From an uncultured delta proteobacterium (GTDB taxonomy: Bacteria > Desulfobacterota > Syntrophia > Syntrophales > UBA2192), in contig CAVPJD010000031.1 of assembly GCA_963705165.1 (NCBI GenBank), positions 34,819 to 98,818 on the forward strand: 64,000 bases of DNA, given 5' to 3'. The notes beneath the pieces were generated by a model. The model was not told where the DNA came from, ran no database searches, and worked only from the letters and a program-made list of their open reading frames with translations. Shown here in pieces: positions 1 to 64,000 of this stretch. The number at the start of each line of letters is the position of its first letter. Positions within the stretch are counted from its first letter, which is position 1. The position numbers and the translations under genes were made by a program.

Positions 1-834
1 GAGTGGCGTTTCATCAAGGATCTCGGCACGCCCAGCGGCTTTGACACGGGCCGGACTGCCGGGTTCGGCGGCTCCGGCGGGTCCGGGACCGGCGGCGCTT
101 ATAATTTGTTCCCGGGGACCTCGACGCAGCCGACCTTCCCCGGCGGCTTCTCGCTGGGCGTTCTCGCAGCGGGAATCACGCTCGGCGGGATCGTCTTCCC
201 GAATATCGGCGCGGTCGTCAACGCCGTGCAGCAGGACTCTCAAGTGCACATCCTCTCGCACCCTCAGCTGCTCACGAGCGACAACGAGGAAGCAACGATC
301 ACCGTCGGCAAGAACATCCCCTACATCACGCGGCAGGAGCGGTCGACATCCAACGTGGACTACACGAACTTCGAATACCGGGACGTGGGGGTCATCCTGA
401 CCATCACCCCCTCCATCAACACGGAGCGATTCGTGCGCCTCAAGATCAGCCAGGAGATCTCTACGCTTGTCCAGGAGGAATCCACGGTGGGGCTGCCGAC
501 GACCCTCAAGCGCACGGCCAAGACGACCGTCATGCTCAAGGACAAGCAGACGATCGTCATCGGCGGTCTCATGGGAGACAGCTCCACGCAGCGCAACTAC
601 CAGGTCCCGCTGCTGGGCGACATCCCGCTGCTGGGATGGCTGTTCAAATCGAAGAACACGAGGCGCGAGAAGACGAACCTCTTCATCTTCATCACCCCGC
701 ATGTCATCGAAAACATGGCCGAGGCCCAAGCGGTGAAGGAGATCAAGCGCGAGCAGATCGAAGCGTTCGAGGGAGGGGTGATCAAGAGTTACGGTCCTCA
801 AAAACCCGTGGAAGCGGACAAGAAACTCCCGTAA
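1..834 (+). CDS. gspD: Type II secretion secretin GspD, C-terminal part (5' end outside window)
   Basis: Frame 1 is open from nt 1. Translation shows the secretin C-domain (VPLLGDIPLLGWLFKSKNTRREKTNLFIFITPHVI). Followed directly by gspE. Confidence 0.85.
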   Translation, partial: EWRFIKDLGTPSGFDTGRTAGFGGSGGSGTGGAYNLFPGTSTQPTFPGGFSLGVLAAGITLGGIVFPNIGAVVNAVQQDSQVHILSHPQLLTSDNEEATITVGKNIPYITRQERSTSNVDYTNFEYRDVGVILTITPSINTERFVRLKISQEISTLVQEESTVGLPTTLKRTAKTTVMLKDKQTIVIGGLMGDSSTQRNYQVPLLGDIPLLGWLFKSKNTRREKTNLFIFITPHVIENMAEAQAVKEIKREQIEAFEGGVIKSYGPQKPVEADKKLP

Positions 835-854
835 CCGGGATCGGGTGATAACGG

Positions 855-2630
855 ATGGAAGCGAAAGAAGACAAGCGTGATCCCCGGCCTGCGGAGTTCC
901 CCGGCCTGATCCATTCCGACGGAAAGCCCATCGTCGAGCTTCTCGATGAGGCCTTCGGTCCCGTGCCCGAGGGCGCAACGGCGATGCGCCGTACCATCGG
1001 GGAGATTTACACCCACAAGAAGGCCACCGACGAGGTGAGCCAGCTCCACAGCCTGAGCCTGAAATTCGGCATCCCCCTGCTGCCGGAGCTCCCCACGGAC
1101 CACATGAGCGTGGAGTTCACCCGGAAGGTCCCCATCCAATATCTCAAGAAGCAGAAGATGGTCCCCGTGGAGACGCCCGACGCCTTCCTGGTCGCGGTGA
1201 ACGACCCCTCCAATTTCCAGGCCGTCGACGATCTGATGCGGCTGCTCGGCCGCGACGACGCCGAGGTGGTGCTGGCCTCCGAGGGGGCGATCCTCTCGGC
1301 CATCAATTCTGCCTATGACCTGGGCCGTGATTCGGCGCAGGAGTTCATCCAGATCATGAACGGCGATTCGGCCGACAGCATCATCTCCGAGATCGAGGAG
1401 ACGGCCGACCTGCTGGACGACACGAGCGATGCGCCCATCATCAAGCTCGTCAACCTCGTACTTGCCCAGGCCATCAAGGACCGCTCCAGCGACATTCACA
1501 TCGAGCCCTATGCCAACTCGCTGAAGATCCGCTACCGGATCGACGGCATGCTCTACAACCTGCTGAACCTGCCGCGGCGGATCCAGTCGCCGCTGGTTTC
1601 GCGCATCAAGATCATGGGCAAGCTCAACATCGCCGAGAAGCGACTCCCGCAGGATGGACGCATCGCGGTAAAGATCGGCGACAAGAGCGTGGACATCCGC
1701 GTCTCCGTCATCCCCACGGCCTTCGGCGAGCGGGTGGTGCTCAGGCTCCTGGACAAGTCCCAGGAGCTTCTCACGCTCGCGGACCTGGGTCTGGACGAGG
1801 CGAAGATCGCCCAGTTCAACCGCCTCATCAAGTCGCCCTACGGGATCGTCCTCGTCACGGGGCCCACGGGCAGCGGCAAGACGACGAGCCTCTACGCGGC
1901 GCTCTCGAAGATCAACAGCCCCTCGATCAACATCATCACCATCGAGGACCCCATCGAGTACCAGATCGAGGGGATCGGACAAATTCAGGTCAACCCCAAG
2001 ATCGACCTCACCTTCGCCACGGGCCTGCGCTCGATCGTGCGCCAGGACCCGGATGTCATCCTGGTGGGAGAGGTCCGCGACCGCGAGACTGCGGAGATCG
2101 CCATCCAGTCCTCGCTGACGGGGCACCTCGTCTTCTCGACGCTGCACACCAACGACGCCGCGAGCGCCATTACGCGCCTCATCGACATGGGCATCGAACC
2201 CTTCCTGGTGGCCTCGTCGGTCATCGCCATCGTGGCCCAGAGGCTCGTGCGCGTGCTGTGCCCTCGCTGCAAGGAACCCTACGAGCCCGACACAGAGTCG
2301 CTCATCGACGCAGGGATCCCCCGCAACGCCGTCATCGGCCAGCCGATCTACCGCCGCAAGGGCTGCAACTCCTGCATGAACACGGGCTACCGGGGCCGGA
2401 CGGGCATCTTCGAGATCATGATCATGGACGAAGGGGTCAAGAAGCTGATCCTCAGGACTTCGGATTCCAACCAGATCAACGATGAGGCCGTCCGCGGCGG
2501 CATGTCAACGCTTGTCCAGGACGGGGCCCGCAGGGTCCTCGAGGGAATCACGACGATCGAGGAGGTGCTCCGCGTGACCCGCATCCTGCACCGCAACACC
2601 AATGCCGCCATCGAGGACGAGGCGATCTGA
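855..2630 (+). CDS. gspE: Type II secretion ATPase GspE
   Basis: 591 aa. Walker A VTGPTGSGKTTSLYAAL. Tetracysteine motif CPRC...CNSC typical of GspE/PilB ATPases. Adjacent to gspD. Confidence 0.9.
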   Translation: MEAKEDKRDPRPAEFPGLIHSDGKPIVELLDEAFGPVPEGATAMRRTIGEIYTHKKATDEVSQLHSLSLKFGIPLLPELPTDHMSVEFTRKVPIQYLKKQKMVPVETPDAFLVAVNDPSNFQAVDDLMRLLGRDDAEVVLASEGAILSAINSAYDLGRDSAQEFIQIMNGDSADSIISEIEETADLLDDTSDAPIIKLVNLVLAQAIKDRSSDIHIEPYANSLKIRYRIDGMLYNLLNLPRRIQSPLVSRIKIMGKLNIAEKRLPQDGRIAVKIGDKSVDIRVSVIPTAFGERVVLRLLDKSQELLTLADLGLDEAKIAQFNRLIKSPYGIVLVTGPTGSGKTTSLYAALSKINSPSINIITIEDPIEYQIEGIGQIQVNPKIDLTFATGLRSIVRQDPDVILVGEVRDRETAEIAIQSSLTGHLVFSTLHTNDAASAITRLIDMGIEPFLVASSVIAIVAQRLVRVLCPRCKEPYEPDTESLIDAGIPRNAVIGQPIYRRKGCNSCMNTGYRGRTGIFEIMIMDEGVKKLILRTSDSNQINDEAVRGGMSTLVQDGARRVLEGITTIEEVLRVTRILHRNTNAAIEDEAI

Positions 2631-2646
2631 CGCTCGGCGTCAGATC

Positions 2647-2777
2647 GCAGGGTCCAGGGTTCAGGGTATAGGGTCCAGGGAAAAATTAAAGCCCCGGGTG
2701 CTCAAGGCAGCCCGGGGCTTTCTGTCTGTTAGATGGTCCGTTCCTTTACCCTTTAGCCTTTAGCCTTTAGCCTGTAC
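2647..2777. repeat. Heptad-periodic two-arm intergenic element H1
   Basis: Left arm: gcagggt ccagggt tcagggt atagggt ccaggg. Right arm: cctttac cctttag cctttag cctttag cctgtac. The arms flank the gspE terminator hairpin. Confidence 0.8.
2688..2724. terminator. Intrinsic terminator hairpin between convergent genes
   Basis: Stem GCCCCGGG (2691-2698) / CCCGGGGC (2711-2718), with AAA before and TTT after. Confidence 0.7.
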
Positions 2778-2791
2778 TTTCTGCTTGCGCC

Positions 2792-3079
2792 CTACTGGCG
2801 TTCGTAAATCCGGATATCCGGATCCGCCATGAGGTAGGGCTTCAACTCTCCAACGACATCGTTGACGAACAGTGCGCTCTTTAAGTAGCTTTCTGCAGAA
2901 GCTCGCGAATCGAAGCCGTGAAGCACCTGCACATCCTCTTCCCGGAGGAGGAGGTCTTTGGACTCGGCGCCGGGAATCGTTGAGAGAAACGGCTGTTTGT
3001 ATTTTGAGTAGACCGCGCCGGCCTTGGGCAGGTCCGTCGCGGAGACCTTCATCGTGATCTCGAGATACGCTTTTTTCAT
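2792..3079 (-). CDS. Hypothetical small protein (95 aa)
   Basis: Clean ORF with AAGGAG RBS about 6 nt upstream of the ATG. No family recognised with confidence. Confidence 0.6.
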   Translation of the reverse strand: MKKAYLEITMKVSATDLPKAGAVYSKYKQPFLSTIPGAESKDLLLREEDVQVLHGFDSRASAESYLKSALFVNDVVGELKPYLMADPDIRIYERQ

Positions 3080-3124
3080 CTTTGTCTCCTTAACTTATTA
3101 GACAGGCAACAAAATACCGCAATA

Positions 3125-3191
3125 GCGTCATTCCCGCGAAAGCGGGAATCCACAAATGACTGGATACCGGATCAAGTCCGGTATGACATGG
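3125..3191. repeat. MITE-like double-hairpin repeat, family A (GTCATTCCCGCGAAAGCGGGAATCC type)
   Basis: Hairpins ATTCCCGC-gaaa-GCGGGAAT and ataccggatcaagtccggtat, bounded by gtcat...atgac. Related copies at 46412, 48771, 52458 and 63371. Confidence 0.75.
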
Positions 3192-3269
3192 TTGCAATGT
3201 TTAGTTGCCGCAGTAATAATTCAGAAAACACACTATACTAATGATACGAATACCCTTTACCCTGTCTTT

Positions 3270-4151
3270 CTACTTATACCCTTCGGGATAGAAATCATCC
3301 CAAACATTGGTCATCAGGCGCTTCAAGTCGGACCCGTCGAGCTTGATCGAGTATATCTCCCTTTTCGTCTCGTTGGGCGGGATGGCCGAAAAGAGGAGCC
3401 TCGCGTCATCGGCCGAGAAGGCTATGCCGCCTATGTTCTGGATGGTTGTCGCGTTCGGGCCGTAGGCGAAGCTGAAACGGTTGACGTGCTGAAGCGACGG
3501 GATACGGTTAATGTTGATGTAGTGAAGCATCATCGCTGCCAGTGGAATCTTCACCTCCGAGACCAGCAGGCTTCCGTCGTGGGAGACGACGGGCTGGCTG
3601 CCAGCCAGTATGGGCCCCGTGACCGTCCCCGTAGTGATATCTTGAAGATAGATTCCCACGGTATCGCCCGATCCTGTCCCGGTTCCGCGGCCGAACACGA
3701 GAGTGTTCGCGTTCCAGTAGTCATGGCCGAAGTTGTCCGTGACGCCCGCGGGGGGGGTGGTGATCTGCGTGAGCGACGTTCCGTCGGGCCTGATCCGGTA
3801 GATCTTGCCCTGGTTCCTGAAAATGATCCAGTCCCCGGCGGGGGCCCAGCGTGGACGGGTGCCCTGCGCCAGGTTCTTCTCGGTCGCGCCCGCGGCATCG
3901 CCCACCTGCCTCACGATGATGCGGTCGAACCCGCCGACGACCCTTTTGAAGGCCACCCACTTGCCGTCGTGCGAGACATCGGGCATCGAGTCGTCGAAGG
4001 CGGTCACAAACAGGGCCGCCGGCTGCAGCGGGCTTTCATCCGTGGCCGTCATCAATTGTCCCTTGCCCGTCTCCTGCGATACGTAGACGATGGAGGCGCA
4101 CCCCCACGTCATGAGAAGGCAGACCAACACGAGTACAATCATCTTTTTCAT
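3270..4151 (-). CDS. TolB-like (PD40) beta-propeller lipoprotein
   Basis: Signal peptide and lipobox (LLMTWGCAS). PD40-like repeats (DVSHDGKWVAF, WAPAGDWIIFRNQGKIYRIRPDG). AAGGAGG RBS. Confidence 0.7.
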   Translation of the reverse strand: MKKMIVLVLVCLLMTWGCASIVYVSQETGKGQLMTATDESPLQPAALFVTAFDDSMPDVSHDGKWVAFKRVVGGFDRIIVRQVGDAAGATEKNLAQGTRPRWAPAGDWIIFRNQGKIYRIRPDGTSLTQITTPPAGVTDNFGHDYWNANTLVFGRGTGTGSGDTVGIYLQDITTGTVTGPILAGSQPVVSHDGSLLVSEVKIPLAAMMLHYININRIPSLQHVNRFSFAYGPNATTIQNIGGIAFSADDARLLFSAIPPNETKREIYSIKLDGSDLKRLMTNVWDDFYPEGYK

Positions 4152-4360
4152 GGCATTCCTCCTTGGACCTGTGATGACGGCTGAGCTTGGTGTGATGGAT
4201 GACTGGGTCGTTGCCTGTATGCCGGCTGTCGAAAAATCAATTCGGAGTGAGCGGGTGGACTAATGACAGATGAACAAAAGGAATATCAGGACACGCTTAC
4301 CTATTAAGTAACGGCAAACCCTTTCCCCGTCAACAGAAAAATGAAGCTCCCTGCCGGTGA

Positions 4361-5059
4361 TCACCGGCCGTACACCGTCGGGTCCGTAATGCCGGCTTCG
4401 CGGAATCCCTTCTTCCGGAGAAGGCAGCTGTCGCAATCGCCGCAGGCCCTGCCCCGGGGGTCCGGGTCGTAGCAGCTGTGGGTGAGCCGGTAGTCGACAC
4501 CGAGTTCGGTGCCCGTCCGGATGATCTCGGCCTTTGTCATGTGGATGAGCGGGGTACGGATTGCGATTTTCATTTTTCCTTCGACGGCGGCCCTGATGGC
4601 AAGATTCGCCATGGCTTCGAAGGCAAGGATATATTCGGGCCGGCAGTCGGGGTAGCCCGAGTAGTCCACCGCATTGACGCCGATGAAGACGTCGGCTGCC
4701 TCCAGGACCTCCGCCCAGGCCAGGGCGTAGGACAGGAAGATGGTGTTGCGCGCCGGCACGTAGGTCACCGGGATTCCCGATGCGAGTTGCTCCTCGTTGC
4801 GGCCGTGGGGCACAGCGATGTCGGCCGTAAGGGCCGAGCCGCCGATCTTCCCGAGGTCGATCCGGATGACGAGGTGCTGCCGGGCGCCGAGAACGTCGGC
4901 TATTTTCCGCGATGCGTCCAGTTCCACGGCATGACGCTGTCCGTAATCGAAGCTCAGGCAGTAGAGTTCATACCCCTCACGTTTCGCCACGGCCATCGCC
5001 GTCGTGGAGTCGATGCCGCCGCTCGAAAGAATCACCGCTTTTCTCTTCCCTTTCATCAT
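4361..5059 (-). CDS. queC: 7-cyano-7-deazaguanine synthase QueC
   Basis: 232 aa. N-terminal [11 protein letters not shown]-loop and C-terminal [14 protein letters not shown] zinc motif. Confidence 0.92.
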
Positions 5060-5075
5060 CGCTCCCCCTGTGGGC

Positions 5076-5104
5076 CATTATGACGGGAAGCGCGCTTTTG
5101 TCAA
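5076..5104 (-). promoter_or_regulatory. Candidate sigma70 promoter for queC
   Basis: Minus strand reads TTGACA, a 16-17 nt spacer, then CATAAT/ATAATG, about 20 nt upstream of the queC start. Confidence 0.4.
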
Positions 5105-5195
5105 CGCCATCCGAGCCATGCCTTCCTTTACGGGGCCGCCGAATTGTGCTACAAACAGCAATCAATCGGTATCACCCAAGGAATCCACCAGCCCC

Positions 5196-7265
5196 ATGCA
5201 CGGAAGCCGCACCCGCATCCCTCTCCCGACCCGGCGTCGAAGGCAAACAAAACGCGAAGAGCCCTCCTCGTGGCTCAAACCCGAGGCCGAGCCTGCGCTG
5301 AACGACGCGCTCGCCCGTATCGGAAAGCCCGAAGAACTACCCTTCAGGCCGGACCCCTTTCAGCTCGAGGCCATTGAGGCCATCGGGCGCACGGACTGCC
5401 TCGTCATGGCCCCGACAGGTTCCGGCAAGACCTGGATCGCCGAGCAGGCCATCCGGAAGATGCTCCGGGAGGGCAAGCGCTGCTGGTATGCCTCGCCCCT
5501 GAAGGCCCTGTCGAATGCCAAGTGGGTGGAGTTCGGCGACCTCTTCGAGAGCATGAACGTGGGCATCCTGACGGGCGACACGAAGGAAAACACCGATGCG
5601 CCCGTCATCGTGGGAACGACGGAGATCCTCCGAAACCAGCTCTACGACACCATGCACGAGGGGCGCGATCTGCCCTTCGATCTGGTCATCCTCGACGAGG
5701 CCCACTACCTCGGCGACGTGGAACGCGGTGTGGTCTGGGAGGAGATCATGATCTACCTGCCCGCGCGGGTGAACCTCCTGCTGCTCTCCGCCACGATCGA
5801 AAACGGCCGCCAGATCGCCGCCTGGCTCGAGGCCCTGCGCGGCAAGAAATGCGCCGTCATCGAGGAGAGACGGAGGCCGGTGCCCCTTTACCCGCTCTTT
5901 CTCCACCCGTCGGGCCGGCTCATGCCCTTTCTCGACAAACGAAGGTTCTACGGCCGTGTGGAGCAGTTTGCCCGCGAGCGGGGAAAGCAACAGCGCGGCG
6001 GCCGGGGGATGACGCCTTACGGCGAGATCCTCCGGGTACTGAGGCACTTCAACCTGCTGCCGGCCATCTTTTTTCTCCAGTCGAGGGCCGAGTGCGACAA
6101 CGCCGTGAAGAGCTGCCGGCAGATCACGCGCCCGGCGAACGTCGAGTTCGACGATGCGCTTCAGGAAATGATCGACCGCACGCCGAGGCTCGCCCAGCAC
6201 AAGCAGCTCGAGCAGCTGCGCCTCTCCCGGGTCGCCTCCCACCACGGGGGGCAGCTCCCGCCGTGGAAGTTTGTCGTGGAGAGCATGATGAAGCGCGGTT
6301 ACCTGGATGCGATCTTCGCCACGTCCACCGTGGCGGCGGGGGTGAACTTCCCGGCGCGGACGATCGTTCTTTTCAACTCGGACTATTTCAACGGGCACGA
6401 GTGCGTGCCGCTCGGTGCCACCGCCTTTCACCAGATGACAGGCCGGGCGGGCCGCCGGGGGCAGGACAACATCGGCTTCATGCTGCTGGTGCCGGGCCGG
6501 TTCATGGACCTGGAGCACGTCCGGAGGCTTGTCTTCACGCGCTCCGAGGACATCGAGAGCCGCATCAAGAACGACTTCTCCATGGTGCTGAACCTGCTTT
6601 TGTCCCAGACGATGGAGAACGTCCGCCACATCTTCGAGAACTCGCTTGCGGACTTCCAGCAGGACGAAGAGCGAAGGGGGGGAAAGAAAAACGCCGCCTC
6701 GCGACTCTGGCGGGCCTTCCAGCGGCACGTGTCGTTCCTCAAGGCCGAGGGTTTCGTGGGCGACAACGACCGGCTCACGGCCGACGGGGCCTGGACCTCG
6801 CAGCTGCGGCTCGACCACCCCGTGCTGATTGCCGAGTGCCTGCGGCGGGGAGCGCTCCCGAACCAGGACGCGGCACTGCTGGCCGCCGTGATCGCACCCT
6901 TCGTCTACGACCGGGGGCAGGACATCGCCGTGAAAAGGAAGGAACTGCCCAAACGGCTGGTTCAGGCCTACGACCGGGTGGTCGAAACCGTTTTCCCCAT
7001 GATGGAGAAGCTCGATGCCGAGGGCTTCGGCCTGCACCCCCTGCCCCTCTGGACGGCAGCCGTGATCTACGACTGGGCACGCGGCCGCGAATGGGACCGG
7101 ATCGTCGAGCGCTACGGATTTGCCGACGGCGACATGGCCATGCTCGTCTCCCGGACAGCCGACAACCTGCGGCAGATCGCCGCACTGCGGCACACCCACC
7201 CGGATGTGGCCGACCTGGCCTGGAAAGCACGGGAGTTGCTGCTGAGGGAACCCGTTGTATTCTAG
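5196..7265 (+). CDS. Ski2-like DEAD/DEAH-box helicase
   Basis: APTGSGKTW Walker A, LDEAHYLGD (DEAH), SAT and HHGG motifs. The track ORF starts at 5004 but overlaps queC, so ATG 5196 (or 5118) is more plausible. Confidence 0.85.
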   Translation: MHGSRTRIPLPTRRRRQTKREEPSSWLKPEAEPALNDALARIGKPEELPFRPDPFQLEAIEAIGRTDCLVMAPTGSGKTWIAEQAIRKMLREGKRCWYASPLKALSNAKWVEFGDLFESMNVGILTGDTKENTDAPVIVGTTEILRNQLYDTMHEGRDLPFDLVILDEAHYLGDVERGVVWEEIMIYLPARVNLLLLSATIENGRQIAAWLEALRGKKCAVIEERRRPVPLYPLFLHPSGRLMPFLDKRRFYGRVEQFARERGKQQRGGRGMTPYGEILRVLRHFNLLPAIFFLQSRAECDNAVKSCRQITRPANVEFDDALQEMIDRTPRLAQHKQLEQLRLSRVASHHGGQLPPWKFVVESMMKRGYLDAIFATSTVAAGVNFPARTIVLFNSDYFNGHECVPLGATAFHQMTGRAGRRGQDNIGFMLLVPGRFMDLEHVRRLVFTRSEDIESRIKNDFSMVLNLLLSQTMENVRHIFENSLADFQQDEERRGGKKNAASRLWRAFQRHVSFLKAEGFVGDNDRLTADGAWTSQLRLDHPVLIAECLRRGALPNQDAALLAAVIAPFVYDRGQDIAVKRKELPKRLVQAYDRVVETVFPMMEKLDAEGFGLHPLPLWTAAVIYDWARGREWDRIVERYGFADGDMAMLVSRTADNLRQIAALRHTHPDVADLAWKARELLLREPVVF

Positions 7266-7273
7266 CGCTTCGC

Positions 7274-7385
7274 GCAGGCATCAGGCTACAGGCAGCAGGC
7301 TTCAGGAAAAACGAGCGCATGTTTGCGGATCCCGGATACCGATACCCTCCCGCCTGTACCCTTGACCCTGTCCCCTGGACCCTGC
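7274..7385. repeat. Heptad-periodic two-arm intergenic element H2
   Basis: Left arm: gcaggca tcaggct acaggca gcaggct tcagg. Right arm: ggatacc gataccc tcccgcc tgtaccc ttgaccc tgtcccc tggaccc. Confidence 0.8.
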
Positions 7386-7401
7386 ATCGCGAATTTGCTG
7401 C

Positions 7402-7431
7402 TTGACAATTTTGTGCCGGGAAGGCTATAAA
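7402..7431 (+). promoter_or_regulatory. Candidate sigma70 promoter upstream of tRNA-Glu
   Basis: TTGACA (7402-7407), 18-nt spacer, TATAAA (7426-7431). Confidence 0.4.
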
Positions 7432-7493
7432 AGCAATTCCGATGGACAAACGGGCCGGATATCTCCGGCCCTCTTTTTACAGAGAACACAAGC

Positions 7494-7569
7494 GTCCCCA
7501 TCGTCTAGTGGCCTAGGACACTGGCCTTTCACGCCGGCGACCGGGGTTCGACTCCCCGTGGGGACGCCA
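7494..7569 (+). tRNA. tRNA-Glu (anticodon UUC)
   Basis: 76 nt: GTCCCCATCGTCTAGTGGCCTAGGACACTGGCCTTTCACGCCGGCGACCGGGGTTCGACTCCCCGTGGGGACGCCA. Full cloverleaf, anticodon loop CTTTCAC, encoded CCA. Confidence 0.95.
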
Positions 7570-7577
7570 GAAAACAG

Positions 7578-7618
7578 AAGGGGCAGGCCCGTCATGGCTT
7601 GCCCCTTCGTGTATTTCC
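7578..7618 (+). terminator. Hairpin terminator after tRNA-Glu
   Basis: 12-bp stem AAGGGGCAGGCC / GGCTTGCCCCTT (one G-U pair) followed by a weak T tract. Confidence 0.6.
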
Positions 7619-7727
7619 TCTCCTGAAAATCGAGACTGTCGCCCGCTCCCCTGGAAGGCTCACCGCCCCCGGTGCCCCCAGGGCCCATTGACATTGAACT
7701 TCGCTGTTGTTGTTTTTCCCGAGCGAT

Positions 7728-8531
7728 TTATCTCCAGGTTCGGATGTTGCCGCCGAAACCCAGGACAGCGGATATCTTCCCTGCCGTCTCCAGGAGGCGC
7801 GGCAGATGGTTCTCGAGCATGTCCTCAAGACTGACCGCCTGGCTGATGAAGGACATGTTCAGGGAGGCTTCCACTTCGCCCTGATCATTGAATATGGGCG
7901 TGCCGATGGCCCGGAGCCCCGGGATCCATTCGCCGTCGTTGGACGCATATCCCTTGGCCCGGACCTCCTCCAGGATCGAGTCGAGCTTTTCGCCACGCCT
8001 GCCGATGAACTTCACGGCGTCCTTGTCCTTGAGCAGACCCGTAAGGAGTTGATCGTAGTTGTCGCGGGACAGAAAAGCGATCAAGGCCCTCCCTGCGGCC
8101 GTCTGGTAGCAGTTCAAGCGGCTTCCCACATACAGATGGGTGTTGAGGATCCTCCGGACGGTGATCCGTTCGATGAAGAGCATCTCCGTGCGATCGAGAA
8201 CGGCCAGGCCTACATTCTGATCCGTCTCCTTGGAAAGGGCCTCCATGTAGGGGAACGCGGTTTGACGCAGATCCATCCCCGACAGAACGGAGAAACCCAG
8301 CGCCATGACCCGCGGCGCCAGGGCATAGGCTTTCGTGTTGGGATCCAGCGTTACGTAATTCATCGTCAAGAGCGTTTTGAGAAACCGGTGCACCGTCGTC
8401 TTGGGCAAGCCGGTCCTGGCGGACAGGTCCTGAAGGTTCAGATGAGGCTCGCTGGGGGTAAACGTTTCGAGGATCGCGAGCCCCCGGACCAGGGAGTTGA
8501 CACGTTTCGGTTGGGCCATTGGCTGTTCCAT
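7728..8531 (-). CDS. IclR-family transcriptional regulator
   Basis: N-terminal wHTH (VRGLAILETF...LSARTGLPKTTVHRFLKTL) and a C-terminal IclR effector domain. Confidence 0.88.
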   Translation of the reverse strand: MEQPMAQPKRVNSLVRGLAILETFTPSEPHLNLQDLSARTGLPKTTVHRFLKTLLTMNYVTLDPNTKAYALAPRVMALGFSVLSGMDLRQTAFPYMEALSKETDQNVGLAVLDRTEMLFIERITVRRILNTHLYVGSRLNCYQTAAGRALIAFLSRDNYDQLLTGLLKDKDAVKFIGRRGEKLDSILEEVRAKGYASNDGEWIPGLRAIGTPIFNDQGEVEASLNMSFISQAVSLEDMLENHLPRLLETAGKISAVLGFGGNIRTWR

Positions 8532-8690
8532 ATAGTGGGAAGAGGTATTGCAAAGTGAAATACCCTTTAGGGCCCTGTCCTGTCAAGCACAACCTGCCAC
8601 CTCCCGTCTTGATTTTGCCCGCGTTTCTCCGGTACACTGCGCCCTGCTTCATACGGCCCTGCCGCAATCCCGTCCGCAAAGGAATCCACC

Positions 8691-9521
8691 ATGACCGAAT
8701 CCGTTCGCACCCGCTTCAAGGTTTACTCGATCCTTTTCTCGGCCGTCGTGATCGGGGGAACCGCCGGCATCATGGCCGTAGAGGGCTTCTCGTTCCTGAA
8801 TGCCTTCTACTTCATGATCGTCACGATGGCCACGGTCGGCTACGGGGACGTGCACCCCGTCACGCCGGCGGGAAAGGTTCTCACGATTCTCATCATCATC
8901 ACCGGTGTCGGCACCTTCGTCGGGGCCATCGCCAACGCAACCGAGTTCATGCTCGTCCGCCGGGACATGCAGGTGCGGATGAACAAGCTCAACATGGTCA
9001 TCGGCGTCTTCTTCAGCGAGGTGGGGCTCCGCCTGCTGGCCATGTTCTCTGCCGCCGACCCCCGCCTGGAGGACATCCGGGGAAAGCTCATGGTGACGGG
9101 GAAATGGACGGACCAGGACTTCAGAAAGGTCAGCGCTGAGATCAGAGCGTATGACTGCACGATCCGAACGGACGCCATGGATCTTGCGCAACTGCAGGCC
9201 TTCACCCGCCAGAAGCGGGATTTTCTCATCCGGCTCCTGGAAAACCCGATCCTGCTCGAGCACGAGACCTTCACGGATCTGCTGCGGGCCGTCTTCCATC
9301 TGGCCGAGGAGTTGGCCTACCGCACCGATGTCTCGGGTCTGCCTGCCAGCGATCTGGGCCATCTTGCCTTCGACGTCAAGCGGGCCTATCTGCTCCTGAT
9401 CTCAGAGTGGCTCGACTACATGGGGCACCTGAAAACCAACTTCCCCTATCTCTTTTCACTCGCCTTGCGGACCAACCCCTTCGACCGCCAGGCACAGGTC
9501 GTGGTGCGGGAAGAGTCGTAA
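8691..9521 (+). CDS. Potassium channel protein (2-TM pore domain plus cytoplasmic domain)
   Basis: Selectivity filter TMATVGYGDV between two hydrophobic helices. Confidence 0.8.
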   Translation: MTESVRTRFKVYSILFSAVVIGGTAGIMAVEGFSFLNAFYFMIVTMATVGYGDVHPVTPAGKVLTILIIITGVGTFVGAIANATEFMLVRRDMQVRMNKLNMVIGVFFSEVGLRLLAMFSAADPRLEDIRGKLMVTGKWTDQDFRKVSAEIRAYDCTIRTDAMDLAQLQAFTRQKRDFLIRLLENPILLEHETFTDLLRAVFHLAEELAYRTDVSGLPASDLGHLAFDVKRAYLLLISEWLDYMGHLKTNFPYLFSLALRTNPFDRQAQVVVREES

Positions 9522-9589
9522 TGATGCACCCTCCCCGCCATGGCTTCGATATGGTATAGCATGGACACTATCACAGGCGGAGGTACCTG

Positions 9590-11242
9590 ATGGCCCTTCA
9601 CGAGCTGGCCGGCAAGCCGGCCCCGAAATCCCTGCTCGTCGACATCCCCAGACTCATAGCAGCCTACTACACGAATCACCCCGACGTGAATCGCGACGCG
9701 GAAAAAGTCGCCTTCGGCACCTCGGGCCACAGGGGCTCGTCCTTCAGGAGCAGCTTCAACGAGGACCACATCCTGGCCACCACCCAGGCCATCTGCGACT
9801 ACCGTGCCTCGCAGAGGACCGACGGGCCCCTGTTCCTGGGGGTGGACACCCATGCCCTCTCGGAGCCAAGCTTCGCCACGGCCCTGGAAGTCCTCGCCGC
9901 AAACGGCGTTCACGCCATGATCCAGGCAGGCCGCGGATACACGCCCACACCGGTCATCTCCCACGCGATCCTGACCTGCAACCGTGGAAGAAAAACGGGC
10001 CTCGCCGACGGCATCGTCATCACCCCGTCCCACAACCCGCCCGAGGATGGCGGATTCAAGTACAACCCGCCCGAGGGCGGGCCCGCCGACGTGGAGGCAA
10101 CCCTCTGGATCGAGAACCGCGCCAACGATACCCTGCGCACAAAGCTCTCCGGTGTGAAGAGAACCCCGTTCGAAAAAGCCATCAGGGCCGCCACGACTCA
10201 CGAGCACGACTATATACGTCCCTACGTGGAAGACCTCGCACAGGTCCTGGACATGGAAGCGATCCGGGCCTCGGGCATTCGCATCGCCGTCGACCCCATG
10301 GGCGGGGCATCGCTTCCCTTCTGGGATCCCGTCGCCTCACGCTACGGCATCAATCTCGACGTGGTCAACCGTGACGTGGACCCCGCCTTCGGGTTCATGA
10401 CCGTCGACAAGGACGGGAAGATCCGGATGGATTGCTCGTCGCCTTACGCAATGGCCCGCCTCATCGGACTCAGGAACCGCTACGACATCGCCTTCGGTAC
10501 CGACCCCGACAGCGACCGCCACGGCATCGTGACGCGGAGCGCCGGGCTTATGAACCCCAATCACTACCTGGCTGTCGCCATCTGGTATCTCTTCCAGAAC
10601 CGCCCCGGCTGGCGGCGTGATGCGGCCGTGGGCAAGACACTCGTCTCGAGCAGCCTCATCGATCGCGTGGCCGCGCACCTGGGCAGGAAGCTCTCCGAGG
10701 TTCCCGTGGGGTTCAAGTGGTTCGTCGACGGCCTCCTCGACGGCTCCTGCGGCTTCGGCGGCGAGGAAAGCGCAGGGGCTTCCTTTCTACGGATGGACGG
10801 CACCGTTTGGACAACGGACAAGGACGGCCTCATCATGGGGCTGCTTGCCGCCGAGATCACCGCAAAGACGGGGCGCGACCCCGGGGAACATTACGCCGAG
10901 ATCGCGGCGCGATTCGGAAGCCCCCTGTACGAGAGGATGGACGTGGCGGCCTCGCCCGAGCAAAAGGCCGTGCTCGAAAAGCTCTCGCCCGAACAGGTGG
11001 GCGCTTCGGAGCTGGCCGGGGAGGCAATTACAGCAACTTTCACCGAGGCGCCCGGAAACGGCATGCCCGTCGGCGGGCTGAAAGTGGTAACCCGTGACGG
11101 CTGGTTCGCCGCCAGGCCCTCGGGAACGGAAAACATCTACAAGGTCTACACGGAAAGCTTCAAAGACAGCGCCCACCTCGCCCGGATCCAGAAGGAGGCG
11201 CAGGCGATCATCGCCGAGGTCTTCCGGAAGGCGGGAGTCTGA
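9590..11242 (+). CDS. pgm: Phosphoglucomutase, alpha-D-glucose phosphate-specific
   Basis: 550 aa. Active-site [23 protein letters not shown] 7 nt upstream. Confidence 0.92.
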
Positions 11243-11247
11243 AAGTA

Positions 11248-11340
11248 AGGGTATCGGGTATCGGGAAGGAAACAGATTTTTTCTATAAAATTTCTTCGTA
11301 CCTTCAGCCCCTATACCCTATACCCGTGACCCTAGACCCG
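11248..11340. repeat. Heptad-periodic two-arm intergenic element H3
   Basis: Left arm: aagggt atcgggt atcggga agg. Right arm: ccttcag cccctata ccctata cccgtga ccctaga cccg. The arms are largely complementary. Confidence 0.85.
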
Positions 11341-11377
11341 AAAAAAAGAGGCCCCTGAATCAGGGGCCTCTTTTTTT
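11341..11377. terminator. Bidirectional intrinsic terminator
   Basis: A7-GAGGCCCCTG-aat-CAGGGGCCTC-T7, between convergent pgm and the OmpA-like gene. Confidence 0.85.
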
Positions 11378-11424
11378 CGAAAGCCTCGGCCATCGGCTCT
11401 TCGCCTCCGGCCTTCGGGCTCAGT

Positions 11425-12573
11425 TTACGGCTTCGTCACGAAGAACATGGCGTTTCGGTTCTTGGTCCAGCAGGCCTCGGTGGACTCTTTGCAGACCGGC
11501 TTCTCTTCGCCGTTGCTCATCGCCTTGATCCGCTTCGCCTCGACACCCGCTGCCTGCAGCGCCTTGGCGGCCGAGTCGGCTCTTCTCTGGCCCAGGGCCA
11601 TGTTGTACTCGTTGGTGCCGCGCTCGTCGGTGTTGCCTTCGATCAGGACGTTATTGGCCTTGTTTGCCTTGAGGTAATCGGCATTTTTCTTCACGGCGTC
11701 CTTGAACTCGGGCCTCACATTGTACTTATCAAAGTCGAAGTAGATCGTGTCGAGTTGAGCCATGACCCCCGGGGGAAGCACGGCGGCGGGAATGACAGCG
11801 GCTGCCACGGGAGGACCGAGGAAGATTTTTTCCACGAAGCTGGCCATGCCGGCGGCGGTCTCAACATCTTTGCCCTCCACCATGAACCCGCACTGGCCGG
11901 CCTTCACGACCGTGTCAAGCAGCGTCCTGCCTTCGCCCTTCGGCCAATCGAGGGTAATGCGGTCCGGGCCGATCAAAACGGCATAGATGCACACGTTGTC
12001 CTTCAGGGCGGCCTTCATCGCCGTAGCCGAGGCAACGGCCTTCGGCATCTCGAGACCGTCGGTGAAGATGATGACGGCCGACTTGCCCGCCAGGGGCTTC
12101 AGGTCCACCGTGGCGGCATCGAGGGCCAGGTCGAGGGGGCTCTCCACGCCGTAGGTGTTGATCTCGAAGATGGACTTGCCGAGATCTTCTCTCACCCAGG
12201 GGGCCATCCCGTACCAGAGCTTCGTCATGAAGGGCCGCGTCAGCCAGCGCTCGCCAGCGAAATCACGCAGGCCGCCGGTGAGTTTCATGTTGGGGATCGT
12301 ATCGTTGAACAGCCTCGCCAGATGCTGCTGGTACTCGATCTTCGTGGTATTCATCGGGGTGGGATAACCGGCATGGGACCACTTGTAGGGCTCCTCCATG
12401 GACGCCGAGGTGTCCAGGATCATCTGGAAGTTGTTCGTCTTCTGGACCAGCGCGCCGGATTTCAGTTTCGGGTTGAGGTCCTGTGCGGGGATCGGTGTGA
12501 TCACCGATGCGCAGCCGCCCAGCAGGGCCAAGCTCAGTACGACAACCAGCAACTTGATCATATTTCTGACCAT
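11425..12573 (-). CDS. OmpA-family lipoprotein with VWA-like N-terminal domain
   Basis: Lipobox LLGGCAS. VWA-like SAVIIFTDG. C-terminal OmpA/Pal motif NTDERGTNEYNMALGQRRADSA. GGAGG RBS. Confidence 0.8.
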   Translation of the reverse strand: MVRNMIKLLVVVLSLALLGGCASVITPIPAQDLNPKLKSGALVQKTNNFQMILDTSASMEEPYKWSHAGYPTPMNTTKIEYQQHLARLFNDTIPNMKLTGGLRDFAGERWLTRPFMTKLWYGMAPWVREDLGKSIFEINTYGVESPLDLALDAATVDLKPLAGKSAVIIFTDGLEMPKAVASATAMKAALKDNVCIYAVLIGPDRITLDWPKGEGRTLLDTVVKAGQCGFMVEGKDVETAAGMASFVEKIFLGPPVAAAVIPAAVLPPGVMAQLDTIYFDFDKYNVRPEFKDAVKKNADYLKANKANNVLIEGNTDERGTNEYNMALGQRRADSAAKALQAAGVEAKRIKAMSNGEEKPVCKESTEACWTKNRNAMFFVTKP

Positions 12574-12955
12574 ACGTAACCCTCCTTGTGGATGAATTGA
12601 TTCCTTTTGTTTGACATGGTTCAGACGGATTCGTCGAGCCGGATGACGCGATGACAGCTACGATTCACAAGATTCATGATGAGTTGTAAAACTGCATCGG
12701 TCTATGTACTCGACCAGCGGAAATGAAATACAGGAATTATGAAACATCCCTTGGAGAGTGTTTCCCCCGCTCTCCCCCCTTGAATTGCTTGTGAATATAT
12801 AAAAATTCTGCGGGAAATTCAATCATTAAAATGCCCGTGGGGCAAAAAAAGTGTGACGTCGCCGTGAACGTCTATTTTGTGGATATTCTTCGCCCTTTCT
12901 GCAAAAATAGCCATTGAGGTTATTCATCGAATCACAGGGAAGGAGGATGAACGGC

Positions 12956-13531
12956 ATGAAAGTGATCGCATTCAACGGCAGCGCCCGCAAGGACGGCAAC
13001 ACGGCCATCCTGCTCAACACGGTCCTCGAGGAGATCAAAAAAGAAGGCATCGAGACCGAGCTCTACCAGCTTGCGGGAAAAAAGATCCAGGGCTGCATTG
13101 CCTGCTACAAGTGCATGAAGAACAAAGACAAGCGCTGCGCTGTGACGAAGGACATCGTGAACGAATGTATTGAAAAAATGATCGAGGCCGACGGGATCCT
13201 CCTCGGCTCGCCCACCTACTTTGCCGATGTGTCGGCGGGAACGAGGGCCCTCATCGAGCGTACCGGCTACGTGGCCCGGGCCAACGATTACATGTTCAAG
13301 CGCAAGGTGGGCGCAGGCGTCATCGCCGTGAGGCGGGGCGGGGCGATTCACGCATTCAATTCGCTCAACCTCTTCCTGTTCTACCAGCAGATCATCAACC
13401 CGGGTTCCAGCTACTGGGCCTTCGCCATCGGGCGCGACCCCGGTGAGGTGCTCAACGACGCCGAGGGCATGCAGACCATGAAGACCCTGGGGGAAAACCT
13501 GGCCTGGCTGCTGAAAAAGGTTCGCAGCTGA
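12956..13531 (+). CDS. Iron-sulfur flavoprotein / NAD(P)H-dependent FMN reductase family
   Basis: MKVIAFNGSARKDGNT flavodoxin-like N-terminus. Compact CxxCxxCx7C motif (GCIACYKCMKNKDKRC). AAGGAGG sits 9 nt before ATG 12956. Confidence 0.8.
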   Translation: MKVIAFNGSARKDGNTAILLNTVLEEIKKEGIETELYQLAGKKIQGCIACYKCMKNKDKRCAVTKDIVNECIEKMIEADGILLGSPTYFADVSAGTRALIERTGYVARANDYMFKRKVGAGVIAVRRGGAIHAFNSLNLFLFYQQIINPGSSYWAFAIGRDPGEVLNDAEGMQTMKTLGENLAWLLKKVRS

Positions 13532-13627
13532 GAGCAATCGCGCAGATGAAAAAATTCTAAACACGGCATTGAAATCGGCGCCCGGGGTGTCTATAGTTAT
13601 TTCATATCAAATAAAGGACACCAAGCC

Positions 13628-13786
13628 ATGTGGACGAAAAAGATTCTTTCACAGCTGCTCATATCGCTGACCCTGCTTACGCTGATCACCGCCTGCGCGA
13701 CGACAGGGGATAAGAACCCGCTGCGGTACGAGCCCGAGAACCTGCCTGCCGACCACAGGCCCCCGCCCACGTCGGGTGGTCCGTAG
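13628..13786 (+). CDS. Possible small lipoprotein (52 aa, below ORF-track cutoff)
   Basis: MWTKKILSQLLISLTLLTLITACATTGDKNPL...: signal peptide plus lipobox LITAC. Weak RBS. Confidence 0.4.
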   Translation: MWTKKILSQLLISLTLLTLITACATTGDKNPLRYEPENLPADHRPPPTSGGP

Positions 13787-13915
13787 ACAGAACAGAGCGG
13801 CAGCGACAGGTCATGGCACATTCCAATCCATCCCACGGATGGGCAAAGGGAAAGTTCTAAATAGTCATCTATTCCTGATGAGTTGCAACTCATTGGTTGC
13901 ACAAGTGTTTCCGTG

Positions 13916-13944
13916 TTGACAACGGCGAAGGCTTCTCATATAAC
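13916..13944 (+). promoter_or_regulatory. Candidate sigma70 promoter of the PAS gene
   Basis: TTGACA (13916-13921), 17-nt spacer, TATAAC (13939-13944). Confidence 0.45.
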
Positions 13945-13980
13945 GCACAACGAGCGTGAGAGCCTTCGCTGTTTTTTTTT
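13925..13980 (+). terminator. Strong intrinsic terminator overlapping that promoter
   Basis: 13-bp stem GCGAAGGCTTCTCA / TGAGAGCCTTCGC (one bulge) followed by a T9 run. Confidence 0.75.
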
Positions 13981-14006
13981 GCAGCGAAACCCGATGGAGG
14001 TCCGTC

Positions 14007-14908
14007 ATGACGGAAGCGGGAAGCAGCGGCCAGTTCAAGGCCGTCCAGGAACTGATGCACGAGATGGTCGCAATGTGGCAGCGGGTGAAGGACCTGGAGG
14101 AAGCCGACCGGGACAATCGACAGGAAATCGAAGCGCTCCGGGCAAGCGATGCCCGCCTCCGGTGCGTCGTCGAGAAGCTTCCGCTGCGTTTCTTCTTCAA
14201 GGATGCGGGCTGAATTACATCCTGTGCAGTGAGTCCTATGCCCGTGACTGGGAGATGAAGCCGGTCGAGTTGGGCGGAAAGTCGGACCGGGATCTGTTTT
14301 CAGCGGAAGTGGTGGAAAAACTGGCCGCTGTCGAGTACGAGGTGATCCAGACCGGCAAGATGGAGATTGCCGAAGAAGACCGCCTCGTCGCCGGCCGCGA
14401 AATCACGGTCCTGGCGATTCGCAAGCCCATCATCAACGGCACGGGAGACACGCTCGGTCTTCTCTGCGTGCTGTGGGACATCACGGAGGACAAGCGGCTC
14501 AAGGTCAGCCAGCAGCGCCGGATCCACGAGCTGGAGGGGGCCCTCTCGGAGAGGGTCGGGCAGGTGGAGTCCCTGCGAAATGAAATGGAAGCCGCATCGG
14601 TCCGACACCGGCTGAAGGAGGAGGAGTTCAGCCGTTTGCGCTCCGAGCTCGAGGCAGGGATCACGGCCCTGAAGGAAGAAATCCGGGGCACGACGGCGGA
14701 CTTCGGCCGGCGAGAGGCCGAGTTCACGCGGCTGCGCATCGAACTGGAAACCGATCTCCAGGCTCGGCGCGAGGAGATCCACCGCCTGAGAAACGAGTTG
14801 CAGAAAGAGATATTCGAGCGTGGCCAGGCCCTGGAGGCCCTGAAGAAATCCGTCGCCCACTCCCAGGAACTGCTCGAGTCCGTGCAGAAGGTCGCCGTCG
14901 CCCGCTAA
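14007..14908 (+). pseudogene. PAS-domain / coiled-coil protein interrupted by a 1-nt frameshift near 14205-14215
   Basis: Frame 3 reads MTEAGSS...VVEKLPLRFFFKDAG and stops. Frame 2 continues LNYILCSESYARDWEMKPVELGGKSDRDLF...DITEDKRLK. One PAS domain is split across two frames. GGAGG RBS before ATG 14007. Confidence 0.7.
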
Positions 14909-14935
14909 GAAGGCTGATGAGATCATCAGGAAATC

Positions 14936-14967
14936 AAAAGGCGGGGCCCGGGGGTCCCGCCTTTTTT
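14936..14967 (+). terminator. Intrinsic terminator after the PAS gene
   Basis: aaaaGGCGGGGcccgggggtCCCGCCtttttt. Confidence 0.8.
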
Positions 14968-15056
14968 CATGGTGCCACGGCAGCTCTGTGCTATAGAAAA
15001 GCGTAAAGAGAATCTCCGAACCCCGTCTCCAAAGGGCCTGAAAGGATGGTGAGATC

Positions 15057-16433
15057 ATGAAAACGGCGAAGCTGCTTTCGACGGCGTTGTTGCCGATTGC
15101 CCTGATGCTTGCGTCCTGCGTCATCGTGCCGACGAACAGTCACGTCAACCTCTCCGACGCGGATTCAAGGCTTCCGGCACCCAGCCCGTCTTCGGCCGCC
15201 TACATCGCTTCCGTCGATGTCGTCCACGACGTGGACTGGAGGTGCCGCAACCAGTGGAGCGGCAGCCCCCCGGAGCGCTCCATCGATCAATGCCGCGCAA
15301 TTCCGTCCCGGCGCGACCCCAACTTCATCGCCCTGGCTCTTTCGGGCGGGGGGAGCCGCGCCGCCGTCTTCTCTGCCGCCGTCATGTTCGAGCTTCAGAA
15401 GCACGGCATCCTCCAGCAGGTCGACGTCTTATCCTCCGCCTCGGGCGGCTCCGTTTCCGCCGCCCTTTACGCGGTGAGCTGCGACGACGGGCAGGCCTGC
15501 GCGCCCCCCGTCACGCCGAACCTCAACCGGACGGTCTGGAAGGAAAGCCTCGTCTACCCGCTGCTGCAAAGCAACTACATCGACCGGTGGCGCATCAACT
15601 GCTGGCGGCCCGAAAACATAATCCGCTACGCCACCTACTTCGACCGCACCGACGTGATGGCCGAGACCTTCGCCGAGGGCCTCTTCGGCGGGACACGGGA
15701 TACAGAAAAAAGTTTTCTCTTCCGGGATCTCAACCCGAGAAGGCCCTATCTGATCCTCAACTCGACCAACAATACCGACAGCGCCGCTGTGCCGGAGATC
15801 TTCAGCTTCACCGAAAAGGATTTTTCGGCCATCCGCTCCAGGCTGGACCTCTACCCCATCGCTTACGGCGTAACGGGCTCGGCGGCCTTCCCGGGCGCCT
15901 TCCACTACCTGACGCTGCGTAATTACAGCAAGCCGGAAGAGAAATTCATCCACCTCATGGACGGCGGCGTCATGGACAACCTCGGCATCGAATCGCTGTG
16001 GAGGATCCTCCTGAGCGACGACGGCGCCCGTTACCGTAACGTCCCGGTCCTCGTCATCGTCGCCGACGCGAGACCGGCCACCAAGGCGAAGAGCGAGGCC
16101 GACTACGACCCGAGAAGCTTCTGGGATTATTTCGTCGATTTCTCCAACGTCCAGGACACCTACAGCCTGCTGATGGTGGAGAACCAGCGACTGAGGGCCC
16201 GTGAATTCGAGAAATACGTGAAAAGCAGGGGAAACGGGATGTTCCTCGACCTCAAGTTCGACGCGCTCAAGGAGCAGCACAGGGACCTCTACGACAAGGT
16301 GAGCTCCATCCCGACGAACTTCAAGATCCGCGGCGAGCAGGCGGACAATCTCAAGAAGGCGGCGGAAATCCTCGTCGGCAAGGCCGTCGAGGAGCTTCGC
16401 GGCAACGCCTACTGGAGGGGCATCGTCAACTGA
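15057..16433 (+). CDS. Patatin-like phospholipase (lipoprotein)
   Basis: Oxyanion GGGSRAA, nucleophile elbow ASGGS, catalytic DGG (MDGGVMDNLG). N-terminal lipobox LASC. Confidence 0.88.
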   Translation: MKTAKLLSTALLPIALMLASCVIVPTNSHVNLSDADSRLPAPSPSSAAYIASVDVVHDVDWRCRNQWSGSPPERSIDQCRAIPSRRDPNFIALALSGGGSRAAVFSAAVMFELQKHGILQQVDVLSSASGGSVSAALYAVSCDDGQACAPPVTPNLNRTVWKESLVYPLLQSNYIDRWRINCWRPENIIRYATYFDRTDVMAETFAEGLFGGTRDTEKSFLFRDLNPRRPYLILNSTNNTDSAAVPEIFSFTEKDFSAIRSRLDLYPIAYGVTGSAAFPGAFHYLTLRNYSKPEEKFIHLMDGGVMDNLGIESLWRILLSDDGARYRNVPVLVIVADARPATKAKSEADYDPRSFWDYFVDFSNVQDTYSLLMVENQRLRAREFEKYVKSRGNGMFLDLKFDALKEQHRDLYDKVSSIPTNFKIRGEQADNLKKAAEILVGKAVEELRGNAYWRGIVN

Positions 16434-16434
16434 A

Positions 16435-17310
16435 ATGACGTGGTTTCTGCTCTCCCTCACGGCCGCCCTGGGCCTGGCCACGGCGGATGCCCTGACGAAG
16501 CGCTTCTTCAGCGATCTGGCGCCCTACCGCATGGGGGTTGTGCGCATCCTGTCTACGGCCCCCTGGATGGTCCTGGCGCTTCTCTTCCTGCCCCGGGCCG
16601 TTCCGGATCAGACCTTCTGGCTTGCCATCGCCGCGGCGCTCCCCCTTGAGGTTTTCGCCTTTTTTCTCTACATGCGGGCCCTCAAGCTCTCGCCGCTTTC
16701 GCTCTCCCTGCCCTTTCTGGCCTTCACGCCCGTCTTCATGATCCTCACGGGCCGTCTCATCCTGGGCGAGGCGATCACGACGAGCGGCGTCCTGGGAATC
16801 CTCCTGATCGTCCTCGGGGCATACGTCCTCAATCTCTCGAAGATGAAGTCCGGGCTGCTGGGGCCCATCCGGGCTGTATTGCGCGAGCCGGGCTCCTGGA
16901 TCATGCTTCTCGTGTCGTTTATCTACTCGATCACGGCGCCCATCGGGAAGGTGGCCATCCTGCATTCCAACCCGTGGTTCTTCGCCGCCGTCTACAACCT
17001 GGTGCTCTCCGTGGTCATCGTCTCGCTCTGGCCCGTGGCTGCAGGCGGTGCGGGGGTGCGCGGCACTTTCAGCAAGCCCGGCCCCATGCTGCTCATAGGC
17101 CTCATGGCCGCCATGGAGAATTTTGCCCACATGATGGCCATCGCGCAGGTCGAGGCAGCCTACATGATCGCCGTCAAGCGCCTGAGCCTTCTGTTCGGGG
17201 TTCTCTACGGGGCGTGGTGGTTCGGGGAAGAAAACATCCGCGAGCGTCTGGCAGGCGCCGCGATCATGATCGCGGGCGTGTTCCTGATCCGCTGGGCACA
17301 GGGGGGGTGA
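16435..17310 (+). CDS. EamA/DMT-family transporter
   Basis: 291 aa with about 10 hydrophobic helices in a duplicated EamA-like pattern. Start abuts the patatin stop. Confidence 0.82.
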   Translation: MTWFLLSLTAALGLATADALTKRFFSDLAPYRMGVVRILSTAPWMVLALLFLPRAVPDQTFWLAIAAALPLEVFAFFLYMRALKLSPLSLSLPFLAFTPVFMILTGRLILGEAITTSGVLGILLIVLGAYVLNLSKMKSGLLGPIRAVLREPGSWIMLLVSFIYSITAPIGKVAILHSNPWFFAAVYNLVLSVVIVSLWPVAAGGAGVRGTFSKPGPMLLIGLMAAMENFAHMMAIAQVEAAYMIAVKRLSLLFGVLYGAWWFGEENIRERLAGAAIMIAGVFLIRWAQGG

Positions 17311-17317
17311 GCAAAAG

Positions 17318-17360
17318 GCCCGAGGAGCGAGGTTCGAGGTCTATTTCTGTCCTCGTTTCC
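17318..17360. repeat. Heptad-periodic element H4 (short right arm)
   Basis: Left arm: cccgagg agcgagg ttcgagg tc. After an 8-nt spacer comes a single gtcctcg unit. Confidence 0.55.
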
Positions 17361-17541
17361 AAAACCTTATTTTGAGCCGCCAGGCAAGCAAATCCATATT
17401 CACCAGGGCTTTGTAAAGGCATTACGTCTTAGATGTGATTTCACCTACCTATACGTAACAAAACACTGATTGACAGCTGATTGGCGCAGGGCCCATCATC
17501 TGCCTGTTTTTCTTGTGGATTCACAGAAAAAGGAGGCAGAG

Positions 17542-18672
17542 ATGCACGTTTCTGAGTTCAGCCTCAATCAGGCTTCGCTTTTGTCCGATGGGTTCTTTTC
17601 TGTCGATCCAATCGAGAACAGCCCACCTCGGATCGTCCCTTCTTATCCAAGTCACCATACCGAATCGAGCAGCGTCCTGAAGACGCTTCAGCGGATTCTG
17701 AACCGGCTCGGCAGGATGGGTCTGCCCGGAGCCGATCAGTTCGAAGCATTTCTCCGCCATGTCACCCGCCGGAACCGCAGGCCCCGTACGCTCTGCAGCC
17801 TGTGGCAATCCAACATGCTGTTTCTGTGCATGCTCAAGGATGCGGGCCGGCACGAGTTGGCTGGCATCAGCCGCGCTGACGTGGAGGCGTTCGTCGAGCG
17901 GGAACAGGACCGGGGGATCAAGATCACGACGATCCGGACGCGGCTCGTCTGTGTGTGCGCGTTCCTGCGGTACCTGGCCGAGGAGAAGGTCGTCTCCCCG
18001 GAGATCTTCGTGCGAAGGATCCAGCTGAAGCTGCCCGAGCGGCTGCCGCGGGCGATGGCGCCCGAGGATACGGCCAAGCTGCTTTCAGTCATTGATAATC
18101 CCGAGGACCGGACGATGATCCTGGTCCTGCTTCGGACGGGCCTGCGGATTGGCGAGCTTCTGCACACCAGGGTGACAGACGTCAACGTCCGGGAGCGCCG
18201 CATCGAGATCTACGAGGCGGAGAAGAACCGGCTGGGCCGTGTGGTGTACCTGAGCGAGGATGCGCTTTCGGCGTTGGGGATCTGGATGAGCAAACGAAAC
18301 GTCTTGAAGGAGTACCTGTTCTATGGACGTAGTGAGGATGGCCGGATGAGCTACAGCACGGCCCGGGCCCGGTTTGCCGGCTATCTCGGGAAGGCGGGGC
18401 TTGCAGATCGGGGCTATACGGTCCACACGCTTCGACACACCTTTGCGACGGAGCTTCTCAATGCCGGGATGCGCCTGGAGTGCCTGCAGGTGCTCCTGGG
18501 TCATCGAAGCATCGAGGAGACGCGGCGATATGCCTGCCTTACGGATAAGACACGGGAGGAAGAGTACTTCAGGGCCATGTCTGTAATCGAGAGGGGAAAC
18601 GACGATGACGGATGCGATCATCCACTGGCGGCGCTATCTGAAGAGGCGCAACTGCTCGCCCAACACGGTTAA
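17542..18672 (+). CDS. Tyrosine recombinase/integrase (XerC/D-like) 1
   Basis: C-terminal catalytic motifs HTLRHTFATELLNAGMRLECLQVLLGHRSIEETRRY. AGGAGG RBS before ATG 17542. Confidence 0.88.
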   Translation: MHVSEFSLNQASLLSDGFFSVDPIENSPPRIVPSYPSHHTESSSVLKTLQRILNRLGRMGLPGADQFEAFLRHVTRRNRRPRTLCSLWQSNMLFLCMLKDAGRHELAGISRADVEAFVEREQDRGIKITTIRTRLVCVCAFLRYLAEEKVVSPEIFVRRIQLKLPERLPRAMAPEDTAKLLSVIDNPEDRTMILVLLRTGLRIGELLHTRVTDVNVRERRIEIYEAEKNRLGRVVYLSEDALSALGIWMSKRNVLKEYLFYGRSEDGRMSYSTARARFAGYLGKAGLADRGYTVHTLRHTFATELLNAGMRLECLQVLLGHRSIEETRRYACLTDKTREEEYFRAMSVIERGNDDDGCDHPLAALSEEAQLLAQHG

Positions 18673-19483
18673 GAACTACCTGTGCGCGATCAGAAGCTTT
18701 GTGCTGTGGCTCGATGTGCCGATCGAGCACGTCACGCACTCCAAGGTCTCGCACTACATCGACGAGCTGATGAGGCGGCGCCTGAAGCCCAAGAGCATCA
18801 ACTGCCAGCTCAACGTCATCCGGCAGTTCTATCACTTTCTGCGGGACGAGGGCGTCCTGGACATCGCAAACCCGGTGAAAAACACGCATGCCCTGAAGAT
18901 GTCGCGGCCGCTGCCCCGGCACCTGAAGGACGAGCAGGTCGAGAGCTTCTTCCAGATCATCACTCGACCGCGCGACCGGGCCATGTTCATGCTGATGGTT
19001 CGCTGCGGGCTGCGGGTCGAGGAGGTCGCCCAGTTGACGCTCGGGGCTGTGGACTACAAACACCGGAAGCTTCTGATCGAGGACGGCAAAGGCGGAAAGG
19101 ACCGCATCGTGTATTTGAGTCAGGATGCCTGCCAGGCGCTTGTGGCCTATCTTCGGGTGCGGCCCTCATCGCGAACTCGTCGGATCTTTCTCGTGGAGAA
19201 GGGCCCTTGCACGGGCCAGCCGATCTCGATTCGCGGCATTCAGAAGCGCATGGAGCACTATGGCCGCAAGACGAAGCTTCGCGTCTCCTGTCATCAGCTG
19301 CGCCACACAATGGCCACGCAGCTGCTCAATGCCGATGCCGACCTGTGCACGATCCAGGACCTCCTCGGGCACAGCAACGTCAAAACCACGCAACGCTACT
19401 GCAGGGTGTCAAACCTGAAAGTGCAGCGGGATTACTTCAAGGCCATGGAGGCGATCATGAGACAAAACATAGACAGCACTTGA
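18605..19483 (+). CDS. Tyrosine recombinase/integrase (XerC/D-like) 2
   Basis: SAM-like N-domain. Catalytic HQLRHTMATQLL...LLGHSNVKTTQRY. Overlaps recombinase 1 by 68 nt. Confidence 0.9.
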   Translation: MTDAIIHWRRYLKRRNCSPNTVKNYLCAIRSFVLWLDVPIEHVTHSKVSHYIDELMRRRLKPKSINCQLNVIRQFYHFLRDEGVLDIANPVKNTHALKMSRPLPRHLKDEQVESFFQIITRPRDRAMFMLMVRCGLRVEEVAQLTLGAVDYKHRKLLIEDGKGGKDRIVYLSQDACQALVAYLRVRPSSRTRRIFLVEKGPCTGQPISIRGIQKRMEHYGRKTKLRVSCHQLRHTMATQLLNADADLCTIQDLLGHSNVKTTQRYCRVSNLKVQRDYFKAMEAIMRQNIDST

Positions 19484-19628
19484 TGAACAGGAAAAAGGAT
19501 GAGATGGTAAACAGGACTTAACAAACCAGAATCCGTGAGAAAAACAGACTTTGTTACGTATAGCACCTACAAGTATTCGCTTCCGGATCACGGCCGTTAC
19601 GAGTGATTACCGAGAGAAATAGACAAAA

Positions 19629-19657
19629 AAGGCATGGCCATTTCTGACCCTGCCTTT
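19629..19657 (-). terminator. Terminator hairpin of the substrate-binding protein gene
   Basis: aaggcatggccatttctgaccctgccttt, followed on the minus strand by T6. 28/30 identical to the hairpin at 41595-41624. Confidence 0.6.
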
Positions 19658-19668
19658 CAGTCGCTTTT

Positions 19669-20415
19669 TTATTTATAGGTTTTCAGAATCTTTTCCGTCG
19701 TGCCCTCCTTCTGCAAATCCGTGAGTGCATTTTCGACAGCTGCTATCACGTTTTGGGGCACTTGTTTGGTGAACATGATGTATTGATAAGCTGCATCAAA
19801 GGGTTTGTTCGCCAGGACGATCTGCTTCGAGAAACCACCATCTTTAATGTCCCATCCCAAACCGAGATCATGATAAAACACCAAATCAATCTCGCGCTCG
19901 CGCAGTTTCAACAGGCTTTCGTGAATCGTTGCAGCCTCCACTTGCCGAATGTCAGGCATTTTCGCGATCAACTCATTGATTGCGGCTCCGCGCAGCACTC
20001 CCACGCGCTTGCCCCGAACTGACATCTCCCCCGTATATTCAAAGGGATCAGAAGCTAACTTAGCGAACTGACCGCGGACTCCATAGACAGGAACGGATGC
20101 GAAGACGAAAGCCTTCTCACGGGCTGGGGATTTCATCAATCCTACAAATAGACTCATTTCATTGTTTTCCATCATCGTGTTGATCCGAGCCAATGAATAA
20201 GTTCCCGTTGGTTCGATGCGGATGTTCTGCTTTGCAAGCTTTTCATTTAGGGCATTGATCAAATCAATGCATATCCCTTTATTTTTTCCCCCATCTACAA
20301 AGTACCGTGGGGGACTATCTTGCTGATATCCAGTCCGGAGTACAGTTTCTGCGCTCCATCCAAAGCTTGTGAACACAAGCGTGCCCAGGACGACATACAT
20401 GATAATTCGTTTCAT
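19669..20415 (-). CDS. Periplasmic substrate-binding protein (SBP family 3-like)
   Basis: Signal peptide. Amino-acid-ABC-type binding-protein length and pattern. GGAGGG RBS. Low-GC region. Confidence 0.75.
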   Translation of the reverse strand: MKRIIMYVVLGTLVFTSFGWSAETVLRTGYQQDSPPRYFVDGGKNKGICIDLINALNEKLAKQNIRIEPTGTYSLARINTMMENNEMSLFVGLMKSPAREKAFVFASVPVYGVRGQFAKLASDPFEYTGEMSVRGKRVGVLRGAAINELIAKMPDIRQVEAATIHESLLKLREREIDLVFYHDLGLGWDIKDGGFSKQIVLANKPFDAAYQYIMFTKQVPQNVIAAVENALTDLQKEGTTEKILKTYK

Positions 20416-20471
20416 GATAGTGCCCTCCTTCCTTGTGACTTATTGATTAAGTAGGCTTTTAAGATGGGTAG

Positions 20472-20969
20472 TTATTTAACCCGCTCCCACACAATATCTA
20501 ATTTTCTGAGCTTGCCATCTAGCGCTCCGATTGTAGGTTCCGCGCTGTGTATCATCCGATTCCCCTCGAACCTGACGGTCCGCACTTGGACGGTGCCATT
20601 CCAGCTTTCATTCCAGGAAATATCCACCTTGATCTTAAGGGTCTTCCCATCGAAGGTGTAAGTCCCACCGTAGGCAATGATGGTCTTATAGAGCTCCACC
20701 AGGTCCTTGTCAGTCATCTTTGTCACATCAGGGATATTGGGCCGCTTGTCAGTAATTATACAAAGCACACGGCCGTCCCTCCCATACATGATATAGCCTT
20801 TGGGTGCCTTTCCGAATACATCCGACGTTTCACCCGTTGCCACAATCGTCCTCTTCCAGCTGACCAATTGCCATGTCCCGTACAGCTCATCTGCGGCAAG
20901 AGCTGAAGCGGATACGAACAGCACCAAGAGCAATCCCACGAGAAGCGATATTGCCTTCGTCGAAGTCAT
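20472..20969 (-). CDS. Lipocalin-like domain protein (secreted)
   Basis: YGTWQLVSWKRT...GKAPKGYIMYGRDGRV pattern of lipocalin-like domains. Signal peptide. GGAGGA sits 7 nt before ATG 20969. Confidence 0.72.
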   Translation of the reverse strand: MTSTKAISLLVGLLLVLFVSASALAADELYGTWQLVSWKRTIVATGETSDVFGKAPKGYIMYGRDGRVLCIITDKRPNIPDVTKMTDKDLVELYKTIIAYGGTYTFDGKTLKIKVDISWNESWNGTVQVRTVRFEGNRMIHSAEPTIGALDGKLRKLDIVWERVK

Positions 20970-21346
20970 GGTCGTGTCCTCCATTCTGTTAGAAAGTCGG
21001 TCTATTGAAGTCAGGAGAGGGCGCTTCAAGAAAAGTAGATAGAAAAGGCCCCAATGGGTGAATCCCCAAAGGGCCGCTCACATGGGCACCTTCCGGTAAC
21101 TCCTATACATACTGCACACCAGAAGGTTAAAGGGGAAATAGATGGATTGATGGATTTCGGATGGGTCTTTTTCGAGAAATATGCTCTTAATTATTTGGAG
21201 AGTCAAGGAGATAAATCGCTATAGGAAGAGCCGTCTTTTGAAAACGCAAGTGCATGATTTACGGGTGAAATGGGGTATTTCAAGGGAAGAGCTTAAAAAC
21301 ACGAGTACAGGAAGAAAGAGACCTTGTCGGGATTTCGTTTACCCGA

Positions 21347-22570
21347 CTATTTAAATCGGTTGAAGACTGCGTGATCAAGGATGATCTGGGCTGCACGCCG
21401 TGCCCCATCAGTGCGTATCTTCGCATGAGTTACCGCACGACCGATATTTTCGACGATCGCATCCGCTAGTAAGGAGGGGGTCGTTTGTCCTTGGGTCATT
21501 TTCACGCCTGCCCCTTGCCGAGACAGGCGATTAGCAATGATAATTTCTTGTTCAGCATGGCCTTCAATGGGGAAGAAAAGGAAAGGTCGTCGCAGAGCAG
21601 TTATCTCTATTGTTGTTGTACCTCCTCCTTGCACGATGGCAAGGTCACAGACGGCTAAATGCTTGTAAAGCTCCGGTACCATGCCATGCCGCTCGATACC
21701 TTGAGGAACATCGAGCGTAGCAGGGTCTATTCGCGGCCCACACACCAGAACCATTCTTAAGCCAGGAAGGCGCTGCGAGGCTATCGGGTAAGCACGGCCG
21801 CAGAGCTCGAGCAGCGAACGTCCCACCGCTGTGCCACCGACTGTACAGACCACGAGCGGTTCAGACCCATAGCCTAGCGCTGTGCTAACGCTTGCCCTGT
21901 CCTTGATCTGGTCGAGGTCGAAGCCAAGTGGATAACCGACAAATTCTATATGGTTCTCCGCATATCGGCGTCTGTTTGGCAGAAACATTCCAAATGGCTG
22001 GTCAGGCACATCTTCCAGTTCACCGAAGAAGATGGCTTTGTTGTTCTGCTTTGCCGTGATCCGTCCCTCCTGTGACCAGACAAAATTCAGTCCCCAGGCG
22101 CCGAGCCGCTCGATTGGATTGTTCGTGGTCTTATCCAGGCCGTAGAAGTCATACATCATTATGAATGGTATATCGTCTGGCAACACCTTCATCCCTAAAA
22201 CGTATGCGACGATGACCTCGTAAGTTTCATTGCCAATAATGGCATTATATTGGCCACACTTTGCCGCTTCACCAAGCACCCTGGCATTGTGGAGCCAGCA
22301 TCCGAGTGCGCGATATACATACTTTGTGAGGCTGAGATGTCCCCCATGGGCTGCCGCTTCAGCCTGATCCGTCTCGCATTGGTACTTCATAAATTCAGGC
22401 GCTAGGATCTCTCCTTTGGCGGCTAGCACATCAGAGGCGGGCGACCCGGCCAGCCAATAAAGTTCTATGCGGGGTTCCATTGCACGCAGTTGGTGGGCAA
22501 TAGCCAGATCGCGAGCTACATGTCCAAGCCCGATAGACCCGCTCACATAAAGCATGCGGATGGCATTCAT
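21347..22570 (-). CDS. Glycosyltransferase (GT1/GT28 MurG-like fold)
   Basis: N-terminal GSIGLGHVARDLAIA and a C-terminal nucleotide-sugar-binding-like GGGTTTIE. GGAG RBS. Confidence 0.65.
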   Translation of the reverse strand: MNAIRMLYVSGSIGLGHVARDLAIAHQLRAMEPRIELYWLAGSPASDVLAAKGEILAPEFMKYQCETDQAEAAAHGGHLSLTKYVYRALGCWLHNARVLGEAAKCGQYNAIIGNETYEVIVAYVLGMKVLPDDIPFIMMYDFYGLDKTTNNPIERLGAWGLNFVWSQEGRITAKQNNKAIFFGELEDVPDQPFGMFLPNRRRYAENHIEFVGYPLGFDLDQIKDRASVSTALGYGSEPLVVCTVGGTAVGRSLLELCGRAYPIASQRLPGLRMVLVCGPRIDPATLDVPQGIERHGMVPELYKHLAVCDLAIVQGGGTTTIEITALRRPFLFFPIEGHAEQEIIIANRLSRQGAGVKMTQGQTTPSLLADAIVENIGRAVTHAKIRTDGARRAAQIILDHAVFNRFK

Positions 22571-22661
22571 TCTAAACTCCTGCTGTTTGATTGCCTACCT
22601 ACCACTTACGACATTGGGAATTTGACATGGCAATAAATATTAGCATTTGGCCAAAATTCAA

Positions 22662-22698
22662 AAGCCTCCAAGAAGGCTTTTACTCCTCTTGGAGGCTT
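22662..22698 (-). terminator. Orphan 12-bp perfect hairpin (terminator-like on minus strand)
   Basis: AAGCCTCCAAGA, 13-nt loop, TCTTGGAGGCTT. The minus-strand tail is TTTGAATTTT. Confidence 0.45.
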
Positions 22699-23490
22699 CA
22701 CAGGACCATTTTTTGGTAACCCCACCTTATCATTTTACGCCTCAAACGGTTAGAGGTTGGGTTGGGGGCTACTGCATAGGTAGTATGGGAAACAGGGTTT
22801 TAAAATACTCTCAATGTGCACAACAGGGACAATGCAGAACCGTTTCTGACCGTGCCCGCATGAGCGGCGTATTCGCTTCCATATTGTTTAGTAAAATGGT
22901 GACGTATTGGACGTATACACTTGCGAAAATGCTTTATCAGCGAATGCAGGAAAATGAAGATCCTAACGAAGAGGCGTCTGAATTGAAAAAGCTAAAAAGA
23001 AGGGATAGTAGAAGAGTAATTTTCTTAAGAAGAATATACACTTGATTACTCAATTGTCAATTCGTCTAATGCTTAACCATATCAACAGGCTACACCCTTG
23101 ATTTCCACTTGAAGTGTTGAATAAATGAGAAATTAGGATAAGTAACGCTTCCAGGAAGGCAGGGGCAAGGATTCGGCTAGAATCCACCGCACGGATCGAA
23201 TCCCACATCAGCCCTATTTTATTACAGTTTTAAGATAAGTGGGGCCGGGTTCTGGGTCGACTTCATCAGCACCGTCCGGCCCCTTGCCTTTCCCTGCCGA
23301 GGGCGTATATTAATTATAGAAGAGTGAAAGCCCGCTTACCCCTGGGGTCCATCTGCCGATCCGGATCCCTTCTCGTTGCACATCCTCTTTCGGTCGTTGC
23401 CGGTTTCTCCATTCCTACAGATAGTGATTGGCTTCTTTCCGGTTTCCCCGGGCGGGCATATTGCCCCGGCGGGCTCGAGGAGGTGTCGCC

Positions 23491-23649
23491 ATGACATTGA
23501 CGTGTGTCGAATGCGGAAGGCTCGTGTCGAAGCTCAACAATGAGAAAAAGTGCGAGGAGTGCGCCAAGAAGGACGAATCCATGAAGTCCTACTTCACGAA
23601 ACTCTTCTTCATCAACCCGGGCTGCGCGAGACTGGTGCCGGTAACCTGA
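23491..23649 (+). CDS. Possible small zinc-ribbon protein (52 aa)
   Basis: MTLTCVECGRLVSKLNNEKKCEECAKK: a CxxC...CxxC pair. GAGGAGG sits 7 nt upstream of ATG 23491. Confidence 0.4.
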   Translation: MTLTCVECGRLVSKLNNEKKCEECAKKDESMKSYFTKLFFINPGCARLVPVT

Positions 23650-23755
23650 TCCTACTGCACTTTGTTGCCTGTAGTTTATTCCACTACTCGGCCTTTCTGG
23701 CTGAAGGGGAATTTCCGGGCCGCAGCCTGAAAGATCATAAAGGAGGTAGCTGGTC

Positions 23756-24010
23756 ATGAAAGACGCATCCATGGATATTTTGCGGTTCTGGAAGACGCAA
23801 TGGGAAGCTTACATGAAGACAATGGCGGCCATGCAGGAACAGGGGGAGACTATGCTGGAGATGATCCAGAAAAGTGGTGTGCTGCAAGAAGGGTCACTAA
23901 ATATGGTCAGGGCGTGGGCGAAAAAATACAAGGAAATCCAGAAGTCTTATCTTGATGCGGTTGAAGACCACTTTCAGAAACTCGACGATATTATTGGGGG
24001 TGCTCCCTGA
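23756..24010 (+). CDS. Hypothetical small helical protein (84 aa)
   Basis: AAGGAGG RBS 8 nt upstream. Terminator follows. No family assigned. Confidence 0.55.
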   Translation: MKDASMDILRFWKTQWEAYMKTMAAMQEQGETMLEMIQKSGVLQEGSLNMVRAWAKKYKEIQKSYLDAVEDHFQKLDDIIGGAP

Positions 24011-24044
24011 GGTGGACAAAATTTGTTAGAGAACGGACAGGACG

Positions 24045-24080
24045 AAGGCAGAGTCGATTGGCTCTGCCTTTTGCTTTTCT
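24045..24080 (+). terminator. Intrinsic terminator
   Basis: AAGGCAGAG-tcgattgg-CTCTGCCTT followed by ttgcttttct. Confidence 0.75.
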
Positions 24081-24229
24081 GCCGATTATTGATTGTAATC
24101 TTCTGCTCTGCAGAAAAATCCATTTTATCGAGTACAGGAAGCACTTGATTAGGACCATCAACGAGCGGGGGCTGCCATCATGATCGCCCGGGTATTCCTG
24201 ATCCGCGGGCACAGGCGGGGTGAACAGAA

Positions 24230-24302
24230 GGTTCGAGGATAAAGGCTCCAGGATCGAGGTTTTTTCTTTGTCCCTCAGTCCTCGTGCCTCGGACCTCGAA
24301 CC
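24230..24302. repeat. Heptad-periodic two-arm intergenic element H5
   Basis: Left arm: ggttcga ggataaa ggctcca ggatcga gg. Right arm: ccctcag tcctcgt gcctcgg acctcga acc. The outer 9 bp GGTTCGAGG / CCTCGAACC are perfectly complementary. Confidence 0.8.
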
Positions 24303-24308
24303 TTTTTT

Positions 24309-24935
24309 CTATGCCAGTTCCTTCCGGCTGGACAGCAGTCTCTGCAGAGCCGTCAGGTTCGTGAGTACGGCAAGGATGACGATCGCCCCCTTGAGGGTGC
24401 AGTCCTGGCAGCCTCCCAGGAGGTAATGATTGATCGGGCCGTTGAGGACCGTCCCGGCGATGAGCAGGATGATGCGCTCGGGGCGCTGCATGAGGCCCCT
24501 GAATTCCTTCTGCCCCAGGCCCTCGGCACGGGCCTTCACGTAGCTCACCATGATGGAGCCCATGAGGGCGAGCATTACCGTGATGAACATCCAACCGCTG
24601 TTGAAGTAGAGCATCAGCCCGAAGTAGACGAAGAACTCCGAGCAGCGGTCGAGGGTGGAATCCAGGAGTGCGCCGAAGCGCGAGGCCTTGCCCGACAGGC
24701 GCGCCACGGTTCCGTCGAGGGGGTCCATGGCGGCCGAAAGCCACAGGACGAACCCGCCCAGGAAGATGGACCCCGTCGCAAAGAGCATCCCGGAGACGAA
24801 GGACAGGAGCATGCCGACGACGGTGATGTGGTTGGGCGAGATGCCGGCCTTCACAAGCGGCACGGATAACTTCTCGGCCAGCGCGTAGCCACGCTTTTCC
24901 ATCCTCCGCCGGAAGCTGCCTTCCTCGTACGGCAT
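24309..24935 (-). CDS. CDP-alcohol phosphatidyltransferase family protein (PgsA-like)
   Basis: Signature DPLDGTVARLSGKASRFGALLDSTLD. Start is ATG 24935 (GAGGG upstream) or GTG 24944. Confidence 0.85.
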   Translation of the reverse strand: MPYEEGSFRRRMEKRGYALAEKLSVPLVKAGISPNHITVVGMLLSFVSGMLFATGSIFLGGFVLWLSAAMDPLDGTVARLSGKASRFGALLDSTLDRCSEFFVYFGLMLYFNSGWMFITVMLALMGSIMVSYVKARAEGLGQKEFRGLMQRPERIILLIAGTVLNGPINHYLLGGCQDCTLKGAIVILAVLTNLTALQRLLSSRKELA

Positions 24936-25035
24936 CGATCTCACGCCCTCATCGGTTCAATCATAACCTTCAAAGCCCCGGCACGCACGGAGTATAGGGA
25001 ATCCGCGGGGTGCTGTCCAGCGAAAACAGGCGGAA

Positions 25036-25138
25036 GCGGCGTGTCGCGGGTAGCGGGTAGCGTGTCGGGGAAATAGGGGGATTTTCTGTCGGCTGTCCCC
25101 TCTTCACTGGCCACTGGTCACTATACCTGGCCCACAGG
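25036..25138. repeat. Heptad-periodic two-arm intergenic element H6
   Basis: Left arm: gcggcgt gtcgcgg gtagcgg gtagcgt gtcgggg. Right arm: cactggc cactggt cactata cctggcc cacagg. Confidence 0.75.
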
Positions 25139-25139
25139 T

Positions 25140-26708
25140 TCACTGAGGGGTTAGCCGCTCCAACGATTGAAGCGCGTTGCGAGCTTCTTCCCTGCTCCCG
25201 AAGGGACCCACCAGGATGCGGTACCAGTCCTTCTGAGGCGCAACGCGTCTTTTCACGATTTCGACCCGGCCAAGATCGGAGCCGATCTTCCCGACATAGT
25301 CCCGTGCTTCACGGGACGTCATGAACGTGGCGGCATGGATGCCGAACGATCCGTCCGGGCGTTTCACGAGACGAGCTTTCCCCACGGCCTGCGGCAGAAG
25401 GACCTGACTGCCGGCCCTGACGAGATCGACGTCCGCGATCTCCGGGTTTGATTCCAGGATACAATCCAGGACGGTTGCGTTCACGAGCCCGTAATGTCGG
25501 GTCGCGATGGACGAGAGGGTCTCCCCCTCCTTAACCGTGAGCTCGTTGACAGGAACATTTGCTTCTGTCGTTTCCTGCGCGACCGATGCCGGTGCCGGGG
25601 CGGCAGGGGGTGCAGGTTGGGCTTCCGGTTTCTCAGCCGGCAAGCCGGGCGCTTGCGCTCCCTGCGTGGACGGCGCCTTGGCTACCTCGTCTGCTTCGGA
25701 GACTTTCTGGCTCGGCGCCGGCTGGACCACAGCGCTCCCGGGCGCAATGCCGGATTTAGGGCTCAGATAGTAGCTTCCCATGAAAACCCCGGCCACCGCG
25801 ACGGCCAGGGCGGCATAAAGCCACGGGGACCGAAGGGCCGACTTCGCTGCGCCCGCGGTGACAGACGAGGAGGATGCCGCCCGGATCAGAGGCGCCGCAG
25901 CCTTGCGGGCATCTCCAACGGTCCCTGCGGATACGGGCTTCTCGGATCGCTCCGAGCCCAGGGTCAGGGCGCGGTCACACAGGGCATTGATGTTTTGGGG
26001 AACCCCGCCGGCATATTTGCAGATGGACGCCAGCGCCTCCGGCGTGAAGACATCGCCGCTGCTTCGGCCGGCCCAGGCCAGCCGATGTTCGATGTACTGC
26101 AGGGATTCATCATGGCCGATGGGAAGAAGACTGTGGAGGATCTGTATGCGCTGCCTGATCTGCCTCAGGTGCTTCGAATTCAGCCTCCGGCTCAGTTCGG
26201 GTTCACCGGCGATGACGATCTGGATCAGTTTGGTCCTGCTCGTTTCAAAGTTGGACAGGAGCCGCAGTTCTTCGATGATGTCATCCTTCATCCTGTGCGC
26301 GTCGTCGAGAAAGATCACGAGATTCTGGCCTTTTTTCAGACACTGGGTCAGGTGTTCATAGAGCTCGTGGAGCATGGAGCCCTTGGTTACGTCTTTGGCG
26401 GCGCCTTTGGCAGCGCGCAGACCCAGCTTTTCCATGAGCTCCTTCAGCAGCGTGTAATACTGGTCATGCGATTGTGAGATCAGGGCAACCTGCGTCCGCT
26501 CGTCGAGCTGATCCATCACCTGCCGGAAGAGCGTGCTCTTCCCCATACCCTGCTCGCCGAAGATGACGATATAGCCCTTTCGTTCCCTGATGCCGTAGAG
26601 CATCAATGCCAGCGCTTCCTTGTGCGTCTCCGCCCGGAAGAAAACCTCGCGATCCGCTCCCTCCCCGAAAGGCATCCGGCTGAACCCGTAGTATTGCCCG
26701 TAATCCAT
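25140..26708 (-). CDS. ExeA/GspA-like AAA ATPase fused to LysM and SPOR peptidoglycan-binding domains
   Basis: MDYGQYYGFSRMPF start typical of ExeA. Walker A GEQGMGKST. LysM-like LTVKEGETLSSIATRHYG. C-terminal SPOR-like WYRILVGPFGSREEARNAL. Confidence 0.8.
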   Translation of the reverse strand: MDYGQYYGFSRMPFGEGADREVFFRAETHKEALALMLYGIRERKGYIVIFGEQGMGKSTLFRQVMDQLDERTQVALISQSHDQYYTLLKELMEKLGLRAAKGAAKDVTKGSMLHELYEHLTQCLKKGQNLVIFLDDAHRMKDDIIEELRLLSNFETSRTKLIQIVIAGEPELSRRLNSKHLRQIRQRIQILHSLLPIGHDESLQYIEHRLAWAGRSSGDVFTPEALASICKYAGGVPQNINALCDRALTLGSERSEKPVSAGTVGDARKAAAPLIRAASSSSVTAGAAKSALRSPWLYAALAVAVAGVFMGSYYLSPKSGIAPGSAVVQPAPSQKVSEADEVAKAPSTQGAQAPGLPAEKPEAQPAPPAAPAPASVAQETTEANVPVNELTVKEGETLSSIATRHYGLVNATVLDCILESNPEIADVDLVRAGSQVLLPQAVGKARLVKRPDGSFGIHAATFMTSREARDYVGKIGSDLGRVEIVKRRVAPQKDWYRILVGPFGSREEARNALQSLERLTPQ

Positions 26709-26837
26709 ATCCGTTGCTCCGCTCCCCGTTGAAAGAAAGACATGCGTCGACGGGCGGGACTTTCGCCCGCCGTCCCGTCGTGAACCCATTTTTTCATTAG
26801 TGGAAAATCCAAGCGTGAAGTCAACAAAAAAGAAACT

Positions 26838-28145
26838 TCAGACCTTCACGTGCAGCACGGGCAACGGCAGGTGCTTCCTCTTCGTCTCGCCGTAGAAGGT
26901 TGTCTGCTCGCGCACCGTCGGGGTGCCCCGCCTGCCCTTCCCGAACTTGTCGATGGGGTGGGCCGCGCCCAGGTGCAGGCAGTGCTTGCCGAACTTCTCG
27001 CGCATCTCGTCGACGGCCTCGTAGAGGTCGCGCACCTTGTCGGCCCGCATGGGGCTCTCGAAAAGGCTGTACTGGACGTTCCGGTCGGGCATCAGATCCA
27101 CGAGGATGACGCCCGTGGCGCGGTAGAGGTCCTCCCTGCGGTAAAGCTCATCGAAGAGCCCCCGCAGGACATCGCACAGCTCGAGGGGGTGGGCCGAGGG
27201 GCGGGTGAGCTTCATCTCGCTTCCGCGGTACTCGAAGTCGTTCATCTTGAGAAAGCCGATGAGCTTGCGCGGCGCAAGGTGATAGCGCCTTGCCTTCATG
27301 CAGGCCGACTCGAGGTTCCGGAGCAGTTGCGCAAAGAGATACTCGGGGTCGCTCGAGGACGGCGCGAAGGTCTTCGTCTTGCTGATGGAGGCGTAGTCGC
27401 TCTTCTCCTCGGCCGTGACGGGGTAGACCGATTCGCCGCGAAGCTCGCGCCAGATCTCCTGGCCGGGCTTGGTGAACTTCTTTTTCACCACGGCCTCCGG
27501 GAGCCTCGCGAACTCCAGGGCCGTCCTGATCCCCATCTTCCAGAGATAGTTCGTCGTGGCGGGGCCGATCCCCCAGATCTTCTCGACGGGCAGCTCCCCG
27601 ATGAACTCGGGAATCCGACGTCCCGGGATCAGGGTGAGGCCCGCGGGCTTCTTGTGCTTGGAGGCCACCTTGGCGAGCACCTTGGAGAGCGAAAGGCCCA
27701 CGGAGACCGTGATCCCCAGCTCGCGCTCGACCTCGCGCTTGATGTTGAAGGCAATCGTCTCGTAGGAGGAGTGCAGGGCCCGTCGCAGGCCCGTGAGATC
27801 GGCGAAGGCCTCATCGATGGAGTACTCCTCCACCTGGGGCGTAAAGCGACGGACGATGTTGTACATCCGCCGCGAAAAGAGGCTGTAGGTCTCGTAGTCC
27901 GAGGGCAGAACGATGAGCCCCGGGCAGATCTTTTTCGCCTCGTGCAGGGGAACGCCCCGCTTGACCCCCAGGGCCTTGGCGGCGTAGCTCGCGCAGGCCA
28001 CGATCCCCCGCTCGCCCCCCGTGATGAGGGGCTTGCCCTTGAGCTCGGGGTGGATCGCCTCCTCGCAGGACGTGAAGAAGGCATCGCCGTCGATGTGGAG
28101 AATGGCCTGCGGCCAGGAGCGGAGATTGACTAGAATTTCGTTCAT
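26838..28145 (-). CDS. Y-family DNA polymerase (DinB/UmuC-like)
   Basis: ILHIDGDAFFTSCEEA catalytic N-terminus, 435 aa. Directly downstream of lexA on the same strand. Confidence 0.9.
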   Translation of the reverse strand: MNEILVNLRSWPQAILHIDGDAFFTSCEEAIHPELKGKPLITGGERGIVACASYAAKALGVKRGVPLHEAKKICPGLIVLPSDYETYSLFSRRMYNIVRRFTPQVEEYSIDEAFADLTGLRRALHSSYETIAFNIKREVERELGITVSVGLSLSKVLAKVASKHKKPAGLTLIPGRRIPEFIGELPVEKIWGIGPATTNYLWKMGIRTALEFARLPEAVVKKKFTKPGQEIWRELRGESVYPVTAEEKSDYASISKTKTFAPSSSDPEYLFAQLLRNLESACMKARRYHLAPRKLIGFLKMNDFEYRGSEMKLTRPSAHPLELCDVLRGLFDELYRREDLYRATGVILVDLMPDRNVQYSLFESPMRADKVRDLYEAVDEMREKFGKHCLHLGAAHPIDKFGKGRRGTPTVREQTTFYGETKRKHLPLPVLHVKV

Positions 28146-28154
28146 AACGAAATT

Positions 28155-28243
28155 GGCTCAAGGCTTAAGGCGTAAGGCTCAAGGCGAAAAAAGACAACAT
28201 CTTCCGTCTTGAGCCCTATGCCCTTAGCCTTTAGCCCTATGCC
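28155..28243. repeat. Heptad-periodic two-arm element H7 (between lexA and the polymerase gene)
   Basis: Left arm: ggctcaa ggcttaa ggcgtaa ggctcaa ggcg. Right arm: tcttgag ccctatg cccttag cctttag ccctatg cc. Confidence 0.8.
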
Positions 28244-28248
28244 TCTCT

Positions 28249-28839
28249 TTAAAGATGGTATTTCCTGACTACCGCCGACACAATTCCCGCGATCTTCAGC
28301 TCCTCCCTCGCGCGGATGGGGGGATACTTCGGGTTGGCCGACTCCAGCACGACGGCGCCGCTTTTCGTCCGGGTGAAGTACTTCATGGTCCACTCGCCGT
28401 CCACCTGGGCCACGACCACGTCGCCCGCCCTGGGCTCTCTCCCCCGCTCGACAATCACGAGGTCTCCCGGCATGATCCCCTCGCCCGTCATGGAGTCGCC
28501 GCTTACCCGCAGCAGGAAGGACGCCTCGGGCTTCGTCACGAGGTACTCGTCGAGCGACACGAGGTCCCGCAGCTCCTCCTCGGAGGGCGTCGGGAACCCG
28601 GCCTGGATGGCGCCGACGAGCGGCAGGGCGAAGCCGCGCCGCACGGGCCGCAGGAGCCCCTTGCGGTCCTTCTCGAGGATGCCATCCCTCAGGAGCTTTC
28701 GCATCCAGAAGTGGACGACGCTCTTCGAGCGCACCCCCAGCAGCGGGAGCATCTCCGAGTAGGCCGGCATCCGCCGGTGGTCCCGGTAGAACCCGGCAAG
28801 CCTTCTCGATACGGTTTCAACGGTTCGCTTTTCCAGCAT
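28249..28839 (-). CDS. lexA: LexA repressor (S24 peptidase)
   Basis: N-terminal wHTH. Ala-Gly cleavage region VGAIQAGFP. Catalytic SGDSM and a downstream Lys (EWTMKYF). Confidence 0.9.
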   Translation of the reverse strand: MLEKRTVETVSRRLAGFYRDHRRMPAYSEMLPLLGVRSKSVVHFWMRKLLRDGILEKDRKGLLRPVRRGFALPLVGAIQAGFPTPSEEELRDLVSLDEYLVTKPEASFLLRVSGDSMTGEGIMPGDLVIVERGREPRAGDVVVAQVDGEWTMKYFTRTKSGAVVLESANPKYPPIRAREELKIAGIVSAVVRKYHL

Positions 28840-28887
28840 GAAAGAATACCTTTACCGCGCCTTATCTCTGCCTGCCCTTCTTCCATG

Positions 28888-29325
28888 TTATTGTCCCCCT
28901 CCCTTGATGGGAGGGGCCAGGGGAGGGTGAAATTCGTCCCCCTCTCCTCGATCCTCTCCCACCAAGGGAGAGGAAGCCAGAGACGCAGGAGGGTGACCTA
29001 TGACATTCCGCCGTATCACTTCCAAAATCCCCTCAGCATTCTCAAATACATCGTTGTTCCAGAGTCTCAGCACCCTGAAACCCTGGCTTCGAAGCCAGGC
29101 ATCTCTTTCTGCATCACGCATACTGCCGGCGTGCTGCCCACCATCAAGTTCAATGACAAACTTCTTGTCAAAAGACACGAAATCCACAATGTATTTCCCG
29201 ATAGGTTCCTGCCTCCTGAACTTGATCCCTTCCAATTGTTTGGCCTTCAGGTGCCTCCACAATCGCTTTTCCACCTCGGTCTGTCTTTTCCTGAGCCCTT
29301 TTGCAATTGTTGAAGCGGAATCCAT
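28888..29325 (-). CDS. DUF559 (Vsr-like endonuclease domain) protein
   Basis: EVEKRLWRHLKAKQLEGIKFRRQEPIGKYIVDFV...VIELDGGQH...D..RDAWLRSQGFRVLRLWNNDV. The C-terminal tail runs into the repeat. Confidence 0.75.
   Translation of the reverse strand: MDSASTIAKGLRKRQTEVEKRLWRHLKAKQLEGIKFRRQEPIGKYIVDFVSFDKKFVIELDGGQHAGSMRDAERDAWLRSQGFRVLRLWNNDVFENAEGILEVIRRNVIGHPPASLASSPLVGEDRGEGDEFHPPLAPPIKGGGQ
28895..28977. repeat. Two GER-type hairpin repeats (CCTCTCCC...GGGAGAGG plus GGTGAGGG tail)
   Basis: cccctcccttgatgggagggg...gggagggtga, then ccccctctcctcgatcctctcccaccaagggagagg. They flank the 3' end of the DUF559 gene. Confidence 0.8.
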
Positions 29326-29330
29326 CCATT

Positions 29331-29408
29331 TCCCCCTCTCCTTGATCCTCTCCCACCAGGGGAGAGGAAATTTAATGAAACTCCTCCCCCACCAAGGGGG
29401 AGGAGGAG
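29331..29408. repeat. Two GER-type hairpin repeats
   Basis: tccccctctccttgatcctctcccaccaggggagagg and ctcctcccccaccaagggggaggaggag. They flank the 5' end of the DUF559 gene. Confidence 0.8.
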
Positions 29409-29421
29409 TAAAGGAATTCGC

Positions 29422-29450
29422 TTGACATCGCTTGCCTCTCAGGGTATAGA
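29422..29450 (+). promoter_or_regulatory. Candidate sigma70 promoter of the pgpA-cinA-thpR-recA cluster
   Basis: TTGACA (29422-29427), 17-nt spacer, TATAGA (29445-29450). A second TTGACA lies on the opposite strand at 29464-29469. Confidence 0.5.
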
Positions 29451-29462
29451 ACGTTCGTTCTA
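29447..29462. promoter_or_regulatory. Candidate LexA (SOS) box, GAAC-N4-GTTC type
   Basis: Perfect 16-bp palindrome TAGAACGTTCGTTCTA overlapping the -10 element. Lies between divergent lexA and recA-containing clusters. Confidence 0.5.
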
Positions 29463-29577
29463 TTGTCAAGGGGATTTTGGGGGTCCCGCGGCCGCTCCGG
29501 TGCGGCGGAAGGACATCAAAATTATTGACGGGGTTGACGAAAGACGATAAGGTTGTCGCCGCGCAAGTGAGGGATAG

Positions 29578-30099
29578 CATGGCCCGGACGGGACCGGTTC
29601 TGTTCCTGCCGAGCGGCTGAACGTCGAAGGGGGGGCCTCTCTGGGAAAGACGGTCATCAAGCTCATCGCCACGGGATTCGGAAGCGGCTACTCGCCCTTC
29701 GCGCCCGGCACGGCGGGCACACTCGTCGGCATACCCCTTTATCTGGCCCTTTCGTCTCTATCCTGGCCCCTCTACCTCGTATCGGTGTCGGTCCTCACCC
29801 TTCTTGCCGTCTATGCATCGGGTGAAGCGGAGAGGATCTTCGATAGGAAGGATTCCCCCCGGATCGTCATCGACGAGATCGTCGGCCTCCTCTGGTCGCT
29901 TGCCTTTGTGGGCCCGACGATCGGCCGGATCGTGCTGGCCTTTTTCCTTTTCAGGTTCTTCGACATCGTGAAACCCCCTCCGGCGCGCTGGTGCCAGGAC
30001 AGGCTCCCCGGCGGCTGGGGCGTGGTGATGGACGACGTCGCGGCGGGGATCTGGGCAAACGTGGTGCTTTTGCTGGTCTTGCACTTTTTTAATTTCTGA
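29578..30099 (+). CDS. pgpA: Phosphatidylglycerophosphatase A (PgpA); start codon unresolved
   Basis: Open frame encodes KLIATGFGSGYSPFAPGTAGTLVG...FDIVKPPPARW...GGWGVVMDDVAAG. No ATG, GTG or TTG in frame before GTG 29785. Confidence 0.75.
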   Translation, partial: HGPDGTGSVPAERLNVEGGASLGKTVIKLIATGFGSGYSPFAPGTAGTLVGIPLYLALSSLSWPLYLVSVSVLTLLAVYASGEAERIFDRKDSPRIVIDEIVGLLWSLAFVGPTIGRIVLAFFLFRFFDIVKPPPARWCQDRLPGGWGVVMDDVAAGIWANVVLLLVLHFFNF

Positions 30100-30105
30100 A
30101 AAAAT

Positions 30106-30222
30106 CTCCCCTGCCCTCCCTGGGGAGACCATTTCCTTTGTTCTCCTCCCCCGGTGGGAGGAGGAAGGAGGAGGGGGAGCATTCACCCTCACCCCGACCC
30201 TCTCCCCTCAAGGGAGAGGGAG
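30106..30222. repeat. Three GER-type hairpin repeats
   Basis: tctcccctgccctccctggggaga; ctcctcccccggtgggaggagg...ggagggggag; caccctcaccccgaccctctcccctcaagggagagggag. Confidence 0.8.
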
Positions 30223-30329
30223 CCTATTATAAGGTGGGGGTCACCGCAGGGAGAGGAAGATCAGGGAATAGGGTTTCCTCAGAGGGCACCGAGGGAAATT
30301 TGAGACCGCAACAAGGAAACTGGCCCCGA

Positions 30330-31034
30330 ATGAAAATAGGCATCTTGACCATCGGCGACGAGATCACCAGCGGGCGCATCCAGGACACCAACACAGCCTA
30401 CCTGGCCCGGGAATTCCATGTTCGCGGCTGGGAGGTCGCGGCCGTCATGAGTGTAGGCGACAGCATCAGTGCCATCAGGGACGCCCTGGACTGTATCCTG
30501 TCTGTCTCTGACGGCGTCGTCGTCACGGGGGGACTCGGGCCCACGGCCGATGACATCACCACAGAAGCCATCACGGAGATCTACGGCCTGCGGCTCTTCA
30601 CCGATGAAGCCGTCCTGCAGACGATCAAGGATCGATTCGCCCAGCGCGGGCTCCGCTGGAGCGATAACAACGCCAAGCAGGCCATGTTCCCCGAGGAGGC
30701 CATACCGCTGCGCAACCCCGTCGGCACCGCCTGGGGGTTCTGCCTCAAGCGGGTCGGAAAGCCGATTGTCGTTCTCCCCGGCGTCCCCATGGAAGTGAAA
30801 AAGATGGTCCCCGAGGTGGTCATCCCGCTTTTCGAGAAGGAGGATACCGCCGGCAAAAAGGCCATGGTCGTAAAGACCGTCAAGCTCTTCGGCCTCGCCG
30901 AGGCCCTCATCGACGACGCCCTGGCGGACTTGAAGTACGATCACGAGCATGTGAGCATCGGGTTTTACCCCCGGTTTCCCGAAAACCACGTCGTCATCAC
31001 CTCGTCGCACGACGATCGGGTCACGGGCGGATGA
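30330..31034 (+). CDS. cinA: CinA N-terminal (MoCF-type) domain ORF
   Basis: MKIGILTIGDEITSGRIQDTNTAYL... Ends at TGA 31032-31034. The C-terminal domain continues in another frame. Confidence 0.85.
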   Translation: MKIGILTIGDEITSGRIQDTNTAYLAREFHVRGWEVAAVMSVGDSISAIRDALDCILSVSDGVVVTGGLGPTADDITTEAITEIYGLRLFTDEAVLQTIKDRFAQRGLRWSDNNAKQAMFPEEAIPLRNPVGTAWGFCLKRVGKPIVVLPGVPMEVKKMVPEVVIPLFEKEDTAGKKAMVVKTVKLFGLAEALIDDALADLKYDHEHVSIGFYPRFPENHVVITSSHDDRVTGG

Positions 31035-31047
31035 AAACCTTGCCGAT

Positions 31048-31587
31048 GTGCTCAAAGGGGTCCAGGAGCGGCTCAGAAAAAATATCTTCGGCTACGATGA
31101 GGACACACTCGAAGGGATGATCGGCGCATTGCTCGCGGAAAAAAAGCTCACGATCAGCGTGGCCGAATCGCTCACGGGCGGTCTTCTGACCGACCGGATC
31201 ACCAACGTGCCGGGAAGCTCGGCGTACTTCGAGCGCGGCGTTGTGACCTACAGCAACCGCTCGAAGACGGAGCTGCTGGGCGTGCCCGAGGCAGTTCTGA
31301 AAGAACACGGCGCCGTGAGCAAAGAGGTGGCCGTCCTCATGGCCGAGGGCGTTCGCAAGGCGAGCGGCACCGACATCGGCGTTTCGACAACGGGCATTGC
31401 CGGCCCCGCGGGCGGCACGGACAAAAAGCCCGTGGGCACCATATTCATCGCCGTCTCCGACGGCACGCGGACCATCTGCCGCGACTTCTCCTTCAAGTGG
31501 GAGCGCAGGCGGATCAAGGAAATCACGACCCAGTGGGCATTGGAACTCATACGCAGGTTCCTCATGGGGGAAGACCATGTCCGATGA
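31048..31587 (+). CDS. cinA: CinA C-terminal nicotinamide-nucleotide amidase (PncC) domain ORF
   Basis: ISVAESLTGGLLTDRITNVPGSSAYFERGVVTYSN...GIAGPAGG. This frame is also open upstream (SRADENLADV), which suggests a frameshift split. Confidence 0.85.
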   Translation: MLKGVQERLRKNIFGYDEDTLEGMIGALLAEKKLTISVAESLTGGLLTDRITNVPGSSAYFERGVVTYSNRSKTELLGVPEAVLKEHGAVSKEVAVLMAEGVRKASGTDIGVSTTGIAGPAGGTDKKPVGTIFIAVSDGTRTICRDFSFKWERRRIKEITTQWALELIRRFLMGEDHVR

Positions 31588-32158
31588 CAACACGATCAGG
31601 ACGTTTCTGGCCATCGAGCTCCCGAAGGAGATCCTGGAGCAGTTCGAACGGCTCCAGTACCGCCTGGACCGGTCGGTGACGGGTGTCGTCCGCTGGGCAA
31701 AGAAGGGAAGCACCCACCTGACGCTGAAATTCTTCGGGAACATGACGGAGCGAGACATCCGCAGTATCGAGGACACCCTGAAAGCGAAGGTGCCGGCGCT
31801 CGCTCCGATTCCCATCGCCGTCGGTACGATGGGCGTCTTCCCGAACCTGGCGAGGCCCCGCGTCCTCTGGGTGGGGATCGCGACAGGTCTGAAGGAACTC
31901 ACGGCCATGCAGGCCGAAATCGAAGCGGCCCTCGAGGCTGCGGGATTCCCGCGCGAGGAGAGGCCCTACCGGCCGCACCTGACGCTGGGGCGCATGAAGG
32001 CCGACCGGAAGATCGACGGGCTCGAAAAGGCCATCGAGAGTCACAAGGACTTTGCCGCGGGCTCCTTTACAGCCGGGGAGATGATCCTCTTCCGGAGCGA
32101 TCTGAAGCCCACGGGCCCCGAGTACACAGCCCTTGCGAAGTTCAAGCTGGGCCTATAG
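31577..32158 (+). CDS. thpR: RNA 2',3'-cyclic phosphodiesterase (2'-5' RNA ligase family)
   Basis: Two HxTx motifs (HLTLKF, HLTLGR). 193 aa. Overlaps the cinA-C end by 11 nt. Confidence 0.85.
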   Translation: MSDDNTIRTFLAIELPKEILEQFERLQYRLDRSVTGVVRWAKKGSTHLTLKFFGNMTERDIRSIEDTLKAKVPALAPIPIAVGTMGVFPNLARPRVLWVGIATGLKELTAMQAEIEAALEAAGFPREERPYRPHLTLGRMKADRKIDGLEKAIESHKDFAAGSFTAGEMILFRSDLKPTGPEYTALAKFKLGL

Positions 32159-32170
32159 CGACCCTCGTCC

Positions 32171-32215
32171 TTGATCTTCCTCTCCCCTCCGTGGGAGAGG
32201 ATTGAGGTGAGGGGG
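32171..32215. repeat. GER-type hairpin repeat
   Basis: cctctcccctccgtgggagaggattgaggtgaggggg. Confidence 0.8.
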
Positions 32216-32281
32216 ATGGTTCGTCGTTCGTCAGGCTCACGATGACTGCTCACCATGGCGAACAGAGATGTCATCCTGAGC
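32214..32281. repeat. 68-nt repeat, family B copy 1
   Basis: ggatggttcgtcgttcgtcaggctcacgatgactgctcaccatggcgaacagagatgtcatcctgagc. 66/68 identical to 39333-39400. Confidence 0.9.
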
Positions 32282-32305
32282 TGGTCGAAGGGCCCCCTCC
32301 TCCAG

Positions 32306-32344
32306 CTCCTCCCGCCAGGGGAGGAGAATAACGGGGTCGGGGAG
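32306..32344. repeat. GER-type hairpin repeat
   Basis: ctcctcccgccaggggaggagaataacggggtcggggag. Confidence 0.75.
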
Positions 32345-32387
32345 AAAATGAATGCGCTTTTTTATTGTTACGAGGAGCACCTTGTTC

Positions 32388-32423
32388 TGTCATTGCGAGG
32401 AGCGGAAGCGACGAAGCAATCTC
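32388..32423. repeat. Hairpin repeat, family F (TGTCATTGCGAG...GCAATC)
   Basis: tgtcattgcgaggagcggaagcgacgaagcaatctc. Related copy at 37687-37715. Confidence 0.7.
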
Positions 32424-32455
32424 TATCAATCGTAGATTACCACGCCTCGGAACAT

Positions 32456-32495
32456 CCACCCTCACCCCGACCCTCTTTCCTCAAGGGAGAGGGAG
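32456..32495. repeat. GER-type hairpin repeat (reverse orientation)
   Basis: ccaccctcaccccgaccctctttcctcaagggagagggag. Confidence 0.8.
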
Positions 32496-32581
32496 ATCAG
32501 GGAATTGGGTTTCCAGAGGCTCGGCTCGTAATGACAATTACCTCTCAAACGATCACAACCTCCAGGAGGGAATAAAAGAAA

Positions 32582-33634
32582 ATGGCATCACATGAATCGG
32601 ACCGTGAAAAGGCAGTAGAGCTTGCCATCACCCAGATCGAGCGGCAGTTCGGCAAGGGCTCCATCATGCGCCTGGGCGGCGCGGAGATCCTCGACGTGCT
32701 CGTGATCCCCACGGGGTCGCTGAGCCTCGACATGGCCCTCGGCGTGGGCGGCATCCCCCGGGGGCGCGTCATCGAGATCTACGGCCCCGAGGCGGGCGGC
32801 AAGACGACACTGGCCCTTCACATCGTCTCCGAGGCCCAGAAAATGGGCGGCCTCGCGGCCTTCGTCGACGCGGAGCACGCCCTCGACATGAGCTACGCGC
32901 GCAAGATCGGCGTCGATGTGGACAATCTGCTCATCGCCCAGCCCGACACGGGCGAGCAGGCCCTCGAGATCGCCGAGACGCTGGTGCGAAGCGGCGCCCT
33001 CGATGTCCTCGTCATCGACTCCGTGGCGGCACTCGTTCCCAAGGCCGAGCTCGAAGGCGACATGGGCGATGCCCAGATGGGCCTCCAGGCGCGCCTCATG
33101 TCCCAGGCCCTCCGCAAGCTCACGGGCACCATCAGCAAGTCCCGAACCTGCGTCATCTTCATCAACCAGCTGCGCATGAAGATCGGCATGTTCATGGGCA
33201 ACCCCGAGACGACGACCGGCGGCAACGCCCTGAAGTTCTACGCCTCCATGCGCCTGGACATCCGCAAGATCACGGCCATCAAGCAGGGCGAAAACGTCGT
33301 GGGCAACCACGTCCGCGTCAAGGTCGTGAAAAACAAGGTCGCCCCGCCCTTCCGCGAGACCGAGTTCGACATCATATTCGGCGAGGGGATCTCCAGGGAA
33401 GGCGACGTGCTGGATCTGGCCGTCAACAACGGCATTGTCGAGCGAAGCGGCACCTGGTACTCCTACAAGGGCGACCGCCTCGGCCAGGGCCGGGAGAACG
33501 TGCGCCTCGCCCTAAAGGACAACAAGGAGCTGCTGGCCAAAATCGAGGACGAGGTCCGCGAGAAATTCGGGTTGAAGAAGCCCGCACCGCCGGAGGAAAA
33601 ACCGCCGGAGAAAGAAAAAGAGAAGAAGAAGTAA
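32582..33634 (+). CDS. recA: Recombinase RecA
   Basis: 350 aa. [13 protein letters not shown] Walker A and the full RecA core ([30 protein letters not shown]). Confidence 0.97.
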
Positions 33635-34129
33635 ATGGAGGACCACCTCCAATATAAAAGGGCCAGGGATCGGGCCTTGCGGCTTCTGGCCCTGCGGGGC
33701 CGCAGCAGGGCGGAATTATGGAAGAAACTCGCCGAGAGGGACTTCACAAAATCCGCCATCGAACGAGTGCTTGAAAATCTCGACGAGCTGGGGTATCTCG
33801 ACGACGAGGCCTTTGCCGTAAACCGGGCAAGGCACCTCGCCGTGAACCGCCTCTACGGCAACCGCAAGATCGAGGAGCAGCTGCGGGAAAAGGGTATCGA
33901 CCGCGAGGCGGCCAAGGCGGCCATCCGCGAGGTCCGCGAGGAGTTCCCCGAGATGGAAGGGATCGCCCGGTCTGCGGCCAAGAAGCTCCCGGGCCGGAGC
34001 ATCGGCGGCCTCAATAAAAACGAGAGACTGGCCCTTGCCCGCATGCTGCAGGGCAAAGGCTATCATCTGGGACTTATTCTCGATTATCTGGGAAAATACG
34101 AGGAGGGAATCGTACATGACATCGAGTGA
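33635..34129 (+). CDS. recX: RecA regulator RecX
   Basis: 164 aa helical-repeat protein (RALRLLALRGRSRAELWKKL) immediately after recA. Confidence 0.88.
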   Translation: MEDHLQYKRARDRALRLLALRGRSRAELWKKLAERDFTKSAIERVLENLDELGYLDDEAFAVNRARHLAVNRLYGNRKIEEQLREKGIDREAAKAAIREVREEFPEMEGIARSAAKKLPGRSIGGLNKNERLALARMLQGKGYHLGLILDYLGKYEEGIVHDIE

Positions 34130-36785
34130 GATCAGGGCAAAATTTCTCGAGTACTTCAAGGAGAGGGGCCACACCGTCATCGCGAGTTCGTCGCTCATCC
34201 CCAAGGATGACCCGACGCTTCTCTTCACCAACTCGGGGATGGTGCAGTTCAAGGACTGCTTCCTGGGCCTGGAGGATCGCGGCTACTACCGGGCCGCAAG
34301 CTCCCAGAAGTGCGTGCGCGCGGGCGGCAAGCACAACGACCTGGAAAACGTGGGCTACACGGCGCGCCACCACACCTTCTTCGAGATGCTCGGCAATTTC
34401 TCCTTCGGCGACTACTTCAAGAAGGAGTCCATTGCCTGGGGCTGGGACTTCCTGATCAACGTCATGGGCCTCCCCAAAGAGAAGATGTACATCACGATCT
34501 TCACGGACGACGACGAGGCCTTCGAGATCTGGAACAAGCAGGAGGGCGTACCCGCCGACCGCATCGTCCGCATGGGCATGGACAGCAACTTCTGGATGGT
34601 GGGCGAGACGGGCCCCTGCGGCCCCTGCTCCGAGATCCTCTACGACCAGGGCCCCGAGGTGGGCTGCGGCAGGCCCGAGTGCAACGTCGAGTGCACCTGC
34701 GATAGGCACCTCGAGATCTGGAACCACGTCTTCACGCAGTTCGACCGCAACCTCGACGGCAGCTTCACGCCCCTTCCGAAACCCAACATCGACACGGGCA
34801 TGGGCCTCGAGCGCCTGGCGGCCATCGTCCAGGGCAAGAATACCAACTACGATACGGACCTCTTCACCCCCATCATCCACACTATCGCCAAGCTTGCCGG
34901 CAAGAAGTACGGCGGCAACCCCGACAACGACGTCTCCATGCGGGTCATCGCCGATCACGCCCGCGCCGTCTTCTTCCTGATCGGCGACGGCATCCTGCCC
35001 TCCAACGAGGGCCGCGGCTACGTGCTGAGGCGCATCCTGCGCCGCGCCTGCCGCCATGGGAAGCTCCTGGGCTTCGACAAGCCCTTCCTCAATGAAGTCG
35101 TCACCTCCGTTGTGGACGCCATGAAGGACGCCTACCCCGAGATCGTCGACCGGATGGCCTTCGTCCAGAAGGTCATCTTCAACGAGGAGCAGCGCTTCCT
35201 CGAGACCCTCGACACGGGCCTTCGCATCCTCAACGACGAGGTGGCCAAGCTCATGGCCGTGGGCAGCGCCGTGATCCCCGGCGAGGTCGTATTCAAGCTC
35301 TACGACACCTACGGATTTCCCACCGACCTCACGGCTGACATCGTGAAGAAGGACCGGCTCACCCTCGACATGGAGGGCTTCGAGAAGCTGATGGAGGCCC
35401 AGCGCGTGATGGCCCGCGAGAGCTGGAAGGGAAGCGGCGAATCCGCCGTGGCCGACAGCTACAAAAAGCTCTCGCTCCGGGGCATCAAATCCGAGCTGGT
35501 GGGCTACGAGGAGGTCACCGAGACCACCTCCTTCGTGACGGCCATCCTCAAGAAGGACGACGAGGTGGACGTCATCACCGAGGGCACCAACGCCGAGATC
35601 TTCACCGACCAGACACCCTTCTACGGCGAAACGGGCGGCCAGGTGGGCGATACGGGCGTCATCGAGGGCGAAGGCTTCCTCTTCGAGGTCTGGGACACCC
35701 AGCGCCCCGACGAGAACCTCATCACCCACATCGGAAAGCTCAGGAAGGGCACCATTCGCGTAAACGACTCGGTCCACCTCAAGGTCGAGAAGAACACCCG
35801 CAGGGCAACCGAGGCCAACCACTCGGCCACGCACCTGCTCAACGCGGCCCTGCACAGCGTGCTGGGCGATCACGTCAAGCAGGCGGGCTCGCTCGTCAAC
35901 CCCGAGCGCCTGCGATTCGACTTCACGCACTTCTCCCGCATCGAGGATTACGAACTGGACCGGATCGAGACGATCGCCAACGAGCTCATCCAGGCCAACC
36001 TCCCCGTCAAGACGAGCATCCTCGACAAGGAGCAGGCCATGAAGACAGGCGCCCATGCCGTCTTCGACGAGAAGTACGCCGACAAGGTCCGCGTCGTCCA
36101 GATGGGCAAGGTGAGCGCCGAGCTCTGCGGCGGCACCCACGTGACCCGCACCGGAAACATCGGCGTGCTGAAGATCATCAGCGAGTCGGCCGTGGCGGCG
36201 GGCGTGCGCCGCATCGAGGCCGTGACGGGCCCCGAGGCCGTGAAGTTCATCAAGAAGGAAGACCACGAGCTGAAGAAGGTCGCCAACATGCTGCGCGCCA
36301 ACCCCTTCGAGGTGGCCGAGCGCATCGACAAGATGATGAAGCACCAGCGCGACCTGGAGCGCGAGATTGAGGGCCTCAAGGGAAAGCTCGCCGCCAAGGA
36401 ATCGGGCGACATCATCAAGAAGGCCAAGAAGGTCGGCGAGGTGAAGCTCCTGGCCGAGCGGGTCGAGGTCTCCGACGTGAAGGCCCTGCGAGACTTCGGC
36501 GACAAGCTGCGCGACAAGATGGATTCGGGCATCATCTGCCTGGGAAGCCAGGTGGGCGAGAAGGCCATGCTGCTCTGCATGGTCACGAAGGATCTGGCGG
36601 GCAAGTACAACGCCGGCGACATCGTCAAGGAGATCGCCCCCATCGTGGGCGGCAGCGGCGGCGGCAGGCCCGACATGGCCCAAGCCGGCGGCACCCAGCC
36701 CGAAAACATCGACAAGGCTTTGAAAAAAGTAAGAGATCTGCTAAAAGGAGAGAAGAAAGCGGAAAAGAAGGCCTCCAAGAAGTAA
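34116..36785 (+). CDS. alaS: Alanine--tRNA ligase
   Basis: MTSSEIRAKFLEYFKERGH start, FTNSGMVQFKD, editing-domain HSATHLL / CGGTH, C-terminal DHHA1. GAGGAGGG RBS before ATG 34116. Confidence 0.97.
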   Translation: MTSSEIRAKFLEYFKERGHTVIASSSLIPKDDPTLLFTNSGMVQFKDCFLGLEDRGYYRAASSQKCVRAGGKHNDLENVGYTARHHTFFEMLGNFSFGDYFKKESIAWGWDFLINVMGLPKEKMYITIFTDDDEAFEIWNKQEGVPADRIVRMGMDSNFWMVGETGPCGPCSEILYDQGPEVGCGRPECNVECTCDRHLEIWNHVFTQFDRNLDGSFTPLPKPNIDTGMGLERLAAIVQGKNTNYDTDLFTPIIHTIAKLAGKKYGGNPDNDVSMRVIADHARAVFFLIGDGILPSNEGRGYVLRRILRRACRHGKLLGFDKPFLNEVVTSVVDAMKDAYPEIVDRMAFVQKVIFNEEQRFLETLDTGLRILNDEVAKLMAVGSAVIPGEVVFKLYDTYGFPTDLTADIVKKDRLTLDMEGFEKLMEAQRVMARESWKGSGESAVADSYKKLSLRGIKSELVGYEEVTETTSFVTAILKKDDEVDVITEGTNAEIFTDQTPFYGETGGQVGDTGVIEGEGFLFEVWDTQRPDENLITHIGKLRKGTIRVNDSVHLKVEKNTRRATEANHSATHLLNAALHSVLGDHVKQAGSLVNPERLRFDFTHFSRIEDYELDRIETIANELIQANLPVKTSILDKEQAMKTGAHAVFDEKYADKVRVVQMGKVSAELCGGTHVTRTGNIGVLKIISESAVAAGVRRIEAVTGPEAVKFIKKEDHELKKVANMLRANPFEVAERIDKMMKHQRDLEREIEGLKGKLAAKESGDIIKKAKKVGEVKLLAERVEVSDVKALRDFGDKLRDKMDSGIICLGSQVGEKAMLLCMVTKDLAGKYNAGDIVKEIAPIVGGSGGGRPDMAQAGGTQPENIDKALKKVRDLLKGEKKAEKKASKK

Positions 36786-36796
36786 ACCTCCATTTG

Positions 36797-36835
36797 CCTT
36801 CCTCTCCTCCGGCGGGAGAGGACAGAGGTGAGGGG
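36797..36835. repeat. GER-type hairpin repeat
   Basis: ccttcctctcctccggcgggagaggacagaggtgagggg. Confidence 0.8.
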
Positions 36836-36878
36836 AAAATTCTTCTTCAATAAAAAATGACTTTTCTTCGGGTGTGCT

Positions 36879-37097
36879 ATGACCCAATACAAAATTATCG
36901 TGGAAAAACATTCCGACGGTTACGTTGCCTATCCCCTGGGATTGAAGGGCATCGTAGTCGGTCAGGGTGACACCTACGAGGAGGCGCTCTTCGATGTGAA
37001 ATCCGCGATTCGTTTTCACATCGAAACCTTCGGAAGGGACATTTTTGACATGGATCCGCCTATACTGGAAGTGTTTGTTGCCGAAGCCGGGGTCTGA
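36879..37097 (+). CDS. hicB: HicB-family antitoxin
   Basis: MTQYKIIVEKHSDGYVAYPLGLKGIVVGQGDTYEEAL: UPF0150/HicB N-terminal fold pattern. Confidence 0.8.
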   Translation: MTQYKIIVEKHSDGYVAYPLGLKGIVVGQGDTYEEALFDVKSAIRFHIETFGRDIFDMDPPILEVFVAEAGV

Positions 37098-37103
37098 CAT
37101 CCA

Positions 37104-37343
37104 ATGCCGAAATTCCCTGTTGATGCCCCAAGACAGCAAGTCATCAAGGCACTTGAAAAGCTGGGCTTTACGATAGTTCGGCAAAAAGAACACATTTCGA
37201 TGATGAGGCTGAATCCGGACGGATCGAAGACGCCGCTGACCATGCCCAATCATCCGAAGATAAAAGGATCGACGCTCCGGGTCATCTGTACACAAGCCGG
37301 TATTTCGAGGGAAGATTTCCTCAGGGCCTATGAAGAGAGTTGA
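37104..37343 (+). CDS. hicA: HicA-family mRNA interferase toxin
   Basis: VIKALEKLGFTIVRQKEHISM...TMPNHPKIKGSTLRVICTQAGISREDF: YcfA/HicA pattern. Confidence 0.85.
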   Translation: MPKFPVDAPRQQVIKALEKLGFTIVRQKEHISMMRLNPDGSKTPLTMPNHPKIKGSTLRVICTQAGISREDFLRAYEES

Positions 37344-37456
37344 GATAGTGATCAGAACCAAGAGGGATGAGATTGCCGATTTCTGGAGCGGTGTGAAAAA
37401 AAAGTAGCCAAGAAAGAAAAAAAATAGTAAATTTAAGCCACCTCACAAAGATATGA

Positions 37457-37494
37457 ACCCTCTCCCTTGACGGGAGAGGGCAAGGGTGAGGGTG
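37457..37494. repeat. GER-type hairpin repeat
   Basis: accctctcccttgacgggagagggcaagggtgagggtg. Same orientation as 36797-36835. Confidence 0.8.
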
Positions 37495-37517
37495 AAAAAC
37501 CCATTTCCCTCATAACG

Positions 37518-37585
37518 ATTTCCCCAACTCCATCTCTCCCTTTCATCTTTACCTTCGGGGGTCCGCAAGGGCCCCTGGGGGAGAG
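37518..37585. repeat. Repeat family D copy 1
   Basis: The 46-nt block atttccccaactccatctctccctttcatctttaccttcgggggtc is identical to 39148-39193. A GC hairpin follows. Confidence 0.9.
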
Positions 37586-37686
37586 ACGGGAACAACCTCC
37601 AGACTTTCTCTTTCACAAAGGGGGTCCCAATCTTCCCCCCTTTCGTAAAGGGGGGTTAGGGGGGATTTAGTTCGGGGATTTTCTTT

Positions 37687-37715
37687 TGTCATTGCGAGCG
37701 AAGCACGGCAATCCC
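37687..37715. repeat. Hairpin repeat, family F
   Basis: tgtcattgcgagcgaagcacggcaatccc. Confidence 0.7.
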
Positions 37716-37855
37716 AGTTTAACTTTTTGGAGGACATCCCCCAGTCAACTAACGAACGAAATAACTAACTTTTAAAACTCTCAAGCCGTTCATTCCTTAA
37801 CCTGGTTTTCAACATCTTCTGCCTCAAAGGAACCGAACCTTGAACGACTGACACT

Positions 37856-37897
37856 AAAACCCCGCTACTCGAAATGAGAGCGGGGCTTTTAGTTATT
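37856..37897 (+). terminator. Orphan terminator-like hairpin
   Basis: aaaaCCCCGCT-actcgaaatgag-AGCGGGGcttttagttatt. No annotated gene lies upstream on this strand for about 500 nt. Confidence 0.5.
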
Positions 37898-38132
37898 ATG
37901 ATGAGGGAATTAATAAAATGCTGGAATACAAGACGCGACCCCAGATCCTGTTAATAGGCATATCCTTCTGGGCATACTTTGCATTCGCGCTGCAACTGCT
38001 CGTTTCTAAAGCTTGATGCTCTACATCTCAGTGATTAGGGAATGGCCTTGAATGGAGAAGCGTATACCCTGTGACATTCGATCGTTACAGGGATTCTATT
38101 TTCTGTGAAGATCAAATATCAAGGGGGGTCCT

Positions 38133-39026
38133 ATGTCATTATCCACTAATGCCAGACGTGAACGTATCTTGATAATATCATTTACTATTTTAACATTTTT
38201 ATTGACCTTCTTCCTTTTCCTCGATTCTGCAAACGCCCAAACAGACAAGCTCTCAGAGATCAAAGCAGTAAAATTCACTGATGGCAGTATTGTAAAAGGA
38301 ACCGTAGAAAAAATGACTACGGATTACATAACAATCAGGTTGCCTGATGGCAACGTTACGGTCCGCAAGTTCAGCGAAGTCGAAAGCCTTATAACAAAAG
38401 AGGAGGACGTTAAATATACAAAGACAACGCAGATAGCATCACTAGCCAATCGACATGGAATTGGTGCCAGAATCGGATATGCTGATTTTGCTGGAGATGA
38501 AGTTTATTTCAGAATTTTTAACCGCACCGTGAATGTTGATGTCGATAGTAGTTACACATTCGGGGTTAATTTCACTTACTTCTTAACTGAATGGTTTTCG
38601 ATTGAATTTAGTATCGACCGTCTCAATGAAGCAGATGTAGAATTAAAGTTAGCAGGAGTTGGAGCAGCAGCTGGTGAATATTCTTTCACATCCTTTTCAA
38701 TCAACCCGAGATTCCACATTCCAAATGAAACACTTTTCAGTCCCTATATTGGTTTCGGGATTGGTTATTACATGAATGATTTCAGGCAGAATGCATCTCT
38801 GTGGGGGTCTGAAAATCTGGACATCAAGGATAGCTTTAGTTTAAGCGTTAACATCGGTACCGAAATATTTCTTACGAAGGAAAAGAATATCGCTTTAAAT
38901 TTGGATCTCAAATATGTGTGGACCAAAGCAGATGTTGATTACAGCGGTCCCGTTCTCGGAACGGGAACCGAGGAGTTAAAACTCGACTCATTTATTGCAT
39001 CTTTAGGGTTGAAATACTTCTTCTAA
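38133..39026 (+). CDS. Outer-membrane beta-barrel protein
   Basis: Signal peptide ending ANAQ. Alternating beta-strand pattern. C-terminal LGLKYFF. Markedly low-GC segment. Confidence 0.75.
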   Translation: MSLSTNARRERILIISFTILTFLLTFFLFLDSANAQTDKLSEIKAVKFTDGSIVKGTVEKMTTDYITIRLPDGNVTVRKFSEVESLITKEEDVKYTKTTQIASLANRHGIGARIGYADFAGDEVYFRIFNRTVNVDVDSSYTFGVNFTYFLTEWFSIEFSIDRLNEADVELKLAGVGAAAGEYSFTSFSINPRFHIPNETLFSPYIGFGIGYYMNDFRQNASLWGSENLDIKDSFSLSVNIGTEIFLTKEKNIALNLDLKYVWTKADVDYSGPVLGTGTEELKLDSFIASLGLKYFF

Positions 39027-39082
39027 TAAGTTCTTGGCAAAATATAAATTTCTGCTAAAAAAGTAGAAGAACATGTAGGCTA

Positions 39083-39133
39083 GGTTCGAAGATATCGGGC
39101 GATTTCCTAACTACGATCCCTACTCCTCGAACC
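39083..39133. repeat. Degenerate relative of heptad element H5
   Basis: GGTTCGAAG, 33-nt spacer, CCTCGAACC then TTTT. Same outer arms as 24230/24294. Confidence 0.5.
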
Positions 39134-39147
39134 TTTTATCAGATACC

Positions 39148-39218
39148 ATTTCCCCAACTCCATCTCTCCCTTTCATCTTTACCTTCGGGGGTCTCGAAAG
39201 AGGCCCCCGGGGGAGGGA
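39148..39218. repeat. Repeat family D copy 2
   Basis: 46-nt block identical to 37518-37563, followed by hairpin gggggtctcgaaagaggcccccggggg. Confidence 0.9.
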
Positions 39219-39237
39219 AGGTCGGGGGTCTGGGTAA

Positions 39238-39273
39238 GGTCAGGGGTCTTGAATTATAAGATTTTGTTCATCG
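39238..39273. repeat. GGGGTCAGG-type element, long form
   Basis: ggtcaggggtcttgaattataagattttgttcatcg. Aligns with 41018-41053 and 43852-43887. Confidence 0.8.
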
Positions 39274-39332
39274 ATGATGACCCGTAACTGATATTTCAAG
39301 CTCCCCGCCCACAGGGCGGGACTTCCCGGCAA

Positions 39333-39400
39333 GGATGGTTCGTCGTTCGACAGGCTCACGATGACTGCTCACCATGGCGAACAGAAATGTCATCCTGAGC
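39333..39400. repeat. 68-nt repeat, family B copy 2
   Basis: 66/68 identical to 32214-32281. Confidence 0.9.
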
Positions 39401-39446
39401 GCCCGTCCTGAGTGCATCGAAGGATGTCGAAGGACCCCCAACTCAC

Positions 39447-39467
39447 ATTCCCTCAAGGGAGAGGGAG
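39447..39467. repeat. GER-type hairpin repeat (partial)
   Basis: acattccctcaagggagaggg. Confidence 0.6.
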
Positions 39468-39493
39468 ATCAGGGTAATGATTTTTCTGAGGCG

Positions 39494-39516
39494 CCCCCGG
39501 TCAAGACCTGACCCCC
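39494..39516. repeat. GGGGTCAGG-type element, short palindromic form (left end of FAD-oxidoreductase module)
   Basis: cccccGGTCAagaccTGACCccc. Its reverse complement matches the start of the long form at 41018. Confidence 0.75.
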
Positions 39517-39682
39517 TTCTTCCTCCATGATGTCAGATCTTGGCGCCTCTCATTCGTTTCACAATCGGGGCCGAAGCCGGTTTGCTGAGCGGCTTCTGGT
39601 CAGCAGCCGGAGTGCCCGGCCTCCGTGCCAAAACCTTTGCCTAACCAAGGCGTTAGCCCACCGAGCAAGACGGAAAAAACGA

Positions 39683-40993
39683 ATGAACGATTTCCCGTTC
39701 AAGACCTCATACTGGTTCGATTCACAGATCGCGACATCGCCATCGTTATCTGGAGCTGGAGCGCAATTCGCAGATGTGGCTGTTGTTGGCGGCGGGTTTG
39801 CGGGGCTTTCGGCTGTACAACATCTCAAGTCCAGCAAGCCCAACCTGAGCGTCGCGCTTGTCGAGGCGAAACACATCGGGTTTGGAGCAAGCGGCCGCAA
39901 TGCCGGCTGGGTGCTGAGTTTGCCTCCGGTCCATTGGCTGCTTGATGATTTCGATGATCCCCAGCGCCTGAGTGACATCCGTTGGACTTCTCAATTCTGC
40001 AGAGACAACATCGTTCAACTGGGCAGATTGGTCGCGAACGAAGCGATAGATTGTGCGTGGACTCCATCACGACATCTACTTGCCGCTCGGAACCCCCTGG
40101 AACTGGCCGCCCTTCGTTGGATCATGCAGCGCTACGAGGCGATTGGCCAGCACTGCGAGTTCTTCGAGAAGGAAAAGATGACCCAGCTTGTAGGTTACCC
40201 CGCAATCGCCGGTATGGCCTATGAGTTTGTGAGCATTCAGCCCTACCGGCTTGCACGAGGGTTGCGACAGCGCTGCCTTGACCAGGATGTACGGATCTAC
40301 GAGAACACACCCATCAAGACTATTCGTTCCACAAGCCAGGGCGTGCAACTGATCGCTGCCGATGGCGCCACGCTGACTGCCCAGAAGGTGATCCTGGCGA
40401 CAAATGCCTACACAAACTCTCTGATGCTTGACGTAGAAATTCCAGCGACCTCAACCCAGCATACCTATATGCTGGCAACCGAACCGCTGAAACCCGACAT
40501 GCTTGATCGTATCTCGCAAACTCGCACGCCATTCGGCGACCCAGCCCTATCGTTCTACATCGGCCGCATCTATGAGAATCGGCTGATATTCAACGGCATA
40601 GATCGAGCATCCCGGGTCACGCCAGAGGACGATCGCCATTTACCGTCCTTTATCAAGCTGCACAAGGAAATGCTGCGGCGGTTTCCGTTCCTCGAATCCG
40701 TCTCCTTGGCGGGGGCATGGGGTGGGGCGGTGCAGCAGACCACTTCGGACGCTCCAATCGTACAACGCTCGAAAAGCAACCCGAATGTCATTCTGAATAT
40801 CGGATATGGTGGTGGGAGCGGTTTGGGCATGGCGCTCCTTTCCGGTCAATTGACAACAGGTCTGGTTTTGGAAAGGGGACCGATAGACAACGATGCCCAA
40901 AGGCTGCGCACTTTGCTCGCCAACAGTCGTTTCCCCAAGATGGGGCCTGTACGCGCCGCGTTTGGGGTGCTCAGGAATATGGTTTTCGGCTAG
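39683..40993 (+). CDS. FAD-dependent oxidoreductase (DAO family)
   Basis: Dinucleotide-binding VAVVGGGFAGLSAV. 436 aa from ATG 39683; the track ORF starts at 39527 inside repeat sequence. Confidence 0.8.
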   Translation: MNDFPFKTSYWFDSQIATSPSLSGAGAQFADVAVVGGGFAGLSAVQHLKSSKPNLSVALVEAKHIGFGASGRNAGWVLSLPPVHWLLDDFDDPQRLSDIRWTSQFCRDNIVQLGRLVANEAIDCAWTPSRHLLAARNPLELAALRWIMQRYEAIGQHCEFFEKEKMTQLVGYPAIAGMAYEFVSIQPYRLARGLRQRCLDQDVRIYENTPIKTIRSTSQGVQLIAADGATLTAQKVILATNAYTNSLMLDVEIPATSTQHTYMLATEPLKPDMLDRISQTRTPFGDPALSFYIGRIYENRLIFNGIDRASRVTPEDDRHLPSFIKLHKEMLRRFPFLESVSLAGAWGGAVQQTTSDAPIVQRSKSNPNVILNIGYGGGSGLGMALLSGQLTTGLVLERGPIDNDAQRLRTLLANSRFPKMGPVRAAFGVLRNMVFG

Positions 40994-41017
40994 CTTCTTG
41001 GGCTGGGGGGGGATGAT

Positions 41018-41053
41018 GGGGTCAGGCCTTGAACTATAAGAGCATGATTATCG
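41018..41053. repeat. GGGGTCAGG-type element, long form (right end of FAD-oxidoreductase module)
   Basis: ggggtcaggccttgaactataagagcatgattatcg. Confidence 0.8.
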
Positions 41054-41095
41054 TTTGTTATCGCAAGAAGCTCCCACATAGAGAGGTGATGGAAA

Positions 41096-41443
41096 ATGAT
41101 CAGACGAAGCAATGAGATGCGAGAAGAACGCATGCATGGACTCAAGGGAGGAAAGGGAACCATAAAGCTGTTTCATTTGCTTGAGAAAGAGGAATTGTCG
41201 GGTAAGGGACGGCTCTGTGCAAGAGAGGTAATAGAACCGGGAAATTCTATTGGTTATCACCAACACGAGGGAGACTTTGAGTTATATTATGTGCTGGAAG
41301 GAGAAGGCATTGTAAATGACAATGGAGTTGAAACGACGGTAAGGAAAGGGGACGTGGTTTGCACGGGCCACGGCGAGTTTCATTCTATTCAAAATGTCGG
41401 GGACAAGAACCTCGAGATTATTGCAATAATATTATTTCAATAA
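41096..41443 (+). CDS. Cupin-domain protein
   Basis: GYHQHEGDFELYYVLEGEG...GDVVCTGHGEFHSIQN: two cupin motifs. Confidence 0.85.
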   Translation: MIRRSNEMREERMHGLKGGKGTIKLFHLLEKEELSGKGRLCAREVIEPGNSIGYHQHEGDFELYYVLEGEGIVNDNGVETTVRKGDVVCTGHGEFHSIQNVGDKNLEIIAIILFQ

Positions 41444-41594
41444 TCTTTAATGAAGTGGAATCCGCTAATCCCGCCATCTTGGGGTATGAGATGGGGGGTC
41501 AGACGCATTAGGAACGCATTAGGGGACGCCCATCAGGTTTGCTTCTTGCGAAGTTTGCGAAAGATTGGATCTGTTTTCTTCTGTTGAATAAATA

Positions 41595-41624
41595 AAGGCA
41601 GGGCCATTTCTGTCCCTGCCTTTA
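41595..41624 (-). terminator. Terminator hairpin
   Basis: AAAGGCAGGG-ccatttctgt-CCCTGCCTTT. 28/30 identical to 19629-19657. Confidence 0.6.
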
Positions 41625-41679
41625 TTTCCCTTACGACCCAATTGTCGGGATAGCGTGCTCAAGTTGAGCCGCTGCAGTT

Positions 41680-42105
41680 TTAATCATGGCCCTTGCCATG
41701 CCCATGATTGTCTTTGTCCTTTTTTCCTTCGTGTTTCCCGTTATGTTTTTCGCCGTGCCCCTTCCCATGACGCTCCTGATACTGGGGCACGTAGACTTCA
41801 TTGTACCATCTATCGCGCACGAAATAGACGGGGCGGCCACAGGCATTATACTTGGCGCAGTGCTTGCTCCAGTGTTTCTCATGACCGGGCGGTATGTGCA
41901 GGTAGACCGGTTGATAGACAACCCCGGCAGGAGCTGCATGAATCACGACGGGTTTTGCGTAGATGACTTCCGGTTGAGGATAATTTCCGATGTCAATGCG
42001 GCCATAAAAGCCGGGCTGGCCGACACTGACTGACACCCCGACATCGGCGGCATAAGCTGAAGTGACAGCAAGCATCATCATGATGATGAAAAGAAAATGT
42101 TTCAT
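41680..42105 (-). CDS. Secreted hypothetical protein with His/Lys/Gly-rich C-terminal tail
   Basis: Signal peptide MKHFLFIIMMMLAVTSAYA. The tail GKGHGEKHNGKHEGKKDKDNHGHGKGHD suggests metal binding. AGAGGA RBS. Confidence 0.65.
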   Translation of the reverse strand: MKHFLFIIMMMLAVTSAYAADVGVSVSVGQPGFYGRIDIGNYPQPEVIYAKPVVIHAAPAGVVYQPVYLHIPPGHEKHWSKHCAKYNACGRPVYFVRDRWYNEVYVPQYQERHGKGHGEKHNGKHEGKKDKDNHGHGKGHD

Positions 42106-42556
42106 GGCAGGTTCCTCTGATTTTTGGTGTTTAGTGGCCAGGGTTATGTCAGGGCTACTGACAGTAAATCTTCTACCATAGTAAACGAACAGGGTAAATA
42201 TTGGTTTACAAGATATTGATCGGTATTTTCACCTGAACACTTTAAATACGTTTCCCGGACTGATTGAGTTCCAGAGAAGATAGAAGGGCAGGTATTTTTT
42301 GGCGGGGACTGCGTATTAGGGGACCCCCCTCAGAGTTGCAGCTTTTATTCAAAGGTGGAATCAGGTGCCCCCCCATGCTCGCATTCGTACTATAACGACC
42401 AGTCAGCATATCTTCTCCTTGCCGCATGCAAACCAAACAGGACTTGATATTTCAACTATTTGCAGATATCTTCATCAGCGGTTACATATTGTATTCGCAG
42501 TAGGTTAACAATTTAACCAACCAACCCCTGCCGGGTGTTGCCATGACGAAATGATC

Positions 42557-42595
42557 AAAACCCCGCTTTCGGAAGAGGCGGGGTTTATTTTTATT
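42557..42595 (+). terminator. Orphan terminator-like hairpin upstream of the next gene
   Basis: AAACCCCGC-tttcggaagag-GCGGGGTTT then atttttattt. No + strand gene lies upstream. Confidence 0.5.
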
Positions 42596-42596
42596 T

Positions 42597-42620
42597 GGGG
42601 GTCAAGATCTACCCGTACCC
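42597..42620. repeat. GGGGTCAGG-type element, short form (left end of module)
   Basis: ggGGTCAAGATCTACCCgtacccc. Compare GGTCAAGACCTGACCCC at 39499. Confidence 0.6.
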
Positions 42621-42677
42621 CATAACGCTACCTGGCAATATTTCCTTATGATCAACCCGGATGAGAGGGGAATTATC

Positions 42678-43826
42678 ATGAGACGGGTAATGATGCTTTC
42701 CGTTGTCGTCGCAAGCGTTTTTATTTTTTTGGCGATTGTGGATACGGCCGTAGCATGGAATATTCAGCCTGTTTCCTCGATAACGGATAAGAAGATCGGG
42801 AAATTCGATCCGTGGTTCAAGAAATTGAAAAAGGGCGCTACGGCTGAAATTGCGGAACACTATACAAAGCCCCAACATGAGGACATCGCCCACCGGATCT
42901 TCGGGTGTGATGCAGAGGATTGCCGCTTTCCCCAGACTGGGCAGAAATTCGCGCCTCCAGCCGTGCTCGCCGGCGTCCGCTGGAATGACACCCCGCCATT
43001 TACCTTGCTCAAGACCAGAACGGCACTCTGTCCTGCAGATAAGGTCATCACGATTATCAACGACCCTGAGTGCTGGGGGATTTTGTTCAAGGACGCAAAG
43101 AAGCAGGCTGAAACGGGGAGAACGTATGGCAATGCCCCTTTGACCCTGGTGCTCTACCGTTCTCATTTCGGCGACATGCAGTTCCTTCACTCCATGGCGT
43201 CCAGCGAGCAGGAACGCGCTGGCGAGACCAAGCAGAAGATCATGGCCTGGGCCGAGTTCATGTACAGGATCGCCCTGGGCGAAATCACCCGCGGCACCAG
43301 CATCAAGAAAACAGGTATCCGGGACATCGATAGTCTGTTCACATACCGGTACGACACCATTCAGACGCTATTCGTGAGCGATGCCCCCAGAGAGTACAAG
43401 GCTGACGAGAATCTTCACCTTTTCGCCATGGGTGTGCTGATCCACATGGTTTCCGACAGTTTCTCGGACTCTCACGTGGAAAGGGGCGAGCAACGCGGGC
43501 AGGAATGCAAGAATGTCAGCGGCAAGCGTCATCCCGGATGGATTCGAGGTTTTCATGTTTACAATCTGCAGGACAGCTCAGCCCACAGCGATGCCGAATC
43601 CGACTACGCATTGGCCTACCAGTTCTATTATCCTGAGACAAATCTAGTTGACGTGGGCCAAACGATCATGGAGTATTACTCCAGGAAAGCCCCCTGGGAG
43701 GAGTTGAAAGGTTATTTGGACTGCGTGTATGACCTTGCAGACCCGAATGCACCGGCCGGCCCCGGCAGTCATTATCAAAAAATAGACAAGAAAATCATCG
43801 ATTCGAATATAATCCCATCATCATGA
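42678..43826 (+). CDS. Secreted hypothetical protein with conserved His/Asp motifs (possible metal-dependent hydrolase)
   Basis: Signal peptide MRRVMMLSVVVASVFIFLAIVDTAVA. Motifs HEDIAHRIFG, HFGDMQFLHSM, IHMVSDSFSDSHVE. Function is a guess. Confidence 0.6.
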   Translation: MRRVMMLSVVVASVFIFLAIVDTAVAWNIQPVSSITDKKIGKFDPWFKKLKKGATAEIAEHYTKPQHEDIAHRIFGCDAEDCRFPQTGQKFAPPAVLAGVRWNDTPPFTLLKTRTALCPADKVITIINDPECWGILFKDAKKQAETGRTYGNAPLTLVLYRSHFGDMQFLHSMASSEQERAGETKQKIMAWAEFMYRIALGEITRGTSIKKTGIRDIDSLFTYRYDTIQTLFVSDAPREYKADENLHLFAMGVLIHMVSDSFSDSHVERGEQRGQECKNVSGKRHPGWIRGFHVYNLQDSSAHSDAESDYALAYQFYYPETNLVDVGQTIMEYYSRKAPWEELKGYLDCVYDLADPNAPAGPGSHYQKIDKKIIDSNIIPSS

Positions 43827-43848
43827 TCCACCGGCTTCAGTGAGGGAG

Positions 43849-43914
43849 ATAGGGGGTCAGGTCTTGAAGTATAAGATTATGATTATCTATTACGACGCAT
43901 ATGACCCCCTATTT
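43849..43914. repeat. GGGGTCAGG-type element, long form closed by an 11-bp stem (right end of module)
   Basis: ATAGGGGGTCAggtcttgaagtataagattatgattatc...TGACCCCCTAT. Confidence 0.8.
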
Positions 43915-43972
43915 TGCGTGGCGGCACGGCCGAAAAAGAGCACACAAGGAAGACGTATGCTGAGAGGTTAAG

Positions 43973-44329
43973 ATGAGAAAACGGACAAAATTCATATTTG
44001 CGCTGCTGGGTTTTGTCGTATTGGCCGGGTGCTACGCATACCCTTATCCTGCGCCCGGACCGGTGTACTACTACGGGGCGAGCACCTACGACCGTTCCTG
44101 GAACGCTGCATTGGCTGCGATGCAAGATGTAGGTGTCAGCATGGTATCGTCTGACAGAAACAGCGGGGTCATCACGGGGATCAAGGACGGTGTTGACACC
44201 TCGATCACGATCAGCACGCAGGCAGACGGCCAAGTGAGAGTGGTGTTCAACTCGAGGGGCCCTTCGGGGCAGGACCCCGCTCTGTCCAACCGGATCTACC
44301 AGGCCTATGAACGGAGAATGGGGCGATAA
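43973..44329 (+). CDS. Hypothetical lipoprotein
   Basis: Lipobox VLAGCYA. GAGAGG RBS. 118 aa. Confidence 0.65.
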   Translation: MRKRTKFIFALLGFVVLAGCYAYPYPAPGPVYYYGASTYDRSWNAALAAMQDVGVSMVSSDRNSGVITGIKDGVDTSITISTQADGQVRVVFNSRGPSGQDPALSNRIYQAYERRMGR

Positions 44330-44358
44330 ATACAGAGTGAAGACATGAAAGGTGAAAT

Positions 44359-45471
44359 ATGGCGGCTCTATTCCGGGCCCTGATTTTTGCTGTTCCTGCC
44401 GTTGTTCTCCTGCTCGCAACGGCCCTCTGGTTCCTCTACGGAGGCGGCAGCTATTACCCTGACCTTTCGACTCCCCCCTTGCTGAGTGATGACAAGCTCG
44501 AGGTGGCCCTCCAGTCCGACGAACCCATCGGGAATGTTGCCGTCAGCCGGGACGGCCGTATCTTTTTCACAATCCATCCCGAATCCCGGCCGGATCAGAA
44601 CAAGCTGATGGAATGGCGCGGCACCGCCGCCGTCCCCTACCCCAGCGCAGAAATGCAGAAGTCCCATTTTCAGGCCGTCCTGGGTCTTGTCGTCGATCAG
44701 CATAACCGCCTGTGGACGATTGACCACGGCCTCCACGGGCTGCGGACCGCCAGGCTGTCGGCCTTCGACCTGGGAACCAACAAGCTGGTTCACGACTACA
44801 TCTTCCCTTCCGAGATTGCGCAGTCCGGTTCGTTTCTTCAGGACCTCCAGGTCGACTCGAAAGGAGAGACCGTCTACATCGCCGATGTGAGCTTCTTTCG
44901 CAAGAACCCGGCCATCGTTGTGTACGAGGTAGAGAAGAAAACCGCCCGCCGCGTGCTCGAATCCGATCCTTCCGTCTATCCCCAGGACTGGATCATCCGG
45001 AACCCGATCCAGGAAATGATCTTTTTCGACGGGCTGGTTGTTCTGAAGCCCGGGGTCGACGGGATCGCGCTGGACAGGCAGGACGAATGGCTCTATTACG
45101 CCGCCATGGCGCACGAGGGGCTTTACCGGGTGAGGACGGCGGATCTGAAAAACCGGCAGCTGAGCGCGACGGACCTGTCCGCGCGGGTCGAGCTTTTCAG
45201 CAACAAGCCCATGAGCGACGGGCTCCTGGCCGACAGGGCCGGAAACATCTACATCACGGACGTCGAGCACGGCTCCGTCATGCGTGTCGGTCCGGATAAA
45301 AAACTGCAGACGGTCATCCGCTCGAGTCGAATTCGCTGGGCCGACGGTCTGAGCCTTGGGCCGGACGGGTATATCTACCTTGCCGACAGCGCCATTCCGC
45401 ACTTGATGCTGCAGACCAAGAGCCACATGCGTTCGCAGGCGCCCTACACCATCTTTCGCTTCAAGCCCTAG
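44359..45471 (+). CDS. MRJP/yellow-like (or SMP-30-like) beta-propeller protein
   Basis: N-terminal membrane anchor. NRLWTIDHG, LQDLQVDSKGETVYIADVS, DGIALDRQDEWLYYAAMAHEGLYRVRTADL resemble the major royal jelly / yellow family. Confidence 0.65.
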   Translation: MAALFRALIFAVPAVVLLLATALWFLYGGGSYYPDLSTPPLLSDDKLEVALQSDEPIGNVAVSRDGRIFFTIHPESRPDQNKLMEWRGTAAVPYPSAEMQKSHFQAVLGLVVDQHNRLWTIDHGLHGLRTARLSAFDLGTNKLVHDYIFPSEIAQSGSFLQDLQVDSKGETVYIADVSFFRKNPAIVVYEVEKKTARRVLESDPSVYPQDWIIRNPIQEMIFFDGLVVLKPGVDGIALDRQDEWLYYAAMAHEGLYRVRTADLKNRQLSATDLSARVELFSNKPMSDGLLADRAGNIYITDVEHGSVMRVGPDKKLQTVIRSSRIRWADGLSLGPDGYIYLADSAIPHLMLQTKSHMRSQAPYTIFRFKP

Positions 45472-45539
45472 GTCCCCGAGAGGAGCCAAGGAGAAGAGGA
45501 GTCAATCAGCAGAAGATATTTCAGGAGGGTGCGTCGTCG

Positions 45540-46364
45540 ATGCTACCCGGTCAGATTATTGATTTCCATGTGCATCTGTTTCCCGATCGGTTTTTCGACG
45601 CGATCTGGCGTTATTTTGAAGAGCACCTGGGTTTGAAGGTCCTGTACAAGCTCTACTATCGAGAAACCGTCGCTTACTTGCGAGAGCGGGGTGTCGGGCC
45701 AATCGTCTATTCCAACTATGCTCACAGAAAAGGAGTTGCGAGAGTTCTGAACGACTGGAACGTCCGGATCCTTGACGAGATTCCGGATCTGTACTGTTTT
45801 GCTGCCTATCATCCGGACGATGATGATGCGCTCGTCATGGCAGAGAGGATTCTTGATCATCCGAAAATTCTGGGGTTCAAACTGCAATGTGTTGTGCAGC
45901 AGCTGTCCCCCTGTGACAGTCGACTTTTTCCGCTCTACGAGATGATTATGGAAAGGAAAAAGAGGGTCCTCCTGCATGTCGGTACGGGGCCCGTTCGAGG
46001 AAGTCCATTTGTCGGCGTTACACACTTCAAAAAGATCCTTGATCGCTTTCCGGACCTTCCCGCCAACATCCCGCACATGGGGGGCCTGGAATTTGAAGCT
46101 TTTCTTGAGCTGCTGGATCGTCATCCGGGACTTTACCTGGACACGTCCTATTCTTTTGTGCCGCATGTGCCCTATAAATTTAATCTCGGTAACGATTGGC
46201 TCGAGCGATACAAAGACAGAATCCTCTACGGCTCGGATTTTCCCAACCTGATTCACCCCAGAGAGCAGGAAATAGAGTATCTTCTCAATCTGGATCTCTC
46301 TGACGATTTCTACAGGAAAGTATTTTGGGACAATGGCTGCAAGCTGATCCGAGCGAGTTATTAA
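45540..46364 (+). CDS. Amidohydrolase-2 family metal-dependent hydrolase
   Basis: IDFHVHLFP N-terminal HxH motif. TIM-barrel hydrolase length (274 aa). Confidence 0.78.
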   Translation: MLPGQIIDFHVHLFPDRFFDAIWRYFEEHLGLKVLYKLYYRETVAYLRERGVGPIVYSNYAHRKGVARVLNDWNVRILDEIPDLYCFAAYHPDDDDALVMAERILDHPKILGFKLQCVVQQLSPCDSRLFPLYEMIMERKKRVLLHVGTGPVRGSPFVGVTHFKKILDRFPDLPANIPHMGGLEFEAFLELLDRHPGLYLDTSYSFVPHVPYKFNLGNDWLERYKDRILYGSDFPNLIHPREQEIEYLLNLDLSDDFYRKVFWDNGCKLIRASY

Positions 46365-46411
46365 TGAGAGCATAAAACAGGTGGCACAAACATCTTCCGG
46401 AAAAGAAGCCC

Positions 46412-46479
46412 CTGTCATTCCGGGCTTGACCCGGAATCCAGCATTCAAATGGATCCCCGCTTTCGCGAGGATGACATCG
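46412..46479. repeat. MITE-like double-hairpin repeat, family A
   Basis: ctgtcattccgggcttgacccggaatccagcattcaaatggatccccgctttcgcgaggatgacatcg. Confidence 0.75.
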
Positions 46480-46778
46480 TCGGATGCATGTCTCCCCTGG
46501 ATGATCGAATATGCAATCTATTTATCGCTCCCCGTAATAATGCACAATTCGCAGAGAAAGCAATGCAGAGCATTGCCTTGGGTCATCGTCGCTCCTGCCC
46601 GGTGTCATGTCCCGGTCTTACCGTGAAATTCATATCCTCAATTGCCTACAATAAAGTTCTTATCGGTTCGAATCCAGAGATCAGGATATTCCTGATTGTG
46701 AATAACTGCACAATGCCGTACTATACTCTATGTGAGCACGATTCAAGGCCGATCACCCATTTGCAAAAGGAGGCACAT

Positions 46779-46919
46779 ATGAAAAAACTTGGCAAGAGCA
46801 TCGTCGCCATTTTGGCGATGATCGCCCTGATTGTGGGGCTGTCGGGCTGCGCGAAAGAAGGACCGTTGGAGAAGGCCGGCAAGAAAGTCGATAAGGCAGT
46901 AGAAGACATCAAGAAATAA
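46779..46919 (+). CDS. Small lipoprotein (46 aa)
   Basis: MKKLGKSIVAILAMIALIVGLSGCAKE... with AAAGGAGG RBS 6 nt upstream. The longer track ORF from 46449 runs through repeat sequence. Confidence 0.55.
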   Translation: MKKLGKSIVAILAMIALIVGLSGCAKEGPLEKAGKKVDKAVEDIKK

Positions 46920-47071
46920 CAGCCCTGGCAAAAAGACAGGCCAGGAACTAAGCCACCGCGATACCGGCCTTTCCCTATGTTTCTATGTTTCATGACAATG
47001 TGAGAGAACACATCGGTGTGTGAAGGGGGCGGGTCGCCCGAGAGGGACGTCATAGCGAGGAAGCGAATCCT

Positions 47072-47377
47072 ATGAATATTTCAGAATGGCTGGACAAAAA
47101 GGAAGCGGAAGGCGTTGACGTATCGCAAATCGTCGTGCCTGACGATCTGCTTTATGACGCCGTCCCCGATGAGGTTGTTTTTTTTCAGGTTGTGAATCAA
47201 TGCAGTATCCTCTGCTCAAAAAATCACCCCTTTTCCACCGTCGAGCGCTTCGGGCACTGGTACTATTGCAGGGGCCAGGACAAGAAAGCAGGCGTTCACG
47301 CAACGGGGATGGAGTGGCGGTTCTTCACGAAGAACAAAGACCTCGCCATTAAGACCGCCAAATCGCATATTGAATGA
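47072..47377 (+). CDS. Hypothetical protein (101 aa)
   Basis: ORF with GAGGAAG RBS. No family recognised. Confidence 0.5.
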   Translation: MNISEWLDKKEAEGVDVSQIVVPDDLLYDAVPDEVVFFQVVNQCSILCSKNHPFSTVERFGHWYYCRGQDKKAGVHATGMEWRFFTKNKDLAIKTAKSHIE

Positions 47378-47579
47378 CCTGTAAAATCGGGACCTGAGTT
47401 TACCAGGGATGTCAAGGCCAGGAAGTACTTCCTGTGTTCAATCAAGTGATGGGTTCGCTCCCGAGAGCCAGCACTTGACATCCTCCTTCCGATTTATTAG
47501 AACATACGCGTTGCCCCGTCGGTCCTATCCTATCCAACAAACCAACCCTGACATAACGGGGGGACTCAAGCTGATTATG

Positions 47580-47617
47580 AACCCTGATTTCGGTTGAAGG
47601 CGGGGTTTTATTTTGTT
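47580..47617 (+). terminator. Terminator-like hairpin about 20 nt upstream of the OMP start codon (possible attenuator)
   Basis: AACCCTG-atttcggttgaag-GCGGGGTT then TTATTTT. RBS GGGGAGG and ATG 47636 follow. Confidence 0.45.
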
Positions 47618-47635
47618 CACATCCGGGGAGGAAAA

Positions 47636-48286
47636 ATGAAAAAGCGATTCGGTTCAGCGGTGGTGTTATTTGTCTCCGTTTTCCTTTTACTGGCCCCTGT
47701 CAATTCGAGGGCTCAAGAGACGGGACCGTTTTACGCAGGTGTCTTCGGGGGTTATACGTTCAGCTCGGATGCGACGTGGACTTTTGTTTTTTACGACCAG
47801 TTCGCCGCAGATCTTCAGGAAACCTGGGTCCTGGGGGCAAAGTTCGGCTATACGCCGCCTGCGTTTAAATACTTCGCTGTGGAGCTGGAGTATTTTTACC
47901 TGAAGCACGATATCGACCGGTCGGCAGGATCATCTGTGAGCGTCGTAAGCGGCGATGCGACGCTGAACAATTTTATGGCGAATTTCCTGGTCAGATACCC
48001 TCAGGGGCGGATTCACCCGTACCTGGGCTTCGGTCTGGGTGTCTCCTCGGTTGACGTCTCCGGCACCAGAACGCAGCAGATTCTCGGCAGCACCGTTACG
48101 CAGCCGCTGAATGACAGCGACACATCCTTTGCTTACCAGATATTGCTCGGGGTTAATTTCGAGATCAACAAAAACTGGTCGGCAGATCTGACCTATCGAT
48201 GGTTCGGGACAGATCCGCAAATCCAAGGCGGTGACGTTGATTATACATCTAACATGATAACGGTTGGTGTGAATTATCACTTTTGA
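47636..48286 (+). CDS. Outer-membrane beta-barrel protein (OmpA-like TM / OMP_b-brl)
   Basis: Signal peptide ending NSRAQ. Alternating beta strands. C-terminal VGVNYHF. Confidence 0.8.
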   Translation: MKKRFGSAVVLFVSVFLLLAPVNSRAQETGPFYAGVFGGYTFSSDATWTFVFYDQFAADLQETWVLGAKFGYTPPAFKYFAVELEYFYLKHDIDRSAGSSVSVVSGDATLNNFMANFLVRYPQGRIHPYLGFGLGVSSVDVSGTRTQQILGSTVTQPLNDSDTSFAYQILLGVNFEINKNWSADLTYRWFGTDPQIQGGDVDYTSNMITVGVNYHF

Positions 48287-48308
48287 GACACCGGTCAGCA
48301 TCGGTTTA

Positions 48309-48337
48309 TGGGGGCCAGCAATGGCCCCCTTTTTTTA
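48309..48337 (+). terminator. Intrinsic terminator
   Basis: GGGGCCA-gcaa-TGGCCCC followed by a T7 run. Confidence 0.85.
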
Positions 48338-48493
48338 TTCACTTCAACGGCAACCCTTCATCGGGTATCATCCCGCCAGGCGGAGGACATGCAGGTGAAG
48401 TGCGCCATCGTGACTTATTTTGACACCGCCTGTATAGTCATGTATCGTTCAGGAGACAAGACGAGAAGATGAACTCAATCGACAGGTGCGGGC

Positions 48494-48691
48494 ATGACAG
48501 GAACCAATCGCGCAGAGATCAAAGTGGGCGCCCGTGTCAAGGTTGTCCAAAAGCAGGATCAGCGTTCGGGAAGACTGACCGAAGGCATCGTCCGGGATAT
48601 CCTCACCAAATCGGGCCTGCATCCCCACGGCATCAAGGTGCGTCTTGATAGCGGCGTCGTGGGCCGTGTCAAGGAAATCGTGGAAGGATAG
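48494..48691 (+). CDS. YwbE-family small protein (DUF2196)
   Basis: IKVGARVKVVQKQDQRSGRLTEGIVRDILTKSGLHPHGIKVRL matches the YwbE pattern. Confidence 0.8.
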   Translation: MTGTNRAEIKVGARVKVVQKQDQRSGRLTEGIVRDILTKSGLHPHGIKVRLDSGVVGRVKEIVEG

Positions 48692-48770
48692 CAATTGCCC
48701 TGCATGGACAGGACCCACCGCCTGCATAAATGAACTACACCGAAGCAAGCACGGGGTATCAAACAAGAAT

Positions 48771-48888
48771 GTCATGCCCGTGAAGCTTGTCCTCGCGAAG
48801 GCGGGGAACGGGGCATCCATCCTGGATTCCCTCTTTCGAGGGAATGACAAATTCGAAGCAAGCTTCGGGGTATTTACCCGCAGTGATT
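48771..48888. repeat. Family A composite repeat, inverted near-identical partner of 63352-63469
   Basis: The reverse complement of 48771-48870 equals 63371-63469 except for one extra C (99/100). About 18 more flanking nt are similar. Confidence 0.92.
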
Positions 48889-48975
48889 AAATTAGACAGA
48901 TTTACGCCTCCGCGGAAATGACGCTCATTCGAAGCGGGAATGACGGTATTGAACCCGCAGTGATTAAGGAGCTGA

Positions 48976-49443
48976 ATGCGGATCTTTATTGATGCAGATG
49001 CCTTTCCGAATGTGATCAAGGATGTGTTGATCAGGGCCTCGGCGCGCTTGAACGTGCCCCTGTGTTTTGTGGCCAATAAACCGATGAGGATCGAGGGGAA
49101 GGCAAACATTTCCATCATCGAGGTCCCTGCAGGAAGCGATGTGGCCGATGATCGCATCGCCGAGCTTGTGCAACCGGGCGACCTGGTGATTACCGCCGAT
49201 ATCCCGCTTGCCGACCGGGTGATTACCAAAGGAGCTTTTGCGCTCGACCCCAGGGGCAAACTTTATACGCAGGAAAATATCAAGAACAGCCTGGCCATGC
49301 GCGGACTGTTCAAAGAGCTGCGAGACGGCGGCATGATTTCGGGCGGCCCGGCGACATTCAGCAAAATAGACCGCCAGACGTTCGCGAACCGGCTGGATCG
49401 GTTCCTGACCGGGCATGTGAAAATCGAAAACGGCAAGACGTAA
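48976..49443 (+). CDS. YaiI/YqxD-family protein (UPF0178)
   Basis: MRIFIDADAFPNVIKDVL...GDLVITADIPLADRV. AAGGAG RBS. Confidence 0.85.
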   Translation: MRIFIDADAFPNVIKDVLIRASARLNVPLCFVANKPMRIEGKANISIIEVPAGSDVADDRIAELVQPGDLVITADIPLADRVITKGAFALDPRGKLYTQENIKNSLAMRGLFKELRDGGMISGGPATFSKIDRQTFANRLDRFLTGHVKIENGKT

Positions 49444-49487
49444 ACGGAACGGGGTCCGCGGTACAGGCAAGCATCCGTTTTCTGCAT

Positions 49488-49522
49488 AAAAAAAGCTCCC
49501 CCAATGCAGGGGGAGCTCTTTA
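49488..49522 (+). terminator. Intrinsic terminator
   Basis: aaaaaAGCTCCCCC-aatgca-GGGGGAGCTcttt. Confidence 0.75.
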
Positions 49523-49534
49523 GAGGCAAAGTAA

Positions 49535-49562
49535 AATTGCTGGCACCAAGGTGCCAGCAATT
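49535..49562. other. Perfect 12-bp hairpin between convergent genes
   Basis: AATTGCTGGCAC-caag-GTGCCAGCAATT. Confidence 0.6.
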
Positions 49563-49658
49563 TAGAAACTCAAGGAATTGTATGATCTGTTATTATGCTC
49601 GGTTTACCCCGCAGCAAGCTGCGGGGTAAGCGCGTGCAATCGTTTTGAACCTCAGGTC

Positions 49659-49859
49659 TTACAGCTTGCGAACATCCGCTGCTGCCGGACCCTTGGGGCC
49701 TGCGACAACATCAAAGCTTACCCGGTCACCCTCTGCCAAGGACTTGAAGCCCTCTGCCTGGATGGCGGAATGATGAACAAATACGTCCTTGCCACCGTCC
49801 TGCTCGATAAAGCCAAAACCCTTCGAATCATTGAACCACTTCACTTTTCCTTCAAACAT
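49659..49859 (-). CDS. Cold-shock protein (CspA family)
   Basis: [31 protein letters not shown]: RNP1/RNP2 motifs. 66 aa. AAGGAG RBS. Confidence 0.95.
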
Positions 49860-50216
49860 CTTTTACTACTCCTTTGTGTTGGGTTCCTCTTGGGAACCAT
49901 TAAATTATGCCGAATACTTCGGCTGGCAGCCTGTTTTTGCGCACAAAAAAACCGCACTTGCCATTTCTGCTGGTTTGTGCGGTCTACTTTTCTGTACTTT
50001 GTTGATTTACAAAAACGTACTGCACTTCAAGTAATGTGGATAATAAACGATCTTTTGCGGAAATGCAAGGTATTTTTTAAAAAAAGAACTTATCCTTTAC
50101 AAAAGCGGGCAATGCCGGTAGGCAGAGGGCGGGAATGTCTCTGGTTTCCCTGCAGGGTCGGGTCTTGACCAGGCGGCGCCCCCCGAACGGACAGGCTTAT
50201 ACACAGGCGAGATCAT

Positions 50217-52130
50217 ATGGGACTCATCTGGATCAATGAGGTTTCGGTCAGCTTCGGCGGGCCGCGGCTGCTGGACGGTGCTACGCTCCAGATCGAGGCG
50301 GGCGAACGAATCGGGCTTTTGGGCCGGAACGGTTCGGGCAAGTCCACCCTCATGAAACTGCTGATGGGCGATATCGCCCCGGATACCGGCGAAATCATCC
50401 GAAGCGGTGAGATCCGGATCGCCATGCTGCCCCAGGACGTTCCCGACGATCTGCCGGGGACGATCTATGATGTTGTGGCCTCCGGTGGCCGGGAACACCT
50501 GGAGCTGCTCCGGGAATACCACGATCTCACCCTGCAGATGTCCCGGGCAGGCGATGACGGCCTGCTGAAAAAGCTCGAACGGGTTCAGCACCGGCTGGAG
50601 ACCTCCGGCGCCTGGCGTTATCATCAACGGGTGGAAATGGTGATCGCCCGGACCGACCTGGACGAGAATGCCGAGTTCCGGATCCTGTCGGCGGGAATGA
50701 AACGCCGGGTTTTTCTGGCCAAGTCCCTGGTGAACGACCCGGATCTGCTGCTCCTGGACGAGCCCACAAACCACCTGGACATCGACGCCATCCTCTGGCT
50801 CGAGGATTTCCTCCTGAAGTTCGAGAAGACTCTCATGCTCGTGACCCATGATCGGGCGTTTCTCCAGCGACTGGCGACACGTATCGTGGAGATCGATCGG
50901 GGTCGCCTGCTGTCGTTTCCCTGCGATTACGGCACGTACCTCGAACGCCGTCAGGGCCTGCTGGAGGCGCAGGAAAAGCAATGGCAGGAATTTGACAAGA
51001 AACTGGCCAGGGAGGAGACCTGGGTCCGGCAAGGAATCAAGGCCCGTCGCACTCGCAACGAGGGCCGGGTGCGGGCGCTGGTGCAGATGCGCCGGGAGCG
51101 GGCACACAGGCAGGAGCAGACGGGCAATGTCCGGCTGACGATCCAGGAAGCGGAACGCAGCGGCAGATTTGTCGTGGAAGCGGAAAAGATTCACTTCGCC
51201 TTCGGCGATCACAAGATCGTGGAAGGGTTCTCCACCGCGATCATCCGCGGCGACAAGGTGGGCATTATCGGGCCCAACGGCTCGGGCAAGACCACGCTGC
51301 TCAAGCTCCTTCTCGGAGAACTGGAACCGCAACAGGGCAGGATCCGCCTGGGGAACGGAATCCGGATCGCCTACTTTGACCAGCTCCGCGCCCAGCTCGA
51401 CGAAAAAGGGACCCTGAAGGATAATATCGCCGATGGCAACGACATGGTCATCGTGGGCGGCGTCTCGCGGCACGTAGCGGGCTATCTCCAGGATTTTCTT
51501 TTTCCGCCGGATCAAATCCTGTCGCCGGTCAGCTCCCTGTCGGGCGGTGAGCGCAATCGCCTCCTCCTGGCGAAACTCTTCATCGTCCCCTCCAATGTCC
51601 TGGTCCTGGATGAGCCGACCAATGACCTCGATACCGAAACGCTCGAACTCCTCGAAGACCGGCTCCTGGAATACAGCGGCACGATCCTCATGGTCAGTCA
51701 TGACCGCGCGTTCCTCAATAACGTGGTGACCTCAACGATTGTCTTCGAAGGCAAGGGGCTCCTGCAGGAATACGTGGGCGGCTATGACGACTGGCTCCGG
51801 CAGCGGACAGTACCGGATGAGTCGTTGAAGACGGCATCGAAGGACCAGAAACAGAAGAAGGACAAACCCCCGAAAGAAAAGCAGAAGCTGTCCTATAAAG
51901 AGACGCGGGAGCTGGCGGAGCTTCCGCTGCAGATCGAAGCCCTGGAGCAGGAGAAGGAGCGCCTGCTGGAGACCCTGAATTCTCCCGCATTCTATGCGAG
52001 CAGGGACGCGGTTGAAATAAAAACGGCCAGCGACCGGCTGAAGGCCCTGGAAGAGGAACTGGACAGTGCCTACGGCCGCTGGGACGAGTTGGAGAGCCTG
52101 GCTGCAAAATTTAGCGGCGAACCGGGATGA
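50217..52130 (+). CDS. uup: ABC-F family ATPase (Uup-like)
   Basis: Two ABC cassettes (GRNGSGKST, GPNGSGKTT; LSAGMKRR, LSGGERNR) and a C-terminal coiled coil. No TM domain. Confidence 0.88.
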   Translation: MGLIWINEVSVSFGGPRLLDGATLQIEAGERIGLLGRNGSGKSTLMKLLMGDIAPDTGEIIRSGEIRIAMLPQDVPDDLPGTIYDVVASGGREHLELLREYHDLTLQMSRAGDDGLLKKLERVQHRLETSGAWRYHQRVEMVIARTDLDENAEFRILSAGMKRRVFLAKSLVNDPDLLLLDEPTNHLDIDAILWLEDFLLKFEKTLMLVTHDRAFLQRLATRIVEIDRGRLLSFPCDYGTYLERRQGLLEAQEKQWQEFDKKLAREETWVRQGIKARRTRNEGRVRALVQMRRERAHRQEQTGNVRLTIQEAERSGRFVVEAEKIHFAFGDHKIVEGFSTAIIRGDKVGIIGPNGSGKTTLLKLLLGELEPQQGRIRLGNGIRIAYFDQLRAQLDEKGTLKDNIADGNDMVIVGGVSRHVAGYLQDFLFPPDQILSPVSSLSGGERNRLLLAKLFIVPSNVLVLDEPTNDLDTETLELLEDRLLEYSGTILMVSHDRAFLNNVVTSTIVFEGKGLLQEYVGGYDDWLRQRTVPDESLKTASKDQKQKKDKPPKEKQKLSYKETRELAELPLQIEALEQEKERLLETLNSPAFYASRDAVEIKTASDRLKALEEELDSAYGRWDELESLAAKFSGEPG

Positions 52131-52145
52131 CGGCGGGATTGTTCA

Positions 52146-52418
52146 ATGCGTGAATCGTGGAAGACCTATCTCCTTCTCTGCGCCGACGGGAAGATCTACT
52201 GCGGCGTCACCAACGATATGGAAAAGAGGCTCGATGCCCACAACCGGGGCGTAGCCTCCCGGTTCACCCGGGGGCGGCTGCCCGTGACGCTGCTGGCGAC
52301 AAGCAGGGCCATGGGAAAGGCCGAGGCCTTCCGGCTGGAATACAGGATCAAGCGGCTCCCGAAAAAAAAGAAACTGGCGGCGCTTACTTCCGCACAACGC
52401 CGTCCTCGAAAAAGATAA
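52146..52418 (+). CDS. GIY-YIG nuclease-family small protein (UPF0213)
   Basis: YLLLCADGKIYCGVTNDMEKRLDAHN. 90 aa. Confidence 0.85.
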   Translation: MRESWKTYLLLCADGKIYCGVTNDMEKRLDAHNRGVASRFTRGRLPVTLLATSRAMGKAEAFRLEYRIKRLPKKKKLAALTSAQRRPRKR

Positions 52419-52457
52419 ATGTCCGAAATGATTACGACTGCGACAAGACATCTTAAT

Positions 52458-52523
52458 TTGTCATTCTCGCGAACGCGGGAATCCAGTCAGGGATGGATGC
52501 CGGATCCAGTCCGGCATGACATC
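52458..52523. repeat. MITE-like double-hairpin repeat, family A
   Basis: ttgtcattctcgcgaacgcgggaatccagtcagggatggatgccggatccagtccggcatgacatc. Confidence 0.75.
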
Positions 52524-52711
52524 TTTTACATTTTACTTGCCGGAGTAATAACGGCATCGGACGGTGGAACGTTCGCGGTCAAGACGTCAACCTTGACGGA
52601 TCCTCGCAGGCAAACGACGGGGTCTGACTGAAGTATTGACATTTGCCCTGCTTCGATGTGTAACTATCGATGCTGACCCCGGCAGACGTGAGTCAGGAAA
52701 GGAGCAAGAGC

Positions 52712-53281
52712 ATGAAGAAATTGATTTGGATCGTACTAATGCTGTCGTTGTGCGCAGGCCCGGCGTTTGCGCAAGAAGCCGGCAAGGGAAACCCGACCGT
52801 CGTGATCAAAACCAGCAAGGGTGTGATCGAGGCCGTGCTATTCAGGGACAAGGCGCCCATCACGGTTGATAATTTCATGAAATATGTCGATTCCGCATTC
52901 TACACCGGAACCATCTTTCACCGGGTGATCAGCGGCTTCATGATCCAGGGCGGGGGCTTTGACCGCTACTTCACACAGAAGCCCACCCGGCCGCCGATCA
53001 AGAACGAGGCCGCCAACGGTCTGAAGAACGAGCGAGGCACGCTGGCCATGGCCCGCACGTCGGCGGTGGATTCGGCTACCGCACAGTTCTTCATCAACCT
53101 GAAAAATAACGCCATGCTCGACCACGGCTCCCGTGATTATGGCTACGCGGTATTCGGCAAGGTCACCAAGGGCATGGAAGTGGTTGACGCAATCGCCAGT
53201 GTACAGACCGGGCCGCAGGGTCCGTTCGATTCGGACGTCCCCCGCACCGCCGTGATCATCGAATCGATTCGGGTGAAGTAG
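52712..53281 (+). CDS. ppiA: Periplasmic cyclophilin-type peptidyl-prolyl isomerase
   Basis: Signal peptide MKKLIWIVLMLSLCAGPAFA. FHRVISGFMIQGGGF, GTLAMAR, SATAQFFINL. Confidence 0.92.
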   Translation: MKKLIWIVLMLSLCAGPAFAQEAGKGNPTVVIKTSKGVIEAVLFRDKAPITVDNFMKYVDSAFYTGTIFHRVISGFMIQGGGFDRYFTQKPTRPPIKNEAANGLKNERGTLAMARTSAVDSATAQFFINLKNNAMLDHGSRDYGYAVFGKVTKGMEVVDAIASVQTGPQGPFDSDVPRTAVIIESIRVK

Positions 53282-53302
53282 GCGAATAGGAGGGAGGTTC
53301 CC

Positions 53303-53737
53303 GTGGCGAGAATCGGAATCATGACATGCTCGAATGCCGTGCAGGAGCTGGGCTGTTCATCTGCAGTCTGCCTGGCGGACATGCGGAAACGAAAAGGCGC
53401 TTTTGCCGATTACCCGAAAGACGAACCCGTCGACCTAGTCGGCATGATCAGTTGCCCGGGATGCCCGACCCTCGTCGGCGAAGACAAGCTGCTTTCGCGA
53501 ATCCGGGCACTTACCGAGTTCAGGGTGGACGTGATTCACTTCTCCAATTGCGTAACGGAGCTCTGCCCGTTCAAGAACAAGTATAAGAACGCTTTGGAGG
53601 CCGCTTACCCGAAGGTCAGGATCCGGCTCGGCACGCACCAGGACGTGATTACCGAGGAGGAGTTCAGGTCGCGCGTGAAGAAGCTCTTCGGTCAGGAAAG
53701 GAAAACGATGGTCGACGTGATCCTGGGAAGGGATTGA
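53303..53737 (+). CDS. CGGC-domain protein
   Basis: GTG start after AGGAGGGAGG. IGIMTCSNAVQELGCSSAVCL...ISCPGCP cysteine pattern. Confidence 0.72.
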   Translation: MARIGIMTCSNAVQELGCSSAVCLADMRKRKGAFADYPKDEPVDLVGMISCPGCPTLVGEDKLLSRIRALTEFRVDVIHFSNCVTELCPFKNKYKNALEAAYPKVRIRLGTHQDVITEEEFRSRVKKLFGQERKTMVDVILGRD

Positions 53738-53768
53738 TTGACAGCACCACAGAAACCAGGAGGACGAC

Positions 53769-54053
53769 ATGGTGATCATTACGAGCAAATATGTGAAACC
53801 GCTGGACGTGATCGATTCGCTGCTGGCCGATCATCGAAAGTTCCTGAAGGAGTGTTACGCCCAGTCGAAGTTCATCTGCTCGGGGCCCCAGAACCCGAGG
53901 GTCGGCGGGGCGATCCTTGCCAACGTCGGCATGGACGAGGCGCAGGAGATCATGAGCAAGGACCCCTTCACGATCCACGGGGCCGCGGAGTATTCCTTCA
54001 TAGAGTTCACCCCCGGCTCGTATGACGAGCGCTTTGCGTGCTTCGTGAAATAA
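53769..54053 (+). CDS. YciI-family protein
   Basis: 94 aa. LLADHRKFL...GPQNPRVGGAILANV...DPF pattern. AGGAGG RBS. Confidence 0.78.
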   Translation: MVIITSKYVKPLDVIDSLLADHRKFLKECYAQSKFICSGPQNPRVGGAILANVGMDEAQEIMSKDPFTIHGAAEYSFIEFTPGSYDERFACFVK

Positions 54054-54079
54054 GGAAATCGCGAACGGAGTAACAGCGA

Positions 54080-54490
54080 ATGATGACAAATGAGAAAGCG
54101 AGGGAGTTTGCCTCCCGGTGGCTGCCTGCTTGGACGGGCAACGAGCCGGAGAAACTGGCGGCGTTCTATTCCGATGACGCCTTTTACCTCGACCCCGCCG
54201 TGCCCGGAGGGATCCAGGGAAAGGACCCTCTGCTTGCCTACTTCCGGAAGCTTCTGGCTCAGAACCCGGACTGGGTCTGGACCCAGATCGAAGCGATCCC
54301 GATGGAAGGCGGGTTTCTGAACAAGTGGCTGGCCCGGATACCCATCGGGGATAAAATCGTCGAGTGCATCGGTGTTTGTTTCGTGCAGTTCGACGACCGG
54401 GGGAAAATCAGGCGCAACGAGGTATACTTTGACCGGACCCAGATGATGCTGGAGATGTCCAGATTAAGACAGGTCAAGAAGGTTGGCTGA
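54080..54490 (+). CDS. SnoaL/NTF2-like domain protein
   Basis: FASRWLPAWTGNEPEKLAAFYSDDAFYLDP is a typical NTF2-like N-terminus. 136 aa. Confidence 0.72.
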   Translation: MMTNEKAREFASRWLPAWTGNEPEKLAAFYSDDAFYLDPAVPGGIQGKDPLLAYFRKLLAQNPDWVWTQIEAIPMEGGFLNKWLARIPIGDKIVECIGVCFVQFDDRGKIRRNEVYFDRTQMMLEMSRLRQVKKVG

Positions 54491-54499
54491 CACGACCAT

Positions 54500-54578
54500 C
54501 GAGTTCACGGAACCCTTCGAGCTGGCGCTGCGGCTCATGGAGGAAACACATCGGCACGTCTTCGTCACGGGCCGCGCC
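54500..54578 (+). pseudogene. Remnant 5' fragment of a PIF1/RecD-like helicase gene
   Basis: 71/79 nt identical to 56290-56368. Encodes IEFTEPFELALRLMEETHRHVFVTGRA and breaks inside the Walker A motif, where a GGGGTCAGG-type element begins. No start codon. Confidence 0.75.
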
Positions 54579-54598
54579 CCCGGTCAAGACATGACCCC
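54577..54598. repeat. GGGGTCAGG-type element, short form (left end of cassette)
   Basis: cccccGGTCAagacaTGACCcc. Confidence 0.75.
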
Positions 54599-54795
54599 AT
54601 ATACCGCACTTTCCTGCTATTTCGGCCAGCTGACAAAACCCGCCTAATACTATTTTCGTAGTTAAAATTCATACCGGACGCTTATTGTAAATCTCCTATG
54701 CCTGGCATAAGAAGTATTCGCACGTCCTTAAGTGCCGGGCAGATGTCATGTTTCAAGTCAGACCACGGTCTTAAGCCCAAATGGGAGGTCTCCAG

Positions 54796-55995
54796 ATGAA
54801 CGGTTCTTCGCGAAATGGCGGTTCCCTGTGGCCCTGTGTTCTTTCTTTCGTTTTCCTCGCTGCGGTTTTCTGCTGCAGCGCCAAGCAAGCCTGGGCCAAT
54901 CCGGAAAAAGACGCATCGAGCCGGAAGCAGAACATTTTCTTCTTCGAGGAGAAGTCCGCGACTTACAGCCGGGATATCGGCAAAGCGGGCGACAGGAAGG
55001 TCATCGACCAGCACACGGCCGAGTGCATGGAGGCCCCCGACTACCGGCTGGTGGCGGGGAAGAAGGCATCCAAAATGAAGTGTAAGCCCAACGGCCCCTT
55101 GAAGGACTTCCCGGTGTGCGGTGAAAAGGATGCAGCCTGGTGCGGCTCCTGCTGGATTAAAGAGGATAACACCTGGTGCTGCAAGAACCGGAAGGGTCCG
55201 GGGCAGCTGCCGGATTGCGGGAAAGATTCGTCGACCTGTCCGTATGCGGCCGGCTGCTACGAGAACGGAGTCTGTGCCAACATCTGCATGAAACCGCCGA
55301 AGAATCCAGGCGGACCAACCAACATCAAGATCACCAACTACAGCGCCAAGGATGTGACGATCGCCTTCGTCACGGCGGCGGCAAAAAAAGATAGCGCCTG
55401 CACGGACATCAACCGGATGATCTCCTACCAATGGGTCGCCGAAAACACCTCGTGGTGCAAGGACCCCACGCAGGAAGGCGGGGATGCGAACGCCGGGCAT
55501 TGCACGGGAGTCATTGAGTCAGGGCACTCCGTGGAGTTGATTCGAACCGGGAAGGATGCCGCCAAGTGCCTGTCCGGCGCGATTATGCTGGGCGGTAAAT
55601 TGTCCTGCCCTCAGCCGACCGGATTCACCCAGGGTGAGTTCACTCTCAACCCCACGGATACGTCGACGGAAGCGGTCGATATCAGCCTCGTGAACGGCGT
55701 AAATTACGCGCTGACTGTCAAATTCCCAGGCGACGCATGGGCCGTCCAGGACGGGGGAAAGCAGGTCTTCACTATCGGCCCGAACGAGGGGCTCCACGGG
55801 GACAACAACAAGAACGGGATCTTCCCTCCCGGATGCACCGATTGCATTCAGGCGATAGCCGGCCAAATCCCCTGCCCGGACATCACGGGGAACAACCCCA
55901 AATGCCAGCAGTCGCGCATCTGCAACATCTACCGGGCCGGCTGGACGGGCGGAACGGTCGAGTTCATCATCACCGACCTGCCGCCGCAAAAATGA
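54796..55995 (+). CDS. Secreted Cys-rich protein with thaumatin-like C-terminal domain
   Basis: Signal peptide. GGGAGG sits 7 nt before ATG 54796. The C-terminal half resembles the thaumatin/PR-5 family (IKITNYSAKDVTIAF; TQGEFTLNPTDTSTEAVDISLVNGVNYALTV; many paired Cys). Confidence 0.55.
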   Translation: MNGSSRNGGSLWPCVLSFVFLAAVFCCSAKQAWANPEKDASSRKQNIFFFEEKSATYSRDIGKAGDRKVIDQHTAECMEAPDYRLVAGKKASKMKCKPNGPLKDFPVCGEKDAAWCGSCWIKEDNTWCCKNRKGPGQLPDCGKDSSTCPYAAGCYENGVCANICMKPPKNPGGPTNIKITNYSAKDVTIAFVTAAAKKDSACTDINRMISYQWVAENTSWCKDPTQEGGDANAGHCTGVIESGHSVELIRTGKDAAKCLSGAIMLGGKLSCPQPTGFTQGEFTLNPTDTSTEAVDISLVNGVNYALTVKFPGDAWAVQDGGKQVFTIGPNEGLHGDNNKNGIFPPGCTDCIQAIAGQIPCPDITGNNPKCQQSRICNIYRAGWTGGTVEFIITDLPPQK

Positions 55996-56092
55996 TCGGC
56001 ATGTTGCGGACCTTCCCGGCGTTCCCGGACGGTCATCTCGGCAAAGATCGGGGGGCAGGCTCAAAACTTGACCTTTGCCTGCCCCCGGCCAT

Positions 56093-56115
56093 GGGGGTCA
56101 GGCCTGATTATTGAC
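56093..56115. repeat. GGGGTCAGG-type element (right end of cassette)
   Basis: gggggtcaggcctgattattgac, inverted relative to 54577-54598. Confidence 0.7.
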
Positions 56116-56227
56116 TTTTTCGCGTAGGCGATCGGACAGGTGCCGTTGAATGCCCTGCCGAGATGGAACCGCCAGTCGTGCGGACTTCGCTATTGACTTC
56201 CGCTCCCGCCCGCAGTAATGCCTCCCC

Positions 56228-57856
56228 ATGACACGAAAGCCTGCCGTCAAATCAGGGAACGTTACGACACGGCGCGCAGAGCCCCCGCTCGAGTTCACGG
56301 AGCCCTTCGAGCGGGCGCTGCGGCTCATGGAGGACTCGACCCGGCACGTCTTCGTCACGGGCCGCGCCGGAACCGGCAAGTCCACCCTGCTCAATTACTT
56401 CAAGGCAAACACCGCCAGGCAGGTGGCCGTTTTGGCCCCGACGGGCGTTGCGGCCATCAACGTGGCCGGCCAGACCATCCATTCCTTCTTCGGGTTCAAG
56501 CCCGACGTGACCCCCGAGACGGCCGGGAAAAAGCTCTGGGACGCGGATGCCGGGATCTACCGCAAGCTCGACGCCATCGTGATCGACGAGGTCTCCATGG
56601 TCCGGGCCGACCTGATGGACTGCGTGGACGCCTTCCTGAGGGTGAACGGCCCCGTGAAGGGCGCCCCCTTCGGCGGCCTGCAGATGATCCTCATCGGCGA
56701 TCTCTACCAGCTGCCGCCCGTAGTCGGCTCGGCCGAGCGGATGCTGTTCAAGACGCTCTACCTGAGCCCCTACTTCTTCAGCGCCCGTGTCTTCCAGGGC
56801 CTTGAGATGGAGTTCGTCGAGCTGGAGAAGATCTACCGCCAGCAGGACGACCGCTTCATCGACCTGCTCAACGCCATCCGCAACCGCACGGTCACGGAGG
56901 AGGACCTGGCCCTTCTCAACTCGCGCCTCGATCCGGACTTCGAGCCCCCCGCCGACGAGTACTACATCCACCTGACCAGCACCAACGACCTGGCCGACCG
57001 CTACAACGAGGAGCAGCTCAAAAAGCTCAAGGGCAGGACCTGGACCTCGCAGGGCATCGTCGAGGGGGAATTCGGGAGAGAGTACCTGCCGACGGCGCCC
57101 GAGCTGAAGCTCAAGAAAGGGGCCCAGGTCATGCTGCTCAACAACGATACCTGGGGCCGCTGGGTAAACGGGACCATCGGGCGGATCACGGGCTTTGTCA
57201 AGGATCCCGAGGCGGGCGCCCTGGTCCGGGTCCGTCGAAACGACGGCGGGACGGTCGAGGTGGCGCCCTTCACCTGGCAGATCTTCCGATTCCTCCTGAG
57301 GGACGGCGGCCTGGAGTCGGAGGCGATCGGCACCTTCACCCAGTTCCCGCTGAGGCTGGCCTTCGCCGTGACCATCCACAAGAGCCAGGGGAAGACCTTC
57401 GAGCGGGCGATCATCGACGTGGGCCGGGGGACCTTCGCCCCGGGCCAGATGTACGTGGCCCTTTCGCGCTGCACGAGCCTCGAGGGCATCGTGCTGCGCA
57501 AGCCCCTTCGCAGGCAGAACATCCTGCTGGACTGGGCGGTGGTCCGCTACTTGACCCGCAGCCAGTACGACCAGGCCGCAAAGAGCCAGACCCTGGAGGA
57601 CAAGCTGCGGATCCTGCAGGAAGCCATCCAAAGCAAGCAGCCCCTGGAGATGGTCTACCTGAAGGGGACCGATGTCAAGAGCCGAAGAACGGTGAAACCG
57701 CTCCACCTGGGCGAGATGGAATACGCGGGCCGCCCCTTCCTGGGACTCGAGGCCTGGTGCCTGAAACGGCGCGACAGGCGGGTCTTCAACGTGGAGAAGA
57801 TTCTCAGCCTTCAGCCGGTTGCTGAAAAAGCTCCCGATTCGAGAGTGAAGAGTTGA
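56228..57856 (+). CDS. PIF1/RecD-like SF1 DNA helicase with WYL-like C-terminal domain
   Basis: VTGRAGTGKSTLL Walker A, IVIDEVSMV, TIHKSQGKTFE. C-terminal LEMVYLKGTDVKSRRTVKPLHLG...AWCLKRRDRRVFNVEKI resembles a WYL domain. Confidence 0.85.
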   Translation: MTRKPAVKSGNVTTRRAEPPLEFTEPFERALRLMEDSTRHVFVTGRAGTGKSTLLNYFKANTARQVAVLAPTGVAAINVAGQTIHSFFGFKPDVTPETAGKKLWDADAGIYRKLDAIVIDEVSMVRADLMDCVDAFLRVNGPVKGAPFGGLQMILIGDLYQLPPVVGSAERMLFKTLYLSPYFFSARVFQGLEMEFVELEKIYRQQDDRFIDLLNAIRNRTVTEEDLALLNSRLDPDFEPPADEYYIHLTSTNDLADRYNEEQLKKLKGRTWTSQGIVEGEFGREYLPTAPELKLKKGAQVMLLNNDTWGRWVNGTIGRITGFVKDPEAGALVRVRRNDGGTVEVAPFTWQIFRFLLRDGGLESEAIGTFTQFPLRLAFAVTIHKSQGKTFERAIIDVGRGTFAPGQMYVALSRCTSLEGIVLRKPLRRQNILLDWAVVRYLTRSQYDQAAKSQTLEDKLRILQEAIQSKQPLEMVYLKGTDVKSRRTVKPLHLGEMEYAGRPFLGLEAWCLKRRDRRVFNVEKILSLQPVAEKAPDSRVKS

Positions 57857-57863
57857 GCCCGGC

Positions 57864-58118
57864 TCAGCAGTTCTGCCCCGCAGGGCACTTGCAGGTGCCG
57901 CTCTTGACGGCCTCGGAGCGCTTCTTCTGGGCGTCGGTGCGGTTGTCGTAGTGGCCCAGGCAGTCGTTCGTGCCGCGCTGGTCCTTCATCTTCTTGTGAT
58001 CGCGCGTGTCGATCTCGCACTCCCCGTTCTGGAGCTTGTAGACGTGGTACTTGTCGGCGGCAAGAGACGGGGTGCAGAGAAGCAGAACCGCCGCCAAGCC
58101 GATCGCGATGAAACGCAT
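57864..58118 (-). CDS. Small secreted Cys-containing protein (84 aa)
   Basis: Signal peptide MRFIAIGLAAVLLLCTPSLAA. AAAGGAG RBS. Six Cys, including the C-terminal CKCPAGQNC. Confidence 0.55.
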   Translation of the reverse strand: MRFIAIGLAAVLLLCTPSLAADKYHVYKLQNGECEIDTRDHKKMKDQRGTNDCLGHYDNRTDAQKKRSEAVKSGTCKCPAGQNC

Positions 58119-58237
58119 GATTTCTCCTTTCCGGCTCCCCTGAAGGGAGCTGTCTGCACGAGGATATTGCGGCCAATCTGGCGACACGGCGGGCGGCATG
58201 AAGCCCCCGCGGCCAGGCCTGTGACGGGCCCATCGTC

Positions 58238-59983
58238 TCAGCGGCTGCAGGGATTGCAGTCCCAGGTTGCCCCGAGCGATTCATACCCGTCGGGCACATC
58301 GCCTCCCTGGCCGCAATGGGTGCCGCCCAGCTCCCCGCAGGAAGGCCCCCTGCGGCAGCAGGCCCTGCAATCGTTCGAGACACCCAGGGACTCATACCCT
58401 CCGGGGCAGGAGCCGCTCTGGCTGCAGTGGTCGCCTCCCATGGCCCCGCAACTCTGTCCGCATTCACCGCACCAGACGATGTTTCCGCAGTTGTCCGCCT
58501 GCCAGCCACATCGCCCCGCGGGGCACCCCGTCGACTGGCATGGCTTGAGCCTGCAGCAGGGGCTGCAGTCCCAGGAATACCCGAGAGAGATGAAGCCTTG
58601 GGGGCAGGAGCCGGCTGGGCTGCAGTAATCGCCGCCCAGCTGTCCGCAGGACGGGCCCTTGCGGCAGCAGGCGCTGCAGTCGCCCGAAGCCCCGAGGAAC
58701 TGATACCCCGCCGGACAGGCACCGTCCTGGCTGCAGTGATCGCCGCCCAGCTCCCCGCAGGACGCCTTCTTGCGGCAGCACGCCGCGCAATCGCTCGATG
58801 CTCCGAGGGGCTCATGTCCCGCAGGACAGGTCCGGCTCTGGCTGCACACATTGCCGCCCATCTCCCCGCACGTCCTGGAGGGCTTCCAGCATTGGCGGGG
58901 TTCACAGGCCGGCCCCGTGCAGCCCGGCACAGTGATGACACTCTGCACGCAGGTCGAGCCGGATTCGCTCTCGCAGGCTGCCCGCCGGTCCTGGCTGTAG
59001 GCCCCCACCGATTCGCACGTCGGCGTCGCCGGCGTCGCCGCGAGGACCGGGTTGTAACAGCACTGGGCCCCGAACTCGCAGACGTTGCCGGGCAGCCAGT
59101 CGCCGCAGACGTTGCCGGACTCCGCGTTGAGGGGCGCATCGGCGTAGCAGCATCCCTCCGACACATCGACGCAGGTCGTCCGGACGTAATCGATAGTCCA
59201 ATCGCCTTTCATCCCCTCGCGGGTCATGCCGCAGTCGGCCCCCCTCCGGCAGACCCAGTGAATGGCGACGTCGCAATGCTTCACCCTGCACATCCTGCAC
59301 CTCTCGTCGCGGCCCCCTCCACCGCCGCCGGGGCCCTCGGAGCCGATCTGCTCATCATACTTGTTGATGAGATTCGCCGCGTCCTGATCGCACGGTGTCG
59401 GAGCGGCCGGGTTGGATTTGTCATTGGGGTTGTCGCTCACGGGCCCGCTCATGACCGATACGGAGGGAGGGCATGAAACGCAGTCGGGAAGTCCGAACGT
59501 GTGCCCGGCTTCATGGGACGCGACGATCAGAAGAGCGCCGAGGTCCGTCACAGCCGGATCGATGTAGACCTCCGCCCGGTGAAGATAATTGCCAGCCGTG
59601 CTGTTGAACGGCTGCATTTCCCCGCGCGCATGACCCGGGGTCGTCACCGCCTTCACATCCACCTGGACGGTGTTCCTCCCCGTGGCCCTTTCAACATTTC
59701 TAGAGAAATTGAACCGCACACCGGACCCGCCGGCACCCGCCCAGCCACCGAGCGCCGCCCTGATCGCCGAGGCTTGATCGTGGGTAAAATCCGGACTGAT
59801 GTTGACGCGGACGGTTGCACCTTTCGACCAGGCATTCGCGGGCTCGCCGAGTTGCTGGAGAACATGCAGCGCATTGGGGTCGCAACCCTCTGCGTATGCT
59901 GGCGATGTCCCATAGCCGATGCAGAATGCATACACAGCGATCGCAGCACAGCCGCATAACAAGCCGATTCCAAGCTTCCGCAT
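58238..59983 (-). CDS. Secreted zinc metalloprotease (snapalysin/M7-like HExxHxxGLPD) with C-terminal tandem Cys-rich modules
   Basis: Signal peptide. VASHEAGHTFGLPDC. Gly-rich linker, then a Cys-rich region with five 34-37-aa modules of the form SCGELGGDHCSQxGxCPxGYxxLGxSxDCxxCCRxGP. Confidence 0.75.
   Translation of the reverse strand: MRKLGIGLLCGCAAIAVYAFCIGYGTSPAYAEGCDPNALHVLQQLGEPANAWSKGATVRVNISPDFTHDQASAIRAALGGWAGAGGSGVRFNFSRNVERATGRNTVQVDVKAVTTPGHARGEMQPFNSTAGNYLHRAEVYIDPAVTDLGALLIVASHEAGHTFGLPDCVSCPPSVSVMSGPVSDNPNDKSNPAAPTPCDQDAANLINKYDEQIGSEGPGGGGGGRDERCRMCRVKHCDVAIHWVCRRGADCGMTREGMKGDWTIDYVRTTCVDVSEGCCYADAPLNAESGNVCGDWLPGNVCEFGAQCCYNPVLAATPATPTCESVGAYSQDRRAACESESGSTCVQSVITVPGCTGPACEPRQCWKPSRTCGEMGGNVCSQSRTCPAGHEPLGASSDCAACCRKKASCGELGGDHCSQDGACPAGYQFLGASGDCSACCRKGPSCGQLGGDYCSPAGSCPQGFISLGYSWDCSPCCRLKPCQSTGCPAGRCGWQADNCGNIVWCGECGQSCGAMGGDHCSQSGSCPGGYESLGVSNDCRACCRRGPSCGELGGTHCGQGGDVPDGYESLGATWDCNPCSR
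58241..58873 (-). repeat. In-frame tandem repeats (111-nt period) encoding the Cys-rich modules
   Basis: Module boundaries: 58763-58873, 58652-58762, 58541-58651, an 87-nt insert at 58454-58540, then 58343-58453 and 58241-58342. Confidence 0.8.
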
Positions 59984-60328
59984 TTTTCCCTCCCCGCTGC
60001 TGTATATCGACGTTTCCTTATCATATACTCCTCCCCATAATGCAACGCAAATCCGCCGTGAGATGCATATTCACGCATTTGGAGGACGGTTGAGATCATA
60101 AGTGTACAGCAATTATGTTACGCAGGTTTCAGCCCTGTGGACAAGTGGGTCTTGTGCATCAGCCGTGACACCCCTTCTCGAAAAACCCGCCCGCAGGGCC
60201 GATCTCCCGTTGACAACAACTCTTGCTTCGGATAAGGAAAGCCATCCCGAACGGAAACTGCCCACAGGGCAGACACAAATGACGTGATGTGCTTTAGGCG
60301 GAGGGAGGGCAGCTTGAAGTGACGAATC

Positions 60329-60363
60329 ATCCCCGTGTCTCGACAGAGAGCGGGGATTTTTTT
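60329..60363 (+). terminator. Terminator-like hairpin abutting the RBS of the large secreted-protein gene (possible attenuator)
   Basis: ATCCCCG, 15-nt loop, CGGGGAT, then a T7 run. AGGAGGG (60364-60370) and ATG 60376 follow. Confidence 0.5.
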
Positions 60364-60375
60364 AGGAGGGGGACT

Positions 60376-63216
60376 ATGGCGGCCAGGCTCATTCTCATCA
60401 TCTTACTGATCTTCTGTGCGAGTTCGATTGCGGATGCCTCCACCGAGTACTACGTGGATATCTCCGTGACGGAAACCGGATCGACGGAGCGGCTCAAGGG
60501 TGCAACGATCATCTTCAAGACGCCCGACTGGAAGACCTCGGCCGTGGAGCAGTGGTCCCGGCCCGGATACTATTACGCCACCGTGCTCGTCGATCACAAA
60601 CTGAGGAAGCAGGAGACGTTCCAGGTCAGCGTCAGCGTGAAAGGCTACGAACCCGAGACGGCGAGCCTGACGCTGAAAACCGGGGATCCGACGAATCAAA
60701 AAATCGAGTTCAACCTTAAGCGAATCATCCAGGGCCAGCTCGTCCACGTCACGGTGCTTCGCTCCGACAATAACAGGCCTATCAACGAGGCGCGCGTCCG
60801 GATCGGGTTCGAGGCGGGCAACACCGGCTTCGACGGGAAGATCACCCTCCAGGTCACCGACCCGGGCGAAAAGGGAACCCAATTGCTCGAACTGAGCCAG
60901 GGCTTCCACGAGTCTCTCACGACACCGATCCCCATCAAGCGCTACGACGACGATGCCAAGCAGCAGTTCATCACCTGCCGGCTCAAGCCCAGGGACAACT
61001 ACTCTGCGCCGCCGGGGAGCTGCGACCCCGGAAAGACGGAACCTTACGACCCCACGGCGGGCCCTGTGGCCCTCAAGCTCGTCATCCGGGTGAGGGACAG
61101 AAGCGACCGGGACCGGTTCGACGAAAGCAGGCTGAAGCTGGACAACGCCGCCGTGACCCTCACGAAGTCATCGGGCGAAACAGAGACGAAACCGACGACA
61201 TCGGAAGGCAACGCGGAGTTCACTCTGGACCCCGGCCGTGATGCGGGAAGAAACTTCACCGTCAAGGTTGTCCGTTCCGGCTACACCGATGCGACGGCCA
61301 TCGTCCCGGGATCGGCGCTGACGCCGGGAACCAAGCCCGTCCACTGGACCGTGGATCTCGACAGTTGCGACGTGGTCGGCGAGGCGATCACGGCCCTGTG
61401 GGCGACGATTACCCCAAAGCGCCAGGCCCTCGCCGAGGCCTGCAGCGGCCTCAACACGGTGGATGACCCCGTCTCGCAGTACTTCGTGGCCGGCCGAACC
61501 CTCTCCCTGGGGCTGAACCGGTTTCACCAGATGGTGACGACGGCTTCCCAGGAGTGCCTGCAGGTGCCCTCGCTGAGGGCCCAGATCGGAAGCCTCGCCG
61601 GCACGGCCGGGCAGAAGGAGTCCCTGCTGAAAGCCAGGCTCGATGAGGCCAACGCGATCGTCTGCAAGACGAACGCCGACGCCAGGCAACTCGAGGCCCT
61701 CTGGAACGAGATCCGGCCCCTGGCCTGGGAGGTGCACCTCAACGCGGGGAAGGCCGAGGGGATCAACAACCGGCTCAAGGGCATCATCGCCAGGGCCGAC
61801 GCCCTTTACGCTCGCTTCGACAAGGCCGACCAGGACACGCCCGTACCGCTCTCCCAGTTCCCGCAGAAGTTCCGGGAGCTCTCGACAAATCTCAAGGCCC
61901 ACCGGGACAGCACCGTCACCCCGGCCTACAACAAGGTCAAGGAAAAGAAGGGGGCCTTGCGCAAGGCGATCGACGAGGCCATCGCCTCCATCGACGGAAT
62001 CGCCGCGGGCGCGGGGGCCTCGTCGGACCGCAGGGTCAGCGCCTTCAAGAACCAGGCCGGCGCGCTGAGGCCCGATGACTCCAAGCCCTGCGACGAAGGG
62101 TTTAGCAAGTCGAACATCGACAAGATGATCGAGAAATTCGAGAACGGGCAGGCGCCGCTGGATAAATGGGTGGAGGACACGAAGAACATACCCCTCTGCT
62201 ACGGCCAGAAGGCCGAGGACGACCTCGCCGCCCAGGCCTACGCCTCCACGCTGATCCTGCGCTACGCCGTCGATAGCGACATCCCGGGGAAGATCAGCGG
62301 CTGCAAGGTCGCTGCCACGGGAAAGCCCCCCGCAGCGCCCGCTGTTACCACGCCAGCGAAACCCGGAAAAGTGATGAACGCCTTCGGCATCTACCCGCGG
62401 GAGATCACGCTGGCTCCGGGCGAGCTAAAGGAGTTCCAGGCCTACGTGGTATGGTCCGACGGCATCACCGAGGACATCTCCACGCAGCCCACGGTCCGCT
62501 GGCCCCCCAAAGGAAGGCAGTTCCGCTCCGAGAAGGAGGGCACGTATTATCTCACCGTGAAGGCCAAGCTCGACATGGAGCGAACGGACACGGCCACGAT
62601 CCAGGTGAAAGCCCCGATGAGCCTCCAGGGGCCGGCATCGGCAAAGGTCGGCGAGGACGTCACCGTCCAGGCCATCCTCTCGTCCCCGAAGCCGGGCGTG
62701 AAACACAAGTACACCTGGAGCCTCGACGGGCAGGCCCTGGCCGGAAACGAGGCCTCCCAGCGCTTCCGCCTCACCCGCGAGGGGAACAACACGCTGCGCG
62801 CCGCGGCCTGGAGATGGGTCGGCAACAAGTGGGATCAGGCGGCCGAGGCAAGCCTCGTGATCTACGGGCAGGCGGCAGCGCCCGTCCAGGTCTCCATCGT
62901 CGGGCCTGACCGGGTGACCGTGCAGGACAGCCCGGTGAACGCCTCCTTCGAGGCGCGGCTCTCGCCGGAATCCCCCAGGGAGCAGTACTTCTACCGCTGG
63001 GGCGCCACGGGCCCCGGGGGGCCGCGGACCTTCAACAGCCAGACCCGCCTGCAGACGATCGCCGCGCGAACGCCCGGCACCTACGAGATCCAGGTCAACG
63101 TCTGGAAGTACGTCAACAACACCTGGCTCTACGTGGGCAAGGCGAGCCGCCCCTTTGCCATCTTCCAGGGAACGGGCACAGGCCGGAGCTACACGTCAAA
63201 ACCTTCCGGGCGCTGA
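60376..63216 (+). CDS. Large secreted protein (946 aa) with beta-sandwich N-terminal repeats, a helical middle and Ig-like (Big_2/PKD-like) C-terminal repeats
   Basis: Signal peptide MAARLILIILLIFCASSIADA. Big_2-like ITLAPGELKEFQAYVVWSDGITEDIS. Repeated YTWSLDG / YFYRWGATG modules. Confidence 0.72.
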   Translation: MAARLILIILLIFCASSIADASTEYYVDISVTETGSTERLKGATIIFKTPDWKTSAVEQWSRPGYYYATVLVDHKLRKQETFQVSVSVKGYEPETASLTLKTGDPTNQKIEFNLKRIIQGQLVHVTVLRSDNNRPINEARVRIGFEAGNTGFDGKITLQVTDPGEKGTQLLELSQGFHESLTTPIPIKRYDDDAKQQFITCRLKPRDNYSAPPGSCDPGKTEPYDPTAGPVALKLVIRVRDRSDRDRFDESRLKLDNAAVTLTKSSGETETKPTTSEGNAEFTLDPGRDAGRNFTVKVVRSGYTDATAIVPGSALTPGTKPVHWTVDLDSCDVVGEAITALWATITPKRQALAEACSGLNTVDDPVSQYFVAGRTLSLGLNRFHQMVTTASQECLQVPSLRAQIGSLAGTAGQKESLLKARLDEANAIVCKTNADARQLEALWNEIRPLAWEVHLNAGKAEGINNRLKGIIARADALYARFDKADQDTPVPLSQFPQKFRELSTNLKAHRDSTVTPAYNKVKEKKGALRKAIDEAIASIDGIAAGAGASSDRRVSAFKNQAGALRPDDSKPCDEGFSKSNIDKMIEKFENGQAPLDKWVEDTKNIPLCYGQKAEDDLAAQAYASTLILRYAVDSDIPGKISGCKVAATGKPPAAPAVTTPAKPGKVMNAFGIYPREITLAPGELKEFQAYVVWSDGITEDISTQPTVRWPPKGRQFRSEKEGTYYLTVKAKLDMERTDTATIQVKAPMSLQGPASAKVGEDVTVQAILSSPKPGVKHKYTWSLDGQALAGNEASQRFRLTREGNNTLRAAAWRWVGNKWDQAAEASLVIYGQAAAPVQVSIVGPDRVTVQDSPVNASFEARLSPESPREQYFYRWGATGPGGPRTFNSQTRLQTIAARTPGTYEIQVNVWKYVNNTWLYVGKASRPFAIFQGTGTGRSYTSKPSGR

Positions 63217-63292
63217 TCGACGGATGCATTCCCGACTGCGCGGGCATGACAAGGGCATAGAAGGAATCGGAATAACCGATCGGCCATGAAGT

Positions 63293-63329
63293 AAAAAAAT
63301 CCCCGCACTCATGCGGGGATTTTCTTTTT
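63293..63329 (+). terminator. Intrinsic terminator
   Basis: aaaaaaATCCCCGCA-ctca-TGCGGGGATtttcttttt. Confidence 0.85.
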
Positions 63330-63351
63330 CCGGAGGTGTGCGGCCTTTTTT

Positions 63352-63469
63352 AATCACTTCGGGTACAATTCCCCGAAGCTTGCTTCGAATTTGTCATTCC
63401 CTCGAAAGAGGGAATCCAGGATGGATGCCCGTTCCCCGCCTTCGCGAGGACAAGCTTCACGGGCATGAC
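63352..63469. repeat. Family A composite repeat, inverted near-identical partner of 48771-48888
   Basis: 99/100 identity to the reverse complement of 48771-48870. Confidence 0.92.
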
Positions 63470-63507
63470 ATTCTTGTTTGATACCCCGTAGCTTGCTGCG
63501 GGATGGT

Positions 63508-63918
63508 TCATCGCCTATGGGCCTTGAACTTGTACTGCTTGCTGTCGAATGTCGCCACGTAGCCCGTCATGAACTGGTTGCCCTCGATGACGAAGCGCAC
63601 GAAGTGGAATGGTTTCTGCGTTGCCTGGGCGTTGTACAGGATCACCTGGCCGACCTTGTAGAACTCCGGGATGACGCCCGAGGTGATATCCACCTGCTTG
63701 AAGCCCGGCACCTCGACTTTCCCCTTCGACGAGAAGCTCGTCTTGGCGTAGTCGTCCGACACGAGGTTGGCCCACCCTGTCCGGCCGTCCTCGAACGTGA
63801 GCACCCAGTAGCCCGCCATCACGTCCTGCGGCGCTGCGGCCTGCACATCGGCGGGATCCGGCGGCGCGACGAGCAGGAAAACTATCAGGACGGAAAGCAG
63901 GAACATCGCCTTTTTCAT
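63508..63918 (-). CDS. Secreted hypothetical protein (136 aa)
   Basis: Signal peptide MKKAMFLLSVLIVFLLVA. GAGGAGG RBS. No family recognised. Confidence 0.65.
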   Translation of the reverse strand: MKKAMFLLSVLIVFLLVAPPDPADVQAAAPQDVMAGYWVLTFEDGRTGWANLVSDDYAKTSFSSKGKVEVPGFKQVDITSGVIPEFYKVGQVILYNAQATQKPFHFVRFVIEGNQFMTGYVATFDSKQYKFKAHRR

Positions 63919-64000
63919 GAGAACCTCCTCGAGGCATCCTGTAACGGGGAAAACGGGATGTCGGTTTACCCGCTTGAATGCAAGAAAAATGCCCCACTGT

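Follow-up and report, generated by a model that had tools for sequence, protein, structure and literature searches.

The heptad arrays and their gene context

The window, the whole 64-kb stretch of DNA analysed here, carries six intergenic loci at which two tandem arrays of 7-nt units face each other, and a further locus (locus 4) with a single arm. The preliminary description had counted eight loci; the six two-armed elements stand, but the count included the one-armed locus 4 and a hairpin at 39083-39133 that is without heptad periodicity, and it overlooked an arm at 11382-11420. The architecture it described, with a period of 7, a G-rich arm, a spacer and a C-rich arm in a strand-symmetric layout, was confirmed upon reading all loci. 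The features are as follows.

2648-2682, + strand: locus 1, purine-rich arm, 5 units, CAGGGTC CAGGGTT CAGGGTA TAGGGTC CAGGGAA
2691-2718, both strands: locus 1, centre, GC hairpin GCCCCGGG..CCCGGGGC with a 5' A-run and a 3' T-run
2740-2774, - strand: locus 1, second arm, 5 units, CAGGCTA AAGGCTA AAGGCTA AAGGGTA AAGGAAC
7275-7309, + strand: locus 2, purine-rich arm, 5 units, CAGGCAT CAGGCTA CAGGCAG CAGGCTT CAGGAAA
7339-7384, - strand: locus 2, second arm, 6 units, CAGGGTC CAGGGGA CAGGGTC AAGGGTA CAGGCGG GAGGGTA
11247-11267, + strand: locus 3, purine-rich arm, 3 units, AAGGGTA TCGGGTA TCGGGAA
11300-11341, - strand: locus 3, second arm, 5-6 units, TCGGGTC TAGGGTC ACGGGTA TAGGGTA TAGGGGC
11339-11379, no strand: palindrome beside locus 3, perfect, 20 + 20 nt, AAAAAAAGAGGCCCCTGA / TCAGGGGCCTCTTTTTTT
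11382-11420, - strand: overlooked arm, 5 units, CCGAAGG CCGGAGG CGAAGAG CCGATGG CCGAGGC
17315-17342, + strand: locus 4, single arm, 4 units, AAGGCCC GAGGAGC GAGGTTC GAGGTCT
24228-24262, + strand: locus 5, purine-rich arm, 5 units, AAGGTTC GAGGATA AAGGCTC CAGGATC GAGGTTT
24270-24304, - strand: locus 5, second arm, 5 units, AAGGTTC GAGGTCC GAGGCAC GAGGACT GAGGGAC
25039-25073, + strand: locus 6, left arm, GCGTGTC GCGGGTA GCGGGTA GCGTGTC GGGGAAA
25094-25135, - strand: locus 6, right arm, CACTGGN-type units on the + strand
28153-28187, + strand: locus 7, first arm, 5 units, TTGGCTC AAGGCTT AAGGCGT AAGGCTC AAGGCGA
28211-28245, - strand: locus 7, second arm, 5 units, GAGGCAT AGGGCTA AAGGCTA AGGGCAT AGGGCTC
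39082-39135, no strand: hairpin AGGTTCGAAG..CCTCGAACCT, sequence related to the outer units of locus 5

At locus 1 the purine-rich arm begins 18 nt past the stop codon of a T2SSE-type ATPase gene (855-2630; Pfam), and the second arm starts 17 nt past the stop of a convergent, coding-like ORF (2792-3079; GC3 0.71); the centre between them looks like a bidirectional intrinsic terminator, with its - strand site at 2708-2691. The purine-rich arm of locus 2 lies 10 nt 3' of a helicase stop codon (7265), and the second arm ends about 20 nt before a TTGACA-N17-TATAAA site upstream of tRNA-Glu (7494-7569). Locus 3 begins 5 nt past the stop codon (11242) of a phosphoglucomutase (PGM) gene; the palindrome beside it is, by its sequence, a classical bidirectional terminator kept in relatives, and the overlooked arm sits between this terminator and the stop codon (11425) of an OmpA-family gene. 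The single arm of locus 4 lies 5 nt past the EamA stop codon and is truncated by an integrase island downstream, while the purine-rich arm of locus 5 adjoins the displaced EamA 3' end; the second arm of locus 5 starts 5 nt past the stop of a CDP-alcohol phosphatidyltransferase gene (24309-24944), and TTTTTT stands on the + strand directly 3' of the two-arm hairpin. At locus 6 (25039-25135) both arms are periodic, but their unit types are unrelated (GCGGGTA and CACTGGN) and the arms are not complementary; the left arm, which is kept in relative L208, lies on the - strand immediately upstream of a TGGACA-N17-TATACT site (25019-24991), and the right arm starts at the stop codon (25140) of an AAA_22/SPOR gene. 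Locus 7 lies between a dinB-like gene, whose start codon (28145, - strand) is 8 nt from the first arm, and a lexA-like S24 peptidase gene, whose stop (28249) is 3 nt from the second. The hairpin at 39083-39133 has AGGTTCGA..TCGAACCT in common with locus 5, but the lag-7 scan found no heptad periodicity in it, and it is only doubtfully a member of the family.

The outer edge lies 3-18 nt from a stop codon in 11 of the 15 arms, and of the other four, those of loci 2, 6 and 7 are turned towards a start codon or promoter-like site downstream, and one at locus 3 comes after another arm. Genes converge at three of the junctions (loci 1, 3 and 4/5), and promoter-like sites follow loci 2 and 6. In the centres, a short hairpin or AT-rich stretch is preceded by an A-run and followed by a T-run. 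Gene context and a terminator scan thus bore out the earlier placement of the elements at gene 3' ends and between cistrons, with one enclosing a classical terminator. Nearby, two tandem junctions, each about 200 nt long, are free of arrays.

Periodicity, unit consensus and polarity

The heptad-periodic two-arm elements are genuine and far above chance. Autocorrelation over the 64-kb window (at least 18 of 24 matches) gave 8 lag-7 segments against 0.1 in local, composition-preserving shuffles, no segments at lags 5, 6, 8, 9, 10 and 11, and 3 and 5 segments at lags 12 and 14. When the lag-7 threshold was lowered to at least 16 of 24, all 12 segments found were inside the loci first described and none lay in 29-64 kb. 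Tandem Repeats Finder (TRF) reported period-7 arrays at 2648-2680, 2743-2773, 7275-7306, 7353-7384, 11249-11265, 11309-11325, 25046-25062 and 28155-28185. The pattern AGGN4AGGN4AGGN4AGG, with at most 1 mismatch, matched 24 times where 0.36 matches were expected; 23 of the 24 fall within the loci, where left arms match on the + strand and right arms on the - strand. The excess of the periodic signal over chance was therefore confirmed.

Alignment in register of 53 units, drawn from every locus except locus 6, gave the consensus N-A-G-G-S-T-M, read towards the element centre, with position frequencies of N, A 83%, G 98%, G 98%, C/G 77%, T 60% and A/C 75%. The view that the core differs between loci was only half right, because NAGGSTM is common to the loci other than locus 6. 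Five units make up 8 of 11 arms, and the arms are 7-57 nt apart. The purine- or G-rich arm is 5' in all 12 adjacent array pairs of the window and likewise always comes first in 83 loci from other bacteria; among AGG-type arrays in viral contigs, G-then-C order was found 35 times and C-then-G order 2 times.

Arm pairing, folding and turnover among relatives

Partial complementarity of the arms, as proposed at the outset, holds for half of the two-armed loci: the cognate arm is the best partner at loci 3, 5 and 7, where the complementarity is genuine, but at loci 1, 2 and 6 the match between cognate arms does not exceed that between arms of different loci. The left arm of locus 1 is 85% complementary to the right arm of locus 2 and 81% to that of locus 3, so that the complement of the second arm of locus 2 is the left arm of locus 1 and not its own partner. 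Of 38 AGG-type pairs, 27 had cognate arms whose complementarity ranked within the top 10%. Folding gave hairpins on both strands with z = -4 to -8 at loci 1, 5 and 7 (locus 5, z = -4.7 and -6.3; locus 7, -45 to -50 kcal/mol, z = -7.9 and -6.3) and no hairpin at locus 6 (z > 0). Two-arm heptad elements of Chloroflexi, Acidobacteriota, Nitrospira and Thermoanaerobaculia reached z = -3 to -12.

In relatives with 90-95% PGM identity, arrays stand at the same junctions, and the arm-terminator-arm order is retained between PGM and OmpA. The OmpA-side arm is identical at 34-37 of 39 positions (87-95%) against a PGM third-codon identity of 0.73-0.78, so conservation of this one arm exceeds that of synonymous sites. 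The other arm of the junction varies in unit type and number, and a whole two-arm element appears to have been inserted there, replacing one arm. At the EamA junction, L208 retains the AGG core and the 5 + 5 layout of units, with the other unit positions changed, and L210 has CAAGCCN units instead. Other hairpin repeats stand in place of locus 7 at about 90% DinB identity, which suggests that hairpin-forming repeats are interchangeable at this site, and in L084 the lexA-like and dinB genes are only 7 nt apart, whereas locus 7 separates them in the window. Equivalent places within the same lineage carry the unrelated units TCCGGAN, AGCCTGA, CNGTGAC, GCGGGTA and CAAGCCN, and other phyla yet further types. 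More distant relatives have no arrays within 64 kb.

Possible roles and comparison with known systems

Considering the above results, we tentatively favour, at a little short of an even chance, the reading that the elements are slippage-built 3'-UTR or terminator-flanking modules that would work in the manner of REP/BIME elements, in line with the role as bidirectional terminator or RNA-stability element suggested at the outset. Arrays of 7-nt units would arise and alter by replication slippage and would be retained for a transcript role in a two-way 3'-end module, in which each purine-rich array would be the final 3' UTR stretch of the adjoining gene. A separate central terminator, present at locus 1 and at the PGM/OmpA junction, would be flanked by the arrays, whose complementarity would then be dispensable; at loci 5 and 7, which have none, the arrays would pair with each other and themselves make a long hairpin. 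Such a hairpin would dampen read-through from both sides and shield the upstream mRNA from 3' exonucleases, a protection that enterobacterial REP/BIME elements provide. A hairpin function does not explain the period of 7 or the 5' position of the purine-rich arm, and the canonical terminators identified in the sequence show no comparable stem polarity. Furthermore, similar elements occur between phage portal, protease and tape-measure genes, where efficient terminators would be damaging, which speaks against the terminator reading. The poor cognate pairing at loci 1, 2 and 6, the unfolded locus 6, the 7-nt lexA-like/dinB gap in L084 and the array-free junctions of about 200 nt were also counted against the hairpin reading.

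Alternatively, a sequence-reading factor that oligomerises might use each arm as a phased platform, the two arms being independent convergent sites. The omega repressor and other ribbon-helix-helix proteins polymerise along adjoining 7-bp heptads, mycobacteriophage stoperators exemplify a roadblock, and the ring-shaped HutP reads a trinucleotide every 7 nt in ssRNA; the factor could accordingly bind double-stranded DNA, act as a roadblock, or be a ring-shaped ssRNA-binding protein of this kind. The shared NAGGSTM with its nearly invariant AGG, the AGG core retained in L208 while other unit positions change, the interchangeable arms of loci 1, 2 and 3, the strict polarity, the narrow arm size with variable spacing and the arm conserved beyond synonymous sites would all suit such a factor. 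Nevertheless we consider it unlikely: many unrelated units occupy equivalent places in one lineage and others occur in other phyla, and therefore no single specific factor could read all of them; no candidate protein was found; and arms are nearly always paired, tandem junctions included, although independent sites would have no need of pairing. That the arrays are functionless by-products, with 7-nt slippage mutationally favoured and arrays building up where non-coding DNA can bear them, seems still less probable. The variable unit number and type in close relatives, the absence of locus 7 at about 90% protein identity and the array-free distant relatives agree with it, as does the description of tandem heptamers as the commonest intergenic repeat class across prokaryotes, without known function (Mori 2019; Mrazek 2007, as cited in later work). 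It fits poorly with the polarity in the window and in viral contigs, the pairing, arm length and common consensus of arrays that abut stop codons, the conserved OmpA-side arm, and the two long gaps nearby that lack arrays.

A G-quadruplex or R-loop, in the non-template strand or the RNA, could pause or end transcription from either side; a G-rich non-B structure has been proposed for the repeats of Xanthomonas (Rehm et al. 2015, PMC4692102) and of Nostoc. In every case the G-rich strand points 5' to 3' to the element centre and therefore gives positive GC skew along any incoming transcription, arms 1L, 2R and 3R carry 5-6 G3 tracts, and GGGAATC repeats with the identical post-stop placement form G4 in vitro (Rehm et al. 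2015, PMC4692102). We regard this reading as quite improbable, given that the four G3 tracts needed for a standard quadruplex occur in only 3 of 14 arms, seven arms have one such tract or none, the CAGGCNN, AAGGCTN and CGAGGNN units bear GG only, and units of relatives such as TCCGGAN and CAAGCCN have no G excess. Least probable, in our judgement, are non-autonomous mobile elements, MITE- or REPIN-like, whose arms would be inverted ends bound by a transposase. Near-copy arms do occur at different loci (1L and 2R have GCAGGGTCCAGGG in common), a two-arm element was seemingly inserted at the PGM/OmpA junction, copies in some contigs have a conserved centre (L148, GGCCGCTGGTTCGGCC; L058), and in Geobacter the insertions of ISGme8 and ISGme9 keep a constant distance to the paired sites (Aklujkar et al. 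2009, PMC2700814). However, the window elements do not align with one another beyond the heptad core, their centres are entirely different, reading of the loci by eye showed no target-site duplications or common termini, and no transposase of matching kind was among the genes scanned in these 64 kb, although one may lie elsewhere.

Whatever their role, the window elements are, judging from their sequence, intergenic repeats of a kind known from Xanthomonas and Geobacter. The inverted two-arm form had not been recognised in the preliminary description, but it is already published for both Xanthomonas (PMC4692102) and Geobacter metallireducens (PMC2700814). Two Xanthomonas genomes contain 70 and 75 convergent pairs of heptamer arrays, close together on opposite strands, with the G-rich strand at most 50 bp after stop codons (Rehm et al. 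2015, PMC4692102); the window elements have the same architecture as these heptameric 'inverted repeat pairs', and locus 3 (GGGTATC) matches their GGGNATC motif. In G. metallireducens, paired arrays on opposite strands are built of tandem 7-, 8- or 9-nt units and include class 3 sites with five heptanucleotides per site (Aklujkar et al. 2009, PMC2700814), the same five-unit size that prevails among the arms of the window.

Period and consensus of the heptad arrays

The preliminary description of this DNA proposed two-armed elements of tandem 7-nt units at eight loci, and this heptad feature is real, statistically strong and correctly described. The loci are listed here with their junctions, which were mapped by GC3 and Pfam; an arm is one tandem array of 7-nt units, with L and R denoting the left and right arm of a locus.

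Locus 1, 2647-2777: between convergent stop codons at 2630 and 2792
Locus 2, 7274-7385: 3' of a helicase stop codon, with a promoter-like site and tRNA-Glu coming after
Locus 3, 11248-11340: between convergent phosphoglucomutase (PGM) and OmpA genes
Loci 4 and 5, 17318-17360 and 24230-24302: between convergent EamA and CDP-alcohol phosphatidyltransferase genes
Locus 6, 25036-25138: after a minus-strand stop codon, ahead of TGGACA-N17-TATACT
Locus 7, 28155-28243, minus strand: between lexA-like and dinB-like genes
39083-39133: doubtful relative

Both sides of loci 1, 2 and 3 were called as period-7 arrays by Tandem Repeats Finder, and loci 6 and 7 each had such a call on a single side. In a lag-k autocorrelation scan of the window (at least 18 of 24 matches), eight segments were found at lag 7 compared with 0.1 in local shuffles, none were found at lags 5, 6 or 8-11, and the excess fell on lag 7 and its multiple 14. 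At a threshold of at least 16 of 24, all 12 lag-7 segments lay inside the listed loci and none in 29-64 kb; the preliminary description, too, had noted no copies in the 40-64 kb part. A search for AGG-N4-AGG-N4-AGG-N4-AGG that tolerated one mismatch gave 24 matches against 0.36 expected, 23 of these matches being in the loci and, without exception, on the plus strand in left arms and on the minus strand in right arms. The exact AGG-N4 pattern occurred 15 times in the window and once in 1.37 Mb from other bacteria (87 loci). The proposed periodicity is therefore far in excess of chance, and head-to-tail units, at least three per array, were recovered alike by Tandem Repeats Finder, the lag scan and the alignment of units.

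Alignment of 53 units in register, taken from all loci except locus 6, gave N, A (83%), G (98%), G (98%), C/G (77%), T (60%) and A/C (75%, with G only twice). Because the in-register units give this common consensus, the differing cores are subtypes of one degenerate heptad, NAGGSTM; the claim that the core varies between loci thus holds in that one genome carries several unit subtypes, and falls short in that one consensus is common to them. Exactly five units were counted in eight of 11 arms (range 3-7), and every arm, read towards the centre, has a purine content of 60-74%. Locus 6 is atypical in that its two arms consist of unrelated units, GCGGGTA and CACTGGN.

Junctions, centres and turnover among relatives

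The gene map of all junctions bore out the placement of the elements at gene 3' ends or between cistrons. The distance from stop codon to first unit was 3-18 nt for 11 of 15 arms, and the other four (2R, 3R, 6L and 7L) have as their neighbour a start codon downstream, a promoter-like site or a second arm. Element centres run in the order A-run, short hairpin or AT-rich stretch, and T-run; locus 1 clearly has a bidirectional terminator there, so that the proposed enclosure of a classical terminator by one element was correct, and a perfect 20 + 20 palindrome terminator (11339-11379) stands beside locus 3. A hairpin with a U-tract was present at these two sites and in the arm hairpin of locus 5 (plus strand, TTTTTT after the stem), and was absent from the plus strand at loci 2, 6 and 7. 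The elements are common but not obligatory, since arrays are absent from two nearby tandem junctions of about 200 nt.

The list of eight loci was partly upheld, since six show the two-armed form. Locus 4 is a single arm, directly followed by a 6.8-kb island; the stretch at 39083-39133 is a hairpin with an outer stem common to locus 5 and no heptad periodicity, making its membership in the family doubtful; and an additional arm of five units at 11382-11420, with the classical terminator on one side and the OmpA-family stop codon on the other, had been overlooked. The island, an integrative one (17470-24222, about 49% GC, with tyrosine-recombinase genes at 17470-18672 and 18605-19483), was inserted at the EamA 3' end, with duplication of about 80 nt of the gene end and the first heptad arm (17251-17340 vs 24165-24259, about 80-85% identity). 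At locus 5 the EamA 3' end has been displaced and is followed by a complete two-arm element, and in the relative L208 the junction is uninterrupted, representing an empty island site.

The nearest named relatives of the DinB and PGM proteins belong to Syntrophales, Syntrophaceae and Smithella MAGs. Within the genome collection, a Syntrophobacteraceae MAG at 74% was the best match. Three syntenic relatives, L208-L210 (90-95% PGM identity, GC 0.60-0.61), are likewise rich in heptad arrays, and none were found in 64 kb of more distant relatives (72-74%), so the arrays are lineage-enriched. In all four genomes the PGM/OmpA junction reads arm, A-run/GC hairpin/T-run, arm. The OmpA-side arm is identical to that of the window at 34-37 of 39 positions, with PGM third-codon positions 73-78% identical, and this comparison points to constraint on the arm. 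The PGM-side arm of the relatives consists of other units (TCCGGAN, AGCCTGA) in varying number, and its place in the window is taken by the whole GGGTATC...CCCTATA element. The EamA junction carries 5 + 5 units of AAAGGNN/CCTTNNN in L208, CGAGGNN units in the window, and CAAGCCN units with another hairpin in L210, while at the helicase junction L209 has a CCCTGGA-type right arm as in the window and CNGTGAC as its left arm instead. Locus 7 is absent at about 90% DinB identity, where other hairpin repeats are found. Some arrays are maintained and the rest remodelled unit by unit, as would be expected of slippage-prone repeats under some selection. In L002, a Syntrophobacteraceae MAG, an assembly gap of 100 N flanked by repeats of about 60 nt (11721-11832) directly follows the PGM stop codon, and the repeat-rich junction probably broke the assembly.

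Several other features were observed around locus 7 and elsewhere in the window. No Shine-Dalgarno sequence precedes the ATG of the dinB-like gene (28145-28251 region). The 103-nt locus 7 hairpin separates this gene from the lexA-like gene and has the lexA-like stop codon and the dinB-like start codon on the two sides of its stem base; in the relative L084 the two genes are 7 nt apart. The relatives L081 and L083 carry, where the window has locus 7, the kind of hairpin seen in a second intergenic family at 28.9-37.5 kb. This family is a REP-like palindrome, TCCTCTCCC-N5-GGGAGAGGA, in a conserved unit of about 47 nt, with the pyrimidine arm first, the reverse of the heptad polarity. Its copies are as follows.

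28930-28976, REP-like palindrome
29324-29370, REP-like palindrome
29382-29404, REP-like palindrome
30176-30222, REP-like palindrome
32449-32495, REP-like palindrome
36800-36822, REP-like palindrome
37451-37496, REP-like palindrome

Two of these copies bracket the Pfam-matching part (about 29004-29310) of a DUF559 (Vsr-like endonuclease) ORF at 28888-29580 with low GC3 (0.58), so its annotated ends are doubtful. Two long direct repeats, 32214-32281/39333-39400 (68 nt, 97%) and 37515-37563/39145-39193 (49 nt, 98%), connect the cinA-recA-alaS region with a low-GC stretch near 37-40 kb. A tandem repeat with a period of 111 nt (2.4 copies, 77% matches) lies at 58605-58870, where GC is 65% and long ORFs overlap on both strands.

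Arm order, pairing and candidate explanations

A partial complementarity of the arms had been proposed, and folding of both strands supported it in part. On either strand, loci 1, 5 and 7 fold into long hairpins (z = -4 to -8), folding is marginal at loci 2 and 3, and locus 6 is not structured. The helices are 3-5 bp runs of AGG with CCU, with periodic internal loops between them. In a cross-locus control, the own arm was the best partner at only three of six loci; 1L, for example, paired at -59 kcal/mol with 2R compared with -33 with its own right arm, and an independent repeat finder gave 85% complementarity between 2647-2679 and 7353-7385. Arms without complementarity belong to loci having a separate structure in the centre. 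The cognate arm ranked in the top 10% for 27 of 38 AGG-type pairs drawn from the window and from viral contigs, and z values of -3 to -12 were obtained for folds of two-arm heptad elements from Chloroflexi, Acidobacteriota, Nitrospira and Thermoanaerobaculia. As pairing is good in this wider sample and inconsistent in the window, hairpin potential is typical of the class and not needed at each locus, and a strict hairpin was rejected as the explanation.

The order of the arms is strict. The proposed strand-symmetric layout, a G arm followed by a C arm at period 7, was found at all six two-armed loci, each with one array per strand and the G-rich strands converging. In the window and 83 other loci, the purine- or G-rich arm came first in 12 of 12 adjacent array pairs; in viral contigs, where a scan found five AGG at period 7 in more than 120 loci, adjacent arrays within 120 nt were ordered G-then-C in 35 cases and C-then-G in 2. 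A polymerase from either side therefore meets the purine-rich non-template strand first, and where a start codon lies downstream, the arm nearer to it is always the pyrimidine-rich one. This polarity is not predicted by a hairpin alone because both arm orders fold equally well. Canonical terminator stems were rejected as its source, since the terminators compared show both polarities by eye, and for the same reason a weak RNA:DNA hybrid formed by the pyrimidine-rich 3' arm is only conjectured.

Dense two-arm AGG-heptad elements were also observed in five IMG/VR contigs: L195 and L176 (whole loci), L148 (2964-5917), L114 and L143. Each has its own unit variant (GAGGTTA, AAGGYYM, ATAGGYN, CAGGRGN and TAAGGAT). 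L195 and L176 have their elements 1-23 nt past stop codons, in the gaps between structural genes of phage (tape measure, portal, ClpP-like protease), and the copies in L148 have the centre GGCCGCTGGTTCGGCC in common; no close cultured-phage relative of these element-rich contigs was found. In L058, a Nitrospira MAG, two heptad-armed elements about 0.8 kb from each other (15112-15252 and 16070-16200) contain the same centre, inverted in one relative to the other.

Considering the above results, we lean, with confidence just short of even, towards a slippage-built module of the 3' UTR or terminator flank, similar to REP/BIME elements. The position and symmetry of the elements, their hairpin potential, their co-occurrence with terminators and the constraint on one arm are observed, and to these we add functional steps, each of which we infer. 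Each purine-rich array would close the 3' UTR of the adjoining gene; the arrays would flank a bidirectional terminator or pair to make a hairpin themselves; and the resulting transcript structure would reduce read-through from both sides and protect the upstream mRNA. Several findings count against an efficient terminator, namely the position of locus 7 in a probable operon with a gene gap of 7 nt in L084, the like architecture between phage portal, protease and tape-measure genes, and the failure to account for either the polarity or the period of seven.

Phased arrays might instead be binding platforms for an oligomeric factor, an unlikely candidate. Neutral products of slippage, in favour of which the unit-by-unit remodelling speaks and against which the constrained OmpA-side arm counts, are improbable. 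G4 or R-loop structures are a poorer prospect still, and the G-quadruplex was rejected as a unifying feature because only three of 14 arms qualify. The least probable reading is that of mobile elements, MITEs included, given that no full-length copies in the window could be aligned and no duplications flanking the arms were seen by eye. Back-up stop codons in three frames seemed possible because each 7-nt unit moves the reading frame; they were rejected as a general explanation, with stops in all frames in two of 14 arms and in none in five. A broader speculation, a long shot, is that purine-first five-unit arrays serve as a general gene-boundary signal in several bacterial phyla and phages with a conserved machine as reader. 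Possible readers are the 30S subunit (anti-Shine-Dalgarno with AGG units), Rho (phased CCU units in the distal arm) and a putative oligomeric protein, and the 7-nt period would then be set by the machine's geometry and not by slippage of the polymerase.

Any explanation is constrained by the strict polarity, the usual five units, the placement at stop codons and terminators, the conservation of one arm past synonymous sites while its neighbours swap, and the same layout between phage structural genes. The question of why the period is seven thereby becomes a set of testable contrasts in element orientation, core and unit number.

Comparison with known repeat systems

REP/BIME elements of enterobacteria occupy 3' ends and intercistronic gaps, frequently where genes converge, form hairpins in transcripts of both strands, and are multicopy, lineage-specific and of fast turnover. 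Proposed roles include mRNA 3' protection and attenuation of read-through, and how they affect translation depends on their proximity to stop codons. The window elements resemble them in location, hairpins on both strands, multicopy occurrence and fast turnover. However, each REP is a copy of one conserved palindrome of 20-40 nt, the family is linked to RAYT transposases, and the repeats are neither tandem heptads nor purine-first; in the window only the heptad consensus is common, and the centres are unrelated. Bidirectional intrinsic terminators, with an A-run 5' and a U-run 3' of the hairpin on both strands between convergent stop codons, have a similar strand-symmetric layout, and loci 1 and 3 contain one. 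In contrast, most window arms have no U-tract after the stem, and canonical terminators are not known to have heptad arrays. Among Rfam models, tRNA-Glu alone passed the gathering score in the window; no family matched the heptad elements, with loci 3 and 7 giving sub-threshold matches to generic microRNA-hairpin models.

The two-arm form had been regarded as unrecognised, but it is already described, since paired opposite-strand arrays were reported in Xanthomonas (Rehm et al., 2015, PLoS One, PMC4692102) and Geobacter metallireducens (Aklujkar et al., 2009, PMC2700814). The Xanthomonas repeats are G-rich heptamers (GGGAATC/GGGNATC) without an assigned function, occurring as 70 and 75 pairs per genome of two close, convergent arrays on opposite strands, with the G-rich strand within 50 bp past stop codons; array length and sequence differ among related species, and the single or paired type is retained (PMC4692102). 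The window arrays are likewise tandem 7-nt, strongly intergenic, convergently paired and next to stop codons. They differ in their Syntrophales-like uncultured host, their consensus N-A-G-G-S-T-M with several unit subtypes within one genome, and their modal arm length of five rather than four units. GGGNATC is matched by locus 3 (GGGTATC) only, and most arms, having GG rather than GGG, cannot form a standard quadruplex; at least four G3 tracts, as in the GGGNATC or GGGGAYT repeats, occur in only three of 14. Thus, the window elements belong to the architectural kind of Rehm et al. (2015) and not to its G4 motif family.

The paired "putative global regulator binding sites" (classes 1-3) of G. 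metallireducens are opposite-strand arrays of tandem 7-9-nt units, with five heptanucleotides per site in class 3, read as putative IHF/HU sites (PMC2700814). They share with the window paired arrays at variable distance, intergenic location, multicopy occurrence and a host of the former Deltaproteobacteria. Their units (MTYCTGA, plus 8- and 9-nt units) are different, and, unlike in the window, copies within a class are similar enough for BLAST and insertion sequences lie at a fixed distance. The cyanobacterial STRR and Beggiatoaceae TAACTGA repeats are also tandem intergenic heptanucleotides abundant in certain lineages, but are mostly single direct arrays upstream of start codons with other units, one inverted case being found in 170 sets in a Beggiatoa genome (MacGregor, 2015, PMC4679880). 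The window has neither the STRR units (CCCCAGT, TTGGTCA or CAACAGT) nor a heterocystous cyanobacterial host, its protein relatives being Syntrophales, Syntrophaceae and Smithella.

Among the intergenic repeats of prokaryotes, tandem heptamers rank first in abundance, and "no clear clue" to what they do was reported (Mori et al., 2019); we found no solved function for them in the literature. The regularities described here do not alter the assignment of the elements to the two-arm kind already described. What is new in the window is the host lineage, the unit consensus and the predominance of arms not competent for quadruplexes, and together with its relatives the window represents a compact, well-behaved example of the commonest reported class of intergenic repeat (Mori et al., 2019).

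Follow-up and report, generated by a model that had tools for sequence, protein, structure and literature searches.

The definition of insertion sequences rests on enzymes of the DDE, HUH or serine type. In the Cre/loxP and FLP/FRT systems, the identity of the spacer sets which sites can act as partners, and its orientation sets whether recombination leads to excision or inversion. Prokaryotic tyrosine-recombinase transposons have been reviewed as five groups, all of which are larger than the element described here or carry three or four genes (PMC10214605). RIT elements carry ritA, ritB and ritC between terminal repeats of ~34 bp (Ricker 2013, as summarised in PMC8138268 and PMC10214605), and laboratory experiments have yet to reproduce their movement (PMC10214605). 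In Helicobacter, TnPZ encodes the Xer-related recombinase XerT and shows the fixed heptamer AAGAATG at both of its ends as direct copies, and once at unoccupied sites (PMC2731543).

The locus described here lies in a window of 64 kb, i.e., the whole stretch of DNA that was analysed (64,000 nucleotides). It holds an element of 2115 bp measured from arm to arm (17449-19563), the only cargo of which is two overlapping, catalytically complete tyrosine recombinase genes, A and B (Table 1). The list of open reading frames contains no further frame of size between the arms, and no DDE, HUH or serine enzyme is coded inside the element. An earlier note on this stretch had described such a segment, with two recombinase genes, perfect 14-bp inverted arms and flanking CACCTAC heptamers, and coordinates, open reading frames and a scan for the arms bear out that description. 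Our reading, to which we assign a probability of roughly 0.85, is that the element is intact, probably active and one of a family of minimal, integrative, insertion sequence-like elements with multiple copies, in which two paralogous Xer-like tyrosine recombinases bring about conservative insertion at core-matched sites.

The arm CTATACGTAACAAA, presumed to be a recombinase-binding half-site, has only two matches in the 64-kb window when up to 2 mismatches are allowed (0.03 expected by chance; two matches in 0 of 100 shuffles). Both copies of CACCTAC, hereafter the cores, abut the arms directly on their outer side and lie on the same strand. Joined, the ends read arm'-7 bp-arm, TTTGTTACGTATAG-CACCTAC-CTATACGTAACAAA, a 14-7-14 geometry similar to that of lox. 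A subterminal inverted repeat (19 nt, 84% complementary) is placed asymmetrically, and its CTG(T/A)TTTTTCT box is conserved at both ends across the family; the earlier note mentions neither this repeat nor the hairpin described below. Taken in the broad sense, the element is an insertion sequence: it is shorter than 2.5 kb, carries mobility genes only, ends in terminal inverted repeats and has near-identical copies elsewhere. Its enzyme class, a pair of tyrosine recombinases, does not figure in the five groups of PMC10214605.

Table 1. Features of the two-recombinase element and of the adjoining segment, in positions of the window.
Feature	Position	Strand	Remarks
Left core CACCTAC, attL side	17442-17448	+	Target-type half-site GATTT just before
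Left 14-bp arm CTATACGTAACAAA	17449-17462	+	First base of the element; conserved across ~60 family members
Promoter-like TTGACA-18-CATCAT	17470-17499	+	Putative, for the recombinase operon; 10/12 matches
Hairpin pairing CAUCUGCCUGUUUUUCU with AGAAAAAGGAGGCAGAGAUG	17494-17544	+	Shine-Dalgarno and start codon of A sequestered
Subterminal box CTGTTTTTCTTGTGGATTC, left copy	17504-17522	+	41 nt inside left arm
Recombinase A, 376 aa	17542-18672	+	PF00589 (E 8e-34) and N-terminal SAM-like domain
Recombinase B, 292 aa, Xer-sized	18605-19483	+	PF00589 (E 8e-38) and N-terminal SAM-like domain
Subterminal box, right copy, inverted	19529-19547	-	2 nt inside right arm
Right 14-bp arm	19550-19563	-	Exact reverse complement of left arm; last base of the element
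Right core CACCTAC, attR side	19564-19570	+	Followed by target-type half-site AAGTA
Strain-specific low-GC segment, 48.7% GC	19571-24134		Genes for an SBP_bac_3 protein, a lipocalin-like and a glycosyltransferase-like protein
Intergenic CTTCCTG, core of second lineage	21308-21314	-	TACTCG follows, as it does at 24135 (13-nt repeat)
CTTCCTG (CAGGAAG on + strand)	24135-24141	-	Exact point where relative L099 and contigs of other metagenomes become syntenic again
Second copy, 82% identical, of last codons of EamA gene and downstream	24165-24267	+	Compare 17250-17352

A and B share 68 nt, the 3′ end of A running over the start of B. Both proteins carry the R-K-H-R-H/W-Y set of the tyrosine recombinase superfamily: R202, K228, H295, R298, H321 and Y330 are invariant among 27 sequences of A, as are R137, K162/K165, H230, R233, H256 and Y265 among 52 sequences of B. 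A has a core-binding domain and a catalytic domain. An arm-binding N-terminal domain like that of lambda Int was considered for this protein and rejected, as residues 1-39 are unconserved and predicted to be disordered and are followed by a single extra helix. The A-B pair is retained at nearly all of 79 related loci, and both genes are under purifying selection, with a ratio of synonymous to non-synonymous codon changes of ~2:1 in each; the non-coding ends of the element are more conserved than its genes. The nearest relatives of A and B in sequence and structure are XerA, XerC and XerD, but their scores with the XerC and XerD models TIGR02224 and TIGR02225 (119-208 bits) stay well below the cut-offs of 335 and 330, and those with the integron integrase model TIGR02249 (74 and 107 bits) below its cut-off of 265. 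Among plasmid sequences no close relative was found, the best match being a XerD at 37% identity. The tree of A and the tree of B are congruent. The two proteins form sister clades (support 98/91) outside XerC/D and outside RitA/B/C, for which the reference is one Mesorhizobium RIT trio on long branches that shares 24-34% identity with A and B. The comparison with RIT suggested by the earlier note thus places both recombinases outside that one trio.

MAG MFD04716.bin.3.457 and JGI metagenomes contain copies ~92-100% identical to the element of the window; these lie at no fewer than nine sites that differ in their flanks, and always carry CACCTAC at both ends. Copies inside one MAG are 99.5-99.9% alike, and three metagenome copies are 99.8-100% alike; the best match of the element to a genome contig reaches 99%, the window's own genome being absent from the matches. 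Thousands of homologues lie on contigs of ~2.1-2.2 kb, which is the pattern of collapsed repeats, and relatives are abundant in metagenomes of sediment, soil, freshwater and wastewater. That copies so alike lie at different sites upholds the suggestion that this is a compact mobile element, and the search for further copies proposed with it found them in MAGs of relatives and in metagenomes, where the arm-plus-core motif surrounds orthologous recombinase pairs. The element thus appears to be an intact copy of a widespread mobile family, of insertion sequence size, that is apparently undescribed so far. The full-text literature searched holds no account of such a two-recombinase element; subscription journals lie mostly outside that scope, and such an absence is no proof. 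A scan of viral contigs for two arms around seven bases returned nothing for arms of the CTATACG type. The single match for arms of the CTGTACG type (viral contig L105) was discarded as what seems an unrelated palindrome, with no recombinases in its vicinity.

A second lineage, 84% identical and present in the same MAG, carries CTTCCTG at both ends at its two sites; its left arm is identical to that of the window lineage and its right arm differs by one base. The 59 non-redundant insertions divide among 18 different 7-mers (CACCTAC, CTTCCTG and CTTGCCA among them), each fixed within its lineage and equal at both ends in nearly all insertions, while the arms are conserved over ~60 elements. Core identity is not absolute: ~7 of 61 elements show 1-3 mismatches between their own two cores, and in three Nitrospira-type copies the agreement between the end 7-mers is limited to the 3′ four bases. 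Identical flanking 7-mers, together with short terminal inverted repeats typical of insertion sequences, are what a classical transposon would leave if CACCTAC were a 7-bp target-site duplication generated by staggered cuts. We regard this as highly improbable, however, because independent insertions of one lineage all have the same 7-mer, which varies only from lineage to lineage, because none of the enzymes of such transposons is present, and because the joined form, with one 7-mer between the arms, has the layout of a tyrosine-recombinase site. The presence of the same CACCTAC at all insertions of the lineage, of other fixed 7-mers elsewhere and of a single copy at free sites identifies the heptamer as a crossover core. 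The earlier note had left a choice between a shared crossover core and a target-site duplication; the former stands and the latter does not, the 7-mer being fixed by the lineage instead of varying with a random target.

The sequences into which family members are inserted share the consensus GATTW-N7-WARTC, and the target logo is independent of the core, with T at position -2 in 41/57, A at +2 in 41/56 and T at +4 in 45/56 (P 1e-11 to 1e-15). Inside the window, the target was not found as a member of a repeat family. Two relatives of this locus have no element (L091/L099 and L092/L100): they follow the window at 92-94% identity as far as base 17448, with a single CACCTAC. Beyond this core they part from the window, so that they are not strict before-and-after pairs, and a search for element-free sites that agree with the window on both sides found none. 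The earlier note had proposed to search for an empty site, and what exists is a partial counterpart: there are sites with one CACCTAC and no element, but they have only the left flank in common with the window. For two other insertions (L002 and L003), no element-free site with both flanks in agreement was found, all contigs with their neighbouring sequences also carrying the element. A joined form was observed in a related element on a SPAdes contig (L098), which shows a right end, one TTCCTGT and a left end in succession, and at its other end a right end, TTCCTGT and chromosome; this junction could be that of a circle or of a head-to-tail tandem. No excision, circle or inversion joint of the CACCTAC lineage was seen in the Logan contigs of seven metagenome runs (X1, X2, X4-X7 and X9), an assembly that drops rare variants.

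These observations are consistent with a mechanism in which the element would insert by conservative site-specific recombination into a chromosomal site whose identical 7-bp core stands between weak palindromic half-sites (GATTW-core-WARTC). The partner site would hold a matching core, so that one core would lie at each end after insertion as a direct repeat. Since the two cores are direct repeats, excision is predicted: recombination between them would take the element out and leave one core behind. The target would be chosen mainly by identity of the 7-bp core, the arms being constant and the cores varying by lineage in a manner comparable to heterospecific lox variants. Judging from their sequences, A and B would catalyse the reaction, and by analogy with XerC/XerD they may form a heterotetramer. 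As to which protein acts on which half-site, in what order the strands are exchanged and whether the element is cut out or copied out, we infer rather than observe.

The same geometry bears on the possibility, raised in the earlier note, of an invertible switch, in which the recombinases would flip the 2.1-kb segment between its inverted arms and alter the expression of a neighbour. The arms are indeed perfect inverted repeats, and there is a weak similarity to tyrosine-type DNA invertases among the NCBIfam models (30-47 bits vs cut-offs near 221). Nevertheless, the cores at the ends are asymmetric and directly repeated, a configuration that tyrosine recombinases delete instead of inverting, the element has no conserved neighbour among the many unrelated loci where it sits, and element-free sites and a joined-end form exist. 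Moreover, joints that change strand number 0 in the Logan contigs of the seven runs, and the flanking genes meet the element with convergent 3′ ends, so that there is nothing to switch. This proposal has accordingly been dropped as exceedingly improbable.

Several copies per genome imply a net gain of copies, which plain cut-and-paste alone does not give. A replicative, strand-biased copy-out resembling that of SEs and Tn554, in which the donor would stay in place while a circle bearing the 7 bases of one flank is made and then inserted, would yield several near-identical copies per genome, and the unequal end 7-mers of ~7 of the 61 elements recall the 6-bp footprint of SEs and Tn554 (PMC10214605). 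However, by far most elements have two identical cores that match a pre-existing target core, which SEs and Tn554 do not require, and the accessory genes tfp, srap and tnpC are absent. We consider copy-out unlikely and retain core-matched conservative insertion as the preferred reading.

Upstream of A, the TTGAC and CATCAT boxes of the putative promoter occupy the same positions in nearly all left ends of the family. The adjoining hairpin (17494-17544) has a predicted stability of -28.2 kcal/mol (z -3.5), which 0 of 200 shuffles equalled. Across the family, 86% of its cells are paired vs 57-72% in slid controls, and compensatory cells number 20 vs 0-6 in these controls. By hiding the ribosome-binding site, this conserved hairpin would keep the expression of A low. 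Since transcription is predicted to start at its left half or downstream of it, the transcripts blocked would be those that read through from outside.

To its right the element borders a low-GC segment that contrasts with the 59-61% GC found on either side, so that the junction in base composition seen in the earlier note is real. In one relative (L099), an unrelated segment of 5.5 kb replaces 19571-24134. The borders are complete target-type sites: on the left GATTT-CACCTAC-AAGTA, which encloses the element (17437-19575), and on the right, read on the opposite strand, AAGTG-CTTCCTG-TACTC (24130-24146). Cores of two element lineages thus fix both limits of a strain-specific segment of 4.5-5.5 kb to the exact base. 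Look-ups of the genes beside and inside the low-GC segment brought nothing new, and no hairpin repeats of the attC type were detected at the locus.

Such a locus might be a recombination platform of the host, where the recombinase pair and its sites would mainly swap the adjacent gene segment in the manner of integrons instead of serving selfish spread. The exact bounding of the strain-specific segment by CACCTAC (17448) and CAGGAAG (24135) speaks for it, as do the at least five different sequences that follow the left flank and core, the at least four that precede the right boundary across samples, and the second, intergenic CGAGTA|CAGGAAG inside the segment. On the other hand, many loci of the element lack such surroundings, the different segment of L099 holds no recombinase, the two boundaries use different cores, and homologous replacement of an islet first inserted site-specifically would look alike. 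The match at the right boundary was, in addition, noticed post hoc (chance ~0.002). We therefore hold this alternative to be quite unlikely and keep to a selfish mobile element as the main reading. A broader proposal, speculative and doubtful as it stands, is that the lineage-specific cores are addresses in a wider network, in which lineages with common arms but heterospecific cores would together bring about recombinase-mediated cassette exchange as a natural process among these bacteria of sediments. At this locus it draws on the base-exact borders, and on the at least five segments found joined to the first core and the at least four to the second across samples. If this were true, the elements would be at once a new class of selfish insertion sequences and the engine of an integron-like, address-coded gene swapping, with a core freely re-programmable without change of protein.

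A two-gene, multi-copy element of 2.1 kb would be a minimal tyrosine-recombinase transposon and a sixth group of these transposons. The family would also be a natural set of heterospecific sites, in which the arms, and presumably the enzymes, are common and the 7-bp spacer sets the insertion site; as such, it would amount to a natural experiment on the evolution of target specificity without change of protein and a possible source of orthogonal recombinase/site pairs. The elements probably break genome assemblies of Desulfobacterota and Nitrospirota, and at the EamA locus they pinpoint where strain-specific gene content begins and ends.

No named family accommodates the element, in agreement with the earlier note, which had thought of RIT and Tn554: number of genes, arms and cores depart from the definitions, and for RIT so does the phylogeny. 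As in Cre/loxP and FLP/FRT, two inverted arms (13 bp there, 14 bp here) surround an asymmetric spacer of 7-8 bp; those systems, however, use a single recombinase and two identical full sites, whereas here the arms of the target are weak and different and there are two recombinases. A paralogous recombinase pair is shared with XerC/XerD-dif and IMEX, but the element brings its own enzymes and site, is multi-copy and lacks the unique dif insertion. As in integrons, a tyrosine recombinase adjoins a variable, cassette-like segment with short conserved cores at its junctions; unlike in integrons, the IntI signature is missing, as the family score confirms, and the recombinase unit is itself mobile. 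RIT elements are likewise small, carry only tandem, overlapping, simple Xer-like recombinase genes, are bounded by inverted repeats and are often multi-copy, but they have three genes and ~34-bp repeats instead of two genes and 14-bp arms, and the RitA/B/C proteins of the one Mesorhizobium RIT fall outside the A-B sister clades. Tn554, SEs and GInts have in common with the element two catalytic tyrosine recombinases, imperfect inverted-repeat ends that are joined at a (6-bp) spacer, and the inability to transmit themselves. They differ in having extra genes (tnpC; tfp and srap; ginC and ginD), one large recombinase, cargo and a differing 6-bp footprint. Tn554 requires tnpA, the large tnpB and tnpC, whereas here there is no third open reading frame and B has 292 aa; SEs and GInts have four genes (intA-tfp-intB-srap or ginA-D) as against two. 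Nor does the footprint of Tn554 and SEs apply, in which the spacer beside one end travels with the element and no duplication of the target arises, as the end 7-mers are equal in nearly all of the 59 insertions (7/61 elements being unequal) and relatives devoid of the element already have a single copy at this locus. The nearest parallel is TnPZ, with its fixed 7-bp target logic, although it spans tens of kb, is conjugative and carries one XerT, type IV secretion and much cargo, compared with 2115 bp, no cargo and many heptamers here; what the two share is a common mode of action, not a common ancestry.

The 2115-bp element (17449-19563) is flanked by an EamA transporter gene and an SBP_bac_3 gene, whose 3′ ends converge on it, and stands where the GC content steps from ~60% to 48.7%, the junction of GC-rich and low-GC DNA described in the earlier note. 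Its 14-bp terminal inverted repeats, or arms, are perfect and form a unique pair: with up to two mismatches allowed, CTATACGTAACAAA matches the window twice, against a chance expectation of 0.03. The heptamer CACCTAC adjoins both arms externally, on the same strand at left and right, and the only coding content between them is a pair of overlapping ORFs for two tyrosine recombinases, A and B. On all these points the earlier note holds; the subterminal repeat and the hairpin at the start of A are both absent from it.

Features of the two-recombinase element and of the adjoining variable segment (window positions except for L099, an ENA relative of the locus without the element)
Feature	Position	Description
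Left arm, CTATACGTAACAAA	17449-17462	14 bp
Right arm	19550-19563	exact reverse complement of the left arm
ORF A	17542-18672	376 aa; phage-integrase catalytic domain, N-terminal SAM-like core-binding domain
ORF B	18605-19483	292 aa; phage-integrase catalytic domain, N-terminal SAM-like core-binding domain
Subterminal inverted repeat	17504-17522 / 19529-19547	19 nt
Hairpin	17494-17544	upstream sequence pairs with Shine-Dalgarno and ATG of A; -28.2 kcal/mol, z -3.5
Variable segment, window	19571-24141	
Variable segment, L099	11022-16536	

Metagenomes contain thousands of relatives of A and B, many on element-sized contigs (~2.1-2.2 kb), which fits assemblers collapsing a repeat. Contigs encoding a 92%-identical B carry identical arms and CACCTAC at no fewer than five different flanks, i.e., at least five. 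When one genome per species was scanned, 79 loci were obtained, and the A-then-B order is kept in nearly all of them. The loci listed all come from MAGs, mainly of Desulfobacterota (Syntrophales/Smithella, Desulfobacterales), with Nitrospirota and a small number of further phyla also represented; two to four copies in the same MAG are frequent. MAG MFD04716.bin.3.457 contains four copies 98% identical to that of the window and 99.5-99.9% identical among themselves, each at a different site. The search for further copies in relatives proposed by the earlier note was thus answered from public collections, and the element is confirmed as real, intact and recently mobile. No close relatives of A or B were present among 72,556 plasmids. 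Contig CAWHEJ010000021.1 has three elements in one 10-kb stretch (L012/L013, ~40.3-50.4 kb), a CTTCCTG-type copy between two mutually inverted CACCTAC-type copies, an arrangement in which the DNA in between could be inverted or lost.

Three lines of evidence identify the heptamer as a crossover core common to element and target, an option already raised in the earlier note: the 7-mer is fixed per lineage, single in element-free relatives, and found once between joined ends. In the window's lineage, CACCTAC stands at both ends of every independent insertion. A second lineage in MFD04716.bin.3.457, 84% identical to the first, is inserted at two sites and has CTTCCTG at each end; its left arm is identical to that of the CACCTAC lineage and its right arm is one base off. 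Across 59 non-redundant insertions, 18 different 7-mers occur (including CACCTAC, CTTCCTG, CTTGCCA, GCTGTCA, CAAATAC, GTAGGTG, and CGTGCCT), each fixed per lineage and equal at the two ends in nearly all copies, and the arms remain CTATACGTAACAAA-like throughout. The relatives L091/L099 (ENA) and L092/L100 (JGI) are 92-94% identical to the window through base 17448 and carry a single CACCTAC and no element; element-free sites of the kind sought earlier thus exist with respect to the left flank and single core, and none matching the window on both flanks was found. Finally, scanning metagenomes for the pattern arm-N7-arm recovered L098, a SPAdes contig with a related element in which a single TTCCTGT links the right end to the left end. 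At the opposite end of the contig, that right end recurs with TTCCTGT and passes into chromosomal sequence. The junction is that of either a circle or a head-to-tail tandem.

The cores of the two ends are mismatched at 1-3 positions in about 7 of 61 elements; new cores could arise simply, by insertion at an imperfectly matching site and subsequent repair. In L077, L085, and L088, the latter two from Nitrospira-type MAGs, perfect arms are accompanied by disagreeing 7-mers, which in L085 and L088 agree only in the last four bases (GGTG); this sub-lineage may have a lower need for core identity or move in a Tn554/SE-like manner. The core of the L040 and L042 lineage, GTAGGTG, is the reverse complement of CACCTAC, in opposite orientation relative to the genes; the chance of such a pair among 18 cores is ~1%.

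These observations are best described by a model of integration and excision, to which we give a probability of about 0.85. The joined ends would form a 14-7-14 site, and recombination between the two cores would release the element, since asymmetric end cores are direct repeats. The earlier note had considered from the inverted arms that the segment might instead be an invertible switch; this reading is not supported, as the direct cores impose excision geometry and no inversion joints were seen in metagenome contigs. The same contigs, checked for joints, gave no direct evidence of excision for the CACCTAC lineage.

The flanks of the insertions follow the consensus G-A-T-T-W / core / W-A-R-T-C independently of the core (T at -2 in 41/57, A at +2 in 41/56, T at +4 in 45/56; P 1e-11 to 1e-15), an imperfect palindrome unlike the element arms (CTATACG...). 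Half-sites of two kinds would then take part in a complete reaction, which might be one rationale for two recombinases. CACCTAC occurs nine more times in the window, within genes and without insertions, which means that the core alone does not suffice or that most of these places have just not been used. ATTATGTTACGTATAG-CACCTGC-CTATACGTAACATAAT stands as a solo lox-like site between genes for a GGDEF/EAL protein and a beta-propeller protein (L094 1091-1119, equal to L095 1912-1940); no recombinase is encoded close by, and the site may be a remnant or a resident one. In two other elements (L096 101-129, L097 248-276), the core adjoins an extra arm-like 11-mer on the chromosomal side, which fits insertion beside a remnant or related element, i.e., at an existing attL/attR.

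Conservation is higher in the non-coding ends than in the A and B genes. Family-wide, the left end reads arm, TTGACA, 17-18 nt, CATCAT, a CTGTTTTTCT box, loop and AAGGAGGCAGAG-ATG, and the right end reads arm, 2-3 nt and an inverted copy of the CTGTTTTTCT box. The hairpin shows compensatory changes, one pair being G-C in 13 sequences vs. A-U in 11 and the next along varying among C-G, U-G, and U-A; 86% of alignment cells are paired (57-72% in slid controls) and 20 are compensatory (0-6 in controls). The predicted -10 box and the 5′ half of the hairpin overlap. RNA read into the element from outside would therefore fold into the hairpin, and the transcript that the element itself starts might not. 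Hairpins that hide a ribosome-binding site against read-through are a device of classical insertion sequences, and by analogy this one probably has the same function.

The full catalytic set is kept in all 27 sequences of A examined (R202, K228, H295, R298, H321, Y330) and all 52 of B (R137, K162/K165, H230, R233, H256, Y265), and synonymous codon differences exceed non-synonymous ones ~2:1 in both. Among solved structures, XerA (4a8e) and XerD (1a0p) are nearest. The AlphaFold model of A (pLDDT 77) has a standard core-binding and catalytic fold with one extra helix and disordered, unconserved residues 1-39; a separate arm-binding domain appears neither in this predicted model nor in conservation. 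In the phylogeny, which answers the comparison with RIT proposed earlier, A (100/100) and B (99/97) form sister clades (98/91) outside the RIT and Xer references, namely one Mesorhizobium plasmid RIT trio, E. coli XerC, and Acinetobacter XerD, a thinly sampled outgroup on long branches. The internal branching of both clades is congruent. An old duplication with subsequent co-evolution would fit this tree.

The neighborhood varies between strains. L099 and the window share synteny on either side of the variable segment; homology ends right after CACCTAC (17448) and returns exactly at CAGGAAG (24135), the reverse complement of the second-lineage core CTTCCTG. The DNA between these borders is the element and 4.5 kb at 48.7% GC in the window, and an unrelated 5.5 kb in L099. 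The left flank with CACCTAC runs into further different sequences in metagenome runs X2/X3 and X7 and in L100, at least five versions in all, and the common right side begins at 24135 in every case, preceded by at least four different sequences. Target-type half-sites (AAGTA...; ...GAGTA) occupy the variable side of both borders. A second intergenic CGAGTA/CAGGAAG lies at 21296-21314, and a 13-nt repeat, CGAGTACAGGAAG, is shared by this place and the right border (24123-24141), so that the low-GC segment may be two units parted by a CTTCCTG core. The 3′ end of EamA and its downstream region recur in diverged form, at 82% identity, at 24165-24267 (compare 17250-17352), the pattern of DNA that inserts in a gene 3′ end and brings a replacement end. 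The chance for a breakpoint 7-mer to fall among the 18 cores, on either strand, is ~0.002, for a match that was spotted post hoc. This suggests border sites as hot spots for gene-segment exchange, a lead that we regard as unlikely to hold.

Other small repeats occur here. Tandem CGAGGNN heptamers follow the EamA stop codon (17318-17345) and its remnant (24268-24306), their number varying by strain (one extra in L091); the latter stretch has a summed word depth of ~190-780 in four metagenomes, indicating a widespread small repeat. A ~33-nt terminator-like piece, AAAGGCATGGCC...CTGCCTTT, present at 19625-19657 and 41594-41623, reaches high depth in metagenome contigs, where its flanks are many and varied. 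The last part of the low-GC segment (24060-24138) continues into other sequence after CAGG in run X9.

The earlier view that no named family can be assigned stands. RIT elements have three genes and ~34-bp repeats, Tn554 has tnpC, a large TnpB and differing flanking spacers, and SEs and GInts have four genes, unlike this two-gene element with 14-bp arms; A and B score well under the NCBIfam cut-offs for XerC, XerD, XerA, and IntI, and thus below integron integrase and XerC/D thresholds. A literature search, with most subscription journals outside its coverage, found no published description of such a two-recombinase element. A 2023 survey divides tyrosine-recombinase transposons into five groups, ICE/IME, SE, GInt, RIT, and Tn554 (PMC10214605), none of which is a two-gene, IS-sized unit; the element is a new variant among such transposons. 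Its joined 14-7-14 site has the geometry of loxP/FRT and of Cre/lox with heterospecific spacers. Closest in mode of action is Helicobacter TnPZ/XerT, whose fixed heptamer stands at each end of the element and only once where a site is unoccupied (PMC2731543).

Follow-up and report, generated by a model that had tools for sequence, protein, structure and literature searches.

Intergenic repeats in an uncultured Syntrophales genome are very probably relic ends of a TIRtron-type element

Results

Repeats in the gaps around three single genes

The window analysed here is a 64-kb stretch of DNA from an uncultured delta proteobacterium. It carries a DAO gene, a cupin gene, a PLPC-like gene and a Cys-rich thaumatin-like gene, and short repeats in intergenic gaps; all of the copies sit in such gaps, in a low-GC, strain-variable region. 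The original prediction read 'left' and 'right' forms of the repeats as bracketing three single-gene modules (DAO, PLPC-like and thaumatin-like). The strings that it quoted are in place, at most 1 nt off (39494-39516, 42597-42614, 54577-54598, 41018, 43853 and 56094), and the long form is present at 39238, 41018 and 43852, although aligning the 39238 copy to it requires a 2-5 nt indel. We searched the window with a family profile built from 110 copies of other genomes (nhmmer) and found four significant matches, starting at 43852, 41016 and 39238 and, on the minus strand, covering 39516-39501. The bare 9-mer GGGGTCAGG, with one mismatch allowed, is weakly enriched (36 matches vs 23.6 expected). 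The copies and neighbouring features are as follows.

39217..39300, + strand: copy A; a flank/terminus stutter (GGAAGGTCGGGGGTCT / GGGTAAGGTCAGGGGTC) precedes the arms; E 4e-5
Within copy A, + strand: left arm GGGGTC-TTGAATTATAAGA, loop TTTTGTTCATCGATGATGACCCGTAACT, first part of the right arm GATATTTCAAG
39301..39497, no strand assigned: nested insert of unrelated high-copy intergenic repeats, between CAAG and CAAG, splitting the right arm of copy A
39498..39516, + strand: copy D, GTCAAGACCTGACCCCC; rest of copy A's right arm, called the 'left form' of the DAO gene in the original prediction; minus-strand E 2e-3
41016..41053, + strand: copy B, left arm and loop start ATGGGGTCAGGCCTTGAACTATAAGAGCATGATTATCG, right arm missing; E 3e-7
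42597..42614, + strand: GGGGGTCAAGATCTACCC, 'left form' of the PLPC-like gene, adjoining an intrinsic-terminator-like hairpin (42558-42586)
43851..43909, + strand: copy C, self-contained collapsed hairpin GGGGGTCAGGTCTTGAAGTATAAGATTATGATTATCTATTACGACGCATA-TGACCCCC; E 7e-9
54579..54600, + strand: copy E, right-arm fragment CCCGGTCAAGACATGACCCCAT; marginal alone, E 2.1 (54600-54584)
56092..56113, + strand: copy F, degenerate left arm ATGGGGGTCAGGCC-TGATTAT; marginal, E 3.5

Treating both forms as one family is therefore significant for 39238, 41018, 43852 and 39494 and marginal for 54577 and 56093, but not for 42597, a candidate that we rejected, as it is absent from the profile matches even at E 100. 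Copy E is better supported than its score suggests, since together with a shared GCGCC it is identical at 25 of 26 positions to copy D and its upstream junction (39492-39516). Copy F may belong to the family as well; it resembles copy B minus about 15 nt. It follows a terminator-like hairpin of the Cys-rich gene (56049-56086), with which it folds at -19.9 kcal/mol (z -3.4).

Copies A and D (39217-39300 and 39498-39516) are one hairpin, divided by a probable nested insertion of other repeats. The GATATTTCAAG of copy A corresponds to what is found subterminally on the right side of autonomous units and MITEs in other genomes, and copy D includes an exact 15-mer match. The DNA between them has the marks of an insertion: 39333-39400 matches 32214-32281 at 97% identity and 39448-39507 matches 32476-32535 at 77%, contig depth is 200-650 over 39306-39406, and metagenome run X4 has a variant insert. 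Copy B lies 25 nt past the DAO stop codon and 43 nt ahead of the cupin ATG, and its arm alone has no significant fold. Copy C, 27 nt past the stop codon of the PLPC-like gene, has lost about 17 nt of its right arm, folds as DNA at -11.3 kcal/mol (z -4.1), and is 88% identical over 50 nt to a copy in the relative L052. The window copies diverge from the canonical arm at its N position and the majority are truncated; they are most likely old and immobile.

The probable parent element in other genomes

Elsewhere the same arms flank a gene. The complete unit, of about 950 nt, runs from (A)TGGGGTCAGGTCTTGAAATATAAGA through some 22 nt to a transposase gene, its stop codon and (GA)TATTTCAAGACCTGACCCC(AT). 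Under a strict criterion, 27 of the 113 copies (about 30 by eye) have the core 22-25 nt ahead of a gene starting MARPLRIEYPGAVYHVTSRGN, and the inverted partner CAAGACCTGACCCC follows 5-79 nt past the stop codon in all 14 complete genes. The product is a Y1/HUH tyrosine transposase of about 285 aa with a C-terminal helix-turn-helix (TIRYT). It matches Pfam Y1_Tnp (E 3e-12), falls 0.1 bit short of the NCBIfam REP_Tyr_transpos cutoff (79.9 bits vs 80), and has HUH (NHYHL, position 60) and tyrosine (RYVVLNPVRA, position 119) motifs. The element is multi-copy within genomes. TIRtrons and their TIRYTs have been described with the terminal motif GGGGWSAS, with which GGGGTCAG agrees, and with TIR repeat families occurring as dimers or clusters (Di Nocera et al., 2013, PMC3733652); Quentin et al. 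(2018, PMC6006769) assign the enzymes to TnpA-Y1 subclass 2.1 and give the tail as HTH or Bac_DnaA_C. We conclude that the GGGGTCAGG-type repeats are very probably orphan, partly decayed copies of a TIRtron (TIRYT) terminal inverted repeat. The original prediction had proposed looking for an enzyme whose distribution matches the element; such a transposase stands beside copies elsewhere, but tblastn found no TIRYT gene in the 64-kb window.

Many copies have lost the gene. A partner arm lies within 400 nt in 34 of 113 copies, often with no gene between the arms, and a canonical gene-less example folds at -18.5 kcal/mol (z -7.8). Deletion of the gene would leave a 60-90-nt hairpin-forming, MITE- or REPIN-like element with both arms, the 5' leader and a few codons still present; on the model of IS200/IS605 and RAYT enzymes, a TIRYT acting in trans may cut and rejoin such hairpins as single-stranded DNA. 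In L052, a Syntrophaceae UBA2192 relative with 91-97% identity in shared genes, an intact 75-nt hairpin lies upstream of the cupin gene at the site of copy B, with the loop sequence seen in the window. Across the reads no joint recorded the clean removal of a hairpin, and neither transposition, cleavage nor excision was observed.

We scanned 185,579 species genomes (one genome per species, contigs) for the 22-nt core GGTCAGGYCTTGAANTATAAGA as an exact pattern, a search of exact matches from which arm variability is not measurable, and found it in 100 stretches from roughly ten phyla, against about 0.5 expected by chance (our own estimate). The phyla include Bacillota, Nitrospirota, Thermodesulfobacteriota, Actinomycetota, Chloroflexota, Elusimicrobiota, Atribacterota and CPR. 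Cross-phylum matches come mostly from metagenome bins, in which part of the contigs may be wrongly assigned; the element is also carried by long contigs of several phyla, some of megabase scale, and by one isolate (Geotalea sp.). Family copies are strongly tied to gene boundaries, whereas a random distribution had been named in advance as part of a refutation: of 111 copies, 6 fall within ORFs of at least 150 aa, although such ORFs make up 71% of the loci.

Copies B and C each sit 25-27 nt past a stop codon, ahead of the following gene. This position could mean that the host keeps the elements for a regulatory job, their transposon origin being incidental: they might end transcription or protect mRNA 3' ends after the upstream gene, drive the downstream gene from an outward promoter, or bind a protein. 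REPs are known for such jobs (PMC3733652), the hairpin of copy C is followed by TATTTT, and in autonomous units the arm is 22 nt from the ATG and so probably overlaps the transposase promoter. We nevertheless consider this account quite improbable. Consensus scans of the elements gave no promoter or terminator above shuffle expectation, copies B, D and E alone fold no better than shuffles, there is no Rfam match, and the varied truncation of the copies argues against selection for a defined structure.

Arm orientation and the variable Cys-rich gene segment

In the 14 complete autonomous units and 34 gene-less hairpins of other genomes, the GGGG ends point outward (GGGGTCAGG...CCTGACCCC). The 'left' and 'right' forms are the two arms of one element. 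Around the three genes of the window the GGGG ends face the gene, so the genes lie between elements and not within one, contrary to the original prediction. The repeats do make up a single family of MITE-type elements with imperfect inverted repeats, and that part of the proposed MITE-derived origin holds; the arms are oriented wrongly for units bounded by inverted repeats.

The thaumatin-like module does interrupt a helicase copy, as predicted, and contigs from five metagenome runs delimit the variable DNA.

54499..54578, + strand: resident helicase allele, codons about 21-47, left upstream of the insertion; 90% identical to 56289-56368
54579..56368, + strand: strain-specific segment of 1790 nt, defined by depth and empty-site joints
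Within the segment, + strand: arm E; Cys-rich thaumatin-like gene at 54796-55995; hairpin; arm F; second 5' end of the helicase gene

Depth across the segment is 0-7, vs about 10-240 in the nearest flanking bins, and empty-site joints run from 54500 to 56281 (X1, X3 and X5) and from 54551 to 56342 (X2); the segment is thus a rare, strain-specific insertion. The start of copy E is its exact left junction, where the depth drop begins. On the right, the segment ends within the helicase gene, 270 nt beyond the 'right form', and the second helicase 5' end comprises the promoter region and codons 1-47 of a different allele. The reading frame of 54499-54578 was checked, and empty-site contigs show the letters of that copy at 56335-56341. 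The pattern would fit homology-facilitated illegitimate recombination: foreign DNA carrying arm E, the Cys-rich gene, arm F and the helicase 5' end may have found a homologous anchor in the helicase gene and joined on the left at a 5-nt microhomology (GCGCC).

An arm exactly at the left junction of an insertion/deletion polymorphism is also what one would expect if a recombinase or transposase moved cassette- or MIC-like modules of left form, gene and right form. Gene content of the region varies among relatives, and L106 has a different secreted gene, a nitroreductase, between two full hairpins. We regard this reading as highly improbable, and as largely refuted already. In addition to the arm direction and the right edge within the helicase gene, away from arm F, the 42597 left form is outside the family, and breakpoints relative to L104 (44059 and 53286/53758) are away from elements. 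Of the strain variation that was anticipated, the Cys-rich gene is variable, but the DAO gene keeps full depth in each of the four runs. Circular cassette junctions had also been suggested; in the metagenome contigs, neither circular nor excision joints with arms at their borders were seen. Integron cassettes are contradicted by the direction of the arms and by the evidence on attC and integrase: we confirmed that the window has no attC cores and no integron integrase near the genes, its sole tyrosine recombinases (17542-19483) scoring 74 and 107 bits vs an integron-integrase cutoff of 265. Other single-gene differences nearby occur without such elements, for example a CGGC gene missing from L104.

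The junction at arm E, with its flanking 80-nt duplication, could alternatively reflect active rearrangement at element ends, where Y1 nicking or hairpin stalling at arm termini would duplicate flanking DNA, make illegitimate joins and help to shuffle single genes in the region. Short tandem arrays occur in the outer 40 nt of 48 of 169 arm ends in other genomes, vs 2.9% of random positions (a control that was not strictly intergenic), and their units often include the terminal GGGGTCA or TGACCCC. In L052, moreover, the cupin 5' region is tandemly duplicated, with the hairpin at the junction. We think active ends unlikely, given that there are two or three junction cases in all, that other breakpoints of the same region have no elements, and that no gene for the enzyme was found in the 64-kb window.

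Discussion

The family resembles TIRtrons (PMC3733652; subclass 2.1, PMC6006769) in its RAYT-like Y1/HUH gene with a C-terminal HTH, in flanking TIRs that start GGGGWSAS, and in the scattering of the same repeats genome-wide as singles, dimers and clusters. We found no report of the arm GGGGTCAGGTCTTGAAATATAAGA in the searchable literature. Unlike in published TIRtrons, this arm is unchanged beside enzymes that are only 53-75% identical, across about ten phyla, and the window has just orphan, decayed arms. Quentin et al. did not find REP-like repeats near subclass 2.1 genes (PMC6006769).

Like REPs and REPINs with their RAYTs (Nunvar 2010; Bertels & Rainey 2011; Ton-Hoang 2012), the repeats are short, intergenic and hairpin-forming and are inverted around a Y1 transposase; gene-less doublets make long hairpins, and most copies follow gene ends. 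However, the family lacks a GTAG tag, a single arm is not itself a palindrome, and copy number in the window is low (four solid copies in 64 kb). Whereas RAYTs are single-copy and vertically inherited, this enzyme is multi-copy and, in the manner of an insertion sequence, found across phyla. IS200/IS605 elements (IS608, ISDra2) share the Y1/HUH transposase and, presumably, movement via single-stranded DNA with hairpin recognition, but their ends are subterminal hairpins on one strand, rather than terminal inverted repeats, and their TnpA has about 130-150 aa and no HTH tail. The likeness to integron cassettes with attC, single genes each followed by an imperfect palindrome, is one of superficial layout, with no R/L core sites (RYYYAAC/GTTRRRY), IntI, or array by attI and Pc, and with an enzyme of another family. 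With MITEs and MICs, the gene-less hairpins share an origin by internal deletion from an autonomous element, with both ends and the 5' leader retained. The classical forms come from DDE transposons and make fixed target-site duplications, unlike this family with its Y1/HUH parent, and no passenger gene lies inside the arm pair, unlike in MICs.

The repeats in the window are thus very probably gene-less relic ends lodged in intergenic gaps, and do not package single genes as mobile cassettes. The genes would look bracketed because one gap after another contains an element, as is also seen with REPs, and would not be cargo. The variable gene content of the region may then come from ordinary insertion, deletion and recombination, with some of the junctions falling at elements.

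The repeat strings and their setting in the window

All of the repeat strings quoted in the original prediction, which distinguished a "left form" and an inverted "right form" around three genes, are present in the window sequence. Reverse-complemented, the left form reads GGGGGTCAGGTCTTGACC, which shows the two forms to be an identical 16 nt in opposite orientations. The 15-mer GGGGTCAGGTCTTGA occurs with no more than one mismatch at 39501-39515 (minus strand), 41018 (plus), 43853 (plus) and 54584-54598 (minus), and the tail CTTGAANTATAAGA comes next at 39248, 41028 and 43863. The repeat sites lie inside a low-GC stretch (0.40-0.55) at about 36.5-50 kb that lies between alaS and an ABC-F gene and is flanked by DNA with a GC content of 0.60-0.68. 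Neighbouring genes encode OmpW, a DAO-type FAD oxidoreductase, a cupin, a secreted PLPC-like protein, an MRJP-like protein, an amidohydrolase, an outer-membrane protein, the ABC-F protein, a cyclophilin, a CGGC protein, a SnoaL-like protein, a Cys-rich protein and a Pif1-WYL helicase. Rfam searches gave no match at the elements at E up to 1, and scans for sigma-70 promoters and intrinsic terminators detected nothing within the elements above the level of shuffled sequences.

Elsewhere in the window, 49601-49935 (minus strand) matches the Rfam cspA thermoregulator (64.4 bits, gathering score 78, E 2e-14); the two overlying ORFs, 48964-49560 (minus) and 49578-50168 (plus), have no Pfam match and may be spurious, sitting on top of a cold-shock gene leader. 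The segments 48751-48874 and 63367-63489 contain inverted repeats of 62-71 nt, 94-100% complementary and separated by 14.5 kb, that consist of other hairpin repeat families.

The repeat is the terminal arm of a Y1 transposase family

A scan of one-genome-per-species contigs (596 Gb) with the pattern GGTCAGGYCTTGAANTATAAGA, which has 20.5 specified bases, returned 100 stretches, where we estimate about 0.5 by chance. They come from Bacillota, Nitrospirota, Thermodesulfobacteriota, Gammaproteobacteria, Actinomycetota, Chloroflexota, Elusimicrobiota, Atribacterota, Caldiserica and CPR bins; long contigs, some of megabase scale, are among them, as is one isolate. The repeated arm is about 22-24 nt long, most commonly (A)TGGGGTCAGGTCTTGAAATATAAGA among 113 aligned copies. 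By a strict test, 27 of the 113 copies (about 30 by eye) lie 22-25 nt upstream of a gene that starts MARPLRIEYPGAVYHVTSRGN and encodes a protein of about 285 aa. This protein matches Pfam Y1_Tnp (E 3e-12), carries the HUH motif NHYHL at residue 60, the tyrosine motif RYVVLNPVRA at 119 and a C-terminal HTH_23 domain at residues 244-280, and scores 79.9 bits on the NCBIfam model for REP-associated tyrosine transposases, REP_Tyr_transpos (cutoff 80). A PDB sequence search with one such protein found no match at E 0.01.

In other genomes, each of 14 complete genes for this transposase (TIRYT) has GGGGTCAGGTCTTGAAATA upstream and an inverted partner, ...TATTTCAAGACCTGACCCC, 5-79 nt past the stop codon. 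An inverted partner lies within 400 nt of 34 of the 113 copies, and many of these pairs have no gene between the arms and form hairpins of 60-90 nt, one of which folds at -18.5 kcal/mol (z -7.8). In autonomous units the arms are ordered GGGGTCAGG...CCTGACCCC, with their GGGG termini outward, and the hairpins have the same polarity. Enzymes from different phyla are 53-75% identical beside an unchanged arm, and four copies within one genome are 88-98% identical; the family thus acts like a lineage-hopping insertion sequence. Only 6 of 111 copies fall inside ORFs of at least 150 aa, although such ORFs make up 71% of the loci, a strong intergenic preference that is shared with REP-like elements.

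RAYT-like genes flanked by terminal inverted repeats with a common GGGGWSAS, the repeats occurring as singles, dimers and clusters, have been described previously (Di Nocera et al. 2013, PMC3733652), and TIRYT-type enzymes have been classified as TnpA-Y1 subclass 2.1, with HTH or Bac_DnaA_C tails (Quentin et al. 2018, PMC6006769). The family described here resembles these TIRtrons, units with a TIRYT gene between inverted arms, in three respects: the arms stand in inverted orientation around the gene, and GGGGTCAG fits GGGGWSAS; the enzyme, a RAYT-like Y1/HUH protein, carries both the HUH and the catalytic tyrosine motif, as well as the C-terminal HTH of subclass 2.1; and the window copies belong to a repeat family of gene-flanking arms, as judged by a 110-copy profile and a loop common to a close relative. 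REP/RAYT systems (REPtrons) differ. By column counts the consensus arm has neither the GTAG nor the CGTC tag of REP sequences, and REP units are individually palindromic, whereas single arms here fold no better than shuffled sequences. Moreover, RAYT genes are single-copy and vertically inherited with lineage-specific repeats, whereas this family has four gene copies in one genome and a single arm beside divergent enzymes in several phyla, unlike a domesticated single-copy RAYT. We also considered the 38-bp inverted repeat of the Tn3 family, which the GGGG...TAAG pattern brings to mind; however, the arm is too short, at only about 22-24 nt, and the adjoining gene is Y1 at about 30 loci, not DDE. 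We conclude that the window elements belong to a TIRYT-type element, of which they are orphan arms or hairpins; this kind is already named and little studied. The exact arm of this family was not found in the searchable literature.

Two further repeats were observed alongside this family. At a locus from another genome (L183), perfect inverted repeats GGGGACACCATACTTAATTAT at 5340-5365 and 6060-6085 surround a different Y1 transposase gene, of 220 aa, and hence mark another TIRtron with its own arm; this gene adjoins a homologue (63% identical) of the window's Cys-rich gene. A second short repeat, (T)AGGGGACGCCCCTCAGAKTTGC, follows gene ends at 41518-41547 and 42318-42345 in the window and at 4485, 3540 and 1715 in L052, a locus from a close relative (Syntrophaceae UBA2192); the GGGGAC in it is similar to the GGGGWSAS with which TIRYT arms begin, and the repeat may thus be an arm of a further Y1 family.

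Copies of the family in the window

Searched with a profile of 110 foreign copies of the family, the window gave four significant and two marginal matches.

Copies of the arm family in the window, with profile matches
39217-39300: copy A; from 39238 a left arm, a loop and then GATATTTCAAG, the start of the right arm; match at 39238, E 4e-5
39498-39516: copy D, the left form of the original prediction; (GT)CAAGACCTGACCCCC is the remainder of the copy A right arm; match at 39516-39501 (minus strand), E 2e-3
41016-41053: copy B; left arm and beginning of the loop; match at 41016, E 3e-7
43851-43909: copy C; self-contained hairpin GGGGGTCA...TGACCCCC whose right arm has lost about 17 nt; match at 43852, E 7e-9
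54579-54600: copy E; marginal match at 54600-54584, E 2.1
56092-56113: copy F; marginal match at 56094, E 3.5

The site at 42597, which had been listed as a left form, does not match the profile. Copy C folds at -11.3 kcal/mol (z -4.1). Copies A and D are separated by about 200 nt, made up of other high-copy repeats with CAAG at each edge, and we infer that the two copies were once a single hairpin, split by a nested insertion. Copies D and E have the variant form GGGGTCAKGTCTTGACCGGGGGCGC, which was found only in the window when 183 loci were searched.

The hairpin loop has the sequence TTATGATTATCGATG. L052 is 91-97% identical to the window in the cupin and outer-membrane protein genes, and upstream of its cupin gene, at the position of copy B, it has an intact 75-nt hairpin with an identical loop. 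The loop (TTATGATTATCGATGG...) is similar to the 5' leader and start codon of TIRYT genes, which suggests that the hairpin is an internal-deletion derivative of the autonomous unit. There is no TIRYT gene in the 64-kb window. Between 4500 and 6470, L052 also has an IS3-type element and a solo arm, and the region upstream of its cupin gene is duplicated in tandem together with the 5' end. The intact hairpin sits precisely at the junction of this duplication, and the second copy of cupin carries an internal deletion.

The genes between elements are not cassettes

It had been proposed that three genes (DAO, PLPC-like and Cys-rich) are each bracketed by inverted elements as single-gene modules, reminiscent of integron cassettes or transposons bounded by inverted repeats. 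The strings are real but the pairing was mistaken: the GGGG termini face the gene, in the order CCTGACCCC-gene-GGGGTCAGG. This places the DAO gene between two elements, after the right arm of the first and before the left arm of the second. The outer termini of an IR-bounded transposon or MIC-type unit should point away from the cargo, and the modules have the opposite arrangement. Such a unit should also have both breakpoints at repeats, whereas the Cys-rich segment begins at arm E and ends at 56368, inside the helicase gene. The strong intergenic bias of the family explains why successive genes appear bracketed.

The absence of RYYYAAC/GTTRRRY cores and of a nearby integron integrase, both noted at the outset, was borne out. 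The family consensus has neither core, and the only tyrosine recombinases in the window, at 17542-18672 and 18605-19483, look Xer-like, scoring 74 and 107 bits on the integron integrase model TIGR02249 (IntI), far below its cutoff of 265; no recombinase was found among the ORFs scanned between 34 and 60 kb. The likeness to integron cassettes therefore fails, with attC cores and integrase both absent. Nor was a clean hairpin-excision joint seen in the metagenome contigs compared with the window. The cassette reading of the modules is not supported.

Comparison with two relatives found via the ABC-F gene (L104 and L106) shows gene content that differs at many points. L104 has an altered orf101-lipoprotein-MRJP order, and its breakpoints relative to the window, at 44059 and 53286/53758, have no elements. 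It also lacks the CGGC gene: window positions 53286-53758 are replaced by 53 nt (L104 13101-13154), with no GGGGTCAGG-type element at either edge. In L106, two other genes follow the cyclophilin gene, and a secreted nitroreductase gene lies between two hairpins of the arm family. The region is thus a general mosaic, with elements at some junctions, and the units of change are not set by the elements.

Strain variation and an insertion at the helicase gene

Window positions 39000-44100 are present in part in twenty freshwater and sediment metagenome runs. We aligned contigs of four runs, plus a fifth for the helicase region, to the window at a minimum of 88-90% identity. Of the bracketed genes, the Cys-rich gene varies between strains, as shown by a drop in depth and by empty-site joints, and the DAO gene does not, its depth being full and even in all four runs. 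Depth over the Cys-rich segment is 0-7, versus about 10-240 in the nearest flanking bins (five runs). Empty-site joints connect the SnoaL gene straight to the helicase, from 54500 to 56281 in runs X1, X3 and X5, and from 54551 to 56342 in run X2, where 1790 nt are skipped and 26 nt are ambiguous. Across the five runs this empty form is several-fold commoner than the form with the Cys-rich segment.

At 56335-56341 the empty-site contigs read as the left 80-nt copy does, so 54499-54578 is the resident allele. The strain-specific insert of 1790 nt is as follows.

54579-56368: arm E, the Cys-rich gene, a hairpin, arm F and a second helicase 5' end (another allele)

Since the insert brings a new helicase 5' end, the helicase gene, which had been read as interrupted, remains intact. 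The frame of the left helicase copy is open back to 54468, and a TTG at 54480 overlaps the SnoaL stop codon, making the empty form a plausible intact operon. The left junction shows microhomology: GCGCC is common to the helicase and to the sequence ahead of arm D, at 39492. We infer that the Cys-rich gene entered with foreign DNA by homology-facilitated illegitimate recombination. The Cys-rich gene (54796-55995) has a closest homologue that is 66% identical, and the exact protein sequence is not on record; several homologues have a precomputed match to Pfam PF00314 (thaumatin), which supports the thaumatin-like call. A donor arrangement, with the Cys-rich gene beside a Pif1 helicase, was not seen in the two homologue contexts examined.

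The OmpW region at 38000-39100 (GC about 0.40) is probably another strain-specific insertion: in 100-nt bins its depth in four metagenomes is 0-8, mostly 0-4, and over 38000-38663 it is 1-2, versus 13-110 for the adjacent DAO gene. The PLPC-like and MRJP genes have low depth only in run X4. Joints from 39335 to 41056 and from 41002 to 42311 in X3 were set aside as unreliable, since they fall within high-copy repeats and have short sides.

Tandem arrays at arm ends and implications for TIRYT elements

Many arm termini are bordered on the outside by short tandem duplications that combine flank with the first 7-40 nt of the arm, such as AAGGAATGGGGTCA three times in locus L030 and a run of TGACCCC/AGACCCC units past the right arm in L003. 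These arrays of flank plus GGGGTCA/TGACCCC occur at L003, L008, L030, L037, L043, L051, L082, L089 and other loci, and in the window at 39217-39237 (copy A). An additional GGGTC lies within 43 nt upstream of 23 of 110 left arms, versus 6 of 110 in a control window, and TRF detected an array in the outer 40 nt of 48 of 169 arm ends, versus 2.9% of random positions. Many of the TRF repeat units include the terminal heptamer of the arm, and arrays flanking an element have opposed orientations on its two sides. One explanation, which we consider improbable, is that TIRYT arm termini are sites of repeated junction duplication, in which the Y1/HUH enzyme or hairpin-induced replication stalling would copy flank plus the first 7-40 nt, building opposed short tandem arrays and, now and then, causing more extensive duplication of the flank and illegitimate joins. 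In that case TIRYT activity could be a source of paired, convergent arrays of 7-9-nt repeats at gene ends, and could drive single-gene shuffling in accessory regions. The arrays are a concrete clue to how TIRYTs act on DNA, and may bear on the origin of intergenic heptamer arrays.

Our analysis removes a false lead, in that there is no new cassette system at this locus, and the metagenome contigs show the entry of a secreted thaumatin-like gene into one strain with the host helicase gene undestroyed. A puzzling intergenic repeat of an uncultured Syntrophales genome is now tied to a named, barely studied transposase class. Given that the same 22-24-nt arm stands beside enzymes of 53-75% identity in about ten phyla, the family offers a convenient substrate-enzyme pair for a first biochemistry of TIRYTs.
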